Made by a program: the position numbers and the translations under genes. Source: Antedon mediterranea (lineage: Eukaryota; Animalia; Echinodermata). From it: a stretch of 64,000 nucleotides of DNA. The notes beneath the pieces were generated by a model. It did no database searches. It saw nothing but the letters and a program-made list of their open reading frames with translations, and had not been told where the DNA came from. The DNA lies in contig NC_092674.1 of assembly GCF_964355755.1 (NCBI RefSeq), forward strand, positions 7,936,001 to 8,000,000. Reading direction: 5' to 3'. Below are positions 1-64,000 of the stretch, in pieces (within the stretch, counting starts at the first letter, position 1; each line of letters opens with the position of its first letter).

Positions 1-451
1 TAAGGTAAAAAAACTATCATGGAGCCATGGTTTTGAATATTGAATAATATTTATATAGTAAGTTAACTTTAGTTAGCAAAACCAAACAACCTAAATAAAT
101 CAGAAATTGAGTGAAATACTTGGCAATATAGAGATAGCAACAGTGCTATTTATTATTTTGGCCCATATATTGAATATAATATATATATAAATAACTCGAG
201 ATTTTAATCAAAATTTGTCACCAATACATCAATTGTTCTGACAATCAACAGATATGTCTGGAAGTATATACCTATTAACACCTAACAATTCAGGAAGAAG
301 ATTTTGGGCGCAACCGTGCAAACAAACAATCAAAAACAAAGAAACAAAGCAAGTACTATACTTAGCAAATTTATACTTTGCTAAGTAACAATTGTGGTTA
401 ATTGTGGTACAGTAGTATCACAAGGGTGTATACTTTTAGAGTATACAGTAC

Positions 452-2733
452 CTTGACAAGTATCACCAGTGTATCCATCCAAACAGTCTGACCCGGATGA
501 ACATCCTGTGTGTTTATCACAAACACTATCGTCACAGTGACATTCTTGGCGACAATCAGCTCCATAGTATCCAGCCCCACACACTATAAAACGTAGTTAA
601 ATATTATTCACAGATAATATTATGTTTACAGTTTTCACATCTTATTCTATCATTATTTCTTATCTTACTTGAGTGAACATGTAATAATCATTACAATAAT
701 ATTATAGTATAATCATATTATAGCAATAACTCTAATACAGTATAAATTATAAACTTTTTAAATCTATATATAATTTTACATAAGGGCACATTTTAGTAAC
801 AATAACCTGTACTACAATCATTTCCTCCAAAACCATTGATGCATGTACAACCAACTGGATCAGGTGGACAAAAAAGTATTCCAGTACAATTCGCACCCTC
901 GCTGCTACACACAGAGTCGCATTTACGACCCCAGTTGTTATTTCCACAACCTATCGCAAATAAAATACATACAATAACGTTCAATGTATGTTTATTTGTT
1001 AATTACACGTCCACGTATTTTAGCAGTTTATATTTAGGCCTACCGTTTTCACAAGAATCACCGTTGAATCCTGCTGGGCAAATACAAACACCCGTCTTAT
1101 CGTCACACACTCCGCCATTATAACAAACGGGACAGTTCATTTCACAGTCTGGAGGGTTCCATTTTGGTGAGGGACAAGCTAAGAAAGCATTTAAAATAAA
1201 TATAACTATACGATTATATTGGTTTGTATATTTTTGCTTAGTACAAACAGAATACTGCGACTAATGTTTAAGTTTTAAGTTTGTACATCATGTTTTCCAA
1301 ACTAGCATTTCAAATCTCAAAACTACATTATAAACTAATTTTAAACTAAAATAAACGTATTTCATTTCAAAATGTACTTTTCTTTTGTACCATTTTTCAA
1401 TAATATTCCTATAAATCTTTGTCAATGCTGTTTTTTTTTTTAACGTAGAATTATTATTATATCAACCGACCACATCAAATAATTCTCATTTGTATATAAG
1501 GAACTATTTTATCTGACGTTTTTCCATCTGTTTAATTAATATGTAATAAATGTTATAACTTACTTCTAACAATAAGTCTCATGATAACATGGTTACCATC
1601 AGGGCTATCACCTGTATAACATTCATATACGCCATCATCTTTTCTTCGTATGTTTCCAATCACAGCAGACGTTTTACCCGTCATATTGTGTATTTCCTTT
1701 CCATAATTATGTCTCCAGCGTAAATCGTCAAGATCACCACCTTTACTGAGATTGATAGTGACAGACTCCCCTATACCGACCGTAGTCGTTCTGTGCTCCA
1801 TTTCAATATTGGCTGTAAAAATTGAATCAATAGGTCTTACAAACTAAACGTAATTATGTAATGGGCTGATGTGTTTTTCTAGTTAACAATCACCTCTATA
1901 AAAAAAATTAATTGATAATTTAAGGACGGGATTGCATGGCATTACTCACCAGAAGCAGATTTCAATATTATTGCTGTATGTGTGACTACTCCATTTTTCT
2001 TTGCTTCAAATGAAAAGACACCAGTCTGAGTTTGTAAGTTATTAACACCTAGAAAGGTGAAATATTGGTGTGTTCGGAATCTAATTATGCTGTCGGTGGA
2101 AAATATTTTACCGTCTGGCATATCTTTTGTTTGCTGCCTAGAGCTTGGGCCTTTAAAATTACCAGTATCAGCCCAAGTCACGTTATCGTTTCCATTAATA
2201 TTCTTGTACAATATTCCAACAGATAAATCTCTGATGTCTTTGTCTTTTTGAAGTGCGAATCCTTGAAACCAACCATTACTATTCGCGTCAACTAGAGGTG
2301 TTCCAGAAAGTGCTGTTATATCTAATGGCTCTTTAAAGAATAAAAAAAATAGTAATTTTTAAATGAAGTTCGAACTGGTGAATAATAGCTAGTACTGTAG
2401 ACCATTTTCGGGAATACGGTATACATGTAGAATAAATAGATTATAGTAATATAACAATGTGACACAATTAGCAGTGGCTGTTTGCAGATTAGAGGTAACC
2501 TTATGATTTGTTATTTCTATTGTTACAGCAATTTGCCGATAGTTATTGCTTCCACACACAAAAAATTAGCCATGTATATTTCAATACAAACTAATGAATA
2601 AAAATAGGAACCCCCGATTTAAAAAAAAAATTGTAAACAAATCAGTATAAAACATACCTGATAATCCTGAATTAAACGTAAAATATAGAGTCACAAGCAG
2701 GTAGAACAAGTGTGAAAAACGTATAGCTAACAT
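452..2733 (-). CDS. Gene A: Tie-like receptor, 5' part (signal peptide, Ig1, Ig2, EGF exons); continues beyond window start
   Basis: GT-AG exons: 2658-2733 (MLAIRFSHLFYLLVTLYFTFNSGLS), 1950-2330 (EPLDITALSGTPLV..., Ig1), 1564-1812 (Ig2, ...DDGVYECY...MRLIVR), 1044-1178 (CPSPKWNPPDC...CYNGGVCDDKTGVCICPAGF), 807-950 (...LFCPPDPVGCTC), 452-583. All in frame. The RLIVR-C..KW..C / CICP.GF / FC.PDP.GC.C pattern matches the Tie1/Tie2 Ig2-EGF region as I recall it. Confidence 0.88.
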
Positions 2734-5700
2734 CTTCACTAAGCTCACAGGTACCAGAATTAGTAGCTGACTAGTCCTAGTAGTACGCTCATTTAAAACT
2801 CAATATTCGATTAGCAAATGTGCCATAGGCCTAATATTAAAAAATGTGTAATAATGACATTAGCAGTTGAATCAGTGAATGTTCGGATTTCCGAAATTGA
2901 CGTTTGGGGGCGTAGATATTGGTGTTGGGTTGTTGAAAAATTATAGTAGTGGAAGTTATTATAGTAGATAATAATTATATTCTTATTCCTGAAGGTCGAT
3001 GCCGAATTATGATTTGAATACATGCGGAAAATAAAGCCAGAATCAATAGTTCAGTAGGCATGTTTGTATCATATTAATATATAAAAGTATTAATGTCATA
3101 CCGTATTTTATTTCTCAAATTGTATTCAGTATAGTAATTAAAAGTAATTTACTTTAGCTATTTTCATATTTATCTTGTGCATTTATATATTCTATTTGTT
3201 AATGGTATGTGTCTTTTAGGGGGATGTGGATAGAGAAGCTTGTCACATGTTCATCCATTTCTTTTTGCTGCCTATATGTTATGTTATGTGCAGTGATAAA
3301 GCTTAATAAATTTTAAAAAAATAAACGATACAAAGTTCGATCTTATTTTTACGAAATAAAACTGAAACAAGGGAACACCGAGTATGTCATATTACTGGAC
3401 CAATTATTGGATTATCTATCATTAGAATCATTCATTAATTGTGTGGAAACGATTTGTCTGCTCTCGAGGGATCCACCCTGTAACCGTTTTAGTGATCGTG
3501 GCCGTAAAACCTGTATGCGCACAGCAGTAGATGAGAGATTGGATCAAATAGTGGACGTCGTATAGCCGATTACCATCATTTTAGTGCCCTTGAATTGCAG
3601 ACTATTTTTGGTGAAGTGACATATAGAGTCAACTCACAACCATTGTTTGCGGATGGAACTGATCCCTGAATCATCACCAATTACTTTCTTTTACCACACG
3701 AACAACCTGTAATGGTGCAACCCAACTCGGACGTGCTAACGAATCAGAAAGGTATTTTCGACATGGCACAACGACCTATCCTTGCATTCTGGGATTGCTC
3801 AAATAGTACAACGTTCAAAGATTGGATATTTTGTGCTAGTACTTGAACCTGGGTTAACGGGGGCACAGTACCTTGATTAACGGTGTATAATTGTTGTGGA
3901 TGTGAAGCCTGGGAAGGACAATCTTATTCTTAGGGCCATATAATGGTAATGGTAATGTAGAAAGATCAAATAAGTACACTGGAACGGCCTGTACATAAAC
4001 TGTGTTTGATTGCAATTGTGAAAGAACACAATTTTTCTTCGAAATAAGATAATATATTACGTAAAAGTCTTTCAGACGTCTGAACATTTAATTACTGTAA
4101 TATTATTAAATATAGATTTGTTTTGTAGTGGTTATTCGAAATCATTGTACGTACTGTGACTCATTTTAATTCGTCACAAAGCGGGAGCGTTTCGGATTTC
4201 CGAACATTGGCGTTTGGGGTGTGAATATTTTGGTTGTAGACGAATTGACAGCAAGAAAGTCAGGGTTATCTAATAATATATAGGTGGACGTAAGTTATTA
4301 TATTATAGTTTGTGTATTCAGACTTTTCCTAAGGATAAAGTACGGCTAAAGTAACTATAACGAATTCGTTGTATCATCATCCGGATGGATGATACGTAGG
4401 TCTACGGATTATAATACAAAGTTTTTCCTTGTGTGGTTTTATCAACTCGTGACTATATCTTTTACAAATAATTGTCTTATATTTAACACTTAAATGGAAC
4501 AGTTATGGTTTTGACATTCATTCGCAAAAATAATCTACTATCATTTAAACGTAAACTTAAATTAAATGGTTCCCTTTTTTGACAGTTTATACTGTACCAT
4601 AATAATAATTATAATTATTTAAAATGTGTTGTGCATGTGCGTGGACGCAGACGAGAAGTAAGACAGTGAGTTGATCTGGGTCTCCGTATTAAAGTTAATT
4701 TATTTAATTAATTAGTTAAATTAAACTTAATGCCGTTATTTGTAGATCTTAATTAAGTTGGTTGACTATCGTAACTAATTTGCCTTTCAAATTTGTTTGT
4801 TTTGGTATTGACAGATAAATAAATGTATTTTTTTTTTTAAATAACAATTTTATATAAATAATTTCATGTGATTTCAGTCTGTTAATTAAGATTGGATTGA
4901 TTTAAATTAGAAAATAAAAACACGCAAGCATAAGATAAACGTATACAGTATATACCAGGTAAATACAACAAAATACATTAAAGCCATCTTTTTTTTTAAT
5001 GCATTCTAACTTCATTGTTTGTAAAATGCTACCGATTAATATTTAAGGTTATTTTTTATTATTTATTATTTAGTGACATTTCATTAATTCAATCATTAAA
5101 GAGTCGTGAAGAAATGCTTGCTAAACAGTTATTAATATAGTAGAAAAGCTGACTAATTTTAACTAGTGATTTGATTATTTAATTAGTACTGACAATGCTA
5201 TACTGTTGTAAAACAGTTTAATAGGACTAGGACGACATCATATTTCTGTTATATATTATGAAGATTATAAGAGATAGCCTACAGTGAAATAAGCATTTTT
5301 TTATCCTTTTGTTTATACTAATTTAATTTTGTATTTAAGCCTATTCTGCATTCATAGAAATGTTCGTAAATAGTTATTAAATTACGCTGTATATAATACT
5401 TCTAGTTAAAGTCATATACAGCTTTCAAAAGAAATGGTTGCTATATCTATATATATATATATATTATAATAATTGTATTTTCGTTTAAATCTTACTGTAG
5501 AAAGACTACTTCAAAGTGTCTGTTCTATAAATGATTAATATGGATCTTTCGATTTGCCATGACCAAACTAGGTCATGTCAGTTCATTGTACGGACAAGTT
5601 AGGACGCCCTTCTTCGCTCTCCATCTCGACGCTTGGTGGCTTGTAAGTTCAGATGATAATCGACCGTCGATTGACATGACCTAGCTTGGTTCAGATCGTC

Positions 5701-5935
5701 ATCGCAAATCTGCAGCTTCTCTTATTTTCTATTTTACATATTTTATTTAATGCAGTTTATTGGTTAATCGTTTTGGATAGGAGCACTTAAGAATGGTCGT
5801 TTATTTTGCAAACTACCAGTTTTGTTGATAAAATTGTATTATATTTACATTTTGTTGATTGTTTTTAGACTATGCTTAATTATAGCTATAGATTTACTTC
5901 TGTACTGTAACTACATTTTTTATTTCTTCAGTACT

Positions 5936-6014
5936 TAGGCTAGGCTAGGCTAGGCTAGGCTAGGCTAGGCTAGGCTAGGCTAGGCTAGGCTAGGCTAGGT
6001 ACTACTACTACTAC
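5936..6014. repeat. (TAGGC)n followed by (TAC)n microsatellite
   Basis: About 12 perfect TAGGC units, then about 5 TAC units, just 3' of the gene B stop. Confidence 0.95.
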
Positions 6015-6041
6015 TAACTCAATAGGTTTATTTTTGATTTC

Positions 6042-9000
6042 TCAATCAACTGTGTTAACATAAACATGTTCCGGTGCAGGCTTGGTGTTTGCATAAACAT
6101 GTTCACCAGATGAGGATTCAACAGCAGGTTTAATTTCTTCATACTCACTTTCTTCATATTTCTTAGATAGACTTTGATAATTTGTATCTATTGTGCATAC
6201 ATTTTGTTGAACATCAAATTTAGCAGCGTGTTTTCCTGAATCTATACGTCTAAATCTAAAAGAGACCAAATGTATTTATATCAATCAATTAATAAAAAAA
6301 AATTAATAAAAAATAAATATTTCATCAATATCAAACAAGGCCAACAGCCATTAAGTCGCGTGCTACAATGCATAGTGATACCGGACCGACAGACAAACAG
6401 ACCGACAGACAGACAGACCGACAGACAGACGGACCGACCGACCGACATAGTGAACTATACTGACCGAAATTACTGAACATGTTTAAAAATGTTGAAATGT
6501 TTAAAAACATTTATATTTTTTTAATTTACACGTGCGTAGCCTGTCACTTTTGACGTGCTCGTATAACGTAATTTCGAGTTGAAAAGTAAGTCAAGAAAAC
6601 AGAAATCGGGCAAGAAGAGTGCGCAATAACATTTAACGTGCAGTGCGCGCGCAAAAATCTGCGCACTCATGGCAATTTTGTAAACGCTTAAAATTGCCTG
6701 AAACGTACTCTTATTTCATCGAAAATAAATTTTGAAAATTTTAAACGCGCTTACGCATGCGTTACATGCGCTACGCACGTAATTGTATTGCCATATGATG
6801 ATTTATGCCCTGAAATTTATGAGTACCAAATTTTATTTAATTGTGATTCATGGTTGTTAAGATATGATTACAAACGTGATTTCGTTAAATCGTGCGTAGA
6901 CCACGTAATTTTTTATTGCGTAATTTTCGATGAAATAAGAGTACGTTTCAGTCAATTTTAAGCGTTTACAAAATTGCCATGAGTGCGCAGATTTTTGCGC
7001 GCGCACTGCGCGTTAATTGTTATTGCGCACTCTTTTTGCCCGATTTCTGTTTTCTTGACTTACTTTTCAACTCGAAATTACGTTATACGAGCTCGTCAAA
7101 AGTGACAGGCTACGCACGTGTAAATTAAAAAATATAACTGTTTTTAAACATTTCAACATTTTTAAACATGTTCAGTCATTTCAGTCAGTTGGTAGGTTGG
7201 TCGGTCGGTCGGTAAACACTAAGCACGCGACTGCAGCCATCTATATGGCCTTGTTCTTTTAAGTTTTAAGTTTTGTGATATGGATAAAATATCAAGCATA
7301 GTAACAGTTTCAGTGTGTGATACTATATGGATGAAATATCAAGCATAGTAACAGTTTCAGTGTGTGATACTATATGGATGAAATATCAAGCATAGTAACA
7401 GTTTCAGTGTGTGATACTATATGGATGAAATATCAAGCATAGTAACAGTTTCAGTGTGTGATACTATATGGATGAAATATCAAGCATAGTAACAGTTTCA
7501 GTGTGTGATACTATATGGATGAAATATCAAGCATAGTAACAGTTTCAGTGTGTGATACTATATGGATGAAATATCAAGCATAGTAACAGTTTCAGTGTGT
7601 GATACTATATGGATGAAATATCAAGCATAGTAACAGTTTCAGTGTGTGATACTATATGGATGAAATATCAAGCATAGTAACAGTTTCAGTGTGTGATACT
7701 ATATGGATGAAATATCAAGCATAGTAACAGTTTCAGTGTGTGATACTATATGGATGAAATATCAAGCATAGTAACAGTTTCAGTGTGTGATACTATACCG
7801 TTTATACATCATCACGATGACAGCAACTGTGATAACTGCCGCGATTAGTGAGCCAATTACAACACCTATGATGTAACCTGGAAAATATAAAAGGACAAAT
7901 TTTCTTGTTTTATTTACATTACTGGTACTGAATCTAATAAGAATTCCAAACAATGAACTATGTATAATACACACCTTGTTTCTTTTGGTCACAATTTGGT
8001 CCAAAAATGAATTTCTTTGTGTCAGATGTCCCACTAACGTGTAAAAATGATGCCAATACTGTGAATGTATATTCTGTACATGACTCAATTCCTTCACCAA
8101 ACAAAACTTGAGTTTCTGTAGTATTTCTTTGCTGAAATATTCCACCACCTGACAGTTCATAATGGTAGGTCACCTGATAGTTTGGAATGTCACATGTAGA
8201 AGCGTTCCATTTCATCAGTATATGTGTTCCATTTGTGAATGGATTGCTTTTTATCGATGGCTCTATTATTGTAACATAGAATATTAAACAGATTTTTAAT
8301 AAATGAATTATACTAGACATTAAGAATTGTTTCAATTGGCCGATAAAATGTTTTACCCATTTTTTTATATATAAACTTTACACTAAATGACCAACTAGGC
8401 CTAAATGTTAGTAAAATACACTCACACATTTAATGATTTAAGCATACCTGATGGTGCTGTTTGTATCAATATGTCCTCTCCCCAATTACCAACAATCTCC
8501 ATATTATTAACAACTCGAGCGTTTACGACATAAGCAGTACAACTTAATAATCCTGGTAGTTGAACTTCTAATTGAGAACTGTTTGTTGTGTTGACTACAT
8601 TTAGTATACTTCCATCGATGTCTGAGTACTGCACTTGATATCGAAGGATATAGTTACACTGGATTCGATCATAATCACTAGAAACAGACTGAAATACAGA
8701 AAAAAGACAAATACCGTTATTTGAATCTGATACTGGTAACCAATTTCTGTTTGATAATATGTTATATTGTAAGGACAAACAATTAGAGAATACTTTACAA
8801 CTTTACTTGCTTGAACTTACTTAGTTCATTTACAAATACCAATAACGTAATGTATACGGTATTTACATTCACTACTTTAATTAGACTTTCTAGTAGGCCT
8901 CCTAGTTCCGTAATAATTAATTTGTTGATTGTGGAACTTACGATAATGAAGAACAAACAAGAACAATAAAAACATATCTAGTGTACCTTTAAATTCACTA

Positions 9001-12000
9001 TCATCTGATTATCTCCAATGGTTTTTAACTCCATCTCAGGTTCTTCTAAAGGCTCTATTTCATAATATGTAACACAGCGGATTAGAACAGACATACAAAA
9101 TACAACGTGGTGTGCTATGGTAGATATCATAATAATTTTTCTAACAACAAAGAATAAATAAAGGAATATCTCATATAATCCAACAAAAAGTTAGCATACT
9201 GTAAAACAAGTAAAAATTAATAATCTGTGAATGATAAAATCCTTAAAACAAATGTTGGCAATCTTTTAATTCTAGATCTATAGATACTAGATTTATAAAA
9301 TCAGTTGACGCGTTGCTGATTACATGGCTTGGCAGTTTGTTAACTGATTATCTGTAATGTTAGATCTTGCCTGAACATATTGTGTTGGTTGATCCAAGTG
9401 TACTTCTTGGTCCATCTACCTCAATACCACCAACCATCCTCGAAAACTGAGAGTAGAATTGAACTTGCGTATTTGGGATAAGTTTGTCAATGACAATACA
9501 TAAATCATTATATGATTCAGTTATTGATATAAATGAATCCATCTCCGATGATTTATACGAAAGTTTCCGTTTTGTAATTGTTCCTGTTCCATAGTCTTCA
9601 CCAAGAATCCAAGTGACGTCAAATGTTATACTTGCTGCTGTCTGATTTACAACAGTTGGTGGTTTAAAGTTGTATGGTAATGCTATTTATGAAAATAGAA
9701 AACACACTGAACTATTAAAACAGAATACATGTAGGCCTATGTGTTGTTCTGCCGTATAAACTTTACTAAATCATCTGCATATCTAATTAGATGGTTTTAC
9801 TCGCTTTATAGTCGGATGTATAGAGACTATAATGACTTCAGAGATATAGATAATATATGGGCAAGGCAATTGAGAATAATTCATAGAGAAACATACGATA
9901 AATGTTCATGTGGAGCAATTTGTCGATAATCAAGTGTAAATATGATTATGACTATCAATCTGTTTGTGTGTGCATCATAATTTTTGTGCAAATTAATTAA
10001 TTATTCTCTTTATGTGTATATAATCAGGTTTTAAATGTTTTTTTTATATTTACATAATTGACTATTTTGTAGTTTTTGTAGGGCTGTGGATACTCGCATG
10101 TTTTTGCGCATTGTTGCTTTCGCAACCTCTATTTTTGACCGATTGTGTTGATAAAATAAATGGAATGAATAAATAAAACTGTAAAACATGGAAACATTTG
10201 ATGATCCTAGTTGCCTATTGTGAATTTTCTAAATGGAAATCAAATTAACTGCATCTTCAGTTATACAATGAGGTACTACAGAGAAAAGGCAAGATGTATG
10301 TATGTGTATGTATTTAATTAATTAACTTTCATGACAAAATATGTAACTAATAATCTAATCTCTCTCTCTTTTCCGATAATTCTTCAGGCTACTTTGAATA
10401 GCTGAAAGTATACGACATATATAGTTTAATGTCGTGTAGTTACCTATGCTGCAGTTTGGTCCAGCCCAAGCTTCATGGCATCCATTATCGCAACCTCCAT
10501 CTCGATTACAATCTGCCGAAGCTTTGCAGTGACACAGGAAATTACACAAAGCACCAAAGAATCCGGATGAACATGACGGAGGCTCTTTAGAAACCAAGAA
10601 TAATATCATTAGCAATTTCAATGTACTGTACAGTATAAATGATTGTGTAAAAGTCAAAGAAAACTTAATTGAGTAGAAACTCAGTTACCAAAGTAAATGC
10701 ATAGAATTGACCAAAAGGTTTAATTTTCCTCCATTGTCCCATTATATTGTTCGGATTGATTTTTTGGTGAATTTGTGAATTTATTCGGGGTGAATCGCCA
10801 TTCAAATGGATCAGTGGTACATTTTAAACCGCCCAGTGATATAAAGAAAAGTATCTATCTTATTTTTAATAATATACTACCTAAACACGTGTCTCCTGTG
10901 TAACCAGACGAACATTTTGAACCGGAAATGCATCCTGTTGTTTTATTACAAACGCCATTGTCACAGTTACATTTTTGACGACAATCTGCTCCATAGTATC
11001 CAGCATCGCACACTGGAAAACATGAAACAATTGTAGTTTAAAATACTTACATCTTATCTAATATTAAAAACTGTAAAAATCAATCTTATACAGAAAATAA
11101 TAAAACAAAACAACTATACGATTAGTAATAATAATAATACTGAGATATGGTACAAATAGTACGAACAGTAATCACGGTGATAGATGTGAAAGCAGTGAAG
11201 CGATATCAATAGTATCAGCCGATTCTGCTACTGTCAAGAGGTATCTATCTGTAAAACTATGTACAGCATTTCTGCAGACAGCAACGTATATAACTTGCTA
11301 TAGTTGTATAGATAGATACCTCTTACAGTAGCAGAATCGGGTCCTAGTATATGAATTAGCCTAAAGGCAAAATTCGACATATCCCTCCAAACACCTATCG
11401 AAAACCAGTATACTAATCAAGTTTAGTTAGAAAAGTATTTAGGTTAAACGTAAATATTGTAAATAATGTGTATTCATAGTTATGTTACGTCATCATTGGA
11501 TGGCGGTCAATAATGTTAAACTTTATAGTAGTGACCTGTAGGGCTTAAGTTTGAGTTTTCGTCTGACATCAATAGTTGAAAAAATAGTTTGGCATAATGG
11601 CAAAGATAATTAAGAAATGCTTTTTTGCATAATTTATCATAATTTTGGAAATTTATTTATTTTATTAAAACATATTACCTCAACAACATATTTTTTGAGT
11701 ATTAATAGCACTAATAACACTAAAATATAATAATCATTATTTTCATCATAGGCACAAAACATATAAAATGTTCTGACCTGTAGTACAGTCTCTTCCTCCA
11801 AAACCTTTCATACATGTACATCCAACTGGATCAGGTGGACAGAAAAAAACCCCAACGCAATTTCCACCAGTAGAACAGTTACTGTTGCATTCATGGCCAA
11901 AGTTGTTAATTCTACATCCTTAAAAAATACATTAAAAGTATCTCATAAAAGAAACATCTTTACTACATCATAAAAGTATTATTATCTTATCCTTTGTATA

Positions 12001-15000
12001 GTATTGTATGTTTTTAACTGTTGTTATTTTTATTGTAATTTCAACCTTGGAAGGCAAATTTCATTTACAGTGTATTTGACAATAAATTTGAACTTGAACT
12101 TGAACTTGAACTTGAAGTAATTTGACAAATAATTAAAATAAAAACAAATTGTATCAAAAATAAAATTCGGAATTATTTACGGTCATTAATTTTGTTATAC
12201 ACTATCCCTTCACTTTGGAAACATATGTAAGCTAAAAAATGAAAGCAATACTGGATATGTAATTTAGACTTTACTTTTGACTGTTCTGACTTTACGAAAA
12301 AGAAAACATTTGATGATGCGCAAAAACACTAACGAAAGTACAAAATACCAAACTATATTATTTTTGTTGGTTTTCGTGGTGTATTAATTATTTTGATAAA
12401 TTTAGATAAAACAAAAAAGTTGACAGAAATCGAATGAAAAACATATTGCTGCGGAAACACGAATTGTTAAGTTTTTATGTTCTATATCAAACCATTTGGA
12501 ATCGTTTTGTTTGTGGGTGTTCATCATCATCTACATTTATTTTTATTTCAATGGTTTTGATATTTTGCATTTTCGTTTGTGTTTGGGAGATTTGATACCT
12601 ATTTGCTACTTTTTTAATTTTAAAACTGTGGTTTAGAAGTAAAGGTCATGTCTGCCTTAACAATAATTCGCATGGGATGAAAAAGCGCACTCTTCGCCCC
12701 GGCTCCTGAAAATCATGTTAAGAATTGTCAAGAAAAAATTCAGAACTATTTACGGCCATGATTTTGTTATACACGGAGTATTCCTTACTTTATAAGTGAA
12801 AGCAATAGTGGATATGGGAACTTTGTGGTGATCTAGGGTGCGCATCAGAGAGTGACAATGTGCATGAGAGAGAGGATGAAGTCTGTCAATCAGTAGGCAG
12901 TGTTGGAATAATAATAAAACTACAGCTGACTGACGGACTTTTATGAATAATGTGTTGAAAATAGATGATGATGTTTAATGTTTATTGCTTAATAACAATA
13001 ATAAATGTTATGTTTTAATAATTTGTTTACCTCCGCCAAGGATGTATATGTAGTCGATCGCTTGTATTTGTATCTGTCTGTTTGTTTGTTTGCAAGATTA
13101 CTCAAAAAGTGCATATTACAAGATTTTTACGAAAATGAAAATACAGATAAATATGTGATCAAGGACCAGGGTCCCAATTCTGGACCACTTTTTAGTATTA
13201 TTTTCAGACCTGCCAGATAGGAGACAATTCTCAAAAGCCGGCGAGCAGTCTTAAAGTAACAAGTAACCTGAACTTGCATTTTCTCGAGAACTACATGTCA
13301 AAAAAAAACTTCATTTTTGTACAGAAGCAAGAGTTATAATTTGTGATTTGTAATTTTAAAACATAATTTGATTTAATGTACAGTTTTATATGATTAGTTT
13401 TAAAAACCCTATTTCTTTTCAAATGTACCCGTTTATTTTTGGCGTTGCTGTTCTATTGTTAATCAACTGAAACTATTGTTAGTTGAAAGGCTGGTTACGT
13501 AACCATTACACCAAATCACACACAGCTCGCATTTCCGGTGAAATCTTATGTAAGAGAATTTTATAGTAGGCGGAGGTATGCACTCTCGGAGTATCGTTCT
13601 AATTTTAAGATTATTTATGTGATTTCCAGTTTTACAAAAATTGCCTTTAAATCCTGCTAATTATATTATAATACAATATAAATTAAGCTATTACCAGTTT
13701 TACAAGAAGCGCCTTTAAATCCTGCTGGACAAATACAGACGCCCGTCTTATCGTCACATACTCCACCATTATAACATATGGGACAGTCCATTTCACAATC
13801 TGGAGGATTACATTTTGGTGATGGACAAGCTATTAAATAAAAATAATAAAAATAATAATAATTTGTCCGAAAATGTAAACAGTCTCTCTGAAAGACAAAT
13901 TATAAGGTCAATGTGTTTTCATTTATTAGAACCAATTAAATAATGTATACTAATTTACTTTTAATTTAAAATATTTACATATTAGTATTATGTTCCAAGT
14001 GTGTATCCTAATCAGATATCAAACTACCTTGTTGGTAAATATTACTAATTGACGATGAAAATGCTTTTACAAAGATTTACCTCTAACAATGAGTCTCATG
14101 ATACCATGGTTACCATCCAGGCTATCACCTGTATAACATTCATATACCCCATCATCTTTCATTCGTATGTTTTTAATCACAGCAGAAGTATTACCTCTCA
14201 GATTGTGTATTTCCTCACCATAATTATGTCTCCAACGTAAATCTTCAAGATCACCACCTTTACTGAGATTGATAGTGACATACTCTCCGATACCGACTGT
14301 TATCGTTCTATACTCCATTTCAATAGTGGCTGTAAAATAATTATATTGGTAAACAGATAATAGTAATAGCTATTAAACAAAATATTAATGTTTTAAAGAG
14401 TATGAATAAAATTAGATATTATTTATTCATTATCGTCGTCCTCAAATTGAGAATAACATCATGACCTTACTCACCAAAAGAGGATGTCAAGACAATTGCT
14501 GAATTTGTGACTACTCCATTTTTCTTTGCTTCAAAAGAAAATACACCAACTCTTTCACTGTGAGGTAAGTCAGAAACACCTAGAAACGTGTGATCATCGT
14601 GCACTCGGTATCTAATTGTGCAACTTGTGGGAAATATTTTATTGCTTGGCATATTTGTTGTTCTTTCATTACCAGTATTGCCATCCGTATACGGCCCAGT
14701 ATCATCCCAAGTCACGTCTTCCCCTTCCATATTCTTGTATAATATTCCTACTGATAAATCTCGAATGTCTTTGTCGTCGTAAAGAGCGTATCCTCGAAAC
14801 CAACTACCATTATTGGCAACCAGTGGTGTTTCAGAATATGTTGTTATATCTAATGGATCTTTAAAAATAAAACATCATTTTTATGAGGAGAAAAAAAATC
14901 GGTAAATCGCTCGTAACTTTTACAATTTATAGTCTTCAATGACCGGCAACTAAGTACATACCTGAGGAGAATCCGGAATAAAACCTTAAAGAGAGAGCTA

Positions 15001-15040
15001 TAATCACGTAGAACAAGTTTGGAAAACGTTTAGCCAACAT
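6042..15040 (-). CDS. Gene B: complete kinase-less Tie-like receptor (SP-Ig-Ig-EGFx4-FN3x3-TM-ITAM tail), ~820 aa
   Basis: 13 exons: 14962-15040, 14475-14858, 14081-14329, 13695-13829, 11778-11918, 10881-11012, 10444-10584, 9371-9682 (GC donor), 8987-9054, 8448-8688, 7975-8262, 7799-7877 (TM GYIIGVVIGSLIAAVITVAVIVMMYKR), 6042-6255 (tail ...DTNYQSLSKKYEESEYEEI...EHVYANT...EHVYVNTVD*). Sum 2463 nt with consistent phases. Confidence 0.88.
6335..7254. mobile_element. Palindromic non-autonomous element (two opposed HINE/Helentron-like arms) in gene B last intron
   Basis: Termini ACAAGGCCA...TGGCCTTGT, GACA/GACC microsatellites on both arms, and ~260-bp near-perfect inverted arms (~6465-6725 vs ~6922-7185). 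Confidence 0.75.
7281..7797. repeat. 47-bp minisatellite, ~11 copies
   Basis: Unit TGGATGAAATATCAAGCATAGTAACAGTTTCAGTGTGTGATACTATA repeated head-to-tail, abutting the TM-exon donor of gene B. Confidence 0.95.
11219..11340. mobile_element. Small hairpin MITE
   Basis: CCGATTCTGCTACTGT(C)AAGAGGTATCTATCT ... AGATAGATACCTCTTACAGTAGCAGAATCGG inverted repeat. Confidence 0.65.
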
Positions 15041-16315
15041 ATCCACTGAAGTTTTTACTTGTAGTAAAACTTAAGTCGTGAGAGACTAAATGTTTCGTTA
15101 GTATGCCGTTAGCTTATATATTATACTTCACAATTTAAGCAATGAAACAGATTTCTCACCCAATAACAAAGAAATACAGTAATACAAAACTATTTCCTTG
15201 TTTATTCAAGTGTCAAAAGTATTTAAGTTGAATAGGCCTATATGTAAAATGTTTTTATTCAAAATATTTATTTCAGCTTAGAGAAAGAAATTATATGTGG
15301 AGAAAGACTGTAAACGACGAGGATAGATTTGATTTGTTATGCAAACATACTTTGTTTGAAAGCACTGAATATTTCTCATACTTTCTACACTATCAAACGT
15401 TATGTGACAACAAATGTGATGTGCCCATAATAATGGACACGATGATGTCATATCGCTACCATATTTAAGCATATCGCTACCATATTTGGGCATATCAGAC
15501 ATTTTTTGTCAAAATATTTTGATAATAGGCCTAGAAATGATTGTTTCTAAATGTTTTTATTCATTTATTGTATCCAGGTGATTTTTATAATCCCCAAAAC
15601 AAAAAGTATTTTTTATGGCAAGGAATTTAATCATTTAATGATATTTTACTTTTAAAACTAAAGCGTATAAGGAAATAAATAATAATTTTAAAAATAAGTC
15701 ACCAAGGATCGAAATCTTGGTGTTTATTATTATGATGTGTGTTGTAAATTTTGAAAATAAAAATAGACTATCTTGTCAAACTATCACGTAGGCTATTTAA
15801 TCCTGCTGATATCATGTCGCTTGATATCAAGGAACGATATTTTAACCAACAATATGTATAACATTATAATCTTAAATGATAAAATAACATAATCATGCAG
15901 TACCTTTTAGGAGTATATATTCACACATATTTCTAAATCCATTGCTACAGTATTATAAATCGAATATATTGGGCAGCTGATAATATGCTATTGTCAAAAT
16001 TATTAAATTACACAAAACAAAAGTGTATTACGTCTTCACTCCGAACCGCATTAACCTTTAACTAAATAATTAAATAATAAAACTAAAATAAAATTAATGT
16101 TTAGCTCTGTTATACATGCAAGCGTATTTGAGTGAACATCTATGTCTATGTTTTAACTTAAGTTCTGTTCATCTACATAGTTATCTAATTACATAATATA
16201 GAATGCAGTTTGCACAAATGAGAAAACAAGAAAAAGTATATTTTACCTTTGACCTACATACATACATACACAATGCTCATTTTTAAAAATCAATCTAAAC
16301 CTTTGGTATGTTACT

Positions 16316-16459
16316 TTTTAGTTGCGTGCAAACGCGACTCTACAGCTCACTATGTCGGTCGGTTTGGTCGGTCGGTTAGTTAGTCGGTCGGTCGGTCGGT
16401 CGGTTGGTCGGTCGGTATAAACACTAACTCAAATTAAAGCAGGCTACTGCAGCCTTGTT
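16316..16459 (-). mobile_element. Short HINE/Helentron-like element
   Basis: T-run, hairpin (AGTTGCGT...ACGCGACT), CTACAGCTCACTATG, (GTCG)n, ...GCCTTGTT. Same family as the copies at 6335, 22177, 39683 and 40134. Confidence 0.7.
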
Positions 16460-17408
16460 TATTTGTATTATTCTAAAATAATTATGATTGTTAGTAAAAT
16501 CCCGGACATGTCAATACCTGCAAAACATGACAATCAAATGGGTAATAAATTTATTAGTACGGTTTTTAAATATATATATATATTCAAATCTTAATATGAA
16601 CAAAGTGCAGTGGACTGAATTAAATTAAAATTAATAAAATGCTCTACTTTTACTGAATTTTTAAAATGCCGTCATTAAACCATAATAATTTTGAGTAATA
16701 CAAATATCAAAATCAAATCGTAACCGTTTTTCTTTTTGAAAACGTCCAACAGATCTGTTCTAGTTTCAAGTTCAACAAATCAAAATTAAGTCCATAACAA
16801 TAACCATCTCAAATATCCTGAAATATAAAAGTATTGAAGAAACGTTTGTATAATATATTTTTTTTTCTTTTCTGGTTCACCACCACATTTATTCATTCAA
16901 TGTTTCATTACATATTTTCTAAAAATGTTCTACCATTTTTCGTTATTTTCTGTTTTTCCTCATTGATATCTTAATTTTAACCTTAGTATCATACCATCAA
17001 TACAAAGTATTTACTTCTTAACATTTCTTGTGTTGAATCCTCTATTTAAAATAACCAATTGTATATTAAGTAAAATACTTAACTACATACATCAAATGTT
17101 TACTGCTATTAACCTGCACACACACATAGTGTAGACACATGTAAACATACACATTCATTTATATATATTATATCCTTTCCACAAATGTTTACATTTGCAT
17201 AATATTATACATTAATTATTCGTCAGACTTAGTCCTAAAGGCATACAATACAAACCTTTCAGTTGCTGAACAAAGATGCATAAGTTATGGTGAAGTACAG
17301 TCGCATCTTACAATTATACTAGGCCCAAAAGCTGAAAAAGAAAACACATTACTGAGTAAGATAATACATGATTGGAAGTTTGCGGATTTAATTGTATTTA
17401 AAGCTTAC

Positions 17409-17713
17409 CTTTGATGGTGTTTGTTGATCCAAGTGCACTACTTGGGCCTTCTACTTCAATACCACCAACCTTCCTCGAAAATTGAGAGTAAAATTGAACT
17501 TGCGTATTTGGGATAAGATTATTAATAATAAATACATCATCATCTGGTTCAGTTACTGAAATAAATGAATGTTAGAGTGGATGCTGTCTGGTAGACGGTT
17601 CAGAACTGTACGGTAATGCTATAATTATGGAAAAAAAAAGTACAGAAGATTATTCCAAAGAAAAGATAGGTTTATATAATTATGTTTTAGTTTGGAAATC
17701 GTTTAGCCGACAT
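17409..17713 (-). pseudogene. Collapsed remnant of a B-like paralog (signal-exon stub plus internally deleted FN3-1 exon)
   Basis: ATG at 17713 reads MSAKRFPN* (B: MLAKRFPN). 17409-17618 is a deleted and frameshifted FN3-1 exon (ALPY...NLIPNTQVQFYSQFSR..GGIEVEGPSSALGSTNT). Region ~18490-18670 resembles B's upstream region ~15645-15795. Confidence 0.75.
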
Positions 17714-18193
17714 ATCCATTAAATTTCAGGATAGGTTGTATAATACAATGTATAGCATTAGCAATAACTGCAATAAGTGAAAGACTGACAGTTACAATTA
17801 TTGTCACTATCGTTACCCAATACTATAAAGTATTTTTTTGTAAATTAAGTTGTTGTTCATCAACTTCTGACTGATTTTTGTTTCCTCATACAATTGTACA
17901 GTGCTGCAACTTGAATAGATTCCTCCATGATTCTATACGCTATAGTTTATTTTAGCATAGCGGAGATAAGTAATAGACATTTAAGGTAAATCAGCAAAGA
18001 AAGAGCTGAATAATGAAAATTAATAATATGTTTTTCTATTGTAACAGTATCGTACAATGGGCCGGAGGCTTGTACTCATTGAATAATCAAATGAAATGAA
18101 AATTAATGACAGTGTTTATCGAGAATTAATACTTTGTATTAAAAGCACTGTATATTTCTGACATTTCTTATTATATTAGTTGTTTCTATCTTA

Positions 18194-18323
18194 GGCTCTG
18201 TCTACACTATCAAACTTTATGTGACAAAAACAATTTGATGTGCCCATACATGACCGTATTTGGGTACAAAACACTTTTTTTTGTCAAACTAATTTGATTT
18301 TGATTTTTTGTGTAGACAGAGCT
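18194..18323. mobile_element. PIF/Harbinger-like MITE
   Basis: TIR GGCTCTGTCTACAC / GTGTAGACAGAGCT flanked by TTA on both sides. Related decayed copies at ~15380-15510 and ~24243-24295. Confidence 0.65.
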
Positions 18324-20693
18324 TTACAGTATTATTATACATTTGTTATTTGTCTGATTGCTGCTACCACAAGAAACAATTTTGTTAATGTACGGTATAC
18401 TGTTTCTTTATTTGTTTTGTTTTTAGAGCAAATAATACTAATAACATGTATAATTGCTACACCCGCATTGTATATTCAATATACTTATACTTTTAAAACA
18501 AAAACATGTAATAATATTACGGTAATTGCGTACATCGTATAAGGAAATGAAATAATAATTTTAAAAGTAACTGTACTGCGGATTAGATTCATATTGTTTA
18601 CATTTGTGACGATAATGCTTCGATGCATTTTGATAATAAAAGTATACGTTAAGCCATCATGTAGGCTCTAGTTTGGTTCTCCACTACGTACACAAGTACT
18701 ACCAACTACAAGCGTCTATGTCAATATATTTGCGTCAGTGTGTTATTAAGCTTATTAGTGGAAACACTAATTTAATTTGGTAAATGCCTATGAATTGTAT
18801 TTATCTGTTAACGCAAAACTAAAAATATAGAAACTAAAATATTTAAATCAATTTACAGTTTAATCAATCTAGTGGAGAATTACTATATTTGTAATATTTT
18901 AGGTATGTTAAAGGTTTGTGTTTAAAGTAAGTATATGCAACCAAAAGCTAGATGTCAAAAAATTATACAAAATATGATTACTTTTATAGAGGGCGTATAG
19001 GATCCCAACAATCTCCTGTCTGTCTTCAAACACTGCATCACCCATTTACATTCGTCTTGAACACTTATCAATATTTCAGTAATGTCCTTCAGAAGATCAA
19101 CATTGTTGCAGTATCGTCTTTTTGTACTAAACTATCCACATCTTTCTCATCATCCGATCAAACCTTTTGCCGAAAATATAGTCGGCCGTTCACCAGAGGG
19201 CCGACTTTTGCAAATGTTCCTGTTAAGGTTTGATTTACCTGCGTTAACTGTCAAATCACCAGTTCCATCTGCCAGTTTGATAATATAAGCCCTGTTACCT
19301 CTAGGCCTCGATACGATCTGATTGGTTGGTTGTTTTTTAGTTAATAACCGACACCCAGATGTACTTACCTTTCATTATGCAAGAGCCCTTACTGATGCTA
19401 AAGTATTTTCGGAATATCACGATTAGAAATATTCTCGTTAATGAGTCTTTTTAAGTTCAAGCACACATTAAAGTAAAACATCATTTTTTATTGTGTTTAT
19501 TTTATAGGCATTTATTACATAAATCCATTTTACGATTGTAGCTTTAATGTTTAACGTTCATATAATTTCGTTTCAAGAAATTGGATTTTTATTTTTGTTT
19601 TCATTTTTCATAAATACTGTAGTATATTTTGTATTTGTTTTTCTATTTATATTTGTATACATATGGTATTATTTATATCGCCTTAGTTGACAGGGGCACA
19701 TCACAAGATGACGGTTTCACTAGTTTTGCTTTTCCTCTACACCCTATAACACTCTTGTTTGTGTTATGACTATGACTATGAAGTGACATTTATAATTATA
19801 CAAAAATTTTCAATAGCAAACAAATTACATAATTTGTTACGAAGTGATATATACAATTATTATAATAGAAAAAATAGTGTAGATAAGTAATCTAATAATA
19901 CGGCAAAAGACGACAAAAAAAGTTGAAGGATCCTAACTAGAAAAAAAAATTGTCTCACTACGGAATCCTGACTTAACTAAATATAAGGTAAAAATAGGAA
20001 AATAACAAATAAGAGGCAAAAAAATATAATAATAACGTTTTAAAAGTAGAAGGAACATTTTGAACAGTGAGCAATTATATTTCATATATAGATATAAGAT
20101 TAGAAAATATTGTTTTCAATTTCTCTTAAATAAGTATAGGCTAAATAAATTACTGTATGTACATTTTTAGGGAGTTGATTCCACAGTTTGGGACCAATTG
20201 AAGTAATAAACAATCATGGTTAAAACATAAAAATGGTATTTGCAATGTCTAACCAATCGGTTACAGGAGTATTATTATTATATTAGTTAAAGTTGATTGT
20301 CTGCCTTTAAATCTCAATGTAATAACTACAGTAGCGAAACAAAAATGTTTTATAGAATTTGACATAATTGTATTTGTTTTATTTATCATGCTAAGGCTGT
20401 TGTTATTCTATTTTGCGTGTTTGTTCAAATGAATTATATTTGTCCATTTCCTTTTAAGGTAATATTATTACTATTTTCTACTACGCATCTTGTTGATGTT
20501 TCATAATAATAAGTTTTATTTCATTATTGGTTAAATATTTTTGAAAAAGGAGTACTTGAGATTTTACACTTCTTTTGGAAACATGTTTGTATTTTTAGTT
20601 TATACCTATTCACGTAAATCATTTCTATGGGACTGTAACTACGATTTTGTAAATTGTTTTCACTACTACGGATAATTAAATGCTTTGTATTCT

Positions 20694-23600
20694 TCATTTT
20701 TCAACTATGTTATCATAAATATGTTCCGATAAAGGCTGTTGAGGGTTAGCGTAAACGTGTTCAGGTGGAGAAGTAGTACCAGCAGTAGGATTAATGTCTT
20801 CATATTGACTTCCTTCATATTTTTTAGACAAACTCTGATAATCTGTATCTATTGTACAAACATTTTGTTGCACAGTAGAAGATGTATTTCCATAATTTCC
20901 TGAATGTATACCGGTACGTCTGTATCTAAAATTAACAAAGTGTAGTATTGTTGGTAATATTCACTCGTCGATTTAAAGATGGTAAAGCAGTCAGTATGTT
21001 CTTTATAAGTAATATCTAATTTATAAAGATAGTAATAGTCTAACAATGATACTATACCGTTTGAATATCATCACGATGATAGTAACTGTGATAACTACAA
21101 CACTTAGTGAGGCAATTACAACTCCTATGGCGCAACCTGGAAAAATAAAATTACACATTTTTGATAACTTATTTTGAATAAAGCTTTGGTTTACAAGCTC
21201 GATATTTCTCTATATTTCATTGTTAGTTACTAGTACAAATCCCAAAGACAAATCTAAAAACGTGAAAAAAGTATCACTATTAAAAATGAATGCGGTTTCA
21301 TGTGAACTGCGCGTAAAAGGAGTCCGATATGATAAGGGTTTTAAGGAAATACTACTACACACCTTGACCAGAGTCTGCAGGATCACAATCTGTTTCAAAC
21401 ATGAATTTCTTTATGGCAGATGTCCCATTAACATTTGAATATGACGCTAATACTTTGAAGGTATATTCTTTATTTGACTCAATTCCTTCACCAAACAAAA
21501 TGTCATTGTTTGTTGTAGTCCCTTGCTGAAATATTCCACCTGACAGTTCATAATGGTAGGTCACCTGATAGTCTGGTATGTCACACGTAGAAGTTTTCCA
21601 CTTCATCAGCCAGTGTGTTCCATTTGTGAATGGATTACTTTCTATCGATGGCTCTAATAATTGTAATAATTCAATGATTAAAAATACATAATAATAATAA
21701 TAGTTATTATTCTTCACATCATAATTGTCGATAAGTTTTTTATAAGATCATAATATGAATAATAAACCAACCTAATGGCGGTGTTTGTACCGTTATCTCC
21801 TTTCCCCAATTACCAGCAATTTCCCAGTTATTTACAACTCGAGCATTTACGACATAAGCAGTACAACTTGATAATCCTGATAGTTCTACTTCTAATTGAG
21901 AACTGTTTGTTGTGTTGACTACATCTTGTATATTTCCATCTATGTCAGAGTATTGCACTTGATATCGAAGAATATATTCACACTGTATTTTATTATAATT
22001 ACTAGAAACAGGCTGAAATACAAGATTACATAATAATGTCAATTTCATCTGAAATGGTATTGTACTCTTCAACAATGTTTGCATTCATCAAGCTAATTTG
22101 TGAAGAAAAACAATGATGACCTAGCGAGCTCTCTGAGAACGTATAGATTAAAATAATATATTTATGAACAATTCTAACAAGGCCATATACATGGCTGCCG
22201 TCGCGTGCGCAAATTTGAGTTTGTGTTTACTGACCGACCGACCAACCGACCGACATAGTGAGCTATAGAGTCGCGTTCGCACGCGACTAAAAATGTTTAG
22301 AAACATTTATATTTGCCTCCAAGTATTAATATCCAGTGTCAAAATAACGACAAAAACAATTAGGAATATGAGTTAGTGTTTACCGACCGACCAACTAACC
22401 GAAATTGCAGCTGGAAATGTTAACAAATGTTGAAAAATAATAAAAAACATTTATATTTGCCTCCAAGTATTAATATTCACCGTCAAAATAAAAAAATAAA
22501 TGAATATGAGTTAGTGTTTACCGACCAACCGACCGAAATTGCTCAAAATATTTAAAAATGTTGACACATTTTTAAAAACATTTATCTTTCCCTACAAGTA
22601 TTAATATCTACTGTCAAAATAACGAAAAAATATGAATATAAGTTAATGTTTACCGACCGACATAGTGAGCTATATCAAACACATTGTTACAATACCTTTA
22701 AACTCACGATCATCTTCTTATTTTCAGTGGTGTTTACTTCTATCTCAGGTTCGTTCAAAGGTTCTATGTTATAAAATGGATTAGTGCTGAGCAAATCATA
22801 TATTAAACAAATAACACGTTGTCTAATATGGTATACTTTGGTAAATATTTACTTTATGTACTTTGCAAAAAGAAAGAAAATGAATAACAAAAACATTTTG
22901 TGTTATATGAGAATATAAAGTATGCTCATTTGCACAAAAAATAATGTGTACAAACAAATAATAAATGACATTTATTTAAAATTATCATACCAAAGAGATT
23001 ATAATAAAACCAAATAGGAACGATACAAAATAAATTGCTACAGCATACTGCAAAATCGTGTACATACAGTAATACCATGGACCTATAAATTAGGTCTAAT
23101 TTATAGGTCCATGATAATACATAACGTAGTAGGCTAATTTGCTGAATGACCATGCTTACCAGAACATATTGTGTTGGTTGATCCTAGTATACTTCTTGGT
23201 CCATGTACCTCAATACCACCAACCATCCTCGAAAATTGAGAGTAAAATTGATATTGAGTATTTGGAATGAGATTATCAATAAATAAATCATGATGCGGTT
23301 CTTCTATTGACATAAATGAATTCATTTGAGATGATTTATACGAAAGCTTTCGTTGTGAAATTGTTCCAGTTCCATAGTCTTCATCAAAAATCCAAGTGAC
23401 GTCAAGCATTAAGGCGGTTGCAGTCTGGTTTACAACAGCTGGCGGTTTGAGGCGGTATGGTAATGCTGTGTATAAAGAAATGCACTACATTATCTCATAT
23501 CAAAAAGGTGTACTACTAACAGATAAAGAAAGCACCATGATGTAACTACCACGTTGCGACTTGCAAGGAGTATAATATAATAATTATTATGCCTTAAGAT

Positions 23601-26600
23601 ATACCTATACTGCATTTTGATCCAGCCCAAGCCTCATGACATCCATTAGAACAACTTCCATCTCTATTACAATCTTCAGAGTCTTTGCAGTGACATTGGT
23701 AGTCACACAAAACACCAGCAAATCCAGAAGAACATGACGTAGGCTCTTTTACAAGAAAAAACTTTAAGTTTATTATATTACCAATTCAAATTATTAAATT
23801 GTATAAAATGATATGGAATGAATAATAGAAAATAATAACGAATTTAATTCAATGCTACCTAGACACTTGTCTCCAGTGAAACCAGGCGAACATGTTGAAC
23901 CGGAAGCACAACCTGTTACTTGACTGCAATCACTATTGCCACAGTTACATTTTTGCCGACATTCTGCTCCATAGTATCCATCCTCACACACTTAAAAACA
24001 TAAATCCCGTTTGATAGTTCAAGAAACTTTATTTTTTTTATCGTCGAATATACATTAGGTAAATAATGGTATGGTTTAGGATGTACTTAGATAAATCAAG
24101 TAAAAGTATATTGAAAGTTAAATAGTAAGAGTATAAACAATAGATATAATCATGATATTATAAAAGCAATAATTAACCATGAATATGAACATCGTATCAT
24201 TAGCATGGGTTAGCAATTTGAGGGACACCGGTATGGCTTAATCTCTGTCTACACTATCACTATAGGGCCGCATAAAATGTTGTAGTACAGACAGACCTAA
24301 CCGACATTATATTAAAATCATTAAAAAAAATACTCAATGTTAGTCTGCAAACTGTAACAATCATAAAACTGTCTCTTATTGTCAATAGACAATTTATTTC
24401 ATTCATTCATTTTGACAGTAAAAAACACATACAAATAATACTAGTTATTATACTAATATTAGTTATAATACTAACCTGTACGACAATCATTTCCTCCAAA
24501 ACCATTGATGCATGCACAACCAACCGGGTCAGGTGGACATAAAATAGATCCTGTGCAATTCCCGCCAGTAGCACACGCAATAGTGCAGTCACGACCCCAG
24601 TTGTTATTTCCACAACCTATTGAAAAAAATGGTTCTAGATTCATTTTTTTATTAATAAATTAAAATTTAAAAGTCTACATTCTCTGATTGTTATCGTGTT
24701 TTAAACATTATTATTATTTTGCTATTACCTGCTTCGCAAAAAGTGCCTTTAAATCCTGCTGGACAAATACAGACACCCGTCTTATCGTCACACACTCCAC
24801 CATTATAACATACTGGACAGTCCATTTTACAGTCTGGAGGATTCCATTTTGGAGAAGGACAAGCTAATAGAAAATATTGAACTAAATTTAAATACATTTG
24901 CAATTCTTGGAGCCATTTCGTTGGTCTGTTTCATTTTACAATAAAATTGACATTTTAATGAATTTCTAGTATAAATATTTTTTCCTTTTATATTAAGCTT
25001 AAATCAATTTAAAATTGTAAAGGAACCGAGATGCAGAAACAATTCGTCATTTATCAGACACATCATTATCCAAATGTTTAGTCTTGATTTGGTGTATGAT
25101 ACATTTTATTAGTATCTATTTGAAAAGGTAGAAATGATTATTATAAAAGCCTCAAAACCTACATCTAACAATTAGTCTCATGATACCATGGTCACCATCA
25201 GGACTATCACCTGTATAACATTCATATACGCCATCATCTTTTCTTCGTATGTTTTCAATCACAGCAGACGTATTACCCCTCAGATTGTGTATTTCTTCAC
25301 CGTAATTATGTCTCCAACGTAAATCGTCAAGATCACCACCTTCACTGAGATTGATAGTGACAGACTCTCCAATACCGACTGTTATCGTTCTGTACTCCAT
25401 TACAATAATAGCTATGTAAAGTCAACAATAATTGTTATAAATTATAATGTATATGTTTTAGTTAATTAGTGTTACCTTACTTGGCACGTACATTAATATT
25501 ATATGTTTTCATAATGATGATATAATGATGGGCATCATTGGCACTCACCAGCGGCAGATGTCAAGACAATTGCTGAATTTGTGACTATTTCGCCTTTCTT
25601 TGCTTCAAATGAAAATACTCCAACTCTCCCATCGGGTTGTAAGTCAGCAACACCTAGTAACATGTGGCGAGTGTGCACCCGATATTGAACCATGCTTCCT
25701 GTGCTAAATATTTTACCATCTGGCATATCTTTTTGGTTTAATCCTCTATCGGTAACATCATCAGTATCATCCCAGGTCACGTTATCTTTCCCATTGATAT
25801 TCTTGTATAATATTCCAACTGATAAATCTCTGATGTCTTTATCGTCTTGAAGTGCGTATCCTCGAAACCCACTACTACTAGATGACGTCAGTGGTGTGTA
25901 AGAATGTAATGTTATATCCAATGGATCTGCAAATAGATAGATAAAAATAATTCATTTTAAATTTTAAACTTGCAACTTGCGTATCCTCGAAAATCACTAT
26001 TACTACATCCATGCTGACTTAGAGAACAGTGTTGTATCTAATGGATATGTAACAACTAAAAAATGTTATGATCAGCGGTGCAGATTTTACAGAAGTCCCA
26101 CACATTTCAAACTTTAAAATGATTTATATTTATTTTCTGTAACGTTGAATGATGTAACTTTCGGTAATCATATGAAGTGTAAATTTTTCAAATGATAAAA
26201 TAAGGCTACAGTTATTAAAATGAGAAATTCAACCAGGAAATTGTGTAAGCAAGCAATTTGAGAATTAGGTGTAACCAATGCCGTAAAGTAATACACAAAA
26301 GAAAGATGCACCGTCCTTAGTGGATTTCCAACGGTGTAAAAGTGTTACTTTCTAAATTAATCCTTATAGGCCCTACTTAAACTTGGATTGGGGATTGGTG
26401 ACATTTTATATTGTGTCTAACATGGAAAAATGAAATACAATCTTCTAAGCTGTGCAAATATATTTTAATACTATTTAGTACAGTATAACCAAATTAAACC
26501 TTAAAAGTCCCTTAATATGCGTTCTACTGTATTAAGATATGCAGATTTATATGGCAAACAAATATGCCAAATTGAACAATGATTAAAACAGGATACATGG

Positions 26601-27244
26601 AATTGAAAAGAATTGAAGCTTGTGTAATACGTAAATTTGTTAAATTAAACACATTTTTTTACAACATGGATCCACTAATTGGTCAGATTTCACTTGTTTG
26701 AAAAAGTTTTTGAAATCGGACAGACAACGAAAATGTGGTAAAATCAGGTAGTGTAGGTTATAAAGTAGTTAAAGTCCCTTGAATACAAAGTACAAATTAA
26801 TGAGTGGAAATTAATGATAACATTGCTGTATACGAATGAAGTAAAACACACATGAAAATCGCCATGCATTGGACAAAGCCAGAGAAACATAAACATATAA
26901 TTATTATGAAGATCCATTTTTGTACTAAAAACCATCTATATGAATATAATAATTGTTTGTCTTTTTTTTATTAAATCAACCATTTTTTAAGCACACTCAA
27001 AATTGTCCCTTCTTCTTAATAAAAGTGTCCCCTCTCCTTAATAGACGTGTCCCCTGAATATGGGTTGGAATTAGTGGTAAAACATATATTGCCCTCATTT
27101 TTACGATAATACAAGTTTATTCGCAATTCTAATACAAGATGCTGAACCAGGTTTACCTGGCCGCCTACCTGAAGATCCGAATTGGAACACCAAACAGAGA
27201 GCTATAATCAGGCAGAACAAGTTTGGGAAAAATGCTACAGTCAT
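20694..27244 (-). CDS. Gene C: complete kinase-less Tie-like receptor with ITAM tail, ~822 aa
   Basis: 13 exons: 27169-27244 (MTVAFFPNLFCLIIALCLVFQFGSS), 25549-25926, 25163-25411, 24729-24863, 24476-24616, 23859-23990, 23605-23745, 23160-23465, 22696-22763, 21772-22012, 21363-21653, 21058-21136 (TM), 20694-20925 (tail ...DTDYQSLSKKYEGSQYEDI...EHVYANP...EHIYDNIVEK*). Sum 2469 nt, open. Confidence 0.88.
22177..22675 (+). mobile_element. HINE/Helentron-like element with ~140-bp tandem units
   Basis: ACAAGGCCATATACATGGC...(GACC)n ATAGTGAGCTATAG, hairpin AGTCGCGTtcgcACGCGACT, AAAAA, then three units beginning AAACATTTATATTTGCCTCCAAGTATTAATAT. Confidence 0.7.
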
Positions 27245-28279
27245 CTCCACTATCGTCACTTACTAGTCCGACACTTATCTCAGACAAATGCCGTTTGATA
27301 TAAAGCAATACAATTACAGATGAAGCAATAAAGTAAACAATATATTACACGTTATCAATTCGTCTGCAATATCAAGTATTTCCTTGTGTGTATAATGTGT
27401 CATTTATTTACATATGATTCAATGTAAAAGGGACTTTTATTCTGATTATTGCATCCTTTTTCACATGCTCAATTGATAATAAGAGAAATTTGAGATTAAT
27501 TATTATCTAATACAAACCAGAGATGACAAAAGTAGGCCTACACTTTATATTGACACTCAATTTCTATTTTTACTCTAACGCCTTAAATTTAGCATTAATG
27601 GCATTATTCTTCATTTATTTATAAATACCATGTAAAGCTGAATGATATTTTTAATCTAATCTTATTTATTATGATACGCCTTCCTCTTCAGATATTCCAA
27701 TCTGTGTTGGTCTAGCCTATTTGGTTTGTATTCAAACTCAATCAATCAATCAATGTTGATACAATAAAATGTTCCAGTACAGGGGTTGCGTATGTCAAAT
27801 GTATGCAAAAGCAACAGCAGATTTATATAAGTTATATTTTTCAAACAAACTATGATAAATTTACTAATTATTATTTAATTTCTCTTTCTTATGTTTATTT
27901 AATTCTTTAATTTCGCACAAACATTAACTTTTGTTTATATTAGGCCTAATAGGAGCTGACTTTTTTTGTTTCTGCTGTAAGACGGCAACTTAGTTAATAA
28001 GAATTTTGTTTATTTCAATTTACAATTCTCTCTGTTTTTGAGGTCTTCAGATTATTATTCTTTACCACAAAACTTCTGGTTCTCACTTCCACCCCTTGGT
28101 GGTTCTACACGGTTTGTGTTTAATATTCGACCAGAAAGTCAAGAATATTTGTGACGTGTAGGCCTAGGCTTGGACTTTGAGATAGTTTATTAAAGATGTA
28201 AATAAAACAATAAGAGTAAGACCTAACTAATTCACACACAATAAATGGACGAAAACCCCGACTTTCAATTCAATTTATT

Positions 28280-28318
<39 letters not shown>

Positions 28319-29091
28319 GTTCTAATATTATATTACTATCAATGTTCCTACATCAAATTTAAGAAGTGATTATAATAATTAGATCAAATAATACATCTTC
28401 ACATTCAGTATGGATTTGCAAGGTGAGATCTATTGGATATTACTATATACATGTTTTTTTTAGTTGTTGTCAAATTATGAGTTTGATACTGGATTACTGG
28501 ATATGGGCATTGCAGTCTGTGTTCAATCTTTGTATTTGTGTACATAAACTTTATTTATATTTTCAGTTGTCCATATAATAGTGTAAATATCTGTCAAAAA
28601 GTTATTAAAGCACAATTACTTACCTCAGTCATAATCTTTACTGAAGTCTGGAATTGTTTTTATTGATTATTCAATATTATTTTAATCACATCAGTCAGTA
28701 ATGGAAGTCTTTTCGATTTTAATAATCATTAATTCTAAATCTTATTTATTTTGTTTCCGCTTGAATCGTATTTGTGTACTCATTGTGTGTTCTACATAAG
28801 TGAGTATTTGTCTATTGTGTTTTCTTGTACACCCACTTGATAACTTTCGTTGCTAATAAATAATAGGAGCTTTCTGCTTGACTACACATATGTCGAGTTA
28901 AAAAATCACTATGAGCATTTGCAGTTTAGTGGAACGTGTACACAAAAGTTCTCTATGACAAAGAAATGTTATCTGCTTAGGGTAATTATTTAAAGAAATT
29001 GTCGATTATAATTAAATACACTTTCCTAACCACTACAAATTACAGTCTTCGTTGTTTTTAGACTATGCCTAGTTATAATTATTGACTTCAT

Positions 29092-32000
29092 TTATTTTTC
29101 TTCCGATACTCTGTTGCCATCATCACACCTTCTCAGATAACACAATGCAGCGTCATAGCAAAAGTTGTATTGGATCTAAATTAGTAAAATAATAATAAAA
29201 ATACTGTTAAATACAAAGTAATACGTTCACGTAATGTGCTTATTAGATTAGTTAATCACTCTTCCCTGGTTAGTCCTACGATTGTTACGTATATAATTTT
29301 CTTATAAACTAAATTTCCTCACTATTAAAACTAAATAAAAAAAAAACTTGTCTTCTCACCTCAGAGTCCACCATAGTGGGGCATGCTGACCGCAGTGCTT
29401 TAAGTGTTTGGAATACATCTACTACCTTTTCATCTCGCATTTTCTCGATCATAGAATAAACTAGACAGAACAAGCCTGATCTGGAAACACCGTCTCTAGA
29501 GATTGATATAGATTGTGTTTTTATAGTTTCCATAAAACTTAATTTAAAACTGACCAGCTTACAGGCCCGTCGTGTTTCCACAGCTACAAATTAACTGATA
29601 ATTAGCCGATAACCGGGGTTTAACTGATTCTACTCGAGAAAAATTAACCGATAATTATCTCATTCAAATCGGATAACTATCGGGAAAATGCGATAAAGTT
29701 TTACCTTTGACCTGAAGAAAAATGGTTGTGTTGTGAGTGTGTACCTGGTTGTTTTATAATGAATGATCATGCGCACTTTATTTTTTAATTGATTACCTGA
29801 TTGGTTCACAAATTTTTTTTTTGGATGCGAAAACACATGTCATGTGTCTACGTTGAAAATACAAAATGTTAACATAATTATAAAATTTCAATATTTTTAG
29901 TATTACATAATACGATGACAAACTGCTGTAGAAAGAATACGTTACATTTTCCGTTACTAATAGGCCTATATTAATATTCTAATAACAAAATAGAGAATAT
30001 TTCAATTTATACCCACGTGCAATGAACAGTGATCGGTGTATTGATAGAAGACGTAGCACGTCCTTCCATTATCGTCCTAATGAATTTAACAAATGCATCA
30101 ATTTCAGGAACAGGTTTATTTTCTGGCCATTGGTTAACTTCATACAGAATAATTTGCTGTACATTGTTATCCTATAAACACAAAACAGAGAGTTATTAGT
30201 TTAAATTGTACTTACAAACATCTATTTTATTGTTCTTTGTTCAGATTTCTGTTTTCGCGATGACAATTTCATTTAAACGTGTCATCATGTCTTAGGAATT
30301 ATGTAAACAATTGTTCTATTGCAGATACTCCAGTAACTACATCGCTTACTACAATAAGGATAATCTTAGTTGGTTTCAGTGCAGAGGTGTAGGTATCTAT
30401 TATATTGTAATCTTCAAAAGAATATTGATTATATTTGTTATAAAACTTTAAAAATATAGATACTGCTGTAACTCATGCATTACAATTATTTTGAGATGGT
30501 ACTTCAGTAAAATACAACAAGAAAAAAATTTAGTAGGTCTAACCTTTTTTAGATTTAATTTTCTCTCAGTCATAAATTCGTTCTGAAAGTTTGACTTAGC
30601 AGTCACGGTTAATTCACCAAATGGTTGTTTTTGGTTGATCTTTTTCGGGAGGTACATGGCACTCGTTAGGTCTTCCATCTCATGTAGTTGTACAATGACG
30701 TCAGATTTACAATCAAACACCAAACGCCAAAAATCGATCGTGGTATCCGATAATGGTGTCCGAGTAACAACAAAAGCACGGCGACCCTTGTGACGCTAGG
30801 ATATAAATAAAAGATAACACCGGAAAATATTTGTGTTAAAATAAGTATTTAAAAAAGAGTATTTCTTCTATAATTGTCTTGCAGGTGAATATTACTATCT
30901 TTACAAATTGCTTTTGAGATCTTTTTTCATTTTATTACGTTCTCATATTAATTGAGAAACAACATGTTTTTAGGTTCAGTTTGATTTCACATAGCGCTAG
31001 CTTATGCCCCTCGCTTTCCTTTGAATGAAACGTTCATGTCCTCATACCTCAATGAGCGCAGCATTTACGTAATCTGCACCACTGCCAACATCCAGATTTA
31101 GTTGAAAACATCCTTTAGTCACTGTGATAAATTAAATAATTTTAAGAAGCTTAATATCAGAAATTATAATGTTTTTTACTCAAATATGAATGAAAGAAAT
31201 AAATGTTTATTTGAATTTGAATTGAATTGAATTAATTGATCTACTAATAATCGGGCTTATGACAGTCGAGGTTCTAATCCACATCAAAATCGTGATCATA
31301 TTTAATAATCTTTGATGAACACATGCAATTCAAAATTGCTATAAAAAACCGACTGAAAATTACTACATTACACAATTGAACCGTTCTCAATTGTGACGTT
31401 ATGTTCTTGCTGTTTAATAATAACCACATTATATTTAAAAACTTTCTTTATCAATAATAGTCAACGTATAGTAATAATTGGTCAGTTGTTTGCCCTACTT
31501 TTACGTCATTTGTACATACCGAGAATTCTCGGGTACATTATCATCAACATTGTTAATTACACTGATGTATTAAGTATGTAACTTACGGAACAAAACATTA
31601 TGAAATGTGTCCTGGCAACTGACATCTTGTCGTCTAGTTTGTGACGCAAGATCTTCACCAGGATGTGGAAACAAATTACGCAACGTCTGCGAATAAATGC
31701 ATTGTTTAATACAAAATGTTTAGGATATCCGAATCGTATATTCGTCATCGATGTCACAACCAACATTGCTACTATTAGTCATAGCCATTTCCTTTTTTTT
31801 TTTCTTTTTATGCGTGTGCTTAAAACGCAGGCGAAAGAAATCCAATTTACTATTTTTGTATTTTCTTCTTTTTTAAAATTTTCATAACATAACGTGTTAG
31901 GCAATGTATTGCTCCCCCTTTTGTATGAAATTCATTAGGTAATTTAAGAATTGGCAGTCAGTTTTTATGTGTGTTAAAAACTCGAGAGAAAGAAACATAT

Positions 32001-35000
32001 TATTTCATTGGGAAATATTTTTTTTTTTCTTTTCTATGTATTTTATCATTTTTTTAATAACTTTATGAATTCAATTTTTCGGTTTTTGTTTATGCTTTAT
32101 TAATATAAGACTAATTAGTTAAACAAGACAGTCAGACAGTAATTCTTTGTAATATAGAGAGATTCGTTCTGGTGTTGATTCTGAGAGGATAATGGGTAAT
32201 TAATTTAAAAATTAGAACAAATCATGCTTTACCTCAAATTCTTTCTTTAATTGATGCTTCGTTACATAGCCATGCAGTTCGGATAACTCAATAGGTTTAT
32301 AGTCTTTATTTTCAGATTCTTCATAAACAAGGTCCGGCTCAGGCTCAGGGTCAGCGTATACGGGTTCAGTGGAAGAAGCAACAACTTTTGACTTAATATT
32401 AGTATATTCACTGTTATTTGCAAATTCCGTGACGTCATAAACATGTTCAGGTTCCGGCTCCAAATCAGAATCTGGCTGCGTGTATACGGGCTCAGCACTG
32501 TTGCAATAGGCATGTTCAGGCTCCTTTTCTGGTTTTGTGTATACATACATGGCAGAAGATTTAGTGGCAGCAGTAGACTGAATATTTTCATATCCTCTTT
32601 CTTTTTCAGACACATTTTGATATTCCGTATCTACCGTGCTTAGGCCTAAATTTTGTTGACTAGTTGAAGATTTACCAACGTTGCCTTTGGGAAACAAGTG
32701 TCTAAATCTGAAATGAACAAATCATAATGTTTAAAAGAATGTATGTGTACGTCATCACCATTTTTATATTCTCTGTAATTGTTTTTTTTTTTAATTTTGT
32801 TAATGCAGATAGTTGTAATATTTACAATTTAGTATGATATTATTTTTGTAATACTGTACTTATTATCTGAAATATGTTTGTAATAATATTTCTGTAAAAA
32901 GTATTATAATACTTACCGTTTAAATATTACCAAAATGATTGCTACTGCGGCAACTACGGAAATTAGTGAGCCAATTACAACTCCTATTACGGTACCTAGA
33001 AAATTATTTAATGCTTATTATGTTCATAAAGTAGTCATTTGAGGAGGGGGGGGGGGGGTAGCAAAACAGTACAAAGGAAAATGTAAGAAATTAAGGGAAA
33101 AATAGAAGTAATATGATTAAAGAAATATATATATTTGAAGACAAATATTACTGATTATTTGTAATGTATTTAATTATGATGTGAAGGAATAAAGTGGTGG
33201 TTTACGCCACAAAGGAGAGAAAAAAACGTAGTCATTAGGCATAAGTTATAAAAAAAAAACAATGGCTTTAATAGAAAAAAATATTTATTTTTTTATATTA
33301 AAATGTTGTTTACCTATATAATCCATTCAAAGTTCAATATTTTTCTTCGTAGGACTAAGATTTTCGATTTTTATAGTTACTGAATTCTATTCACAAAGCA
33401 CAAACAGTAAGGAACTAACCTTGCTTCTTTTGATCACAATCTGTACCAAAGATAATGGTCATTACGTCAGATGTCCCTCTTACGTTTAAATAAGACGCTA
33501 AAACTGTGAATGTATATTCTATACACGAATCAATGCCTTCGTCAAAAACAACTTCAGTTTCTGTTGTAGTTCCTTGCTGAAATATTCCACCTGATAGTTC
33601 ATAATGGTAGGTCACCTGATAGTCTGGAATGTCACATGTAGAAGCGTTCCACTTCATCAGTAAATGTGTTCCATTTGAAAATGAATTGCTTTGTATCGAT
33701 GGCTCTATTATTTGAAAAAAGAATAAATAGGCCTATACTATATTAAAAATAATTACTGTGATTATTAGGACTATCCTATGAGTAAATCTTTAGATTTAAT
33801 ACAATATAGTTAATAATAGGAATAAGCATACCTGAGGGCGATGTTTGTACCGTTATGTCCTCTCCCCAATTACCAGCAATCTCTAAGTTATTAACAACTC
33901 GAGCGTTTACGACATAATCTGTACAGCTTGATAATCCTGATAGTTGAACTTCTAATTGAGAACTGCTTGTTGTGTTGACTACATTTAGTATATTTCCATC
34001 TATGTCCGAGTACTTCACTTGATATCGAAGAATATAGTTACACTGAATTCGTTCATAATCACTAGAAACAGGCTGAATTATATAAAATAATCCGTCAGAA
34101 AGAATGAGAATGAGAACTTTTTCAGACATAGGCCAATAGAAATTTAGCTTAAAGGGGGGATTTGGGTTTAAAATGAATAGTAAAAAATGTAAAATATATT
34201 TGTTTGTCTCCTGAACGGTAAAAGTTTCAATTTATATAAGCGCCCAGTGAAGCAGAACGAAGGCTGTGAAATCAGGCCAGATTAAAAGTGCAGCTACGGC
34301 AAAATCACACTGTGGTTACAAAATAGGAAATTCGTGAAATGGTCCATCTTCCGACGACTCGTTATCATTAACCATATCAATTACTTTTGTAAAATTATAC
34401 TTATCTGATGTAATTTTAGTCGGTCTTCCCATTTATAAAGTCAATTTTTTATGAAAATTCATCAAAACAGTGAAAAATTAGATATGTTTGCACTTTACGT
34501 TTGCCGATTTTCACACCGACTTAGGGAAAAATCAAAATCAATGAAGCGTAACGTATACTGTACATTCCTGCTGAGGATCGAGCGAGACGACGATACACGT
34601 GCTCTCTCTGCTGCCCATGCTTGGCATCGTCACGTTATAAGCAGATACAACAATACCAAACTGGTCGGGTCGAGTATACCCCGTCTATAATCACAACATG
34701 AACGATGTACAGTATTTGATTGAAGGTCGACTCGACCTTCCGGAATGGTATAGATAATATAGCTCGAATGAGAGAGTTGGAATATTTGTGTAGTGCAGCC
34801 TATAGTAAAATGCCTGGTAGTATCAATTCGCATAGGGTCTACTACACTAGCTAGCTCAATTTTTAACTGGGCCGGATCGGCTAGGTCTCCTTCCTACTAC
34901 CTGGTCTACTTGCTTGATGCATGAGTATTCCGCTTTTTTGGAGAATAAACTAGCCTAAGCCTATTTTATTTTAGGCCTACTTAGACGATCGGGACACCAT

Positions 35001-38000
35001 ACGTGTGGACGGCGGCGATCGGACCTTGTTTTGCTTCAATATTTACAGCCGATTTTGTAGAACGTTTTAGGTTTAGATTGTTTAGGAGTTTGGTTGATAG
35101 GATGGGTTTTGTTATTTATGGGCCAATCGTCTAGTAGTAGGCTAGCTAGGCCCAGGGACCCCATTGTTTTAACGTAGCCATCGTGGCGTGGAATCCCTAG
35201 TCAGAATGGCTCTCGCCCATTAGGCTAGGCCTAGAGTAGTATTGTACGTGAAGCCGATAATACGATCTGTACTATAGTATAGAGGTATAACAATAGTATA
35301 ATTTATGACTCCGTAATCTGTACTAAATTTTGTATTTCATTAAATGTCAAATAAATATATGCTACTACTGTTATTATTACACTTTAGGCCTAGCTTAGAA
35401 AATCTACAAAAAAATGTATTTCACAATGATCGGGTGGTCGTCGTTTGACAGGGGAGAGAGAGTTTTGAATCCACTGGTGACGTGATTTTGTGAATATCTC
35501 ATGAATATTAATGAGCTTCCCTAAGCTGCAGAAAAACAGACTTTCCATGAATTTACCCTAAAATGTATATGAAATTTAATTTTTTTAATTTCTCGTTATT
35601 ACTTCTTCATTCTGACATGTCTATATTGTTATAATATTTTTTATTTAATAAATAAACGATATTTAAAAGCAATTTTAAACCCAGAATCCCCCTTTAATCC
35701 TGTTAGCGGATAAAACAAGTTTACGAAAATTCCATTTACGTAAGTGAATGATTTGTGGAATTATCCTTGTCTACAGCAGCTCTCCGTAAAAAATGTAGGC
35801 CTATACAACACGTAAGTCAATTATAATTATATACAATTTTCAAACCTACTACTGTAGTTCAGGGGAATGGGTTTGTTTCCCTTTACTGGGATTGGAGTAA
35901 GAAACCGGCATCTATAAACGGAAAAACAGGAAACAAGATTGATATACTATTATTTACACCAAGCAAAACGTGTGAACAAAAAAAAATACTTTAAAACCTC
36001 TAAACACAATTTGACCTGGTTTTCTTCAACAGATTTCAGTTCTATCTCAGGTTCTTCCAAAGGTTCTATAACATAAAGAATGAAATTGCTGAGCAAACAA
36101 AAATCATGACGACATGCTTTATTAAATCGCTTCTGTATAAATATAGTTTAAAATGTATTCTCAAAATGCACATTATAAAAATGTAAAAGTAGTCCAATAT
36201 GTTTCAATTTTATAACTGACCTTCACAGATTGTGTTAGTTGTTCCAAGTGCACTTCTTGGTCCATCTACCTCAATACCACCAACCATCCTCGAAAATTGA
36301 GAGTAAAATTGGTATTGTGTATTTGGGATGAGATTATTTATAACAAATAATACATCGTTATCTGGTTTAGCCATGGATATAAATGAATCCATTTGAGATG
36401 ATTTGTACTCAAGCTTCCGTTTTGTGATTGTGCCTGTTCCATAGTCTTCACCAGGAATCCAAGTGACGTCAAAAGTTAAGGTAGTTGCTGTCTGATTTAT
36501 ATCACGTTGCGATTCAGTGTGGTATGGTAAAGCTATTTAATAAAACACATATTTGTGTATATTTTTAACAAAAACGGTGCTTTTTAATTTAACTTATATT
36601 AATAAAACAATATAAACATGTAAGCATGGAAGGTGATTTTTTTTTCGTTCACCTTTCTTCACCCTCTCCATTTCTCCTTTCTCCCAACTTTAAATTCAGA
36701 AAAGTATCTCAAAGCTTAGGGTCTAATTATTCCTCATAATATAAATAAATGTGTGTCGTTACCTATGCTGCAATTTGGTCCAGCCCAAGCCTCGTGACAT
36801 CCATTAGTACAACTTCCATCTCGATTACACTCTTCAGAGTCTTTGCAGTGACATGGGAAGTTACACAAGACACCGAAGTATCCGGATTGACATGACACAG
36901 GCTCTTTACAAAAAAAAATATGATTATTATGTTTGTCATTAAAACTATTTAACTCCAAAACTAATACAAGCTTCTGCAATTGTCTAAATCTAAAGAACAT
37001 ATGCTATAGGTTCTTTGCTCAATATTATCACATTCGGTACAGCTCATTAGGAAGTATACTCTACAGTTAGAGGGAAAATGGCACTGTGGTCATGTTAACA
37101 ATATAGATTATCTGATCAAATTCCTAGAAAGTAGGAAACATTTTGCCATTTTTTCCTGACTGTTCATGGTTCTCACACAAAAATAAGACTGTACAGTATT
37201 TTCAAGGTTGTTTTTCTTTCTACATGGTAAGTTAACAATATTTACAAAGGAAACATAAAAATGATAATAAAAGAAAATGGTATCGAATTGTCAAATATCA
37301 TTACCTAGACACCTGTCACCGGTGTAGCCAAACAAACATGTTGACCCAGAAGTACATCCTGTATCTTGGGTACAACTGATGATATCACAGTTACATTTTT
37401 GCCTACAACCAGCTCCATGGTAACCATCCTCACAAACTTAAAAACATAAAACAAAGAACTTTTGTAGGAAAACTCATTTCACAAAGGTGACAAGCAGAGC
37501 ACAAATAATGGAAAATATAGGCCTATTAATATACTTGACCAATTATAAAGTATTAATTAGGTATACATTATAAAACATACTATTCAACAAACCATTACCA
37601 TAAATAACGAAAATTGTTTATTTTTAGCATAATTGTTTTTCTGATCTTTGCTGATACATTTAATGATAATATAGACCTAATTAAAATCTAACCTCTTTCA
37701 CAATCACTTCCTCCAAAACCATTGATGCATGCACAACCAACTGGATCAGGTGGACATAGAAGAGATCCTTGACAATTCCCAACAGAAGAACATACAGCTT
37801 TGCATTCACGACCCCAGTTGTTATTTCCACAGCCTATTAGTAAACAATCATTTCCGTATCAGTATATTCTATTTACACATTGCTATTTTGTAATAATCAA
37901 AACATAATTAACATAAATCACATGCTATGTTTGATATGTTTTTAAACATGAATTTGTCTTTACCAGTTTGACAATAATTGCCTTGAAATCCTGCTGGACA

Positions 38001-40555
38001 AATACAGACACCCGTCTTATCGTCACACACTCCGCCATTATAACATACGGGACAGTCCATTTCACAATCTGGAGGATTCCATTTTGGCGAAGGACAAGCT
38101 AATATACAATATAGAAAACAATTTAAATGACTTGTAATAAATTGAGCGAGTTTCCTAAGCCTACCAGAAATGCTACGTGTTGGCCTATAAGGATAAATAT
38201 AATAAAATAAAATTAATAATATTTTATCAGTAAATCATCACACACAATAAATTCTTTTTATTATGTGAAGTTATTTATCAGACCCAATCTAATATAGTGC
38301 AACAATAGTCCTGCATTTTATCAGAATTCGTTGTACACATCTGTATAGCTGAAGAGATAAGTAATGGCTACAAATATACCTAATGATAAGCAAGACAATT
38401 TGGATTTCCTTGAAAAAAGTAGGCATATAACTGTTAAAACCTACCTCTAACAATCAGCCTCATGATACCATGGTTACCATCAGGACTATCACCTGTATAA
38501 CATTCATATACGCCATCATCTTTTCTTCGTATGTTTTCAATCACAACAGACGTATTACCCCTTAGATTGTGTATTTCCTCACCGTAATTATGTCTCCAAC
38601 GTAAATCATTAAGATCATCACCTTTACTGAGATTGACCGTGACAAACTCTCCAATACCGACCGTTATCGTTCTGTACTCAATTACAATATTTGCTGTAAA
38701 ATAATAATTGGATAATGAAAAAATCTATACTTTTATTTACGTAGAATTAGTTTAACGTAGTTCTATGAACAATCCTAAGATAATTTTACAATTAAAGATA
38801 TTGTGGGGAAAGCTTGCCCATACTCACCAGAAGTGGATGTTATTACAATTGCTGAATTTGTGACTATTCCAGTTTTATTAGCTTCAAATGAGAAGACACC
38901 AACTCTTTCAGTTTGACTTTGTAAGTTAGTAACACCCAGTGAAGTGTGGGAGTCGAATACCCGGTATGTAATACTGCTACTTGTGTGAAATATTTTACCG
39001 TCTGGCATATCTATCGTTTGCTCTCTTCTAGCACCACTCTCGTCGGCAGACGTATCAGCCCAAGTCACGTTATCTTTCCCATCGATATTCTTGTATAATA
39101 TTCCAATTGATAAATTTCTAATGTCTTTGTCGTCTTGAAGTGCATATCCACGAAAATAACTATTACCAGATGTCGTCAGTGGTGTGCCAGAAAAACATGT
39201 TAAAATCTAATGGATCTGAAAAGAAAATGGCAATCGGTCAATTTACTGCAATTACCATACTTATTGGTATCCTTGTCACCTGAGGCAACTAATCTACACT
39301 TGACGTTCAATGAAGGGGGCTCTCTAAGTTTTAGATAGAGAGTTAAATATGGTCAATTTCTATTAGGGAGTTAGTGATATTGTAGTATGCGAGAATGTCT
39401 CCAGTTACAGTGTAATTTCAATCTTTTATATATGCATATAGAATTAAGATAGCGAGTTGCCAAGGTAGGCCTTAAACAAAATGACTTTTTACAAACATCT
39501 TGATCATGAATGGGCTTTTGATGAAGTATTCCAAACAATTATTGAGAGTAAATGATTTATTCAATCAAGTTTCAGCTGATAAATAGAAATTTGCCCAGAG
39601 TACAAAAATATCAGGTCACATACGGCAAACATATTTAAAAAGCGTAAATACAATTTTTTTTAAAAAGATACTCAGAACTATTTTTTAGTCATGTGGTGCA
39701 ACGCGACTCTACAGCTCACTATGTCGGTCGGTTGGTCGGTCGGTCGGTTGGTCGGTCGGTCGGTCGGTCGGTTGGTTGGTCGGTCGGTAAACACTAACTT
39801 GAGCACGCGGCTGCAGCCATGTATATGGGCTTGTTAAAAATACGAACATCAATTAAGAGTAGAAGAGTAAGTAACTAAAAGTATTGGTACAATAAATCCG
39901 AGAGGGATGTGTGTCGACACCCGGAAATTATTAGAAGGAACCTTAAAGGGAAGGAACATTTAAAAGTAATCATTGGATGAATACAGGTATAAAAGGCGCA
40001 ATGATTTGACCATTAAGAGAAGAACGCAGGCGGACCGACAAACAACCCAGAATTTTAACCAGACATTTTAAATCTAGAATTTTAAAACAAATACGTATTC
40101 CTAAAATTCACATGTAATTAAATGGTAGATTTATTTTTAGTCGCGAGCGTGCAACACGACTCTACAGCTCACTATGTCGGTCGGTTGGTCGGTCGGTCGG
40201 TCGGTAAACACTAACTTGAGCACGCGACTGCAGCAGCCATGTATATGGCCCTGCTCACTTTAAAACCAATACTTAGTTTTAAAAATCCCATGTAAAAGGT
40301 AGATTATTTAGGTCATTCAGGCCACTAATACTTCCCTAGAATATCATGAAATATATAAATTAATTATTTTACGATAAACTCTCTTTGTTCGGAAGACTTT
40401 CGTATAATTATTTTAAACATTATAGATTAGAACCACTCATTGTAAACTATTAAAAACAGCAATTAATCATAAAGCATACCTGATACTCCTAGTTCACAAG
40501 TCAAACTGAGAGTTATGACTAGATAAAACAAAATTGGAAAGCGTTTGGTCAACAT
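29092..40555 (-). CDS. Gene D: Tie-like ectodomain + TM + Tyr-rich tail + single D2-type PTP domain, ~1170 aa; 1-bp frameshift in exon 2 (young null allele or assembly error)
   Basis: Exons: 40480-40555, 38828-39215 (388 nt, extra base near 39202-39205), 38445-38693, 37964-38098, 37693-37833, 37305-37436, 36763-36903, 36221-36532, 35998-36065, 33832-34072, 33420-33704, 32917-32995 (TM), 32233-32707 (tail). PTP exons: 31587-31686, 31048-31121 (DYVNAA), 30544-30795 (TIDFWRLV), 30017-30171 (WPE...ITVHC), 29360-29495 (TDGVSRSG...VDVFQ), 29092-29175 (QYNFCY). Confidence 0.75.
34153..35693. mobile_element. Non-autonomous Kolobok-like DNA transposon (1541 bp) in a gene D intron
   Basis: TTAA TSD at 34149-34152 and 35694-35697. 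TIR AGGGGGGATTTGGGTTTAAAAT / ATTTTAAACCCAGAATCCCCCT. Empty site TTTAGC-TTAA-TCCTG in paralog E at ~49440. TTAA TSD with purine-purine termini fits Kolobok rather than piggyBac. No transposase ORF. Confidence 0.85.
39683..40254 (-). mobile_element. Two short HINE-like copies (~39683-39835 and ~40134-40254) in gene D intron 1
   Basis: Both read ...GACTCTACAGCTCACTATGTCGGTCGG(n)TAAACACTAACTTGAGCACGCG...GCCATGTATATGG. Not seen in the E intron 1. Confidence 0.7.
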
Positions 40556-41434
40556 CTTAACTATGATTAGAAAATGTTGACTTGTAGCTAATACTAAAAT
40601 AACTTGTGAATAATAAGGAAGTAAAGCATATTTAAAAAATCAGTTTTCCAGCAAGTATCCCGGGATGTTTGTAATATAGAACCATTGTTTGCATTGTTAC
40701 AGAGTTTATATGCTTCAATTGATTTTGGCAATAATAACTAGAAAAATCAACGCCCACACCAAACTAATATATGCAGGCCAAACAAATTCTCTCGACTGTG
40801 GCTAATTATTCAATTGTACCTGATTGATGTATTTCGCTTCTTAAATCTTTTACCTCATAAAGGATCGAATCAAAATGATAATAAACCAGCAACAGATTCT
40901 AAAGTAAAATAAAATCAGTTTGTGTTTTATGAGTGAGTATGTGTGTGTATTTTGTGCTTGTAAATATTAAAATACAGATTGTAATGACTAAAAACAATCA
41001 TTAATTTTAAAAGAAAACAATATTAATTATTTCGATTTTTTAAATAGTCACAAGTAACACAAGTCACAAATCAGTTTATTTCATCCATAAAGAAAAAAAA
41101 ATACACAGCAAAAAATATACAAAAGGATCAGGTAGACTTCCATTAAGGCCAAAAGCCGCATGCATGGATACCATCCGAACATTTTAAATAATATATAATT
41201 CTGTAGAAAGTAAAATAGGGCCTACTAGGTTTTGCCTTTTCTAGGATTTCCCTCTGATATTGGTTTCAAATTCGTATGTAGAAAATTTCGGTCAATAAAC
41301 TTCTGACGACAAGTAGGCTTAAAAAAATAACGACAATCATTCGTACTTTATTCACAACACATATCCCCACCAATCTTTCTCCGTTAAGAAAATGTTTAAG
41401 AAATTATTTAATGATTTATAAGGTATATTGCAAG

Positions 41435-41692
41435 GAAAAATTTAAAAACTCATCTTTTTGCTCAAGCTTATACATATAGGAGTCATAGGCCTAATTCTTT
41501 CCATTTTAAATTCGCATTTTTATTGTGCATTTAATCTGAGGTGATTCCACACTATAAGCATTTAAAAGCGCCTTGAACACCTTTAGTGGTGGTCGTGCGC
41601 TCTAGAAATCTGCATCATTATCATCGTCGTCGTCGTCGTCATCATCGCCGTCGCCGCCATCGCCATCGTCATCATCATCATTATCATTATTA
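41435..41692 (+). mobile_element. 3' end of an L2/CR1-type LINE with (CAT/CGT)n tail
   Basis: Reads KNLKTHLFAQAY, typical of an ORF2 end, followed by GCGCCTTGA...GCGCTCTAGAAAT and a trinucleotide tail. Confidence 0.55.
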
Positions 41693-42309
41693 CTTCCCTC
41701 TATGGGGATTATTATTCAAAGTGACTTTTTATTGGGGACGTTTATTCAAATAAATACCATCCTAATAATTAATACATTATTTAATTTAAACATCTCTTGA
41801 AACTAACTTCCGCGATAGAGTGGCCCAAGAAGGAAGACGTTTTAGACGGCTTGCAACATGAGCAGACGTATCCCGGTCCTAACGGGACACAGATAGCCCA
41901 CAGTTTTATTCCTGTCAGCTTATTCAATAAAACTCTTTGTCCCGAAGTTTTTCCATTGTGCTCGCCTATGTCAGAATTAACCATAATTTATATATAGATT
42001 ACTTCATGATTCTATAAATCAATCATGCATAATATATATATAACGTTATATCACAGTAGCATTCAAACGTTATATGTGTATGTAAAATATATAATACAAT
42101 GTTCTGCTTTCTGATTACTGTAGCTTAGCAACAATTATTTGCTGACAATATTATAAACAAGTCAATTTCAGAAAACAAAATAAGGAAAGCAAATCAAATC
42201 AAACAATTGTAATCATTTGGACATCCGCGCTATTCCACCATCTCTCCCTATATCCTAATCATTGATTCCAAACTAGTAATTTATGCCTACCTATTCATAG
42301 CATACGTAC

Positions 42310-42385
42310 CTGATAATCCATATTGGCACGTCAAAAAAAGAGTTATAACCCGGAGGAACAACTTTGGGAAACAATTATTCAACAT
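42310..42385 (-). other. Orphan or alternative signal-peptide exon of the family
   Basis: 76-nt ATG exon MLNNCFPKLFLRVITLFLTCQYGLS(G) with GTACGT donor, the same length and phase as the other first exons. No Ig1 exon of its own was found. Confidence 0.7.
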
Positions 42386-45124
42386 CTCGACTAGCATTGA
42401 CACTCGTGTATTCCAGAATCCAAAAATGGCTTGTATATTTTTAACGTAAGTACACTTTATCTAAAAGTAAAATACCGTATAAGTATTGTTATACTGTGTA
42501 TAACCAGTAGTCTTCACTAAATACAACTGCAGTGTTTCCTTTTGTATTCAAGAGTCACTTATTACCTCGTAAAACAATATAACGAACATAGTTCCTACTC
42601 GTTTATATAATTGTAACGTCAAAAGCATTCATCACATACAAAAAAACGAGATTTATTGTTTCCTTGTGAATTTAGATATCTATAAAAGTATGCTTAATTC
42701 TAAGATAAGCAAGCATAATGCAAATTGTCGTAATAATTAGGTTTTGATGTTAGAAAGTTCTTTCCACTCTTTGAATGTTTGCGTTTGATTATTTCATGTA
42801 TATTTTATTTAAATATACCCAAATTGTTGAATTTATTTATATTCAGGATTATTTATATAAAACAAAAAACTTACCAATTCTTCTGGTGCCGTTTCCACGA
42901 CAGCTATTTTGTTTACGATTGCTTTAAAGTATTGTATCTTGGTTCAACATCTTACCGAAAACATTCAAACCTTTCATTTAATCGTCAGTCAACGTTTTAC
43001 TTGTTTATGTTCATTTTCTTCAAGAAAGTCATGTTTACTCCACAAACACAAACTTTTCATTTACATTATTAAGAGGTGAACTTATTTTGGGCAGATAATT
43101 TGGATCTTTAAAATGTGTTTTTGTTGCAAATCAGCAACATAGTTATTCAGAAATGTTAGTTTTAATTGCTAAAGGATTTATAATTATATCAATCATCGCT
43201 TATATCGATTTCCGAATGAATATCATGAAAAGCTGTCTATTTAACACGAAAATTCTGGCTGGAAGAGTCCCACTCTTCTCTTATGTTTAATATCCTAACA
43301 GAGACCTACGCCTCAGCTTTGACTTTTGAAGTTGATTATGTGTGTAAATATGCCACAAAAACCAAACTATTATTCACACACAATAATTATTATGGTCAGT
43401 GATGAAAATATAGTTTTTAAACAATTATCATTTATTTTAGTAATATTTAATTTATTATTAATTAATATTTATAAAGTGTAAACGTGCCTTAAATTAAATT
43501 ACAAAGAAATACATTAAATATCAAATTAGATAAAATAATACACCTTCACCTAATTCGAGATATTACAACATATTTATATACTGATAAAGTTGTATCATTA
43601 TGAGTTCGATATTTGTAGGATAGGCCTACAGTTTTCTACATTTGTGTGCGTGTGTGTATAATTGGATTGCAGACCGTTTTAGTATGTTCAATATAACTTG
43701 TGTGTACATAAGCTTCAATCATAATATTACTTGTAGTGGTTTTCATTTCGATCCTTCCCGTGTTTAGTTTATTTCATTTAATAAAGTAAATATCTGTCAA
43801 CAAGTGTTCACAAGACACAAAAAAAGTATGATTCATATTCAATATTATCCGCCAGTGATGAAAGTTTGTTTAATTTCAATCTTCCTTAAAGTAGAATACT
43901 ATTTATTTTATTTCTCCTTGAATCTTAATGTTTGTTCAATGTATTTGTCTATTGCGTATTTGTATAGTACTTGTCAACTTTCGTTGCTAATGAACAGAGT
44001 GCTTTCATTTTTACAACAATACACTCGTAGCAGACTACTGTAGCAGACTACTGTAGCAGATGTCGAGTAAAAGAGTACTTCTGCGCATGTTCATATCTTT
44101 TCTTAGTATGCGTAGGTTAGTGGAGCGTGTAAACGAAAGTTTCCTATGAAAAAGAAATGTCTCTTTTCTGCTTAGGGTTATCGAAATAAAGCTGTTAGAA
44201 ATGGGTACTTTTCTAAATAATGGTTTGCTGATAGAATATGTATTTTGCAGTTGCCACTGTTGTTGAAACTCAGTTAATAAATCTATTGACTTCATTTTAT
44301 TTTTATTCCGATAATCCGTTGCCATCATCACACGTTCTCAGATAACATAATGCAGCGTCATAGCAAAAGTTGTATTGGACCTAAATTAGTAAAATAATTA
44401 TAAAACTACTGTTAAATACAAAGTACTACGTTCACGTAATGTGCTTGTTAGATTTGAGTTAGTCCAGGGTTCACTCTTTCTCCCCCCCCCCCCCCTGGTT
44501 ACGTATATAATTTTCTTATAAAATAAATTTCCTCACTATTAAAACTAAATAAAACAATTACCTCAGAGTCCACCATAGTGGGGCATGCTGACCGCAGTGC
44601 TTTAAGCGTCTGGAATATATCCACCACCTTGTCATCTCGCATTTTCTCGATCATAGAATAAACTAGACAAAACAACCCTGATCTGGAAACACCGTCTCTA
44701 GAGATTGATATAGATTGTGTTTTTTTAGTTTTTATAAATTGAATCTAAAACTGACCAACTTACAGGCCCGCAGTGTTTCCGCAGCTCCAAATTAACTGAT
44801 AATTAGCCGATAACCGGGGTTTACCGATTCTACTCTAAAAATTAACCGATAATTATCTCATTCAAATCGGATAATTATCGGGGAAATGCGATAATGTTTT
44901 AACCTTTGACCAGAAGAAAAATGTTTGTGTTGTGAGTGTGTACCTAGTTGTTTTGTAATGAATGATCATGCGCACTTTATTTTTTAATTGATTACCTGAT
45001 TGGTTGACAAATTTACCGACAATTTTTTTTTTTTGGATGCGGAAACACATGTCATGTGTCTACGTTGAAAACACAAATATTAATTAACATAATTATAAAA
45101 CTGCAATATTTTTAGTATTACATA

Positions 45125-45266
45125 ATAATAATAATAATAATTTAGGTATTTGTATAGCGACAGAATAAACTAAACCGAAGTAAAAATCAAAGATGCGTTT
45201 TAAGTTCTTTTTTAAAAATAGCAATAGAAGTTGATTTAGTAAAATGACGATGGAGAGAATTCCAAA
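45125..45266 (-). mobile_element. 5'-truncated CR1/L2 LINE fragment present in E only
   Basis: Minus strand reads LWNSLHRHFTKSTSIAIFKKELKT with a (TTA)n tail. Absent at the matching D site (~29910). Confidence 0.6.
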
Positions 45267-48200
45267 GATGACAAACTGCTGTAGAAAGAATACGCTACAT
45301 TTTCCTTTACTAATATATTAATATATTCTAATAACAAGTAGTAGAGAATATTTAAATTTATACCCACGTGCAATGAACAGTGATCGATGTATTGGTAGAA
45401 GACGTAGCACGTCCTTCCATTATCGTCATAATGAATTTAACAAATGCATCAATTTCAGGAACAGGTTTACTTTCTGGCCATTGGTTAACCTCATACAGAA
45501 TAATTTGCTGTACATTGTTATTCTACAAACACAAAACAAGGAATTATTAGTTTGAATTTTACTTACTGTTATTTGTTGTTCTTTGTTCAAATTGCTGTTT
45601 TCGCGATAACCATTTTATTTAAACGTTTTCTGTTTTTTTCCCTCCTGTCTTAGGAATTATGTAAACAATTGTTCTACTGCAATTACTCCATTAATTACAT
45701 CGTTTACTGCAATAGGAATAATCTTAGTTGGTTTCAGTGCAGAGATGTAGGTATCTATTATAATGTAATCTTCAAAAGAATCTTGCTTACATTTGTCTGT
45801 AAAATGTAAAAATATAGATACTGCTGTAACTCATGCATTACAATAATTTTGACATGGTACTTCAACAAAATATAACTAGAAAAAATGTAGTAACCTTTCC
45901 TAGATTTAATTTTCTCTCAGTCATATATTCGTTCTGAAAGTTTGACTTAGCAGTCACGGTTAATTCACCAAATGGTTGTTTTTGGTTGATCTTTTTCGGG
46001 AGGTACATGGCACTCGTTAGGTCTTCCATCTAATGTAGTTGTACAATGACGTCAGATTTAAAATCAAACACCAAACGCCAAAAATCGATCGTGGTATCCG
46101 ATAATGGTGTCCGAGTAACAACAAAAGCACGGCGACCCTTGTGACGCTAGGGTATAAATAAAAGATAACACCGGAAAATATTTGTGTTAAAATAAGTATT
46201 TAAAAAAGAGTATTTCTTCTATAATTGTCTTGCATGTGAATATTACTATCTTTACAAATTGCTTTTGAGATCTTTTTTCATTTATTACGTTCTCATATTA
46301 ATTGAGAAACAACATGTTTTTAGGTTCAGTTTGATTTCAAATAGCGCTAGCTTATGCCCCTCGCTTTCCTTTGAATGAGACGTTCACGTCCTCATACCTC
46401 AATGAGCGCAGCATTTACGTAATCTGCACCACTGCCAACATCCGGATTTAGTTGAAAACATCTTTTAGTCACTGTGATAAATTAAATAATATTAAGAAGC
46501 TTAATTAATTGATCTACTAATAATCGGGCTTATATAGTCGAGGTTCTAATCCTCATAAAAATCGTGATCATATTTAATAATCTTTGATGAACACATGCAA
46601 TTCAAAATGGCCATAAAAAAACCGGCTGAAAATTACTACATTACACCATTGAACCGTTCTTAATTGTGACGTTATGTTCTTGCTGTATAATAATAACCAC
46701 ATTATATTTAAAAACTTTTTTTATCAATAATAGTCAACGTATAGTAATAATTGGTCAGTTGTTTGCCCTACTTTTACGTAATTTGTACATACCGAGAATT
46801 CTCGGGTACATTATCATCAACATTGTTAATTACACTGATGTATTAAGTATGTAACTTACGGAACAAAACATTATGAAATGTGTCCTGGCAACTGATATCT
46901 TGTCGTCTAGTTTGTGACGCAAGATCTTCACCAGGATGTGGAAGCAAATTACGCAACGTCTGCGAATAAATGCATTGTTTAATACAAAATGTTTATCCGA
47001 ATCGTATATTCGTCATCGATGTCACAACCAACATTGCTACTATTAGTCATAGCCATTTCCTTTTTTTTTTTGCTTTTTATTTGTGTGCTTAAAACGCAGG
47101 CGAAAGAAATCCAATTTACTATTTTGTCGTTAAATATGTTCTTCTTTTTTTAAATTTTCATAACATAACGTGTTAGGCAATGTATTGCTCCCCCTTTTGT
47201 ATGAAATTCATTAAATAAGACTCATTAGGTAATTTAAGAATTGGCAGTCAGTTTTATGTGTGTTTAAAACTCGAGAGAAAGAAACGTATTATTTCATTGG
47301 GAAATATTTTATATTTTTTTTTCTTTTCTATGTATTTTATCATTTTTTAATAACTTTATGAATTCAATTTTCCTGTTTTCGTTTATGCTTTATTAAATAA
47401 GACTAATTAGTTAAACAAGACAGTCAGACATTAATTCTTTGTAATATAGAGAGATTCGTTCTGGTGTTGATTCTGAGAGGATAATGGGTAATTAATTTAA
47501 AAATTAGAACAAATCATGCTTTACCTCAAATTCTTTCTTTAATTGATGCTTCGTTACATAGCCATGCAGTTCGGATAACTCAATAGGTTTATAGTCTTCA
47601 TTTTTAGATTCTGTGACATCATAAACAAGGTCCGGCTCAGGTTCAGGGTCAGCGTATACGGGTTCAGTAGAAGAAGCAGCAACTTTTGATTTAATATTAG
47701 TATATTCAATTTTATTTTCAAATTTTGTGACGTCATAAACATGTTCAGGTTCCGGCTCTAAATCAGAATCTGGCTGTGTGTATACGGCCTCAGCACGGTT
47801 CACATAGGCATGTTCAGGCTCTTTCTCGGGTTTTGTGTATACATACATGGCAGAAGATTTAGTGGCAGCAGTAGACTGAATACTTTCATATTCTCTTTCT
47901 TTTTCAGATACATTTTGATATTCCGTATCTACAGTGCTTAGGCCTATATTCTGTTGACTAGTTGAAGATTTACCAACGTTGCCTTTGGAAAACAAGTGTC
48001 TAAATCTGAAATGAACAAATCATAATGTTTAAAAGAATGTATGTGTACGTCATCATCATTTTGATATTCTCTGTAATGGTTTTTTTTTAATTTTGTTAAT
48101 GCAGATATTTGTAATATTTACAATTTAGTATGATATTATTTTTGTAATACTGTATTTATTATCTGAAATATTTTTTTAAGAATATTTCTGTAAAAAGTAT

Positions 48201-51200
48201 TATAATACTTACCGTTTAAATATTACCAAAATGATTGCTACTGCGGCAACTATGGAAATTAGTGAGCCAATTACAACTCTTATTACGGTACCTAGAAAAT
48301 TATTTAATGCTTAATATGTTCATAAAGTAGTCATTTGAGGAGGGGGGGGTAGCAAAACAGTACAAAGGAAAATGTAAGAAATTAAGGGAAAAAAGAGAAG
48401 TAATATGATTAAAGAAATATATATATTTGAAGACAAATATTACTGATTATTTGTAATGTATTTAATTATGATGTGAAGGAATAAAGTGGTGGTTTACGCC
48501 ACAAAGGAGAGAAAAAAACGTAGTCATTAGGCATAAGTTATAAAAAAAAACAATGGCTTTAATAGAAAAAAATATTTATTTTTTTATATTAAAATGTTGT
48601 TTACCTATATAATCCATTCAAAGTTCAATATTTTTCTTCGTAGGACTAAGATTTTCGATTTTTATAGTTACTGAATTCTATTCACAAAGCACAAACAGTA
48701 AGGAACTAACCTTGCTTCTTTTGATCACAATCTGTACCAAAGATAATGGTCATTACGTCAGATGTCCCTCTTACGTTTAAATAAGACGCTAAAACTGTGA
48801 ATGTATATTCTATACACGAATCAATGCCTTCGTCAAAAACAACTTCAGTTTCTGTTGTAGTTCCTTGCTGAAATATTCCACCTGATAGTTCATAATGGTA
48901 GGTCACCTGATAGTCTGGAATGTCACATGTAGAAGCGTTCCACTTCATCAGTAAATGTGTTCCATTTGCAAATGAATTGCTTTGTATCGATGGCTCTATT
49001 ATTTGAAAAAAGAATAAATATACTATATTAAAAATAATTACTGTGATTATTAGGACTATCCTATGAGTAAATCTTTAGATTGAATACAATATAGTTAATA
49101 ATAGGAATAAGCATACCTGAGGGCGATGTTTGTACCGTTATGTCCTCTCCCCAATTACCAGCAATCTCTAAGTTATTAACAACTCGAGCGTTTACGACAT
49201 AATCTGTACAGCTTGATAATCCTGATAGTTGAACTTCTAATTGAGAACTGCTTGTTGTGTTGACTACACTTAGTATATTTCCATCTATGTCCGAGTACTT
49301 CACTTGATATCGAAGGATATAGTTACACTGAATTCGTTCATAATCACTAGAAACAGGCTGAATTATATAAAATAATACGTCAGAAAGAATGAGAATGAGA
49401 ATAAATACTTTTTCAGACATAGGCCAATAGAAATTTAGCTTAATCCTGTTAGCGGATAAAACAAGTTTACGAAAATTCCATTTACGTAAGTGAATGATTT
49501 GTGGAATTATCCTTGTCTACAGCAGCTCTCCGTAAAAAATGTAGGCCTATACAACACGTAAGTCAATTATAATTATATACAATTTTCAAACCTACTACTG
49601 TAGTTCAGGGGAATGGGTTTGTTTCCCTTTACTGGGATTGGAGTAAGAAACCGGCATCTATCAACGGAAAAACAGGAAACAGGATTGATATACTATTATT
49701 TACACCAAGCAAAACGTGTGAACAAAAAAAAATACTTTAAAACCTCTAAACACAATTTGACCTGGTTTTCTTCAACAGATTTCAGTTCTATCTCAGGTTC
49801 TTCCAAAGGTTCTATAACATAAAGAATGAAATTGCTGAGCAAACAGAAATCATGACGACATGCTTTATTAAATCGCTTCTGTATAAATATAGTTTAAAAT
49901 GTATTCTCAAAATGCACATTATAAAAATGTAAAAGTAGTCCAATATGTTTCAATTTTATAACTGACCTTCACAGATTGTGTTAGTTGTTCCAAGTGCACT
50001 TCTTGGTCCATCTACCTCAATACCACCAACCATCCTCGAAAATTGAGAGTAAAATTGGTATTGTGTATTTGGGATGAGATTATTGATAACAAATAATACA
50101 TCGTTATCTGGTTTAGCCATGGATATAAATGAATCCATTTGAGATGATTTGTACTCAAGCTTCCGTTTTGTGATTGTGCCTGTTCCATAGTCTTCACCAG
50201 GAATCCAAGTGACGTCAAAAGTTAAGGTAGTTGCTGTCTGATTTATATCACGTTGCGATTCAGTGTGGTATGGTAAAGCTATTTAATAAAACACATATCT
50301 GTGTATATTTTAAACAAAAACGGTGCTTTTTAATTTAACTTATATTAATAAAACAATATAAACATGTAAGCATGGAAGGTGATTTTTTTTTTCGTTCACC
50401 TTTCTTCACCCTCTCCATTTCTCCTTTCTCCCAACTTTAAATTCAGAAAAGTATCTCAAAGCTTAGGGTCTAATTATTCCTCATAATATAAATAAATGTG
50501 TGTCGTTACCTATGCTGCAATTTGGTTCAGCCCAAGCCTCGTGACATCCATTAGTACAACTTCCATCTCGATTACACTCTTCAGAGTCTTTGCAGTGACA
50601 TGGGAAGTTACACAAGACACCGAAGTATCCGGATTGACATGACACAGGCTCTTTACAAAAAAAAATATGATTATTATGTTTGTCATTAAAACTATTTAAC
50701 TCCAAAACTAATACAAGCTTCTGCAATTGTCTAAATCTAAAGAACATATGCTATAGGTTCTTTGCTCAATCTTATCACATTCGGTACAGCTCATTAGGAA
50801 GTATACTCTACAGTTAGAGGGAAAATGGCACTGTGGTCATGTTAACAATATAGATTATCTGATCAAATTCCTAGAAAGTAGGAAACATTTTGCCATTTTT
50901 TCCTGACTGTTCATGGTTCTCACACAAAAATAAGACTGTACAGTATTTTCAAGGTTGTTTTTCTTTCTACATGGTAAGTTAACAATATTTACAAAGGAAA
51001 CATAAAAATGATAATAAAAGAAAATGGTATCAAATTGTCAAATATCATTACCTAGACACCTGTCACCGGTGTAGCCAAACAAACATGTTGACCCAGAAGT
51101 ACATCCTGTATCTTGGGTACAACTGATGATATCACAGTTACATTTTTCCCGACAACCAGCTCCATAGTACCCATCCTCACAAACTTAAAAACATAAAATG

Positions 51201-51589
51201 AAGAACTTGTGTGCGATAACTCATGTCATGTCTCATGTTTCACATAGAAAATATAGGCCTATTAGTAACAATATACACGACCAATTATTAAATAAATATT
51301 AATTAGGCCTACATTATAAAACATACTATTCAACAAACCATTACCATAACTAACGAAAATTGTTAAAGGATTTTAGTATAATTGCTTTTCTGATCTTTGC
51401 TGATACATATGATATAGACCTAATTAAAATCTAACCTGTATCACAATCACTTCCTCCAAAACCATTGATGCATGCACAACCAACTGGATCAGGTGGACAT
51501 AAGAGAAATCCTCTGCAATTTCCAGTAGAAGAACATACAACTTTGCATTCACGACCCCAGTTGTTATTTCCACAGCCTCTTAGTAAACA

Positions 51590-53462
51590 TCATATTATAT
51601 TAAGTGTATATTATGTGTTTTTACAAATTTAAAAGGCAACATATTGTTTTACCATTATTTTGATAATGGTAAAACAATATTATGTTTTAAAAAAACATGA
51701 AAAAATCAATTTAAAAAAATAATAATAAAACATACCGCCGGTTTTCTATATATAAATTTACGTAGGGGCAAAATTCGGTAAATCGCGCGTTATTTCTAGA
51801 ATGTTTACTCGATGGTATATAAAGTTGGTTCGTACTTTCGGTACTGATTTTAACCGCCTGATGTAAACCTGTTTACTAATTAAATTGAGTTCAATAATTA
51901 GTTATTGACGATTAAAACGAATTTAGGTTCAATGATTTTCCCCAAATAGGGGTGTTTTTCGATCGCGGTATTGAATTGAAAAATACCCGCAGACGATAAT
52001 ACGAGGATGCTTCGCATTTTCCTATCTCCTCCTACGATAATTGTTTTTAATGGCTGAAAACCGGTTGAACAGCTCGAGTACAGCATCATAATGTTGAAGA
52101 CAGGCCGATTTTCTTTAAAAAATACTATTTTGATAGATTTAATATACGTTTATACAAATGTATTGATTTGCGATGAATGGAACATTCCAATCTCTGTTCC
52201 ACAATTGTCTATTCCCTCAGGCGTCGTAAAGGCCAGTACTGTATACTCATAACAGAAATTCGATCAATTTTTTTTTTTCAATCTGTGCTGCAGAGGTTGG
52301 ATATAATTTTTTTTTAAACGGATAAAGAGCTAGCGTTTTCACTCGCCGTATATTATGTATAAATCTTTATTATTGCAGTTAAACCACCCACATCATCACC
52401 CTTCCCTCACTGGCATGAGTAGCGTTGTAAAACCAGTAGAGGATAGGCCTACGGTACATCACATGCCCTCTTAATAAGTATGAAACAATTGAAAACCATT
52501 AGGCCTACTAATTAAGTTGAGTTAGATAATTTAATATTTATTGACGATTAAATCGAATTTATGATTTTCCCCGAATAGAGGTGGTTTTCACAAATTGTTT
52601 TACATTATATAAAAATATACACGTCGTAGTGATGTATCGTTACATGTACTGTACTATTTCAATCGACTTGGACGGTGATAGTTTCAACAAATTATTACAT
52701 CGCAATGTTTTACTGTGTTTAGTGGTATATTATTTGTAAAACATGAAAACAATAATAATAATAACTGGTACTTGACAATTTAGAAATTTCCAAATTAAAA
52801 AGTGGGTTTTGAGGAGAGATTTGAAGACACTGGTGGAAGTAGCCTGACGGATTTCAATAGGCAACGCATTCCATAGAGAAACGGATGCCGAAGAAAACTT
52901 AGTGGAAAGATGAAATATATGGGCAAGAAGAGACTCAGATCTAGATCTCAGAGACCGCTTAGGAACATAAGGTTGAATAAGTTCAATTAATATTTCGTTA
53001 CTAAATGGATAAAGAATATATTTAAAAATGGTTCCTCTTTGCACCCATCCTCTTCCCCATCCCTCAACCCTAATGTTACATACAAAACACAAATTAAGTT
53101 TGTTTAAATTTGACTTAAACAATTGGTCTCATTTTGTGACAAGTTTCTCTTTCGGAAGTAATTCCCATGGTGCTAATTTTAGTTGAGTACATAAATCACA
53201 GTGTCTATTTATTCGTTCCTGTAGGCTGTAAACGACATGTATTATTGTCCTACGGTACGTACATTTGAAATCGCCAGTTTTTTAACGCTGAAATTATTAT
53301 GTATTCAAGAACCATCTGTGGGCACGACCTAGATGGTACGCTCGCTTCGCTCGCGTACCATCTAGTAATCACAAATTTAAGCAAGCATTTTTTATTTATT
53401 TTATATGTTTTGATATTAACTCGTTTTGCTTTCTTATTATGAAATAATCGGTACTTTTCTTC
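51590..53462. mobile_element. ~1.9-kb composite insertion in E intron 4 (Helitron/HINE-like end hairpin plus nested LINE fragment)
   Basis: Absent in D (~37848). Hairpin CTAGATGGTACGC...GCGTACCATCTAG at ~53329-53365. Minus-strand ~52795-52985 reads YVPKRSLRS...LWNALPIEIRQATSTSVFKSLLKTHF (CR1/L2 ORF2 C-terminus). Confidence 0.6.
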
Positions 53463-56400
53463 AATCATTTTCGTATCAGTATATTACTTACACATTCTTA
53501 TTTTTTTAATAATCAAAATTATTCCGCTTGCGTTCGAAACTTCTCCAGTCGACTAATTAACATAAATAACATGCTATGTTTGATATTAATTTGTCTTTAC
53601 CATTTTGACAAGAATTGCCTTGAAATCCTGCTGGACAAATACAGATACCCGCCTTATCGTCACATACTCCGGAATTAAAACATACGGGACAGTCCATTTC
53701 ACAATCTGGAGGATTCCATTTTGCCGAAGGACAAGCTATTAAGATACAATATTGAAAACAATTTAAACAACTTGTAATAAATTGAGCGAGTTTCCTAAGC
53801 CTACCAGAAATACCACGTGTTGGCCTATAAGGATAAACAGAGGCGCCTCATAAGGTGGAACCACCTAAGCTTCAAGACGTCTCATCGTTGTACATAATAA
53901 AACAATAAAGAAAGTCACATAATATTCTATAATCATCGCACGCAATGAATTCTTTTTATTTATGTGAAATTATTTATGAGACCCAATCAAATATGATGCA
54001 ACATTTATAGTCCTGCATTTTTTTCCTGCTGTACACAGCTATTATTTCAACTAAATGCTATAATAGTTCTTATGGTTGACCAGATAAACAATGGTTAAAA
54101 AAGTACCTCTAAATAAGTAGACCTATAACTGTTAAAACCTACCTCTAACAATAAGTCTCATAATACCATGGTTACCATCAGGGCTATCACCTGTATAACA
54201 TTAATATACCCCATCATCTTTTATTCGTATGTTTTCAATCACAGCAGACGTATTACCCCTCAGATTGTGTATTTCTTCACCGTAATTATGTCTCCAACGT
54301 AAATCGTCAATATCACCACCTTTACTGAGATTGATAGTGACAGACTCTCCAATACCGACCGTTATTGTTTTGTACTCCATTACAATATTTGCTGTAAAAT
54401 AATAATTGGATAATGAAAAAAATCTATACTTTTATTTACGTAGAATTAGTTTAACGTAGTTCTATGAACAATCCTACAACAAAATACCAAAGATAATTTT
54501 ACAATTAAAGATATTGTGAGGAAATCTTGCCCATACTCACCAGAAGTGGATGTCAATACAATTGCTGAATTTGTTACTACTCCAGTCTTATTTGCTTCAA
54601 ATGAAAATACACCAACTCTATCAGCGTGAGTTTGAACGTTCGTAACACCTAGAAATGTGTGGTCTGAATATATCCGATATGTAATACTGCTACTTGTGTG
54701 AAATATTTTACCGTCTGGCATATCTATCGTCTGAGCTCTAGTGATAGCCCCACTGGCACCAGTATCATCCTAAGTCACGTTAGTTTCCCCGTCGATATTC
54801 TTGTATAATATTCCAACTGATAAATTTCTAATATCTTTGTCGTCTTGAAGGGCGTATCCTCGAAACCAACTATCACTAGCTGTCGGCCGTGGTGTGTTGG
54901 ACAAAAGTGTAATGTCTAATGGACCTTAAAATAATAATAGCAATCAGTCATTTTGCTGCAATTAAATTAGCTTTATAACATACCTTTGTATCTACATTTG
55001 ACTCAAGCTACAGTCACTACAGTGGAAATTCAATGGAGAGATGTAAGTATGGCCATTTTTTAGGCTGGCAGGGATTTAGACAAGTGGTATTGTAGTCTCC
55101 AGATACAATGTAATTTCAATCTGTATACAGGATAGAGGCGTAAATGTTAAAGCCATTAAGCCTACTGTAGGCCTATGTAGTTGTAGTTATTTGTGCCGAA
55201 ATAGGCATAAAACTAAATGACTTTTTTACAAACATCTTGATCAGGAATAGGTTTGATGAATTACTTCAAATAAGTAGGCTACAGTAGAGTACAAATAATG
55301 TAATCTAGCTTTCAGTCGATAAATGTAAATTTTTCTTGAGTATGAACGTATCATATTCGGTGCATGAATAAATATATTGATCAATAATAAAGATTCGGCA
55401 AGATTTTACTTCACATATATACATACGGACTGACAAGCAAAACTAGAAATATACTAGGACTTTACTATTCATTTTTTCCACTATACTTAATTCTAACATT
55501 CTCATGTAAATGGTAGGTTATTTAGGTCAGTAATTGGAAAGTTAGAAACATCATGGAGAAAACTAATAATCCTCTATTAGGTAAACTCTCGCACATTACA
55601 TTTGGTATTAACAGGGAGTTAAGTCAGAAATTCGTTTGTAAGAGTACAATTTTAAACATTATATTAGAGCCACTTATTGCAACTAATTTAAAAAGTAAGC
55701 AGATTAATCTTAAAGCAGCATACCTGATAAAACAAATCCACACGTCAAACTGAGAGTTATAACCAGACGAAACAAAGTTGGAAAGCGTTTGTCCAACATC
55801 TTCAGTAAGGTTGAAACATATTCACTTGTACAGACCTAACCAATGCTAAAATAACTATACCTGTATACAGTATGGTATTCTATTATTTGCGTAACAATTG
55901 GATAACCCAACCACGTAGAATGTATAAGGAAATAAAACATATTCCAAAATACATGTTTCCCGGGATGTATATAAAATAGATCCATTGTCAACGTTGTTAC
56001 AGGGTTCGTATATATGCTTCAATTGATTTCGACAACAATTACTAGAAAAATCAACGCCCACACCAAACTAATATATGCAGCCCAAACAAATTCTTTCGGC
56101 TGCGGCTAAATATTCCATTGTAACTAATTGATGTATGTCGCTTCATAAATCTTTTACATCATAAAGGAATCGAATTGATAACAAACCAACAACTCGTAAC
56201 ACAAATATTTTACACTACACAAAATCAGTGTGTTTTGTGCTTGTAAATACAGATTGCAGTAGAATAAAAATAATAATTAATAGTTCAATGACAATTTTGT
56301 TTTTAAGTACAGCATTTTGAATTACTTATTTTACTCTTGACATCCGGAGGTTGCTGGGACACCATTTGTCTGGGTGGTTGAGGGAATTGCCCTGGTTCTT

Positions 56401-57969
56401 GCTCTGCCTTCAATGTGTGGTGGCTCACACATTCCTGAGGCAAGTTATTTTTTAAGTCACTTTTGAAATCCTTTTGCTCTGTTTTTTCTTGTTTTTTTTC
56501 CTTGAAATATTTTTCACGCTGCTGCTCTAGCCCGCTACGTCACAAGAGATGACTCATGTATAAGCAGAAAGCAAGCAGCATTTATAGTACTAGAGACTGA
56601 AGTTTTTGGCTAAAATGCATACTCGACTATAATTTATAGGTCCCAGCTGCTGGACCCAAAAAACGTCTGGGAAAAGAGTTTACGAGGGCTCACGGTTGAA
56701 CGATTTTGGATTCTTGCCCTTTGATTGGTTGACGCGAATCAACAGATTGTAGAAGAATTTCCACTTGTACCAACTTGAAGTCACGTTGTCTCTAGAGGGT
56801 ATTCAGTTGCATGCCTACAGTTTAGGTTGAGGTCACAGACAAACAGGCTACAGCACATTAAATTTAAAAATTGACCATTTTTAAATGCCATTTTTTAATT
56901 AGTAGATTAATATTTGTTGGCAAATAATACATTTTTGGAAAGGTACACATATCTTCTTTCAAATGCTGTGTATACAATTAACTAGTGAAAAAATGGGCAT
57001 GTGATTCATAATTAAAGAACTATTTGTGATTTGTATGCGATTAAAGGACATCTTTTTAATAATTAATCATAAATTAATCAAAAGAACAATGATTAATTTT
57101 AAAATGTCGAGCGGCGTTTTTTTGTAAGAAATATTTCTTGTTTATGTACGCTTTTTATATATTTTTTATAATATGAAAAATTGTAAATAAGTACCCTAAT
57201 TCAACTTTTTTCATTTTATTTTTTATATTGTACTTATGATGTTTTTATTGAAATAAAGATACCGATATATATATATTTAATTATTTTCTATGAATTGGGT
57301 TTCAACTTAACCTTGTATGTACAAATCAATACCTCGACGTGTAGTAGTAGAATGTCGGTCCATAAACTTCTGACAAGTAAGCGTACACAATAACGACAAT
57401 CAGCTAAATGCATTCGTACTTTATTTACAACACATATCCCTACCAATTTTTCTCCGTCTTTATGCTATTTATACATTACTTCATTCTAGTGATCAATACC
57501 AATAACTGGCGCCATAAATAATAGTGTAAATAGCGCCGCCACATACCATTCAAAACGTCGTATGAGCATGTAAGATAATACAATACAATGTTCTGATTTC
57601 TGATTAGCTTAGCAACAATTATTTGCACGATACCACTGACAATAATATATAAACAATTTCAGCAAAAAAAATAAAGGAAAGCAAATAAAAAAGTTATAAT
57701 TATTCAGACATCTGCGCTATTTCAACATCTTTGTATACGTTGCTTGAGTGTCCATCCAGATTTATTTGCAATACATTTTCTGTATGTTTTCACAATGCTG
57801 CTATATTTGTTAAGTGCCAGATCACAATGTCTTATAGTCCTACAATGTAACCATTGTCAGACACAGCGACACAAGGTAAATAACGGTTATTTATAGTGAT
57901 AGTAGTCATCATAAAGAACTTATAATGGTAGTGCTTTCTGGGTTATATTCTACTTTCTCATTCAAAATC

Positions 57970-58690
57970 ATGTTTTCCGTAAACTATTTGTCAAATATTC
58001 TTTATCTGGTTTTAGCAATTCTCAGTTTAGGTTGTCCAACAGAGTCTTCAGGTATGTTAAACGATTAAAATACGATACAGAGTTGGAGTAAACTATAGCT
58101 TGCGAATTTGTTTAGCCAGTTTTATCAGACACAAAGAGTGACAATGGAAATAAAGTGAACTAACAATGTAGCCTACTTTCAGAATGGCAATTTTAATCAA
58201 ATGCATTTCTTGTTCCTCTCTTTTCAGTTTTAAGTCTCTTTTAGGTTTAACTAAAGTTTTTTGAAAGTTCATAATTGAAAGTGAATCACTTCCAATCCAT
58301 TTGCAGATCCATTAGATATAACATTATTTTCTACGACACCACTAACGACGCCTAGTGGTAGTTGGTTTGCTGGATACATACTCCGAGGCGACAAAGACAT
58401 TCGAGATTTATCAGTTGGAATAATGTACAAGAAAATCGAAGAGAAAGGTAACGTGACTTGGAATGATACTGGGCATACGGGTGGTTATACTATTTATACA
58501 GATTTTAAAAATAAGCCTATGCCAAACAATAAAATATTTACTCCCACCAAGTGAAATTATATACAGGGTACATTATAGTCTAACAGCACTCTGAGTTACA
58601 AAATTACAGCCTCGAATTTAAAGAGTTGGCGTTTTTTTATTTGAAACAAAGAAAAATGGAGTAGTCATGTGCACAAATTCAGCAATTGTC
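57970..58690 (+). pseudogene. Gene F: truncated pseudogene (signal exon plus disrupted Ig1 exon)
   Basis: Exon 57970-58051 reads MFSVNYLSNILYLVLAILSLGCPTESS. The exon from 58307 reads DPLDITLFSTTPL...DIRDLSVGIMYK, has a frameshift near 58550 and TGA/TAA stops, and ends at ...NSAIV in an A-run with no donor. Confidence 0.82.
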
Positions 58691-59581
58691 AAAAAAAATA
58701 AAATTAATAGTTTTTCACTTTGATCGAAAAAAAAATTATTTGCCTGATAGAAAAACGTAATTTAAAGCAAGAAATACTTAAATGTCTGTCAGACAATGGT
58801 TTTTGGTTAAAATTAACCGTTTCTTTTGTCTTTTTATAAATAAAATAATTTTGTTTTCGTTTATTTTTTTTACAGAAGTGAACAGCTTTATTAAAACTGC
58901 AAAGGGCCTATTTAAAGTCTGATTTATATTTTTCATTATTTTGGGACAATAGGCTACATCTTTAAAACTATACTTTAAAACACGGATCGACACTTTGGTT
59001 TTTATATTATTCTCAACACGCAAACTAGACTATTTATTTATTTGCTGATCCCGCTTGTAAACAATAATATGTATTAGGAATTGTTTAATTTAGTCAAGCC
59101 GCTATGTCATTACCGCTTTCAAATAAAAATTACGACTTACGCTACCAGGTATTGCTAACAATTAAAATTAGTTTAAATATAGGTAAAGGTATTGAAACAA
59201 TGCTTTGTTTGGCCTTATTTGCAACCGTACTCTACGGTTTCCTTTGCTTACTAGTCATTTAAGTTTACAATTACGTTATTATAGTTCAATTATGTATAAA
59301 TAATTGTCACTACTACACAGATGTTTATAAATAAATATGTACATTTCCATGCGATACCATGTTTTAGTTTCATTGACTCATAAGACAAAAAGGAACGTTT
59401 ATTGTCGAAACGTGTTCTTTTAACCGTTAATTTTTCTTTCAGTTTCATTTGAGTAATAATTCCTTGTAAAATAATATAAAAGTTAGATTGATTATACAAG
59501 AAATCAGTTATATAAAGTCTAGGACTGCTACACTATACTGGTTTTTTTAGTCATAAGTGAACATAGAAGGTGAACATTGAA

Positions 59582-60893
59582 ATGTTTTTCGTTAAATATA
59601 TGTCAAATGTGTGTCATCTGGTTATAGCAATTATCTCTTTTGGTTGTCCATTAGAATCTACAGGTAAGCTAAACGGTTAAAATAATATCACAAGGCTTAG
59701 ATAGCCTATTATAGTGTTTCATTACTTATTTTATCATTGATTTATACAAAGATATATGCCAGTAGTGTTTACAGAAAAAAGATTGTTAATATTCTTTAAT
59801 GTCACAAATTAACTTAAAAGCCTAAAAGAACTACGTGATGCTCTTAATAATATAGCAGAAGGAAGTAGACATTCAAACCAAATCATAGATTATGCTCTTT
59901 CAGTACCGTGGACGATAATCATAAGCCGACTCAGAATAGGCCTAAATTATTAATCATATATAATCTCAAATAAATATTTCCTAAAATTTAAGATCCATTG
60001 GATGTAACATTATTTTCGGGTAGCCCATTGTCGCAAAGGAGCGCCTGGTTTCGAGGATACGCACTTCAAAACGACAGTGACATCAGAGATCTATCAGTTG
60101 GAATATTATACAAGATTATTCCTGGTAGAAATAACCTGACTTGGAAAGATACCGAGTATTCGGGTAATCATACTGGTAATATGAAAGTTAAAGATATGCC
60201 AGACGGAAATGTGTTCTACACAAGCAGCAAAATTATATACCGATTACACGCCAATTTGACTTTTCTTGGTGTTTATAATAACGTCGAACGACCTCAGATG
60301 ATTGGTGTATTTTCATTTCAAGCAAAGAAGGATGCAATAGTCGCCAACTCGGCAATTGTCTTGACATCCGCTTCTGGTGAGTAACTAATTATCAGCTATT
60401 TATAATAATAATAATATATCTATTTACTCCAAAATAAATCTATACAAATAATTCAAATGTATTTATTTGTCATCGCATACGTACACAGTGATATTTCGAA
60501 ACAATTTCAAGCGTTTTATTAGTTTAACGATTAGTTTACACTTGCTTTAATGAGAATAGACTACATGATATTTTGAAACATTTTCACAGATATCAGCACT
60601 CAATTGCAATTTTTAGTATTTAGGCTATTATTGGTATTTCACAGCCAATATTATAATAGAGTACAGAACGACAACGGTCGGTATTGGAGAGTCTGTCACT
60701 ATCAATCTCAGTAAAGGTGGTGATCTTAACAACTTACGTTGGCGACATAATTACGGTGAGGAAATACACAATCTGAGGGGTAATACGTCTGCTGTGATTG
60801 AAAACATACGAAGAAAAGATGATGGCGTATATGAATGTTATACAGGTGGTAGTCCAGATGATCACCATGGTATCATTAGACTTATTGTAAGAG
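59582..60893 (+). CDS. Gene G: Tie-like receptor, 5' part (signal peptide, Ig1, Ig2); presumably continues beyond window end
   Basis: Open GT-AG exons: 59582-59663 (MFFVKYMSNVCHLVIAIISFGCPLEST), 59993-60376 (Ig1), 60645-60893 (Ig2, ...DDGVYECY...RLIVR). No EGF exon was seen before 64000. Confidence 0.82.
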
Positions 60894-61463
60894 GTAGGGT
60901 TTAACAGTTATTGCTCATAAATTGTTTTTAATGTTACAAGATCATTATGATCGCATACATAAATAGAATAAAGATTGTAAATATAATTGAAAAAAAAAAT
61001 GGCGAGAACACATGATGAACAAACCTAAATAGTCGAATTTAGAAAACACCTGGTCTGATCTACACTGTTTTTCTCTCGTTTTCTGAAAAAGAATTCTTTC
61101 ATTTTACGATAATTCTGTTATTGAAGTGATTCAGTCGTCAAACCATATGAGATAGTATACAGAAGATGAATGTTTATGAGTTGATAAATTGAATGCTCTA
61201 TTTTTAACGAAGCCATCATAATCATTGAGGAATGTTAGGCTGGGAAGCTAGGCCATTAAAAAAAGGTTCCAACTTTAGACGCGGTATAGAATAGACGGCG
61301 CGAACGAGATCACTCAAAAAAGTCGCGTGACAAAAATTCTAAAAATAATTTACAGAAAGATGAACGTGCATTAGAGCCGTTCATTATCACCATTATATAT
61401 CACCTTTTCATTAGGGTTAATTCCAAAATCAAATTGCAAGAATACAATGAGTTGTTTTAGGCC

Positions 61464-61507
61464 TATATATATATATATATAGGCCTATATATAGGCCTAT
61501 ATATAGG

Positions 61508-61561
<54 letters not shown>
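61464..61561. repeat. (TA)n microsatellite with AGGCCT interruptions
   Basis: Direct inspection. Confidence 0.95.
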
Positions 61562-61564
<3 letters not shown>

Positions 61565-63039
61565 CTCAACGGCCTTTGCTACGATGGATATATAGTGCTA
61601 TTTCTCAAATGGCCTTTGCTACTTTGCATTTTGACTTGTGACGTATATGTTTTATGTTTATATGTATATGCTCATCGATAGGAGCAAACGGCCAAAAGCG
61701 TCTTGAGAATTTAAATTTTTAAATTACGATAACTTTTGTAAAAATGATCGAAATTTGATCGGATAACCACATTTATAAAGACAATTTAATAGAGTTTACC
61801 CTATCATCAGCTTATATTTTCTTATCACGCACTTTTTGAAATATTGGTTTCTGAATCATGCCTACTTATCGGGTAGTAGTTTTGATAGGCCTGATTTGAC
61901 AACAACCAACCTAAACCGTCTTGAACTTCTAATTTTTTTGTTACTTATCCGATTTGAAATTTCTTTGTTGTATACGATAGAAGATCATATAAAGAACGTG
62001 TATACGAAATTTCATCGATTTATCTTAATTTTAAGTTACTTTAAAAAAATAATTCTATATTGAATTTTTTCGCGAAAAATTGGGATGTCATTTTGCTACG
62101 TACCAAAACTCAAATAGTCATTGCGTTTAACGTATTTACTCAATAAATGTAATTTTTGTACAATGTGTTCATATATATTGTTGGATTATGTGTGCCAAAT
62201 TTGGATTTATAAAACTAAAAAAATTCGGAGATATTAAAAAAACATTGCTCATTTTGGCCGTTTGCTACGTATTTTCTTAATTTTTAAAATGCTTTTACAA
62301 CGTGGTTACTTTACGAAAACAAACTATTTTTAGGTATGTTAGTCTATGTTTAACATACTATCGATCTGCTATTTTGATTTTTTGAATTTAAGCGTGTTTA
62401 TATTTTTAATAAAAACCGACTTTTTTTAGATTTTGTGGTCGCTAGAACTCAAATATAATTGTCTCGTTCACTCAAAGTTTATTATAAATGTAAAATGACT
62501 TATTAAAATATCTTTATTATCATTAAATTGCAATTTACATACTGAAAAGCTTTATTTTCATTATTAGTCATCATTTAGTTAGCAAATGATTATTTTAAAA
62601 GTATATATTACAATTTTTCGGAATTTTGTTATCATTTTAAAATTGGAAAACGTTTCAAATTTAAGGACTTGTGGCAGGTCTTGTATTAAATTACGATTTA
62701 TTTTGTTTAACATTTTAGAAACAAAAATTCCTTTAATATGTGTAATCATTAAAACATTCTGCATCCACTAGACGTTGATTTTATTGATTTATATAGTTTT
62801 AAAACAATTAAATTGGCGATTAAATGTCACGAAATTTAAAAATCCTAAGCATTTGTACTGGAACCACAGCATCCTAGGCCCAACAGCATCGACAGCCTAC
62901 AGCAAACTATAGATAAACCAGGTATACCGTAAGTTTTTATTTATTTTTGTTGTAATATAGATTTTTAAATAGTTATAGTTCAATGTTATATATTTAATGT
63001 TGTTATCTGACTCTCTGGCGGTAATCTATGAGAGGTAAA

Positions 63040-63575
63040 TTAGGGGCCTAGGCCTTAGGTCTATGATGCACATAAAATGCCAAACCTTGTGTGCAGCCCG
63101 GGGGGCTGCTGCGCCCGGCCCAGGCGGCCTAATTAGGCTTACCGCTTAGGCCTCGGTTTACATTAGGCCTAGGCCCTAGTGTCTGTTTAAAGGTTTGTAA
63201 GTCCATAAACAGAGTAGGCCTAGACCTAACTTTTCTGGAATCTAGGCATAGGATAGGCACTGACTAGGCCTATGTCTAGAAATAAGCATGGCCTATTATT
63301 TACAGCTTTAGCCTGGAAGCCTAAGCCTACTAGGCCTAGGCCTAGCCTCTAGGCCTAGTAGGCCTAGCCTACTCCTACCTAGCCTGTCTTAGGCTAGGCT
63401 AGGCCTAGAGGTAGTACTCAGTGCTAGAAGCCTGCCTAGGCCTAGATGTAGCCTACATCCTAAAACTAGACTAGGCCTAGGCTAGAACCTCTAGTAAAGG
63501 CTTTGACAGTTTTCTAGGCCCTACCTACATTATGTATGTTAGGGCCTATCTGACTTCTAGCATAGGCCTAGCCCA
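63040..63575. repeat. TAGGC/TAGGCCTA-rich low-complexity tract, probably the interior of a transposon in the gene G intron
   Basis: Dense TAGGCCTA/CTAGG motifs. A similar composition occurs inside the Kolobok-like element (~34850-35240). Confidence 0.55.
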
Positions 63576-64000
63576 TTTACAGAAGGTGTACTGTAGGTTT
63601 CCCTTCTACATCATTAACAGCTAGCTTAGAACAATCCCTGCATTAAATCAAGCATCCATCCCAAATATTTTTAACATTCACGAATTAAACATACTAGGCC
63701 TATTATGATTTACAAAGCAAATTAATTTTTAGTTTTAGTGTCCGGTTTGGAGTATTCAATCAACTACTCAATTTCTGATGACTCAATAATCAACTTAACT
63801 TCAGGTATTTTAAGTCCCAAGCTTATTCAACTTATGTTTAATGTGACTAACAACATATGAAAATAACAATTACTCCTTAAAACTATAAATAAACATTAAT
63901 TCAATCCAAATAATGGTAGCAAAAGAGATGTTATGAAATAGTAACTATTAAATACTGTTGGTGTTGACTGTATTCAGTTTTTTTTTCAGTGAAACACATT

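Follow-up and report, generated by a model that had tools for sequence, protein, structure and literature searches.

A 64-kb stretch of contig NC_092674.1 of the crinoid Antedon mediterranea (hereafter the window, meaning the whole stretch of DNA that was analysed) holds seven paralogous loci, A to G, together with remnants. The explanation to which we give about an even chance is that these are single-pass receptors under tandem birth-and-death, most likely derived by duplication of a receptor phosphatase (RPTP) with two phosphatase domains, D1 and D2, and likely acting in paired recognition with opposite outputs. By analogy with known receptor clusters, the array is possibly a candidate for a role in immunity or allorecognition.

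Organization of the cluster

All seven loci share one exon layout with matching splice phases. The original prediction of at least seven loci with a common layout and with intact, frameshifted and dead copies was borne out by spliced exon models, in which two loci are dead (E and F), one is null in the window's allele (D) and one is truncated (G). The 5' part of gene A (452..2733, minus strand) is open over six exons (signal 2733-2658, IgA 2330-1950, IgB 1812-1564, and EGF 1178-1044, 950-807 and 583-452) and runs off the left edge of the window; its closest relative in the ectodomain tree is the D1+D2 phosphatase P0004. Locus F (57970..58690, plus strand) is dead, with an open signal exon (57970-58051) and an IgA exon that carries a frameshift and stops. 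In locus G (59582..60893, plus strand) the signal (59582-59663), IgA (59993-60376) and IgB (60645-60893) exons are all open, and no EGF exon was found in the remaining 3.1 kb up to position 64000. Neither A nor G extends as far as the TM. The collapsed remnant and the orphan exon that had been predicted were also located. The remnant (about 17409..17713, minus strand) is a signal-exon stub fused to a broken FN1 exon (17619-17409), and the orphan is a signal-peptide exon at 42310..42385 (minus strand). The family comprises at least 12 Antedon RefSeq clusters with an IgA domain, 10 of them on the same contig as the window, and the RefSeq models across the region are fragmentary or chimeric. The tandem arrangement, the pseudogenes and the mosaic exchange between copies agree with the birth-and-death history proposed earlier, and are features of paired immune-receptor clusters.

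Genes B and C encode receptors that have no enzyme domain and stop after a tyrosine tail. Gene B (6042..15040, minus strand) has 13 exons and an 820-aa open frame, with a GC donor after 9371. Its domain order is signal-IgA-IgB-EGFx4-FN3x3-TM-tyrosine tail, with exon lengths of 79 nt (signal), 384 nt (IgA), 249 nt (IgB), 135/141/132/141 nt (EGF), 312/68+241/288 nt (FN3) and 79 nt (TM). The tail exon (6042..6255, minus strand) contains an ITAM-like YQSL-x8-YEEI and two YxN motifs, followed by the stop. RefSeq protein XP_071950704.1 equals the first 549 aa of B, except for its own last residues. Gene C (20694..27244, minus strand; signal exon 27244-27169) likewise has 13 exons, an open frame of 822 aa and an ITAM-like tail, YQSL-x8-YEDI, and a stub duplicating the beginning of an IgA exon lies just upstream of its own (approximately 25970..26046, minus strand). 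Because the RefSeq models leave out the TM and tail exons, the full-length models of B and C were built from splice signals and open frames only. The sole annotated model with a tail of the B/C type is P0015, and a search based on the tail matched only P0015 and P0002.

Gene D (29092..40555, minus strand) spans 19 exons, which encode the shared ectodomain, a TM, a 158-aa tail with 12 tyrosines and one D2-type PTP domain. The window's allele carries a single +1 base at 39202 in the IgA exon, without which the frame is open over 1173 aa; RefSeq model P0022 has the same exons from IgA onward. The tail exon (32233..32707, minus strand), with tyrosine repeats, a loose ITAM-like pair and the pre-D1 wedge motif at its end, splices directly to the D2 pseudophosphatase. 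This domain (29092..31686, minus strand, six exons) has no KNRY, has WPE in place of WPD and a P-loop reading HCTDGVSR, and has lost the first Gln of the Q-loop. Gene E (44303..55799, minus strand) is a pseudogene twin of D with stops at codons 77, 217 and 1005; an in-frame acceptor for its EGF2 exon is present at 51576. E is 99% identical to D over EGF4-FN3 and 82-94% identical over signal to EGF2.

Besides the version in the window, the sample contains another, near-identical one of gene D, distinct from E; one of the two is open and the other frameshifted. This open/null pair, from a single sample, is the allelic difference observed. A false haplotype duplication as the origin of D and E was rejected, given the merely 82-94% identity of their 5' parts and the second version that D has of its own. 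As far as tested, the objection that copies are assembly artefacts did not hold, since contigs of run X1 matched the D-specific stretches with 0 differences. Contigs of run X8, which we guess to be of RNA nature, cover exons and introns of D and E, with no spliced joint among the matches listed.

The Tie-like head

The AlphaFold2 model of the head (pLDDT 88) had Tie2 as its top fold match (2gy5; Z 32.6, rmsd 2.9 over 305 residues, model 28-375 versus Tie2 23-342), and the match to Tie at the sequence level reached E 1e-35. Alignment of the model with Tie2 extends to residue 342 and resumes at FNIIIa, which was the best match of the first FN3 (5utk, Z 14.5), with other FN3 structures scoring close. 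Tie receptors have a third Ig domain between the EGFs and the FN3 domains. In B, C, D and E there is no Ig3, and a cysteine-rich EGF exon of 141 nt stands between EGF3 and FN1. Three FN3 domains and one TM follow as in Tie kinases, FN1 being identified by structure and FN2 and FN3 by weak fn3 matches in Pfam. Thus the Tie1/Tie2 order Ig-Ig-EGF-FN3 that had been claimed is right as to homology of the head and wrong as to the exact order. Of five IgA exons tested, none had a Pfam match at E under 0.1, and a profile of the domain, run against 1.84 billion representatives, retrieved only 5 proteins at E up to 1e-10; those named were from crinoids. IgA is assigned as a putative Ig1 from the structure model.

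The cluster therefore shares an Ig1-Ig2-EGF1-3 head with Tie1/Tie2 (TEK) and the sea-urchin SpTie1/2, and differs from Tie1/Tie2 in its fourth EGF in place of Ig3, its lack of a kinase, its many copies and pseudogenes, and its RPTP-derived cytoplasmic part. The predicted absence of a kinase was upheld within the window, where tblastn with a Patiria Tie-type kinase gave a best E of 0.74, and where B, C and D stop after the tail or the PTP domain. Non-kinase receptors outside this locus also bear a Tie head: of 81 matches, 35 have a PTP domain and 8 a kinase.

Descent of the cytoplasmic parts

P0004, encoded on the same 31.9-Mb contig, and P0012 of Anneissia combine this ectodomain with two PTP domains, of which D1 is intact (KNRY, WPD, HCSAGAGRTG). 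A catalytic D1 (KNRY, WPD, HCSAGxGR) is present in both and absent from the window. P0004 is the nearest full-length relative of the window genes and matches the tandem domain of PTPRS at E 1e-131. In the ectodomain tree the window genes and P0004 form one Antedon clade (100/98), nested in a larger clade (98/97) of crinoid receptors of the phosphatase type. The PTP exons of D and E match Y_phosphatase in Pfam and are 48-74% identical to D2 of P0004 over exons P3-P5. In the PTP tree they group with D2 domains (support 100), adjoining D2 of P0004, and the D2-only domains sit on a long branch. The tyrosine tail plus one degenerate PTP foreseen for D and E is thereby upheld and sharpened to D2 of a tandem RPTP.

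A scar of PTP loss is visible behind the stop of B (5859..6041, minus strand), where the sequence continues as the KPIEL wedge motif found ahead of the PTP in D and P0004, and where 5895-5859 matches the start of the 3' UTR of D (84% over 37 nt, E 3e-6). The wedge motif before the first PTP is thus coding in D and E and vestigial in B. The TM, the wedge motif and the D2 domain are features of tandem RPTPs (LAR/PTPRS/F, PTPRA/E, R2B), and the RefSeq 'RPTP T-like' proteins XP_033097302.1 (Anneissia) and XP_071950701.1 (Antedon) are among those comparable. Unlike the tandem RPTPs, the window family has a Tie-type ectodomain, D and E have no catalytic D1, and B and C, with neither D1 nor D2, terminate in an ITAM-like tail.

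From these sequence comparisons, the ancestor of the Antedon family was most likely a receptor phosphatase and not a kinase, and 'kinase-less Tie' is the wrong pedigree for the cluster. The original prediction had seen here duplicates of a Tie receptor tyrosine kinase in which tyrosine tails or a degenerate PTP took the place of the kinase. The homology of the head to Tie is genuine, and the tails of kinases and phosphatases have proved swappable on it in sea stars, so that a deeper kinase ancestor is conceivable. For the recent history, we consider a kinase pedigree highly improbable: none of the 30 crinoid matches has a kinase, both trees place the family within the D1+D2 phosphatases, the ectodomain tree rejects one clade of the window genes with the 7 kinases (AU p 5e-5), Ig3 is missing, and B bears the wedge and 3' UTR scar. 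Under descent from a phosphatase, D1 would have been lost from a D1+D2 parent to give D and E, and a later deletion of D2 with a stop ahead of the wedge motif would have given B, C and P0015. Tyrosine motifs in the juxtamembrane part of the parent would have multiplied, and gene conversion may have evened out IgB and the Ig frameworks while the IgA loops diverged.

Variability, tails and possible functions

IgA is the most variable domain by a small margin, with a mean identity of 59% among 14 Antedon sequences, compared with 62% for EGF3, 65% for FN1 and 80% for IgB, the most conserved Ig. Plain site models gave a significant signal of positive selection on IgA (2dl 21.8). Neutral simulations with rate variation among segments reached a 2dl of 21.6 in 5 of 16 runs, synonymous divergence within IgA is higher in the loops (dS 1.02 vs 0.40), and the test with rate variation modelled gave p 0.09-0.29; the claim of positive selection was therefore withdrawn. 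The hypervariable distal Ig of the original prediction accordingly stands as patchy divergence with indels, for which positive selection was not robustly supported. In all ectodomain comparisons pairwise dN/dS was 0.19-0.63, with frames kept open over dS 0.2-0.5.

An ITAM pattern with an acidic residue at -3 is found in B, C and P0015, at shuffle frequencies of 0.0004, 0.001 and 0.0003, respectively. Over the ITAM core of B and C (30 codons, chosen by us), the low dN of 0.09 against a dS of 0.79 (Fisher p 3e-4) points to purifying selection on the motif. Of the predicted replacement of a kinase by ITAM/Tyr tails in B and C, the tail thus survives, as a conserved pattern at the level of the motif, and the replacement does not. 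Both YxxL/I motifs can also be read as loose ITIM/ITSM matches, and the signal may thus be of either sign.

In the preferred reading of paired recognition, a ligand at the head would cluster the receptors, and tails of the B/C type, once phosphorylated by a Src-family kinase, would attract Syk- and Grb2-type SH2 proteins, as the on signal. The intact phosphatase would erase such signals, as the off signal, and D-type receptors would be decoys or tyrosine scaffolds without enzyme activity. The most likely cell would be a coelomocyte or an epithelial sentinel cell. Ectodomains of P0004 and the tailed forms are 64-73% identical; classic paired receptors have higher identity, which counts against this reading. 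Vertebrate KIR/LILR are clustered families with birth-and-death, mosaic exchange, variable N-terminal Ig domains and tyrosine tails. The same traits, shared with the cluster, are described for Hydractinia Alr (PMC9546547) and Botryllus FcoR (PMC12582321), for which lineage-specific expansion, pseudogenes and null alleles are likewise established as typical of self-recognition loci. Unlike Alr, FcoR and KIR/LILR, the cluster has a Tie head with EGF and FN3 domains, its inhibitory arm is proposed to be an intrinsic phosphatase instead of an ITIM, and its link to immunity is putative.

This head recurs across echinoderms on phosphatases, kinases, D2-only forms and receptors with tyrosine tails, and in sea-star kinase/phosphatase pairs the ectodomains are 80-83% identical. 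The D2-only forms of Asterias and Apostichopus do not form a single clade with that of Antedon (AU p 1e-7). A wider version of the paired reading, which we hold tentatively and well below an even chance, is a phylum-wide echinoderm system on the Tie head, rewired to phosphatase (off), kinase, ITAM tail or D2-only part (on or decoy), in which activating immune receptors of crinoids would have been carved stepwise from an inhibitory phosphatase and the cluster would be a fast-evolving immune or allorecognition locus. To our knowledge, almost no crinoid immune receptors have been described. A literature search found no allorecognition or paired-receptor locus of echinoderms, nor any account of this cluster or of phosphatases with a Tie ectodomain; Byrum et al. 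2006, which treats the phosphatases of sea urchins, may hold one. Sea-urchin Tie1/2 has been reported from coelomocytes (PMC3342357, PMC12113024), and so have, in starfish, two proteins described as a Tie-2-like kinase and as RPTP-F-like (PMC13409769), which may or may not belong to the window family.

Two other readings accept the phosphatase parent. The same receptors may serve non-immune recognition, in adhesion, nerve or skeleton patterning, arm regeneration, or gamete or chemosensory contacts, with tails that are generic SH2 scaffolds. We regard this as possible, though on the doubtful side. The parent is an RPTP whose nearest solved relatives are the LAR-type and PTPalpha/epsilon adhesion/guidance receptors, in the tails the YxN and YxxP motifs stand out as much as the ITAM, and positive selection is not robustly supported. 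Tie2 Ig2 binds angiopoietin, and its equivalent here, IgB, is the most conserved Ig. Antedon and Anneissia copies fall in separate clades, which we read as species-specific expansion, and this, with the many pseudogenes and a segregating null allele, is more like host defence or self-recognition.

The array may, on the other hand, be an unstable one around a single functional RPTP, its truncated copies mostly being drifting by-products that conversion has homogenised and that lack a role of their own. Decay or truncation affects E, F, the remnants and probably G, one of the alleles of D is null, and the fragmentary or chimeric RefSeq models and the long D2-only branch fit this as well. We nevertheless find it unlikely, since B and C keep open frames of 13 exons at the synonymous divergence given above with dN/dS under 1, and since their ITAM core is under purifying selection and common to P0015. 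P0004 has no such tail motif, so conversion from a functional donor cannot account for the conservation.

If the copies are just decaying, or are non-immune adhesion receptors, the cluster amounts to an RPTP expansion particular to one lineage, and its interest is modest. Under the preferred reading of paired recognition, it supplies concrete candidate immune or allorecognition receptors for echinoderms, and for crinoids among them. Within 64 kb it would keep the steps from a receptor phosphatase to an ITAM-bearing receptor, from D1+D2 through D2-only to tail-only, with the scar still visible. The sea-star pairs suggest that the Tie ectodomain was a general recognition module of invertebrate deuterostomes, which bears on the origin of the vertebrate angiopoietin receptors.

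Organization of the cluster and its gene models

Self-comparison of the window (AT-rich, GC about 0.32) and tblastn with window exons revealed seven paralogous loci plus remnants, A to E on the minus strand and F and G on the plus strand. With splice sites and phases assigned by hand, the spliced models of B and C stay open over 820 and 822 aa, encoding in order a signal peptide, two Ig, four EGF and three FN3 domains, a transmembrane segment (TM) and a tyrosine tail of 70-76 aa. Locus A has six exons, all open, up to the window edge. Locus D has 19 exons, with one extra base in its first Ig exon (IgA); E contains three internal stops, and the IgA exon of F is broken. In G, the remaining 3.1 kb after the second Ig exon (IgB), 60894-64000, is without an EGF exon, whereas A-E have an intron of 250-410 bp at this place; G is either a truncated or interrupted copy or else a short, secreted form with two Ig domains. 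From these open frames and locus states we conclude that the original prediction described the sequence correctly, since seven loci of one exon layout, in intact, frameshifted and dead copies, were all found.

The extra base of D was seen in contigs from sequencing runs X1 and X4, which together with X2 come from a single sample according to the records. The X2 contig has exactly one base fewer at 39202, where its short side is 29 bases, two under the bridging rule, and two linked substitutions within 45 bases. D without the extra base is an open frame of 1173 aa. The sample likely carries one null and one open allele of D; a near-identical unassembled paralogue is a possible alternative source of the X2 contig.

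Public RefSeq models of the region (P0001, P0014, P0016 and P0022) are truncated or chimeric. P0001 (XP_071950704.1, Antedon mediterranea), the model of B, is 100% identical to one window IgA exon and terminates inside the intron of FN2a, the first of two FN2 exons; P0016 joins C to the collapsed remnant by splicing, and the models of B and C both end before the TM. P0022, the model of D, is chimeric where it skirts the frameshift and begins in the phosphatase (PTP) exon of E. Database names and counts for the cluster's family are therefore unreliable.

Several local features were also recorded. B uses a GC donor at its FN1 exon (9370-9371), a junction shared by P0001. An 11-copy, 47-bp tandem repeat (7278-7797, 99% matches) begins at the TM-exon donor of B, and the last intron of B holds a foldback or MITE-like inverted repeat (6429-7213; arms about 298 bp, 94% alike). 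A 1545-bp insertion in the FN2 intron of D (34149-35693) is not in E and is skipped by the X1 and X2 contigs, and a further insertion probably explains why the EGF1-EGF2 intron, 130 bp long in D, measures 2022 bp in E (51579-53600). A dispersed short repeat around GTCG/GACA tetranucleotide runs lies in several introns (6384-6447, 16354-16416, 22289-22658, 39723-39788 and 40176-40205).

Tie-type heads and a probable phosphatase descent

P0001 matched Tie2 ectodomain chains across IgB and EGF1-3 with an E value of 1e-35. The best Foldseek match of an AlphaFold2 head model (45-sequence alignment, pLDDT 88) was Tie2, with model residues 28-375 aligned to Tie2 23-342 (Z 32.6, rmsd 2.9), so that the predicted Tie-type head was upheld. 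Despite the lack of Pfam detection in IgA exons, superposition of the model on Tie2 makes IgA the modelled equivalent of Tie Ig1. Tie receptors have a third Ig domain, whereas the window genes have a fourth EGF at that place. The ligand site of Tie2 is on Ig2; in the window genes, conservation is higher in the Ig2 equivalent, and the variable Ig is the Ig1 equivalent.

All 16 matches to IgA were crinoid. Two of them, P0004 (Antedon, same 31.9-Mb contig) and P0012 (Anneissia), have two PTP domains, membrane-proximal D1 and membrane-distal D2, with the D1 catalytic motifs intact in both. Neither a kinase nor a D1 was found within the window, the former as originally claimed. A tree built from 64 PTP domains (quick tree search) placed the single PTP of D and E inside the D2 clade with support of 100, beside the D2 of P0004, and grouped P0017, a second D2-only Antedon receptor, with it; the degenerate PTP of the original prediction is thereby assigned to D2. 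Having lost the KNRY motif together with the aspartate of WPD and the first glutamine of the Q-loop, the D/E domain is predicted to be inactive.

The tail exon of D ends in the wedge, a juxtamembrane KPIEL motif that lies ahead of D1 in P0004, and is then spliced directly to D2. The DNA after B's stop still encodes the same wedge motif, and a 37-nt stretch 120 bases beyond this remnant aligns with the start of the 3' UTR of D; we read the two as the putative scar of a PTP-exon deletion.

Ectodomain trees placed the window genes and P0004 in one Antedon clade (support 98 with 75 rows; 100/98 with 32 rows chosen from the 75), nested in a crinoid clade without kinases, with the exact branching blurred by conversion between copies. 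The original pedigree, Tie kinases that had lost the kinase, fails here: a forced clade of window genes and seven kinases was rejected in the 32-row tree (AU p 5e-5), and none of the 30 crinoid matches to the P0004 head has a kinase. Recent kinase loss is thus extremely improbable. The cluster does not belong to the Tie kinase family, and its pedigree is very probably that of a receptor phosphatase (RPTP), in which D1+D2 forms would have given rise to D2-only and then to tail-only forms.

Tyrosine tails and domain variation

The tails of B, C and P0015 share D-x2-YxxL-x8-YxxI, which fits the ITAM consensus, a pattern that arose in 0.03-0.12% of shuffled tails (20,000 trials). Over a 30-codon core that we picked around this motif, 8 synonymous and 6 non-synonymous changes separate B from C (dN 0.09, dS 0.79, p 3e-4). 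These values support the ITAM/Tyr tails proposed for B and C. An activating rather than inhibitory tail is likely but not fixed, because the same tyrosines also match loose inhibitory patterns. The D and E tails have 12 tyrosines and a looser ITAM-like pair. P0004 is without an ITAM but already has an EPVYGN-type motif, from which the tail repeats likely grew. Enzyme-free, tyrosine-tailed P0032 (Anneissia), P0085 (Holothuria) and P0086 (Antedon), whose tails are unlike those of B and C, are placed by the ectodomain tree next to D1+D2 phosphatases.

Among 14 Antedon sequences, mean identity was 59% in IgA, 80% in IgB, 85%, 69%, 62% and 78% in EGF1 to EGF4, and 65% in FN1, with patchy, indel-bearing variation in IgA. 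Synonymous divergence is low in IgB (0.12-0.32) versus IgA (0.33-0.89), and D and E share 99% identity across EGF4-FN3 versus 82-94% in the 5' part, a mosaic of the kind that gene conversion makes, as judged from these divergences. When self-written codon models were fitted to six IgA exons, M2a was favoured over M1a (p 2e-5; 0.0015 with gaps masked; 0.02-0.03 with double-base changes); neither IgB nor FN3 gave a positive-selection signal, and EGF1-3 gave p 0.09. However, of 16 simulations run under neutrality with rates varying by segment, 12 exceeded the 5% threshold and 5 attained the observed value; without rate variation, the threshold was exceeded in 1/16 and 0/16. Because of these simulations, the raised synonymous divergence in variable patches (1.02 vs 0.40 in the framework), and p values of 0.09 or 0.29 in models allowing rate variation, the positive-selection signal in IgA did not hold up. 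The hypervariable distal Ig stands as the most divergent domain; the data fit old IgA loops escaping conversion, with or without selection.

Relatives and a proposed recognition role

Matches to the P0004 head carried a PTP domain in 35 of 81 cases, a kinase in 8 and an adhesion-GPCR domain in 2; P0066 and P0072 (sea cucumbers) are adhesion GPCRs fused to a Tie-type Ig-EGF head. All five echinoderm classes have phosphatase forms, and so do spiders and one tick, where P0057, P0061 and P0097 (spiders) and P0100 (tick) are D1+D2. The Tie-head/D1+D2 combination may be older than the deuterostomes, or it may have two origins. D2-only forms were also found in two Asterias species and Apostichopus, and a single clade of these with Antedon's, a grouping chosen once the 64-domain tree had been seen, was rejected (AU p 1e-7). 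The D2-only clusters are P0091 (Asterias rubens, A. amurensis), P0067 (Apostichopus) and P0017-P0019 (Antedon). Within echinoderms, such pseudophosphatases seem to have originated at least twice and probably three times. Anneissia shows a separate expansion with P0032 as its own tyrosine-tailed member; a fourth FN3 precedes the TM in Anneissia P0009, P0012 and P0020, but not in the window genes or P0004.

Sea-star kinases and D1+D2 phosphatases, represented by database gene models, pair by ectodomain in the tree. In Patiria the Tie-type ectodomains of such pairs are 80-83% identical over 800-900 aa: P0092/P0093 (83% across 827 aa) have near-consecutive accessions on one scaffold, and P0082/P0081 share 80%. 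Asterias has the pair P0080/P0084. These are candidate kinase/phosphatase paired receptors.

Structure, descent markers and tail conservation are observed; the mechanism we propose on them is conditional. Related heads, in which Ig2 is conserved while the Ig1 loops vary, would recognise variants of a single ligand class. Tail-only receptors would be phosphorylated by Src-family kinases and recruit SH2 proteins, the intact phosphatase would counteract them, and D2-only forms would act as dead-enzyme scaffolds or decoys. On sequence grounds, a paired recognition role with immune or self-recognition use has roughly an even chance; against it, RefSeq ends both the B and the C model ahead of the TM and has a chimeric model of D. 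Recognition outside immunity is a less probable reading, and a set of mostly decaying copies is somewhat more doubtful still.

Clustered ITAM/ITIM receptors are established in Hydractinia (PMC9546547) and Botryllus (PMC12582321), and echinoderm coelomocytes are reported to express Tie-like kinases (PMC3342357, PMC12113024 and PMC13409769); PMC5336234 and PMC11310086 belong to the same body of literature, and a term search of PMC13228809 gave no matches. The literature searched, mostly without subscription papers, held no account of Tie-ectodomain phosphatases or the Antedon cluster, whose proteins are already in RefSeq under automatic names. The Antedon cluster is real and apparently an undescribed variant of the paired-receptor cluster.

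Follow-up and report, generated by a model that had tools for sequence, protein, structure and literature searches.

The Ig1-Ig2-EGF module on a stalk of FN3 domains is shared by the Tie receptor tyrosine kinases, Tie1, Tie2 (TEK), and the sea urchin SpTie1/2, and Tie2 binds angiopoietins via Ig2, as set out in the available text of PMC8560823. A Tie-like ectodomain is also found in a group of invertebrate-deuterostome receptor protein tyrosine phosphatases (PTPs; P0004, P0012, P0020, P0024, and P0027), together with a juxtamembrane KPIEL motif and PTP domains; such proteins carry database names such as "PTPRT-like" and "PTPRK-like." The Hydractinia Alr family (the allorecognition complex) is a pseudogene-rich cluster of immunoglobulin superfamily (IgSF) genes whose products have a variable, cysteine-less domain 1, ITAM tails, and an FN3-like stalk (available text of PMC9546547), and domain 1 of Alr2 is under positive selection (available text of PMC8282982). 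The CEACAM, Siglec, and CD300 paired-receptor clusters combine ITAM members and members with opposing tails with gene conversion and lineage-specific birth and death, according to the accessible part of PMC5112662. No description of the crinoid family reported here was found in the literature searched, which included few subscription journals.

The window analyzed here is a stretch of 64,000 nucleotides from Antedon mediterranea (NC_092674.1, positions 7,936,001 to 8,000,000). It holds a tandem cluster of seven gene copies, A to E on the minus strand and F and G on the plus strand, that encode membrane receptors of the architecture Ig-Ig-EGFx4-FN3x3 (Table 1). The Ig1 of copy B is 100% identical to P0001, an A. 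mediterranea protein. The Tie receptors are kinases, whereas no tyrosine kinase domain was found in the cluster: the tails of B and C are short, D and E carry PTP D2 exons, and across the cluster and its relatives the tails hold an ITAM, PTP D2 only, or PTP D1 plus D2. The cluster also lacks the third Ig exon, with a fourth EGF-type exon in its place, and it contains many tandem copies, whereas one sea urchin Tie orthologue is named in the available text of PMC12113024. Compared with the receptor PTPs, D and E lack D1, and B and C lack both PTP domains and have an ITAM instead.

Table 1. Positions of the receptor copies and related features in the window
Feature	Position	Strand	Parts and remarks
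Copy A	452..2733	-	Signal 2658-2733; Ig1 1950-2330; loop 2122-2163; Ig2 1564-1812
Copy A EGF exons	1044-1178, 807-950, 452-583	-	Copy A exons open, with AG/GT ends
Copy B	6045..15040	-	Intact 820-aa receptor; signal 14962-15040; Ig1 14475-14858; loop 14653-14697
Copy B, remainder		-	Ig2 14081-14329; four EGF-type exons; three FN3; TM 7799-7877
Copy B ITAM tail exon	6255 to about 6045	-	
Relic copy	17413..17568	-	Isolated fragment of first FN3 exon
Copy C	20697..27244	-	Intact 822-aa receptor; signal 27169-27244; Ig1 25549-25926; loop 25727-25762
Copy C, remainder		-	Ig2 25163-25411; EGFx4; FN3x3; TM 21058-21136
Copy C ITAM tail exon	20925 to about 20697	-	
Copy D	29131..40555	-	Signal 40480-40555; Ig1 38828-39215; loop 39009-39050; Ig2 38445-38693
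Copy D, remainder		-	EGFx4; FN3x3; TM 32917-32995; tyrosine-rich juxtamembrane exon; PTP exons of D2 type only
Copy D Ig1-Ig2 intron	38694..38827	-	2 differences from that of E in 134 aligned bases
Copy D Ig1 frameshift	near 39203	-	One base
Orphan signal exon	42310..42385	-	Family signal-peptide exon with no Ig1 exon behind it
Copy E	44336..55799	-	Pseudogene; signal 55724-55799; Ig1 54541-54924; loop 54722-54760; Ig2 54143-54391
Copy E stop in Ig1	54770-54772	-	TAG at the W codon of the TWxDT anchor
Copy E, remainder		-	Stop in Ig2; another stop in D2; PTP exons of D2 type only; middle a near-duplicate of D
Copy F	57970..58690	+	Truncated pseudogene; signal 57970-58051; Ig1 from 58307; loop 58471-58518
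Copy G	59582..60893	+	Signal 59582-59663; Ig1 59993-60376; loop 60154-60195; Ig2 60645-60893

The remainder of copy A presumably lies outside the window, past its start. Copy F has a frameshift 3' of its loop and lacks both a donor site and Ig2. Downstream of the Ig2 of copy G, no further exon was detected as far as position 64000, which points to either a long intron or a truncation. Summed contig depth in run X1 (460 to 900 at conserved exon stretches versus 9 to 14 on unique stretches) hints at dozens of family copies, although it does not give a copy number.

The cluster is likely a fast-evolving immune recognition family. Specifically, we favor, with modest confidence, the interpretation that these crinoid tandem receptors, with a predicted Tie2-like ectodomain, form a diversified innate recognition family. 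Their Ig1 loops, which differ from copy to copy, would likely serve to bind ligands that vary, whether foreign or self, and we propose that signaling would run through the ITAM (B and C) or the phosphatase domains (D1 plus D2 in relatives, D2 only in D and E).

The resemblance to Tie rests on fold as well as on domain order. An AlphaFold2 model of the relative P0006, which is 59 to 80% identical to the window exons, had a pLDDT of 87.5 and matched Tie2 (2gy5) with a Z score of 28.5 and an rmsd of 2.9 over 275 residues, with the next non-Tie match at a Z score of 10.4; an earlier model from 13 sequences (pLDDT 44) was discarded. A profile match to 4k0v (E value, 2.6e-48) likewise supports the predicted Tie2-like Ig-Ig-EGF ectodomain. 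Pfam yielded no credible family for Ig1 (none of five exons above the cutoff), and all ESM Atlas matches were below 0.9. Unlike those of Tie, the Ig1 exons in the window lack a conserved cysteine pair, and secondary structure provisionally places the variable loop in an extended stretch joining strand C to strand D.

The Ig1 diversity that had first drawn attention to the locus was confirmed in its particulars. All seven loops between the TWxDT and MP anchors, 12 to 16 amino acids long, were present as quoted, as were the near-fixed DIRDLSVGILYK and GVFSFEAKK segments and the further variable patches after TPL and around YR.H..../LGV. Nucleotide identity among the loops was 0.43, compared with 0.60 expected for neutral codons on the framework tree (none of 1,000 simulations as low), and amino acid identity was 0.19 versus 0.33 expected from framework-tree simulation (as low in 6 of 1,000). 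Divergence of the loops thus exceeds that of neutral framework codons. Variability per column within the window correlated with that in 14 proteins from outside it (Spearman, 0.81 over 126 columns). Ig1 is indeed the diversified domain, but variation is not entirely confined to it: outside D/E, EGF2 and EGF3 pairs are 58 to 76% identical. The sequence-only reading also passed over the broken Ig1 exons of three copies (D, E, and F). The description of the loops as CDR-like is best kept as an analogy, with variable patches lying not solely at CDR positions but also in what appear to be the A-B, D-E, and E-F loops.

Site models gave a signal in Ig1. On 88 gap-free columns, with the loop taken out, 2dL was 17.9 for M1a/M2a (p 1.3e-4) and 14.9 for M8a/M8, and a test on the intact copies A, B, C, and G only gave 7.6 (p 0.023). 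Among the controls, Ig2 plus EGF1 gave 0 and EGF4 plus FN3 gave 0.63, and all EGF and FN3 domains together gave 6.5 over 460 columns versus 16.4 for Ig1 with the same taxa. The candidate Ig1 sites lie in strand A, in the coil that follows it, at the residue after IF, and in the D-E turn. Simulation under a plain M1a null produced a maximum of 7.1 in 14 runs. When the null instead let rates vary among sites, still without selection, 3 of 71 runs attained 17.9 and 38 attained 5.99. A class with omega of 1 and a higher overall rate had an lnL of -1156.05 versus -1155.70 for omega above 1 on the 88 columns; over all 131 columns, the fast-neutral class was the better (-1969.9 versus -1971.7). Adding gamma rates lowered the selection test to 2dL of 8.0 and 7.2. 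The all-column site test (omega about 24) was set aside as driven by the alignment. The loop's own pN/pS was about 1.1 (95% CI, 0.97 to 1.29). The claim of positive selection on Ig1 made in the sequence-only reading stands as to the signal, which appears in Ig1 and not in Ig2 plus EGF1 or EGF4 plus FN3, and is weakened by this pN/pS, by a fast-neutral class that fits equally well, and by the rate-varying null. Positive selection is suggested, not proven, and it is not cleanly separable from locally faster change of all kinds.

The same results bear on the strongest alternative, in which relaxed constraint is combined with escape from conversion. The loops would then be insertions at the surface where change is tolerated, drifting through indels and substitutions and going unconverted once diverged, framework and Ig2 being converted still, and no diversifying selection would be at work. 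The equal fit of the fast-neutral class, the significant tests often obtained from a rate-varying null, a loop pN/pS of about 1, a pS raised in the variable columns (0.44 versus 0.28), and Ig1 exons broken in three of the seven copies (D, E, and F) all agree with this account. We nonetheless consider it unlikely. Change is fastest at single codons that sit within gap-free strands and turns and have conserved neighbors, a pattern finer than conversion tracts would be expected to leave; the signal persists with intact copies only; the same Ig1 columns vary in two genera; and M2a+gamma still beats M1a+gamma (p about 0.02 to 0.03).

Comparison of samples addressed both the broken copies and the pace of loop change. 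The extra base of copy D was present in a contig of run X1 and absent from both contigs of run X8, a run that may be RNA but also covers introns; an assembly error at this frameshift is unlikely, since the X1 contig carries the same base. Copies would thus appear to be born and lost quickly. Over the loop of copy C, a contig from organism B differed at 14 of 428 bases (about 97% identity) and an intron contig differed at 32 of 904, these being short contigs from four runs. The organism B contigs covered neither the loop nor the introns of D, a gap that carries no weight either way. The loop differences are about those of the intron, and the loop of C has therefore not been rapidly replaced between these two organisms, a point against the recognition-family interpretation that we favor. 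The same contigs give no sign of allelic hypervariability, which speaks mildly against a homophilic code for self-recognition or adhesion like that of Hydractinia Alr1/Alr2. Under such a code, each Ig1 variant would bind matching variants on the opposite cell, with the ITAM or phosphatase tails reporting match or mismatch. The parallels with Alr in architecture (available text of PMC9546547 and PMC8282982) are real: a variable first Ig domain without the canonical cysteine pair, an FN3 stalk, ITAM tails, and a pseudogene-bearing cluster. However, sequence and fold indicate a Tie-like ancestry with EGF repeats rather than Alr, and the variation here is seen among paralogues. Crinoids, moreover, are solitary animals, and we regard such a code as quite unlikely.

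The cytoplasmic tails of B (YQSL-x8-YEEI) and C (YQSL-x8-YEDI) contain an ITAM, fitting the consensus Yxx[I/L]x(6-9)Yxx[L/I] as given in the available text of PMC9546547. An ITAM also occurs in the relative P0015, whereas D, E, and P0038 show near-matches with V. Of the PTP-bearing relatives that were scanned, most have neither ITAM nor ITIM, which counts against our interpretation. In D and E, a PTP D2 follows a single transmembrane helix, recognized as Pfam Y_phosphatase pieces and 48 to 87% identical to the D2 of P0004. Sensitive tblastn with three relatives as queries found no D1 exon in either copy, whereas relatives are D1 plus D2, with the D1 signature HCSAGAGRTG in P0004, P0012, and P0042. 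Past its stop, the frame of B reads on into KPIEL, which D, E, and P0004 carry as their juxtamembrane motif. The ITAM genes may thus have arisen from a receptor-phosphatase gene by gaining a stop in the juxtamembrane exon and losing the PTP exons. The opposing tail here would be a built-in phosphatase, in contrast to the ITIM of vertebrate paired receptors.

Ig2, found in six of the seven copies, had been called almost invariant. It is alike among copies, but the wording is too strong, since 6 to 15 of 82 residues differ per pair (82 to 93% identity). The pS of Ig2 was 0.165 (0.11 to 0.23) versus 0.29 (0.24 to 0.34) for the Ig1 framework, and Ig2 identity stood at 0.79 in Antedon and in Anneissia alike but at 0.61 across the two genera. 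The between-genera branch was equally long in Ig1 and Ig2, about 0.5, and median tip branches were 0.31 for Ig1 and 0.07 for Ig2. Ig2 has thus likely been homogenized within each genus, and its omega of 0.26 indicates purifying selection. Likeness within genera and not between them, together with low dS, therefore argues for exon-limited gene conversion plus purifying selection and not for a conserved angiopoietin site. Conversion as the sole cause, the outcome that the sequence-only reading had named as speaking against it, is half borne out: the low dS agrees with it, but outside D/E, flanking introns were not homogenized (identity, 0.63 to 0.71 versus 0.60 to 0.62 when shuffled), so that conversion would need to be restricted to the exon. 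D and E form a mosaic pair: intron 1 differs between them by 31%, Ig1 by 18.5%, the intron that follows by 1.5%, and Ig2 by 8%, with differences of 0.3 to 0.9% from the intron after EGF3 through FN3a. The D Ig1-Ig2 intron is likely a conversion tract, because it is nearly identical to that of E although the exons on either side are more diverged (18.5% and 8%). The Tie2-angiopoietin link via Ig2 probably does not carry over to these genes, which have neither a kinase nor an Ig2 conserved from one genus to the other. Accounts in which the copies are developmental or regenerative receptors sharing out endogenous ligands (fibrinogen-domain or angiopoietin-like proteins, for example) through a common Ig2 site, as in Tie2 (PMC8560823, available text), draw on the Tie2-like fold and the purifying selection on Ig2 but are improbable, given an Ig2 that has low dS and is only 61% identical between two crinoid genera, a combination that homogenization explains better than a fixed ligand, and frequent pseudogenes and a sample-variable frameshift that seem unlike developmental receptors.

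Under the recognition-family interpretation that we favor, gene conversion would hold Ig2 and the stalk similar among the copies of a genus but would not act on Ig1, probably because selection favors differing Ig1 surfaces. In the paired receptors of vertebrates, it is the ligand-binding domains that conversion renders similar (PMC5112662, accessible part), and inhibition runs through ITIMs, whereas here it is the distal domain that escapes. The vertebrate pattern is the reverse of that in this cluster and counts against our interpretation. A more elaborate version, which we advance tentatively, is that a paired immune-receptor system evolved independently in crinoids from a Tie ectodomain, with phosphatase-derived ITAM receptors, a cysteine-less Ig1 bearing an inserted hypervariable loop, an Ig2 and stalk kept interchangeable by conversion, and dozens of non-self or self specificities.

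Echinoderm immune diversity is known mainly from the TLR, NLR, SRCR, and SpTransformer expansions of sea urchins. If our interpretation is correct, a diversified crinoid IgSF cluster with ITAM tails would be a further echinoderm receptor class, and the Tie ectodomain, familiar as a conserved module of vascular receptors, would have been reused as a variable recognition scaffold. The cluster would also record how a receptor phosphatase can give rise directly to an activating receptor, the remnant of the former exon being still legible past the stop, and would supply specific candidates for genes by which an invertebrate deuterostome recognizes non-self.

Six-frame translation placed seven Ig1-type exons in the window, those of copies A to E on the minus strand and those of F and G on the plus strand, and returned the seven loop strings between the anchors TWxDT and MP exactly as the sequence-only reading had written them. 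Pairwise protein identity among the Ig1 exons was 52 to 77%. The loop feature is real. In 19 relatives with readable anchors, the loops were 11 to 19 residues long and mostly dissimilar, and column variability follows the same pattern in 14 relatives encoded outside the window (Spearman 0.81, 126 columns). Loop divergence exceeds the neutral-codon expectation: simulating neutral codons along the framework tree gave an expected nucleotide identity of 0.60, against 0.43 observed (0 of 1,000 simulations as low), and an expected amino acid identity of 0.33, against 0.19 observed (6 of 1,000).

Positive selection on Ig1, as proposed from the sequence, was supported by standard site models but not by every comparison. 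The codon models were our own implementation (GY94, F3x4). Over all Ig1 columns, M1a/M2a gave a 2dL of 30; the fitted omega of 24 is implausible. Excluding the loop and every gapped zone left 88 columns in seven copies, for which 2dL was 17.9 (p = 1.3e-4, with omega 6.9 at 6% of sites), and the same columns gave 14.9 under M8a/M8 and 15.0 in the MG94 form; Ig1 of the intact copies A, B, C, and G gave 7.6 (p = 0.023). Control values were 0 for Ig2, 0 for Ig2 plus EGF1, 0.63 for EGF4 plus FN3, and 4.7 for EGF1 to EGF3, while all EGF and FN3 exons together gave 6.5 (p = 0.039) versus 16.4 for Ig1 in the same five copies. However, an omega-1 class with a fivefold-higher rate fit equally well (lnL, -1156.05 versus -1155.70) and fit better on all columns. 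Adding gamma rates lowered the Ig1 test to 8.0 and 7.2. Of 71 selection-free simulations in which rates varied among sites, 3 produced a value as high as 17.9 and 38 reached the 5% threshold. The pN/pS ratio was 1.19 (1.00 to 1.47) in independently defined variable columns and 1.10 (0.97 to 1.29) in the loop. The variable patches change faster than neutral; selection is the probable, though not established, cause, at about p 0.02 to 0.04.

Ig1 was not recognized by Pfam, and the conserved cysteine pair is absent from it. An AlphaFold2 model of the related protein P0006 (48-row alignment, pLDDT 87.5) matched Tie2 (2gy5) from the first Ig1 residue onward (Z 28.5, rmsd 2.9 over 275 residues), against a Z of 10.4 for the best non-Tie match, which argues that Ig1 is the true counterpart of Tie2 Ig1. 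The hypervariable loop corresponds to P0006 residues 83 to 96, a coil followed by a short strand, and would lie within a 41-residue segment between strands C and D. By the predicted structure, further variable sites fall in the A-B and E-F loops, at the D-E turn, and in strand A with the coil that follows it (strand names are inferred), so the suggested CDR-like placement has to be loosened: variation is not confined to antibody CDR positions.

The six Ig2 exons (F, which breaks off after the loop, lacks one) were 82 to 93% identical, and their omega of 0.26 shows that purifying selection acts on Ig2. In the same six copies, pS was 0.165 in Ig2 versus 0.29 in the Ig1 framework, with nonoverlapping bootstrap intervals; FN3b was comparably low (0.167). 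Ig2 identity was 79% within each genus, Antedon (36 pairs) and Anneissia (10 pairs), and dropped to 61% across genera (45 pairs); Ig1 gave 60%, 63%, and 52% for the same three comparisons. The between-genus branch was about 0.5 in both trees, with median tips of 0.07 for Ig2 and 0.31 for Ig1. Copy G has the most distant Ig1, yet its Ig2 resembles the others closely, and where the intron behind Ig2 begins, G matches D and E at 17 of 18 bases. The D/E pair is a mosaic: its divergence is 31% for intron 1, 18.5% for Ig1, 1.5% for the intron between Ig1 and Ig2, 8% for Ig2, and 0.3 to 0.9% over the stretch that starts with the intron following EGF3 and ends with FN3a. Gene conversion as the sole explanation, which the sequence-only reading had weighed, is consistent with the low pS, but the flanking introns outside D/E are at shuffled-level identity and omega is low. 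Ig2 likeness is best read as the probable outcome of gene conversion at exon scale together with purifying selection, rather than of a ligand site under deep conservation; that angiopoietins bind Ig2 is right for Tie2 itself, according to the available part of PMC8560823. We consider drift with escape from conversion, which the fast neutral fit would allow, unlikely.

The Ig1 of copy B was 100% identical to P0001, an Antedon mediterranea protein by its source name, and all 16 matches of the search that found it were from Antedon or Anneissia japonica. At E <= 1e-40 a profile search returned 50 matches; most were crinoid, and other echinoderms and amphioxus supplied the more distant ones. In the Ig1 and Ig2 trees alike, a well-supported branch sets the five Anneissia proteins apart, and the family therefore expanded or was homogenized separately in each genus. 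The public gene models P0001 (B), P0014 (E), and P0016 (C) are truncated or exon skipping, and neither intact ITAM receptor, B or C, was annotated whole among the proteins returned. A literature search, with subscription journals mostly outside its coverage, found no published description of this crinoid family.

Each unit runs from a signal exon through Ig1, Ig2, four EGF-type exons, three FN3 domains, and a transmembrane exon to a tail. Splicing gives copy B an open frame of 820 residues and copy C one of 822, and their tails carry YQSL-x8-YEEI and YQSL-x8-YEDI, both matching the ITAM consensus (PMC9546547, in the part available), followed by two further tyrosine motifs and a stop. KPIEL, which leads to the phosphatase region in D, E, and the related protein P0004, is still in frame directly behind the B stop; it appears to be a relic of a receptor-phosphatase juxtamembrane exon, and on this basis the ITAM genes would be truncated forms of receptor phosphatases. 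Copies D and E carry a long tyrosine-rich exon and D2-type PTP exons. Three full-length relatives used as queries found no D1 exon in D or E, whereas P0004, P0012, and P0042 have D1 with its catalytic signature; D and E keep D2 and would have lost D1, an unusual receptor architecture. A one-base frameshift interrupts D where Ig1 begins, and E has stops in Ig1, Ig2, and D2; two further relics are an orphan signal exon and a fragment of FN3. The extra base of D is in one contig of sequencing run X1 and missing from both run X8 contigs covering the site, which makes a null allele likely, unless X8 carries a close paralogue.

Features of the window by position
Feature	Position	Strand	Remark
(TAGGC)n repeat	5936-5999		Immediately after KPIEL relic of B
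KPIEL relic of B	6045-6015	-	
(GACA/GTCG)n-bearing elements	6384, 16354, 39723, 40176		
Inverted repeat	6429-6726 / 6923-7213		B last intron; about 298 bases, 94% identity; possibly foldback or MITE-type element
Tandem array	7278-7797		11 copies of 47 bp, 99% identity; begins at B transmembrane exon donor and takes in donor-adjacent sequence
GC donor	9371		End of B first FN3 exon
Short interspersed repeats	15400-15500, 18190-18300, 22200-22650		Summed contig depth very high in each of the four runs
C loop region	25362-25791		Covered by a contig of the second organism
D2-type PTP exons, D	29131-31689	-	
Upstream region of D	41284-42243		Like that of E, same orientation
Orphan signal exon	42310		Beyond D copy of shared upstream region
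D2-type PTP exons, E	44336-46962	-	
Upstream region of E	57351-57730		F and G begin beyond it, on the other strand

In a second sampled organism, the contig that includes the C loop showed 14 differences in 428 bases, and a neighboring intron contig showed 32 in 904. The C loop is kept between the two organisms, which fits a repertoire of paralogues more readily than continual replacement of alleles.

A variable distal domain, a homogenized stalk, ITAM and phosphatase tails, pseudogenes, and lineage-specific expansion would together resemble Hydractinia Alr (available parts of PMC9546547 and PMC8282982) and vertebrate paired receptors (PMC5112662, also available in part), although the family is a member of neither and is not a Tie kinase. 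We lean toward a putative immune recognition family. Homophilic self-recognition, which the likeness to Alr might bring to mind, is doubtful, and a role as receptors for endogenous ligands is improbable. For sea urchin SpTie1/2, expression is listed for coelomocytes and for the axial organ (PMC12113024, in the part available), by analogy a weak hint of a link to immune cells. The finding would reach beyond the loop alone, to a candidate paired receptor family in crinoids.

Follow-up and report, generated by a model that had tools for sequence, protein, structure and literature searches.

The window, i.e. the whole 64,000-nucleotide stretch of Antedon mediterranea DNA analysed here, is a tandem array of genes A, B, C, D and E accompanied by plus-strand 5' fragments, the 3' end of gene A lying beyond it. 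The features of gene B, and those of its neighbours that bear on it, are as follows.

6042..15040, minus strand: gene B, 13 exons with an 820-aa open frame (open frame, splice sites, Pfam and a Tie2 match)
7799..7877, minus strand: transmembrane (TM) exon of gene B with a phase-2 donor; aa about 724-748, hydropathy peak at aa 723-751, a helix without charged residue
6042..6255, minus strand: terminal tail exon of gene B, homologous to the exon that encodes the juxtamembrane segment in the receptor phosphatases of the family, and shortened by a stop
6132..6188, minus strand: ITAM consensus D773-x-x-Y776-x-x-L779-x8-Y788-x-x-I791 (aa 773-791), from pattern match and paralog alignment
6084..6104, minus strand: EHVYANT with Y804, candidate pYxN Grb2-type site; YxN in 5/5 phosphatase-less tails
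6051..6071, minus strand: EHVYVNT with Y815, candidate pYxN Grb2-type site; Tyr in 5/5 phosphatase-less tails, Asn in 4/5
6042-6044, minus strand: stop codon of gene B
6015..6041, minus strand: post-stop relic of phosphatase juxtamembrane coding sequence, reading EIKNKPIEL in frame
20694..20925, minus strand: tail exon of gene C, a phosphatase-less paralog, with DTDYQSL-x8-YEDI, EHVYAN, EHIYDN and a stop; its splice to the TM is inferred
32233..32706, minus strand: juxtamembrane exon of gene D (RefSeq P0039) with DTEYQNV-x6-YENI and 12 Tyr in all
47525..48004, minus strand: juxtamembrane exon of gene E with DTEYQNV-x6-YESI, D2 only

The exons of gene B (15040-14962, 14858-14475, 14329-14081, 13829-13695, 11918-11778, 11012-10881, 10584-10444, 9682-9371, 9054-8987, 8688-8448, 8262-7975, 7877-7799 and 6255-6042, all on the minus strand) encode a signal peptide, Tie-type Ig1-Ig2-EGF repeats, three FN3 domains, the TM segment and a 72-aa tail. 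All acceptors are AG and all donors GT, bar one GC at 9371. Pfam recognises Ig, EGF_2 and fn3 in these exons, with no match for the Ig1 exon, and the Ig2-EGF part matches Tie2 (E 1e-35; 2GY5, 4K0V, 9LV4). Atlas matches were all under 0.9 and were counted as no evidence.

In the remainder of the array, genes D and E carry a Tyr-rich juxtamembrane exon longer than that of B and C, and the sole phosphatase-like domain after it is D2 (Pfam Y_phosphatase). In gene D, this exon splices directly to the D2 pseudo-phosphatase domain, D1 being absent, and in gene E the Ig1, Ig2 and D2 sequences are interrupted by in-frame stops. These two Tie-head receptors (29100-40560 and 44300-54940) are recent duplicates, nearly identical in their FN3 region and 90% in the juxtamembrane one. 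Between C and B, an orphan fragment (17400-17720) comprises an FN1 exon with a frameshift and a start resembling a signal peptide, and RefSeq P0018 joins the EGF exon of gene C to it. On the plus strand, 5' parts of paralogs lie at 58300-60900 (58300-58690 holds an Ig1 with a frameshift, 59992-60898 the exons of Ig1 and Ig2), and an additional signal-peptide exon is found at 42385.

The sequence-only reading of this DNA had noticed the tyrosine motifs and would have been refuted by a tail exon that is not joined to the TM exon, which is not what was observed. Acceptor 6255 (AG, phase 2) is compatible with TM donor 7799. In run X1, a 543-nt contig spans 6003-6256 and then matches the TM-exon letters from 7800, and an X1 record of equal length and depth ends within the FN3 exon, matching 7973-8173 without a difference. 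Run X1 is taken as RNA by guess, since it is not on record as such and the sole support is its exon-exon contigs. One contig of one study (X1, probable RNA) thus shows FN3-TM-tail splicing together with the stop, which makes the ITAM motif of gene B part of a membrane protein's cytoplasmic tail. In run X2, unlike X1, the sequence extends from the tail exon into the intron, and no single contig covers the entire gene B mRNA.

RefSeq model P0023 carries the same TM-tail junction and is identical to the end of the gene B model; being built on the same assembly, neither it nor P0001 is independent of that assembly. RefSeq divides gene B after the FN2 exon into P0001 (547/549 aa identical to the start of our model) and P0023, and because of this split its models miss the ITAM receptor. 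The models of gene C, P0003 and P0005 finish without the tail exon, P0024 (gene C) reading into the intron instead. At 9371, the FN1 exon of gene B has a GC donor (exonic G followed by gcaaga), where paralog C has GT; this donor, whose use is predicted only, is a possible cause of the broken model. Joints 8262/8448, 9054/9371 and 8686/8987 were matched at 90% likeness, and these joints, including those at the GC donor and at the FN2 junction where RefSeq breaks, may stem from paralogs. Over 7800-11100, the summed contig depth of run X2 at 90% likeness is about 5-40x higher in exons than in introns, a ratio that is not a copy number and suggests many more paralogs than RefSeq models found. With regard to the TM-tail intron, a 47-bp minisatellite of 11 copies, 99% identical (7278-7797), begins directly after the TM-exon donor, and a MITE-like palindrome (6459-7189) has arms of 210 nt that are 98% complementary and, outside them, further arms of 68 nt. 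The palindrome is flanked by GACA/GTCG microsatellite elements, which recur at 16354, 39723 and 40176.

The terminal exon translates as FRRIDSGKHAAKFDVQQNVCTIDTNYQSLSKKYEESEYEEIKPAVESSSGEHVYANTKPAPEHVYVNTVD, followed by the stop, and its ITAM segment is DTNYQSLSKKYEESEYEEI; C-terminal to it come EHVYANT and then EHVYVNTVD at the very end. The core consensus (D/E)xxYxx(L/I)x6-8Yxx(L/I) is present with a spacer of 8, so that the ITAM, EHVYANT and EHVYVNT of the sequence-only reading were all found again on the minus strand. The available part of PMC7026191 also gives an extended consensus, D/E-x7-D/E-xx-Y, from which gene B (D-x8-D) is off by one residue. Among 200,000 composition-preserving shuffles of the 70-aa exon, the strict pattern arose in 0.032% (p ~3e-4, a post-hoc test), and the loose pattern Yxx[LIV]x6-12Yxx[LIV] in 3.6%. 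The strict regex also matches the extracellular Ig2 of gene B (aa 158), a place where no ITAM can function. The tail contains no NPxY, has no Pfam match and found no PDB match at E 10. At Y804 and Y815, it carries the YxN consensus of Grb2 SH2 ligands, pYxN being described as such a ligand in the accessible text of PMC9279350, and both are candidate sites.

To place the tail in its family, 47 proteins were collected from protein searches, cluster look-ups and a profile search, of which 45 belong to Antedon or Anneissia japonica. P0006, P0026, P0011 and P0029, the members of full length, are tandem-domain receptor phosphatases with KNRY, WPD and HCSAGAGRTG; a catalytic D1 (KNRY, WPD, HCxxGxxR) plus D2 is found in paralogs P0006 and P0026 and is lacking in gene B. 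The best solved matches of P0026 are PTPRS, PTPRA, LAR and PTPRE, and it shares 48% identity over 216 aa with P0023; the ectodomain, TM and juxtamembrane segment of gene B are homologous to those of this family. No phosphatase exon was found between the tail of gene B and gene A. Downstream of the stop, the frame continues as EIKNKPIEL, its last 17 bases being identical to the KPIEL codons of gene D, which identifies the tail as the juxtamembrane exon of a phosphatase, ended early by a stop. Gene B resembles the tandem-domain receptor phosphatases in that its paralogs carry D1 and D2 and its tail corresponds to their juxtamembrane segment, but it differs from them by the loss of the phosphatase domains, by the Tie-type head of its family, and by the ITAM of the derived clade, which intact members lack.

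The earlier claim that gene B borrows cytoplasmic kinases in place of its own did not hold as regards the missing enzyme: a search of the window in six frames and of the 47 collected proteins gave no kinase motif and, judged from its paralogs, gene B lacks a tandem tyrosine phosphatase rather than a kinase. The reading of gene B as a Tie kinase that lost its kinase was rejected. Gene B shares with Tie2/TEK the Ig2-EGF part, followed by three FN3 domains and a TM segment, but no kinase domain occurs in it or in the 47 collected proteins. The layout of Tie2 includes a third Ig, at the place of which gene B has extra EGF exons. In Anneissia P0010 and P0013, Discoidin (F5/8 type C) domains precede the Tie-type head, possibly an ectodomain variant or a gene-model fusion.

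A profile search with the tail among 1.84 billion representatives gave six matches, namely, four Antedon family members plus P0046 and P0047; the latter, unnamed repeat proteins, were dropped as compositional matches, which leaves no relative of the tail outside Antedon in that search. The intact members P0006, P0011, P0026 and P0029 end in YVNV/YVNF, and P0042 in YANVK. PTP-alpha has a C-terminal YxN Grb2 site, which these C termini resemble.

Within the family, the phosphatase appears in successive states of decay. D1 is intact in P0006, P0026, P0011 and P0029; P0030 has a D1 without KNRY but with the catalytic Cys and WPD, and P0028 a D1 without the catalytic Cys. D, E, P0021 and P0042 retain D2 only, P0025 has a short tail, and the series ends with the phosphatase-less terminal tails of B, C, P0020, P0022 and P0027. 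Nineteen juxtamembrane regions were scored, 12 of them decayed or phosphatase-less and seven of intact type (four complete and three partial models); left out were isoform duplicates (P0032, P0033, P0036-38), models without TM, P0023, which equals gene B, and P0003, P0005 and P0024, which stop at the TM or shortly beyond it and have no tail exon. The strict ITAM is found in 6/12 of the former versus 0/7 of the latter, a Val-tolerant version in 10/12 versus 0/7, and the first half-site in 12/12 versus 0/7. Genes D and E have undergone a 2-residue deletion, and their spacer of 6 is still within the consensus. The ITAM is broken in two of the four D2-only genes (P0021 and P0042), while P0030 has a near-ITAM yet retains the catalytic Cys and WPD.

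Intact Antedon members have YDEV at the place of the second half-site, BLASTP pairing ESEYEEIK with DSAYDEVK of P0026, whereas the first half-site has no counterpart in these members. We infer that intact phosphatases without ITAM gave rise to decayed ones with ITAM, and that the second half-site derives from the older YDEV site, the first one being new. Intact phosphatases of Antedon and Anneissia alike carry ExV/IYxN sites: EHVYANT has an ENVYAN-type counterpart in Anneissia intact phosphatases, and EHVYVNT an EPVYGN/EPIYGN counterpart in intact phosphatases. The YxN sites are older than the ITAM and common to intact phosphatases, and their conservation beyond gene B extends from the phosphatase-less tails to these enzymes.

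In a D2 tree of 11 rows, the seven decayed rows group as a single clade (100/100) on a long stem (0.37), outside which fall the intact Antedon and Anneissia rows; the tree covers D2-bearing members only, and phosphatase-less ones cannot be placed on it. An ectodomain tree of 25 rows separates Antedon from Anneissia (100/100) and leaves the Antedon members unresolved, except that P0042, a D2-only member, joins intact P0026 (93/98), a hint of exchanged ectodomains. The association between ITAM and phosphatase loss is probably one evolutionary event; since one origin suffices for the pattern, it is not a replicated correlation.

The retention of the first half-site also invites an inhibitory reading, namely, that it is a switch-type T-x-Y-x-x-L/V motif recruiting a cytoplasmic phosphatase such as SHP2, so that the receptor would have borrowed a phosphatase and still be inhibitory. 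Thr occupies position -2 in 11/12 derived tails, the half-site is retained in 12/12 with the second one lost in two, and TEYQNV of genes D and E matches TxYxx[VI], which is the ITSM consensus. However, gene B itself has TxYxxL, not TxYxx[VI], its tail contains no [ILV]xYxx[ILV] ITIM, and the acidic residue at -3 and the paired spacing suit an ITAM better. We regard this inhibitory reading as very unlikely.

The five phosphatase-less tails, which are paralogs of one species, all keep both ITAM Tyr, the Leu/Ile anchors and a spacer of 8 residues, tyrosine spacing across the family being a check that the sequence-only reading had proposed. In all, 21/70 positions are invariant, including D773, Y776, L779, Y788, I791, Y804 and Y815; all five anchors and 4/5 Tyr are kept, the sole variable Tyr being Y783 in the non-anchor spacer. 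The enrichment of anchors within the ITAM span is modest (hypergeometric 0.04), since 11/19 of its positions, non-anchors included, are invariant. Between B and C, which are close paralogs (tail dS 0.58), the tail has a dN/dS of 0.43 (bootstrap 0.21-0.88), like other exons. The X1 allele shows eight listed differences (nine counted) from the window, comprising N775H, Q777E, E790G, four silent ones and one in the UTR; the replacements leave the five anchors untouched, which would occur by chance at ~0.38 and is not significant. As for the proposal that pYEEI serves as a Src SH2 ligand, YEEI is indeed present in gene B, but it is seen in only 1/12 derived tails and is abolished by the E790G allele (YEGI) of runs X1 and X2, so that this point is not a conserved feature. 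In the ectodomain, dN/dS over 10 pairs each is 0.49-0.77 for Ig1 versus 0.24-0.46 for Ig2; although Ig1 diverges more, its values stay below 1 in these pairs, and positive selection on it is not shown.

Such moderate constraint would also suit a truncated decoy or trafficking receptor, competing for ligand or forming dimers with intact phosphatases, in which YxxL/I would be sorting signals or an inherited ITAM look-alike. The cluster is of the birth-and-death type, with pseudogenes and fragments, a stop shortens the tail, itself an ancestral segment, the tail dN/dS is similar to that of other exons, and the strict regex finds a chance match in the ectodomain. A pure decoy has, however, no need of an ITAM or of downstream Tyr sites, yet all five phosphatase-less paralogs retain the full ITAM and both Tyr sites, with the stop right after them, and we consider a decoy decidedly unlikely.

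The fixed spacing bears on a further reading, in which single-SH2 adaptors (Grb2, Nck, Vav, Src-family SH2) would bind individual tyrosines of the tail, used as a general platform for phosphotyrosine docking, with tandem-SH2 Syk secondary or absent, as in CEACAM3. According to the available text of PMC7026191, uptake through CEACAM3 proceeds without need of Syk, one pTyr binding Nck, Vav, PI3K and Src kinases. In the crinoid family, the E-x-V/I-Y-x-N sites are the oldest feature, found in the intact enzymes of both species, and the D2-only paralogs have multiplied such Tyr repeats to 11-16 Tyr, two of them breaking the ITAM. On the other hand, the five tails hold the 8-residue spacing and the Leu/Ile anchors while positions +1/+2 vary, a combination predicted by tandem-SH2 binding and unneeded for single-site binding. 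This docking reading therefore seems rather unlikely to us.

On balance, we favour as probable the activating reading, i.e. that gene B is a phosphatase receptor of the crinoid Tie-head family remodelled into a likely activating receptor, its ITAM coupling to Syk/Shark and its YxN sites to Grb2. Ligand-driven clustering would lead a Src-family kinase to phosphorylate the tail; the pY776/pY788 ITAM would then recruit a tandem-SH2 kinase of the Syk/Shark type, and the pY804/pY815 YxN sites would recruit Grb2. The chemistry of this scheme is borrowed from known systems, the model mechanism being Src42A-Draper-Shark, as set out in the available part of PMC4503800. In the accessible portion of PMC13344425, amphioxus SYK phosphorylates an ITAM receptor, oyster work is cited, and a figure legend gives accessions for sea urchin SYK and ZAP70. 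The same portion reports amphioxus SYK as an NF-kB suppressor as well, so that Syk binding does not necessarily equal activation.

Like Draper/CED-1/MEGF10, gene B encodes a single-pass, EGF-rich receptor that has an ITAM but no enzyme domain. The head of the former is of the EMI/NIM-EGF type, whereas that of gene B is Ig-Ig-EGF-FN3, its tail lacks NPxY and its ancestry is separate; a Draper/MEGF10 orthologue was rejected, given the Tie-type head and the tail without NPxY. Clustered invertebrate receptors with ITAM/ITIM-like tails, identified by consensus, are described in the accessible texts on Hydractinia Alr (10.1101/2022.03.04.482883) and Botryllus FcoR (PMC12582321). Both resemble the gene B family as clustered, lineage-specific paralogs with ITAM-like tails, but the counterpart there, as far as these texts go, is an ITIM receptor, while the Antedon counterpart would bear its own phosphatase. 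CEACAM3/CEACAM4, in the available part of PMC7026191, likewise illustrate a recently evolved paralog with an ITAM or ITAM-like motif in a family where another member signals oppositely; they are unrelated to gene B in sequence, and phagocytosis of bacteria is shown for these CEACAMs. A literature search, mostly outside subscription papers, returned nothing on the Antedon family, nothing on a receptor phosphatase that gave rise to an ITAM receptor, and no study of an activating/inhibitory receptor pair in crinoids. Class names for sea urchin phosphatases, reportedly given in a 2006 survey, found no match among the papers listed.

Since ITAM receptors are already known in invertebrates, the motif alone is ordinary. 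As read from the paralogs, the unusual point is its origin: the array holds a graded series from an active receptor phosphatase without ITAM to an enzyme-less receptor with ITAM. We can propose, tentatively and with less confidence than the activating reading of gene B itself, that a paired-receptor system has arisen in which one Antedon clade of Tie-head phosphatases gained a juxtamembrane ITAM and then lost D1 and D2 stepwise, giving activating Syk-coupled receptors. The intact paralogs, with a shared ligand-binding head, would form the inhibitory arm through their own phosphatase, replacing ITIM/SHP recruitment, and the tandem array would retain intermediates of this sign reversal. Gene B thus likely turns signalling on via a recruited kinase, whereas the intact members of the family would turn it off. 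Should the motif recruit Syk, gene B would show an ITAM arising from an existing phosphotyrosine site and the sign of receptor signalling flipping through domain loss, and the family would offer a candidate activating/inhibitory receptor pair in crinoids.

Follow-up and report, generated by a model that had tools for sequence, protein, structure and literature searches.

A Tie-like receptor tyrosine phosphatase paralog of the crinoid Antedon mediterranea that has lost D1 and carries a lone D2-type domain

The stretch of DNA analysed here, the window, comprises 64,000 nucleotides of contig NC_092674.1 of Antedon mediterranea (assembly GCF_964355755.1, positions 7,936,001 to 8,000,000), and all coordinates below are positions within it. 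It contains a tandem array of related genes, all on the minus strand: gene A (54925-44300, ~54.9-44.3 kb), gene B (~40.6-29.1 kb), gene C (27243-20695), gene D (15040-6043) and the start of gene E (below 2.4 kb), together with several fragments. Gene B, the locus under study, encodes a Tie-like ectodomain, a transmembrane (TM) segment, a Tyr-rich tail and a lone protein tyrosine phosphatase (PTP) domain of the D2 type. Gene A is a tandem duplicate of gene B with the same lone D2, now broken, and was absent from the preliminary description of this locus. Genes C and D have the ectodomain and TM segment of gene B; gene C ends in a short Tyr tail with a stop ahead of the PTP region, and the tail of gene D stops just upstream of a remnant of a D1 helix, the in-frame residues KPIEL directly after the stop codon. 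Because such pre-D1 helix remnants persist past the stops of both genes, clearly in gene D (6000-6045) and faintly in gene C (20640-20700), these two genes descend from PTP-bearing ancestors.

All protein records used in this work (P-numbers) are gene predictions. The RefSeq model of gene B, P0015 (XP_071950705.1, A. mediterranea), maps exactly to 18 gene B exons plus one gene A exon, and the NCBI models P0006 and P0013, also of A. mediterranea, map at 95-100% to genes A and D. Among the fragments, 58303-60895 on the plus strand contains two Tie-like first-Ig pieces with stops, one of them followed by an Ig2 exon, in head-to-head orientation with gene A, and an isolated half FN3 exon lies at 17404-17568 between genes C and D. 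A near-perfect tandem repeat with a period of 94 nt occupies 7278-7797, in the intron downstream of the gene D TM exon.

The ectodomain of gene B begins with a predicted signal-peptide exon (40555-40480), a hydrophobic open frame with a phase-1 GT donor that resembles the N-terminus of P0009 and P0013 and is left unused by the RefSeq model. Upstream of it, at 42310-42385, lies another exon that resembles a signal peptide and has a phase-1 donor; it may be an alternative start or an orphan. There follow a first Ig-like exon (39215-38828), an Ig2 exon with four EGF-like exons that form the Tie-like region (38694-36764; Pfam Ig and EGF matches, Tie2 match at E 7.9e-32), three FN3 repeats in four exons (36533-33418) and the TM exon (32995-32917). 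This is the Ig-Ig-EGF-FN3 order of Tie receptors, with four EGF-like exons; no third Ig was seen in the ectodomain, which in P0015 matches the Tie2 structures 4k0v and 2gy5 at E ~1e-31. A Pfam search of P0015 found no kinase domain. One FN3 intron holds a 1.5-kb insertion (34149-35697) with 26-nt terminal inverted repeats and TTAA bounds; it is missing in gene A, very deep in contigs and likely a non-autonomous DNA transposon. The intracellular part opens with a Tyr-rich juxtamembrane exon (32707-32233; 11 Tyr in 136 aa) that ends in a D1-derived N-terminal helix pair and a phase-0 donor, followed by a 546-nt intron (32232-31687) where D1 exons would be expected.

The first Ig exon carries a defect that had escaped the preliminary description: its 388 nt lie between two phase-1 boundaries and so include one extra base, at about 39202, which shifts the frame on the window haplotype. 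Rescue by another acceptor joined to the phase-1 signal exon was considered and rejected, as the nearby AGs, inspected by eye, give the wrong frame. Residues 1-27 of P0015 come from a PTP exon of gene A spliced to gene B, leaving a chimeric N-terminus without a signal peptide; the model borrows this exon because the frameshift is thereby avoided, and we regard the join as an annotation artefact. Four DNA-like runs of a single sample bear on this. Two of them, X2 and X5, have contigs identical to the window, and three, X3, X4 and X5, have contigs that are one base shorter at 39202 and carry two linked substitutions, although these shorter Logan contigs extend only 16-29 aligned bases past the indel on one side, fewer than the 31 bases of the bridging rule. 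This fits a heterozygous null allele on the window haplotype; the open-allele contigs could also derive from another copy. A further run, X1, guessed to be RNA, covers intergenic DNA (28500-29159) and has no splice joint among the matches listed, so that it says nothing on expression.

Six exons between 31686 and 29092 encode the PTP domain on the minus strand: 31686-31587 (100 nt), 31121-31048 (74 nt), 30795-30544 (252 nt), 30171-30017 (155 nt), 29495-29360 (136 nt) and 29175-29092 (84 nt, including the stop codon). An AG acceptor precedes each of them and a GT donor is present at all five internal junctions. The preliminary description had joined these exons into one PTP domain with a set of unusual motifs, and the exons, the splice sites and every motif were recovered: CQDTF, DYVNAA, TRTPL, DFWRLV, WPE, HCTDGVSRSG and VDSEIQY. 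When four PTP exons were scanned singly, three matched Pfam PF00102, and the Y_phosphatase search that it had proposed for the whole protein gave a single PF00102 stretch in P0015 (E 3.8e-48; 164.6 bits against a cut-off of 20.9). Translated across the junctions from the Tyr-rich exon to the stop codon, the sequence is identical to the tail of P0015. An AlphaFold2 model of the domain built on a 33-row alignment reached pLDDT 81 and pTM 0.83 and supersedes one built on a shallow 7-sequence alignment (pLDDT 56.6). Its N-terminal helices score ~86-91, and residues 36-74, the region of the pTyr loop, score below 50, which may reflect divergence of this loop and not disorder. Foldseek aligned the model to solved PTPs at a TM of ~0.78.

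With respect to catalysis, the CX5R signature of active PTPs is present (HCTDGVSR), and KNRY, the Asp of WPD and the Gln of the Q-loop are replaced (CQDTF, WPE, DSEIQY). The roles of these motifs are set out in PMC7320164. Lacking the KNRY Tyr and the Q-loop Gln, and with WPE and an Asp/Ser pair in its P-loop, the domain is predicted from its residues to be without useful catalysis. That the active site keeps a residual or redox-dependent function, whether by trapping pTyr, by weak phosphatase activity or by sensing redox state through the retained Cys, seems to us quite improbable. Such a function would agree with the intact CX5R, whose Cys does not vary across the 33 aligned rows, with the low residual activity that the change of WPD to WPE alone leaves in PTPRK (PMC7320164) and with the oxidation sensitivity of the PTPRA D2 (PMC9464862). 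The same Cys/Arg pair is however found in ordinary D2s of the relatives and therefore carries little weight; the Q-loop has another residue in place of Gln, an Asp stands in the P-loop, and the Tyr of KNRY that stacks on pTyr is absent from a loop that the model does not resolve. The pTyr trap, which the preliminary description had offered as one option, is unlikely because this tyrosine is lost and is weakened as well by the poorly modelled loop.

To which of the two receptor PTP domains this one belongs is clear from a quick tree of 60 PTP domains, supported by SH-aLRT only and excluding four isoforms and all pieces shorter than 200 residues. The gene B domain lies deep within the D2 group, as sister to the lone D2 of P0096 (SH-aLRT 98), and the two adjoin the D2s of P0001, P0016 and P0017 (SH-aLRT 100). 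Forcing it among the D1s was rejected (p-AU 0.00018, with five further long or redundant rows dropped), a test that refers to the residues after the junction described below. Compared with 10 two-domain chains of the PDB, it had its best-matching stretch in the second domain of 8; the exceptions were PTPRG and PTPRZ. The earlier reading of the domain as a D2 is thus borne out. In the Tie-like relative P0150, the second PTP domain retains an active-looking HCSSGAGRT motif and branches basally on the D2 side.

That gene B once had a D1 is evident from its relatives. A search for forms keeping both domains, which the preliminary description had suggested, found them within A. mediterranea itself: P0009, P0014 and P0167 have D1 and D2 with canonical D1 motifs, and P0016 and P0001 have a degenerating D1 followed by a D2. 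The D1 of P0016 is without KNRY, and the D1 model of P0001 lacks KNRY, WPD and the Cys. A Cys-to-Ser change in the latter was considered and rejected, since the Cys is simply missing from the model, at an exon boundary. The two-domain form is also found in Anneissia (P0168). Over 257 positions, 138 residues of the gene B D2 are identical to the D2 of P0009. A permissive tblastn search of the 64-kb window, for which two D1 domains served as queries, turned up no D1 exon; its matches were a helix of 23-29 residues ending the Tyr-rich exon and cross-matches to the D2 exons. The 546-nt intron is therefore empty of D1 exons, and no second PTP domain stands between the TM segment and D2, as had been described. 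Since close paralogs retain both domains and the gene B domain nests among D2s, gene B has lost its D1, in line with the original proposal.

Unforeseen in that proposal was the structure of the junction. The 24 residues that end the Tyr-rich exon score 86 against the D1 of P0009 and 18 against its D2, and the residues after the phase-0 intron score 679 against its D2 and 227 against its D1. The same pattern, D1 before and D2 after, was seen with all five crinoid relatives compared; with a fish R2B protein the piece before the junction was uninformative (21 vs 27). In a D2 the N-terminal helices derive from the D1-D2 linker, whereas those of gene B match the helices of D1. Judged by these scores, the gene B domain is a chimera in which the first helix pair of D1 sits on the body of D2, and on the AlphaFold2 model it is predicted to fold as a complete PTP domain. 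The simplest account would be deletion of the exon block between two homologous phase-0 introns, one at the start of D1 and one at the start of D2; a block deletion of this kind keeps the reading frame.

The junction also bears on whether the lone D2 is made at all. Transcripts might end ahead of the PTP exons and yield a secreted ectodomain or a tail-only receptor, which would agree with the RefSeq gene A model P0006, stopping at the last FN3 exon, and with paralogs C, D and P0007, which finish after the Tyr tail. We consider this very improbable for gene B: its Tyr exon has no stop ahead of a GT donor whose phase fits the first D2 exon, the joined frame recurs in P0015, P0096 has the same junction, and the conservation of the D2 implies its translation.

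P0096, a lone-D2 model from another large contig of Antedon that is partial at its N-terminus, allows the retention of this form to be examined. Its D2 and that of gene B share 165 of 258 residues (64%) and both are stop-free, an outcome reached in 9 of 2000 neutral simulations (mean 5.6 stops) that included point changes only and assume the P0096 model to be uncorrected. The lone-D2 form has thus been long retained in two genes, and, on this sequence comparison, the lone D2 is apparently under purifying selection. Path lengths from the shared node of the tree are 0.35 and 0.43 for the lone D2s and 0.36 and 0.28 for the tandem D2s; because the whole degenerate clade is longer-branched than the clade with an active D1, relaxed selection contributes.

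The surroundings could nevertheless be taken to say that gene B is a decaying member of a birth-and-death array, on its way to becoming a pseudogene, with its D2 a passenger toward the tail-only state. The window haplotype is frameshifted; gene A, which is a pseudogene, has two internal stops (a TAG in the first Ig exon at ~54772 and a Glu-to-stop change within D2) and differs from gene B at 20 non-synonymous or stop codons and 8 synonymous ones; genes C and D lack a PTP altogether, gene D keeping its remnant after the stop; and the array includes broken fragments, at 58.3-60.9 kb and at 17.4 kb. Against this stand the stop-free, 64% identical D2s of gene B and P0096, the intact state of every D2 splice site and the contigs without the frameshift in three of four runs of the sample, and we hold decay of gene B to be unlikely.

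The family as a whole was sampled with one catalytically empty paralog sequence as query, whose 150 best relatives were taken from among 1.84 billion representatives; because the query is a crinoid sequence, the sample is skewed to crinoid kin. A PTP match was found in 26 of them, a kinase match in 10 (one weak) and neither in 114. The 26 divide into 17 two-domain proteins, three with D2 only and six with D1 only or partial (one weak). Ten were looked up: those with a PTP came from Antedon, Apostichopus, Patiria, Asterias, Acanthaster and Glandiceps, and those with a kinase from Patiria and Branchiostoma. A Tie-like ectodomain followed by D1 and D2, seen in crinoid, sea star and sea cucumber models, is the ancestral form of the family. 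The preliminary description had seen novelty in a phosphatase on an ectodomain normally tied to a kinase; as the join is ancestral, and PTPs are commoner than kinases among the best 150 relatives, we reject it as a novelty of gene B.

A TM segment followed by a single D2 also occurs in gene predictions from Apostichopus (P0173, P0174 and P0131) and Glandiceps (P0052). A single origin of five of the lone D2s was rejected (p-AU 8e-62), in a test whose group was named after the first tree had been viewed; P0131 was too short for the tree. This suggests that D1 was lost independently in the sea cucumber and acorn worm models. A wider reading is tentative, and we would sooner doubt than accept it: echinoderms and hemichordates may have repeatedly made D2-only receptor pseudophosphatases by deleting the block of D1 exons, in no fewer than three separate events (in crinoid, sea cucumber and acorn worm), and the crinoid genes may form a rapidly evolving array of paired receptors, whose members have an active D1 with D2, a dead D1 with D2, a D2 alone or a tail alone, and in which one signal, received through one Tie-like ectodomain, is tuned in opposite directions, as by vertebrate paired immune receptors.

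For gene B itself, we think it probable that it belongs to the paralogous Tie-like receptor tyrosine phosphatases, that a deletion between two phase-0 introns removed its D1 and left the D1 helix pair fused to D2, and that the receptor likely acts, without catalysis, as a scaffold or decoy alongside its active D1+D2 sisters. Its working product would come from the open allele, the window haplotype being the frameshifted one, and the receptor would meet the same kind of extracellular ligand as the active paralogs. The tails of the lone-D2 crinoid forms are enlarged, with 136 aa and 11 Tyr in one and 218 aa and 15 Tyr in the other, compared with 70-93 aa and 2-6 Tyr in six D1+D2 relatives; the Tyr density of gene B (8.1%) is close to that of P0001 (8.6%) and P0016 (7.5%), so that its tail is longer and has more Tyr, not a denser array. 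Motifs of the YENI, YxxP and YxN types bind SH2 domains. In gene B, other kinases may phosphorylate the tail, which would then recruit SH2 proteins. The lone D2 may bind partners independently of phosphate, by analogy with the D2 of PTPRK, whose binding to Afadin does not depend on phosphorylation and uses the surface opposite its dead site (PMC9640194). It may also compete with active paralogs such as P0009 for substrates, as does the inactive PTPRU, which binds substrates and competes with its active paralogs, PTPRK among them (PMC7320164).

The null allele weakens the case for gene B; the clean junction of the chimera strengthens it, as do the apparent signs of selection and of convergence. 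A D2 kept after deletion of its D1, under apparent selection and apparently more than once, argues for a job of the D2 that is independent of D1 catalysis. The D2s of receptor PTPs are conserved but dead, and gene B is a natural construct for testing the function of a D2 alone. The array, moreover, documents each step by which an active receptor phosphatase is reduced to a receptor with Tyr motifs alone, all on a Tie-like ectodomain, a type most familiar from kinases. Novel receptor PTP architectures were reportedly described in the sea urchin by Byrum in 2006, so an earlier description of such forms is possible. Our search of the full-text literature found no Tie-like receptor PTP and no D2-only receptor; the likeliest places for a prior description, Byrum 2006, Chen/Dixon/Manning 2017 and Andersen 2001, lay outside its scope. 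The passages retrieved from PMC7959691, PMC10815196, PMC9464862 and PMC5336234 describe D2 only behind a D1, or single-domain R3 receptors.

Gene B is a receptor PTP in which the loss of D1 is established and a scaffold or decoy function is probable. Its nearest likenesses are the crinoid Tie-like receptor PTPs (P0009, XP_071950701.1, and Anneissia P0168, annotated as 'RPTP T-like'), with which it shares the Ig-Ig-EGF-FN3 ectodomain, the TM segment, the pre-domain helix and D2. They keep a D1 with KNRY, WPD, HCSAGAGR and Q-loop, whereas gene B is without D1 and has a longer Tyr tail. With Tie1 and Tie2 it shares the Ig2-EGF region (Tie2 E ~1e-31) and three FN3 repeats, but it has no kinase. 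The R8 PTPs (PTPRN/IA-2 and PTPRN2) are single-domain proteins. They are receptors with a pseudophosphatase domain (PMC7959691), as is predicted for gene B, but their ectodomain is of the SEA type (PMC10815196). The D2s of the vertebrate R2B receptors (PTPRK/M/T/U) share a D2-type motif pattern with gene B, and the tree places a fish R2B D2 within the D2 group that holds gene B; the ectodomain of R2B receptors is of the MAM-Ig-FN3 type and a D1 invariably precedes their D2, while the D2 of gene B stands alone. An R2B D2 binds substrates away from its dead active site (PMC9640194), and for gene B such binding may be supposed by analogy only. PTPRU has no active PTP, as is predicted for gene B, and resembles it in a WPE loop and a divergent pTyr loop, beside active paralogs (PMC7320164), but it retains two domains with a mutated D1, whereas in gene B the D1 is physically deleted.
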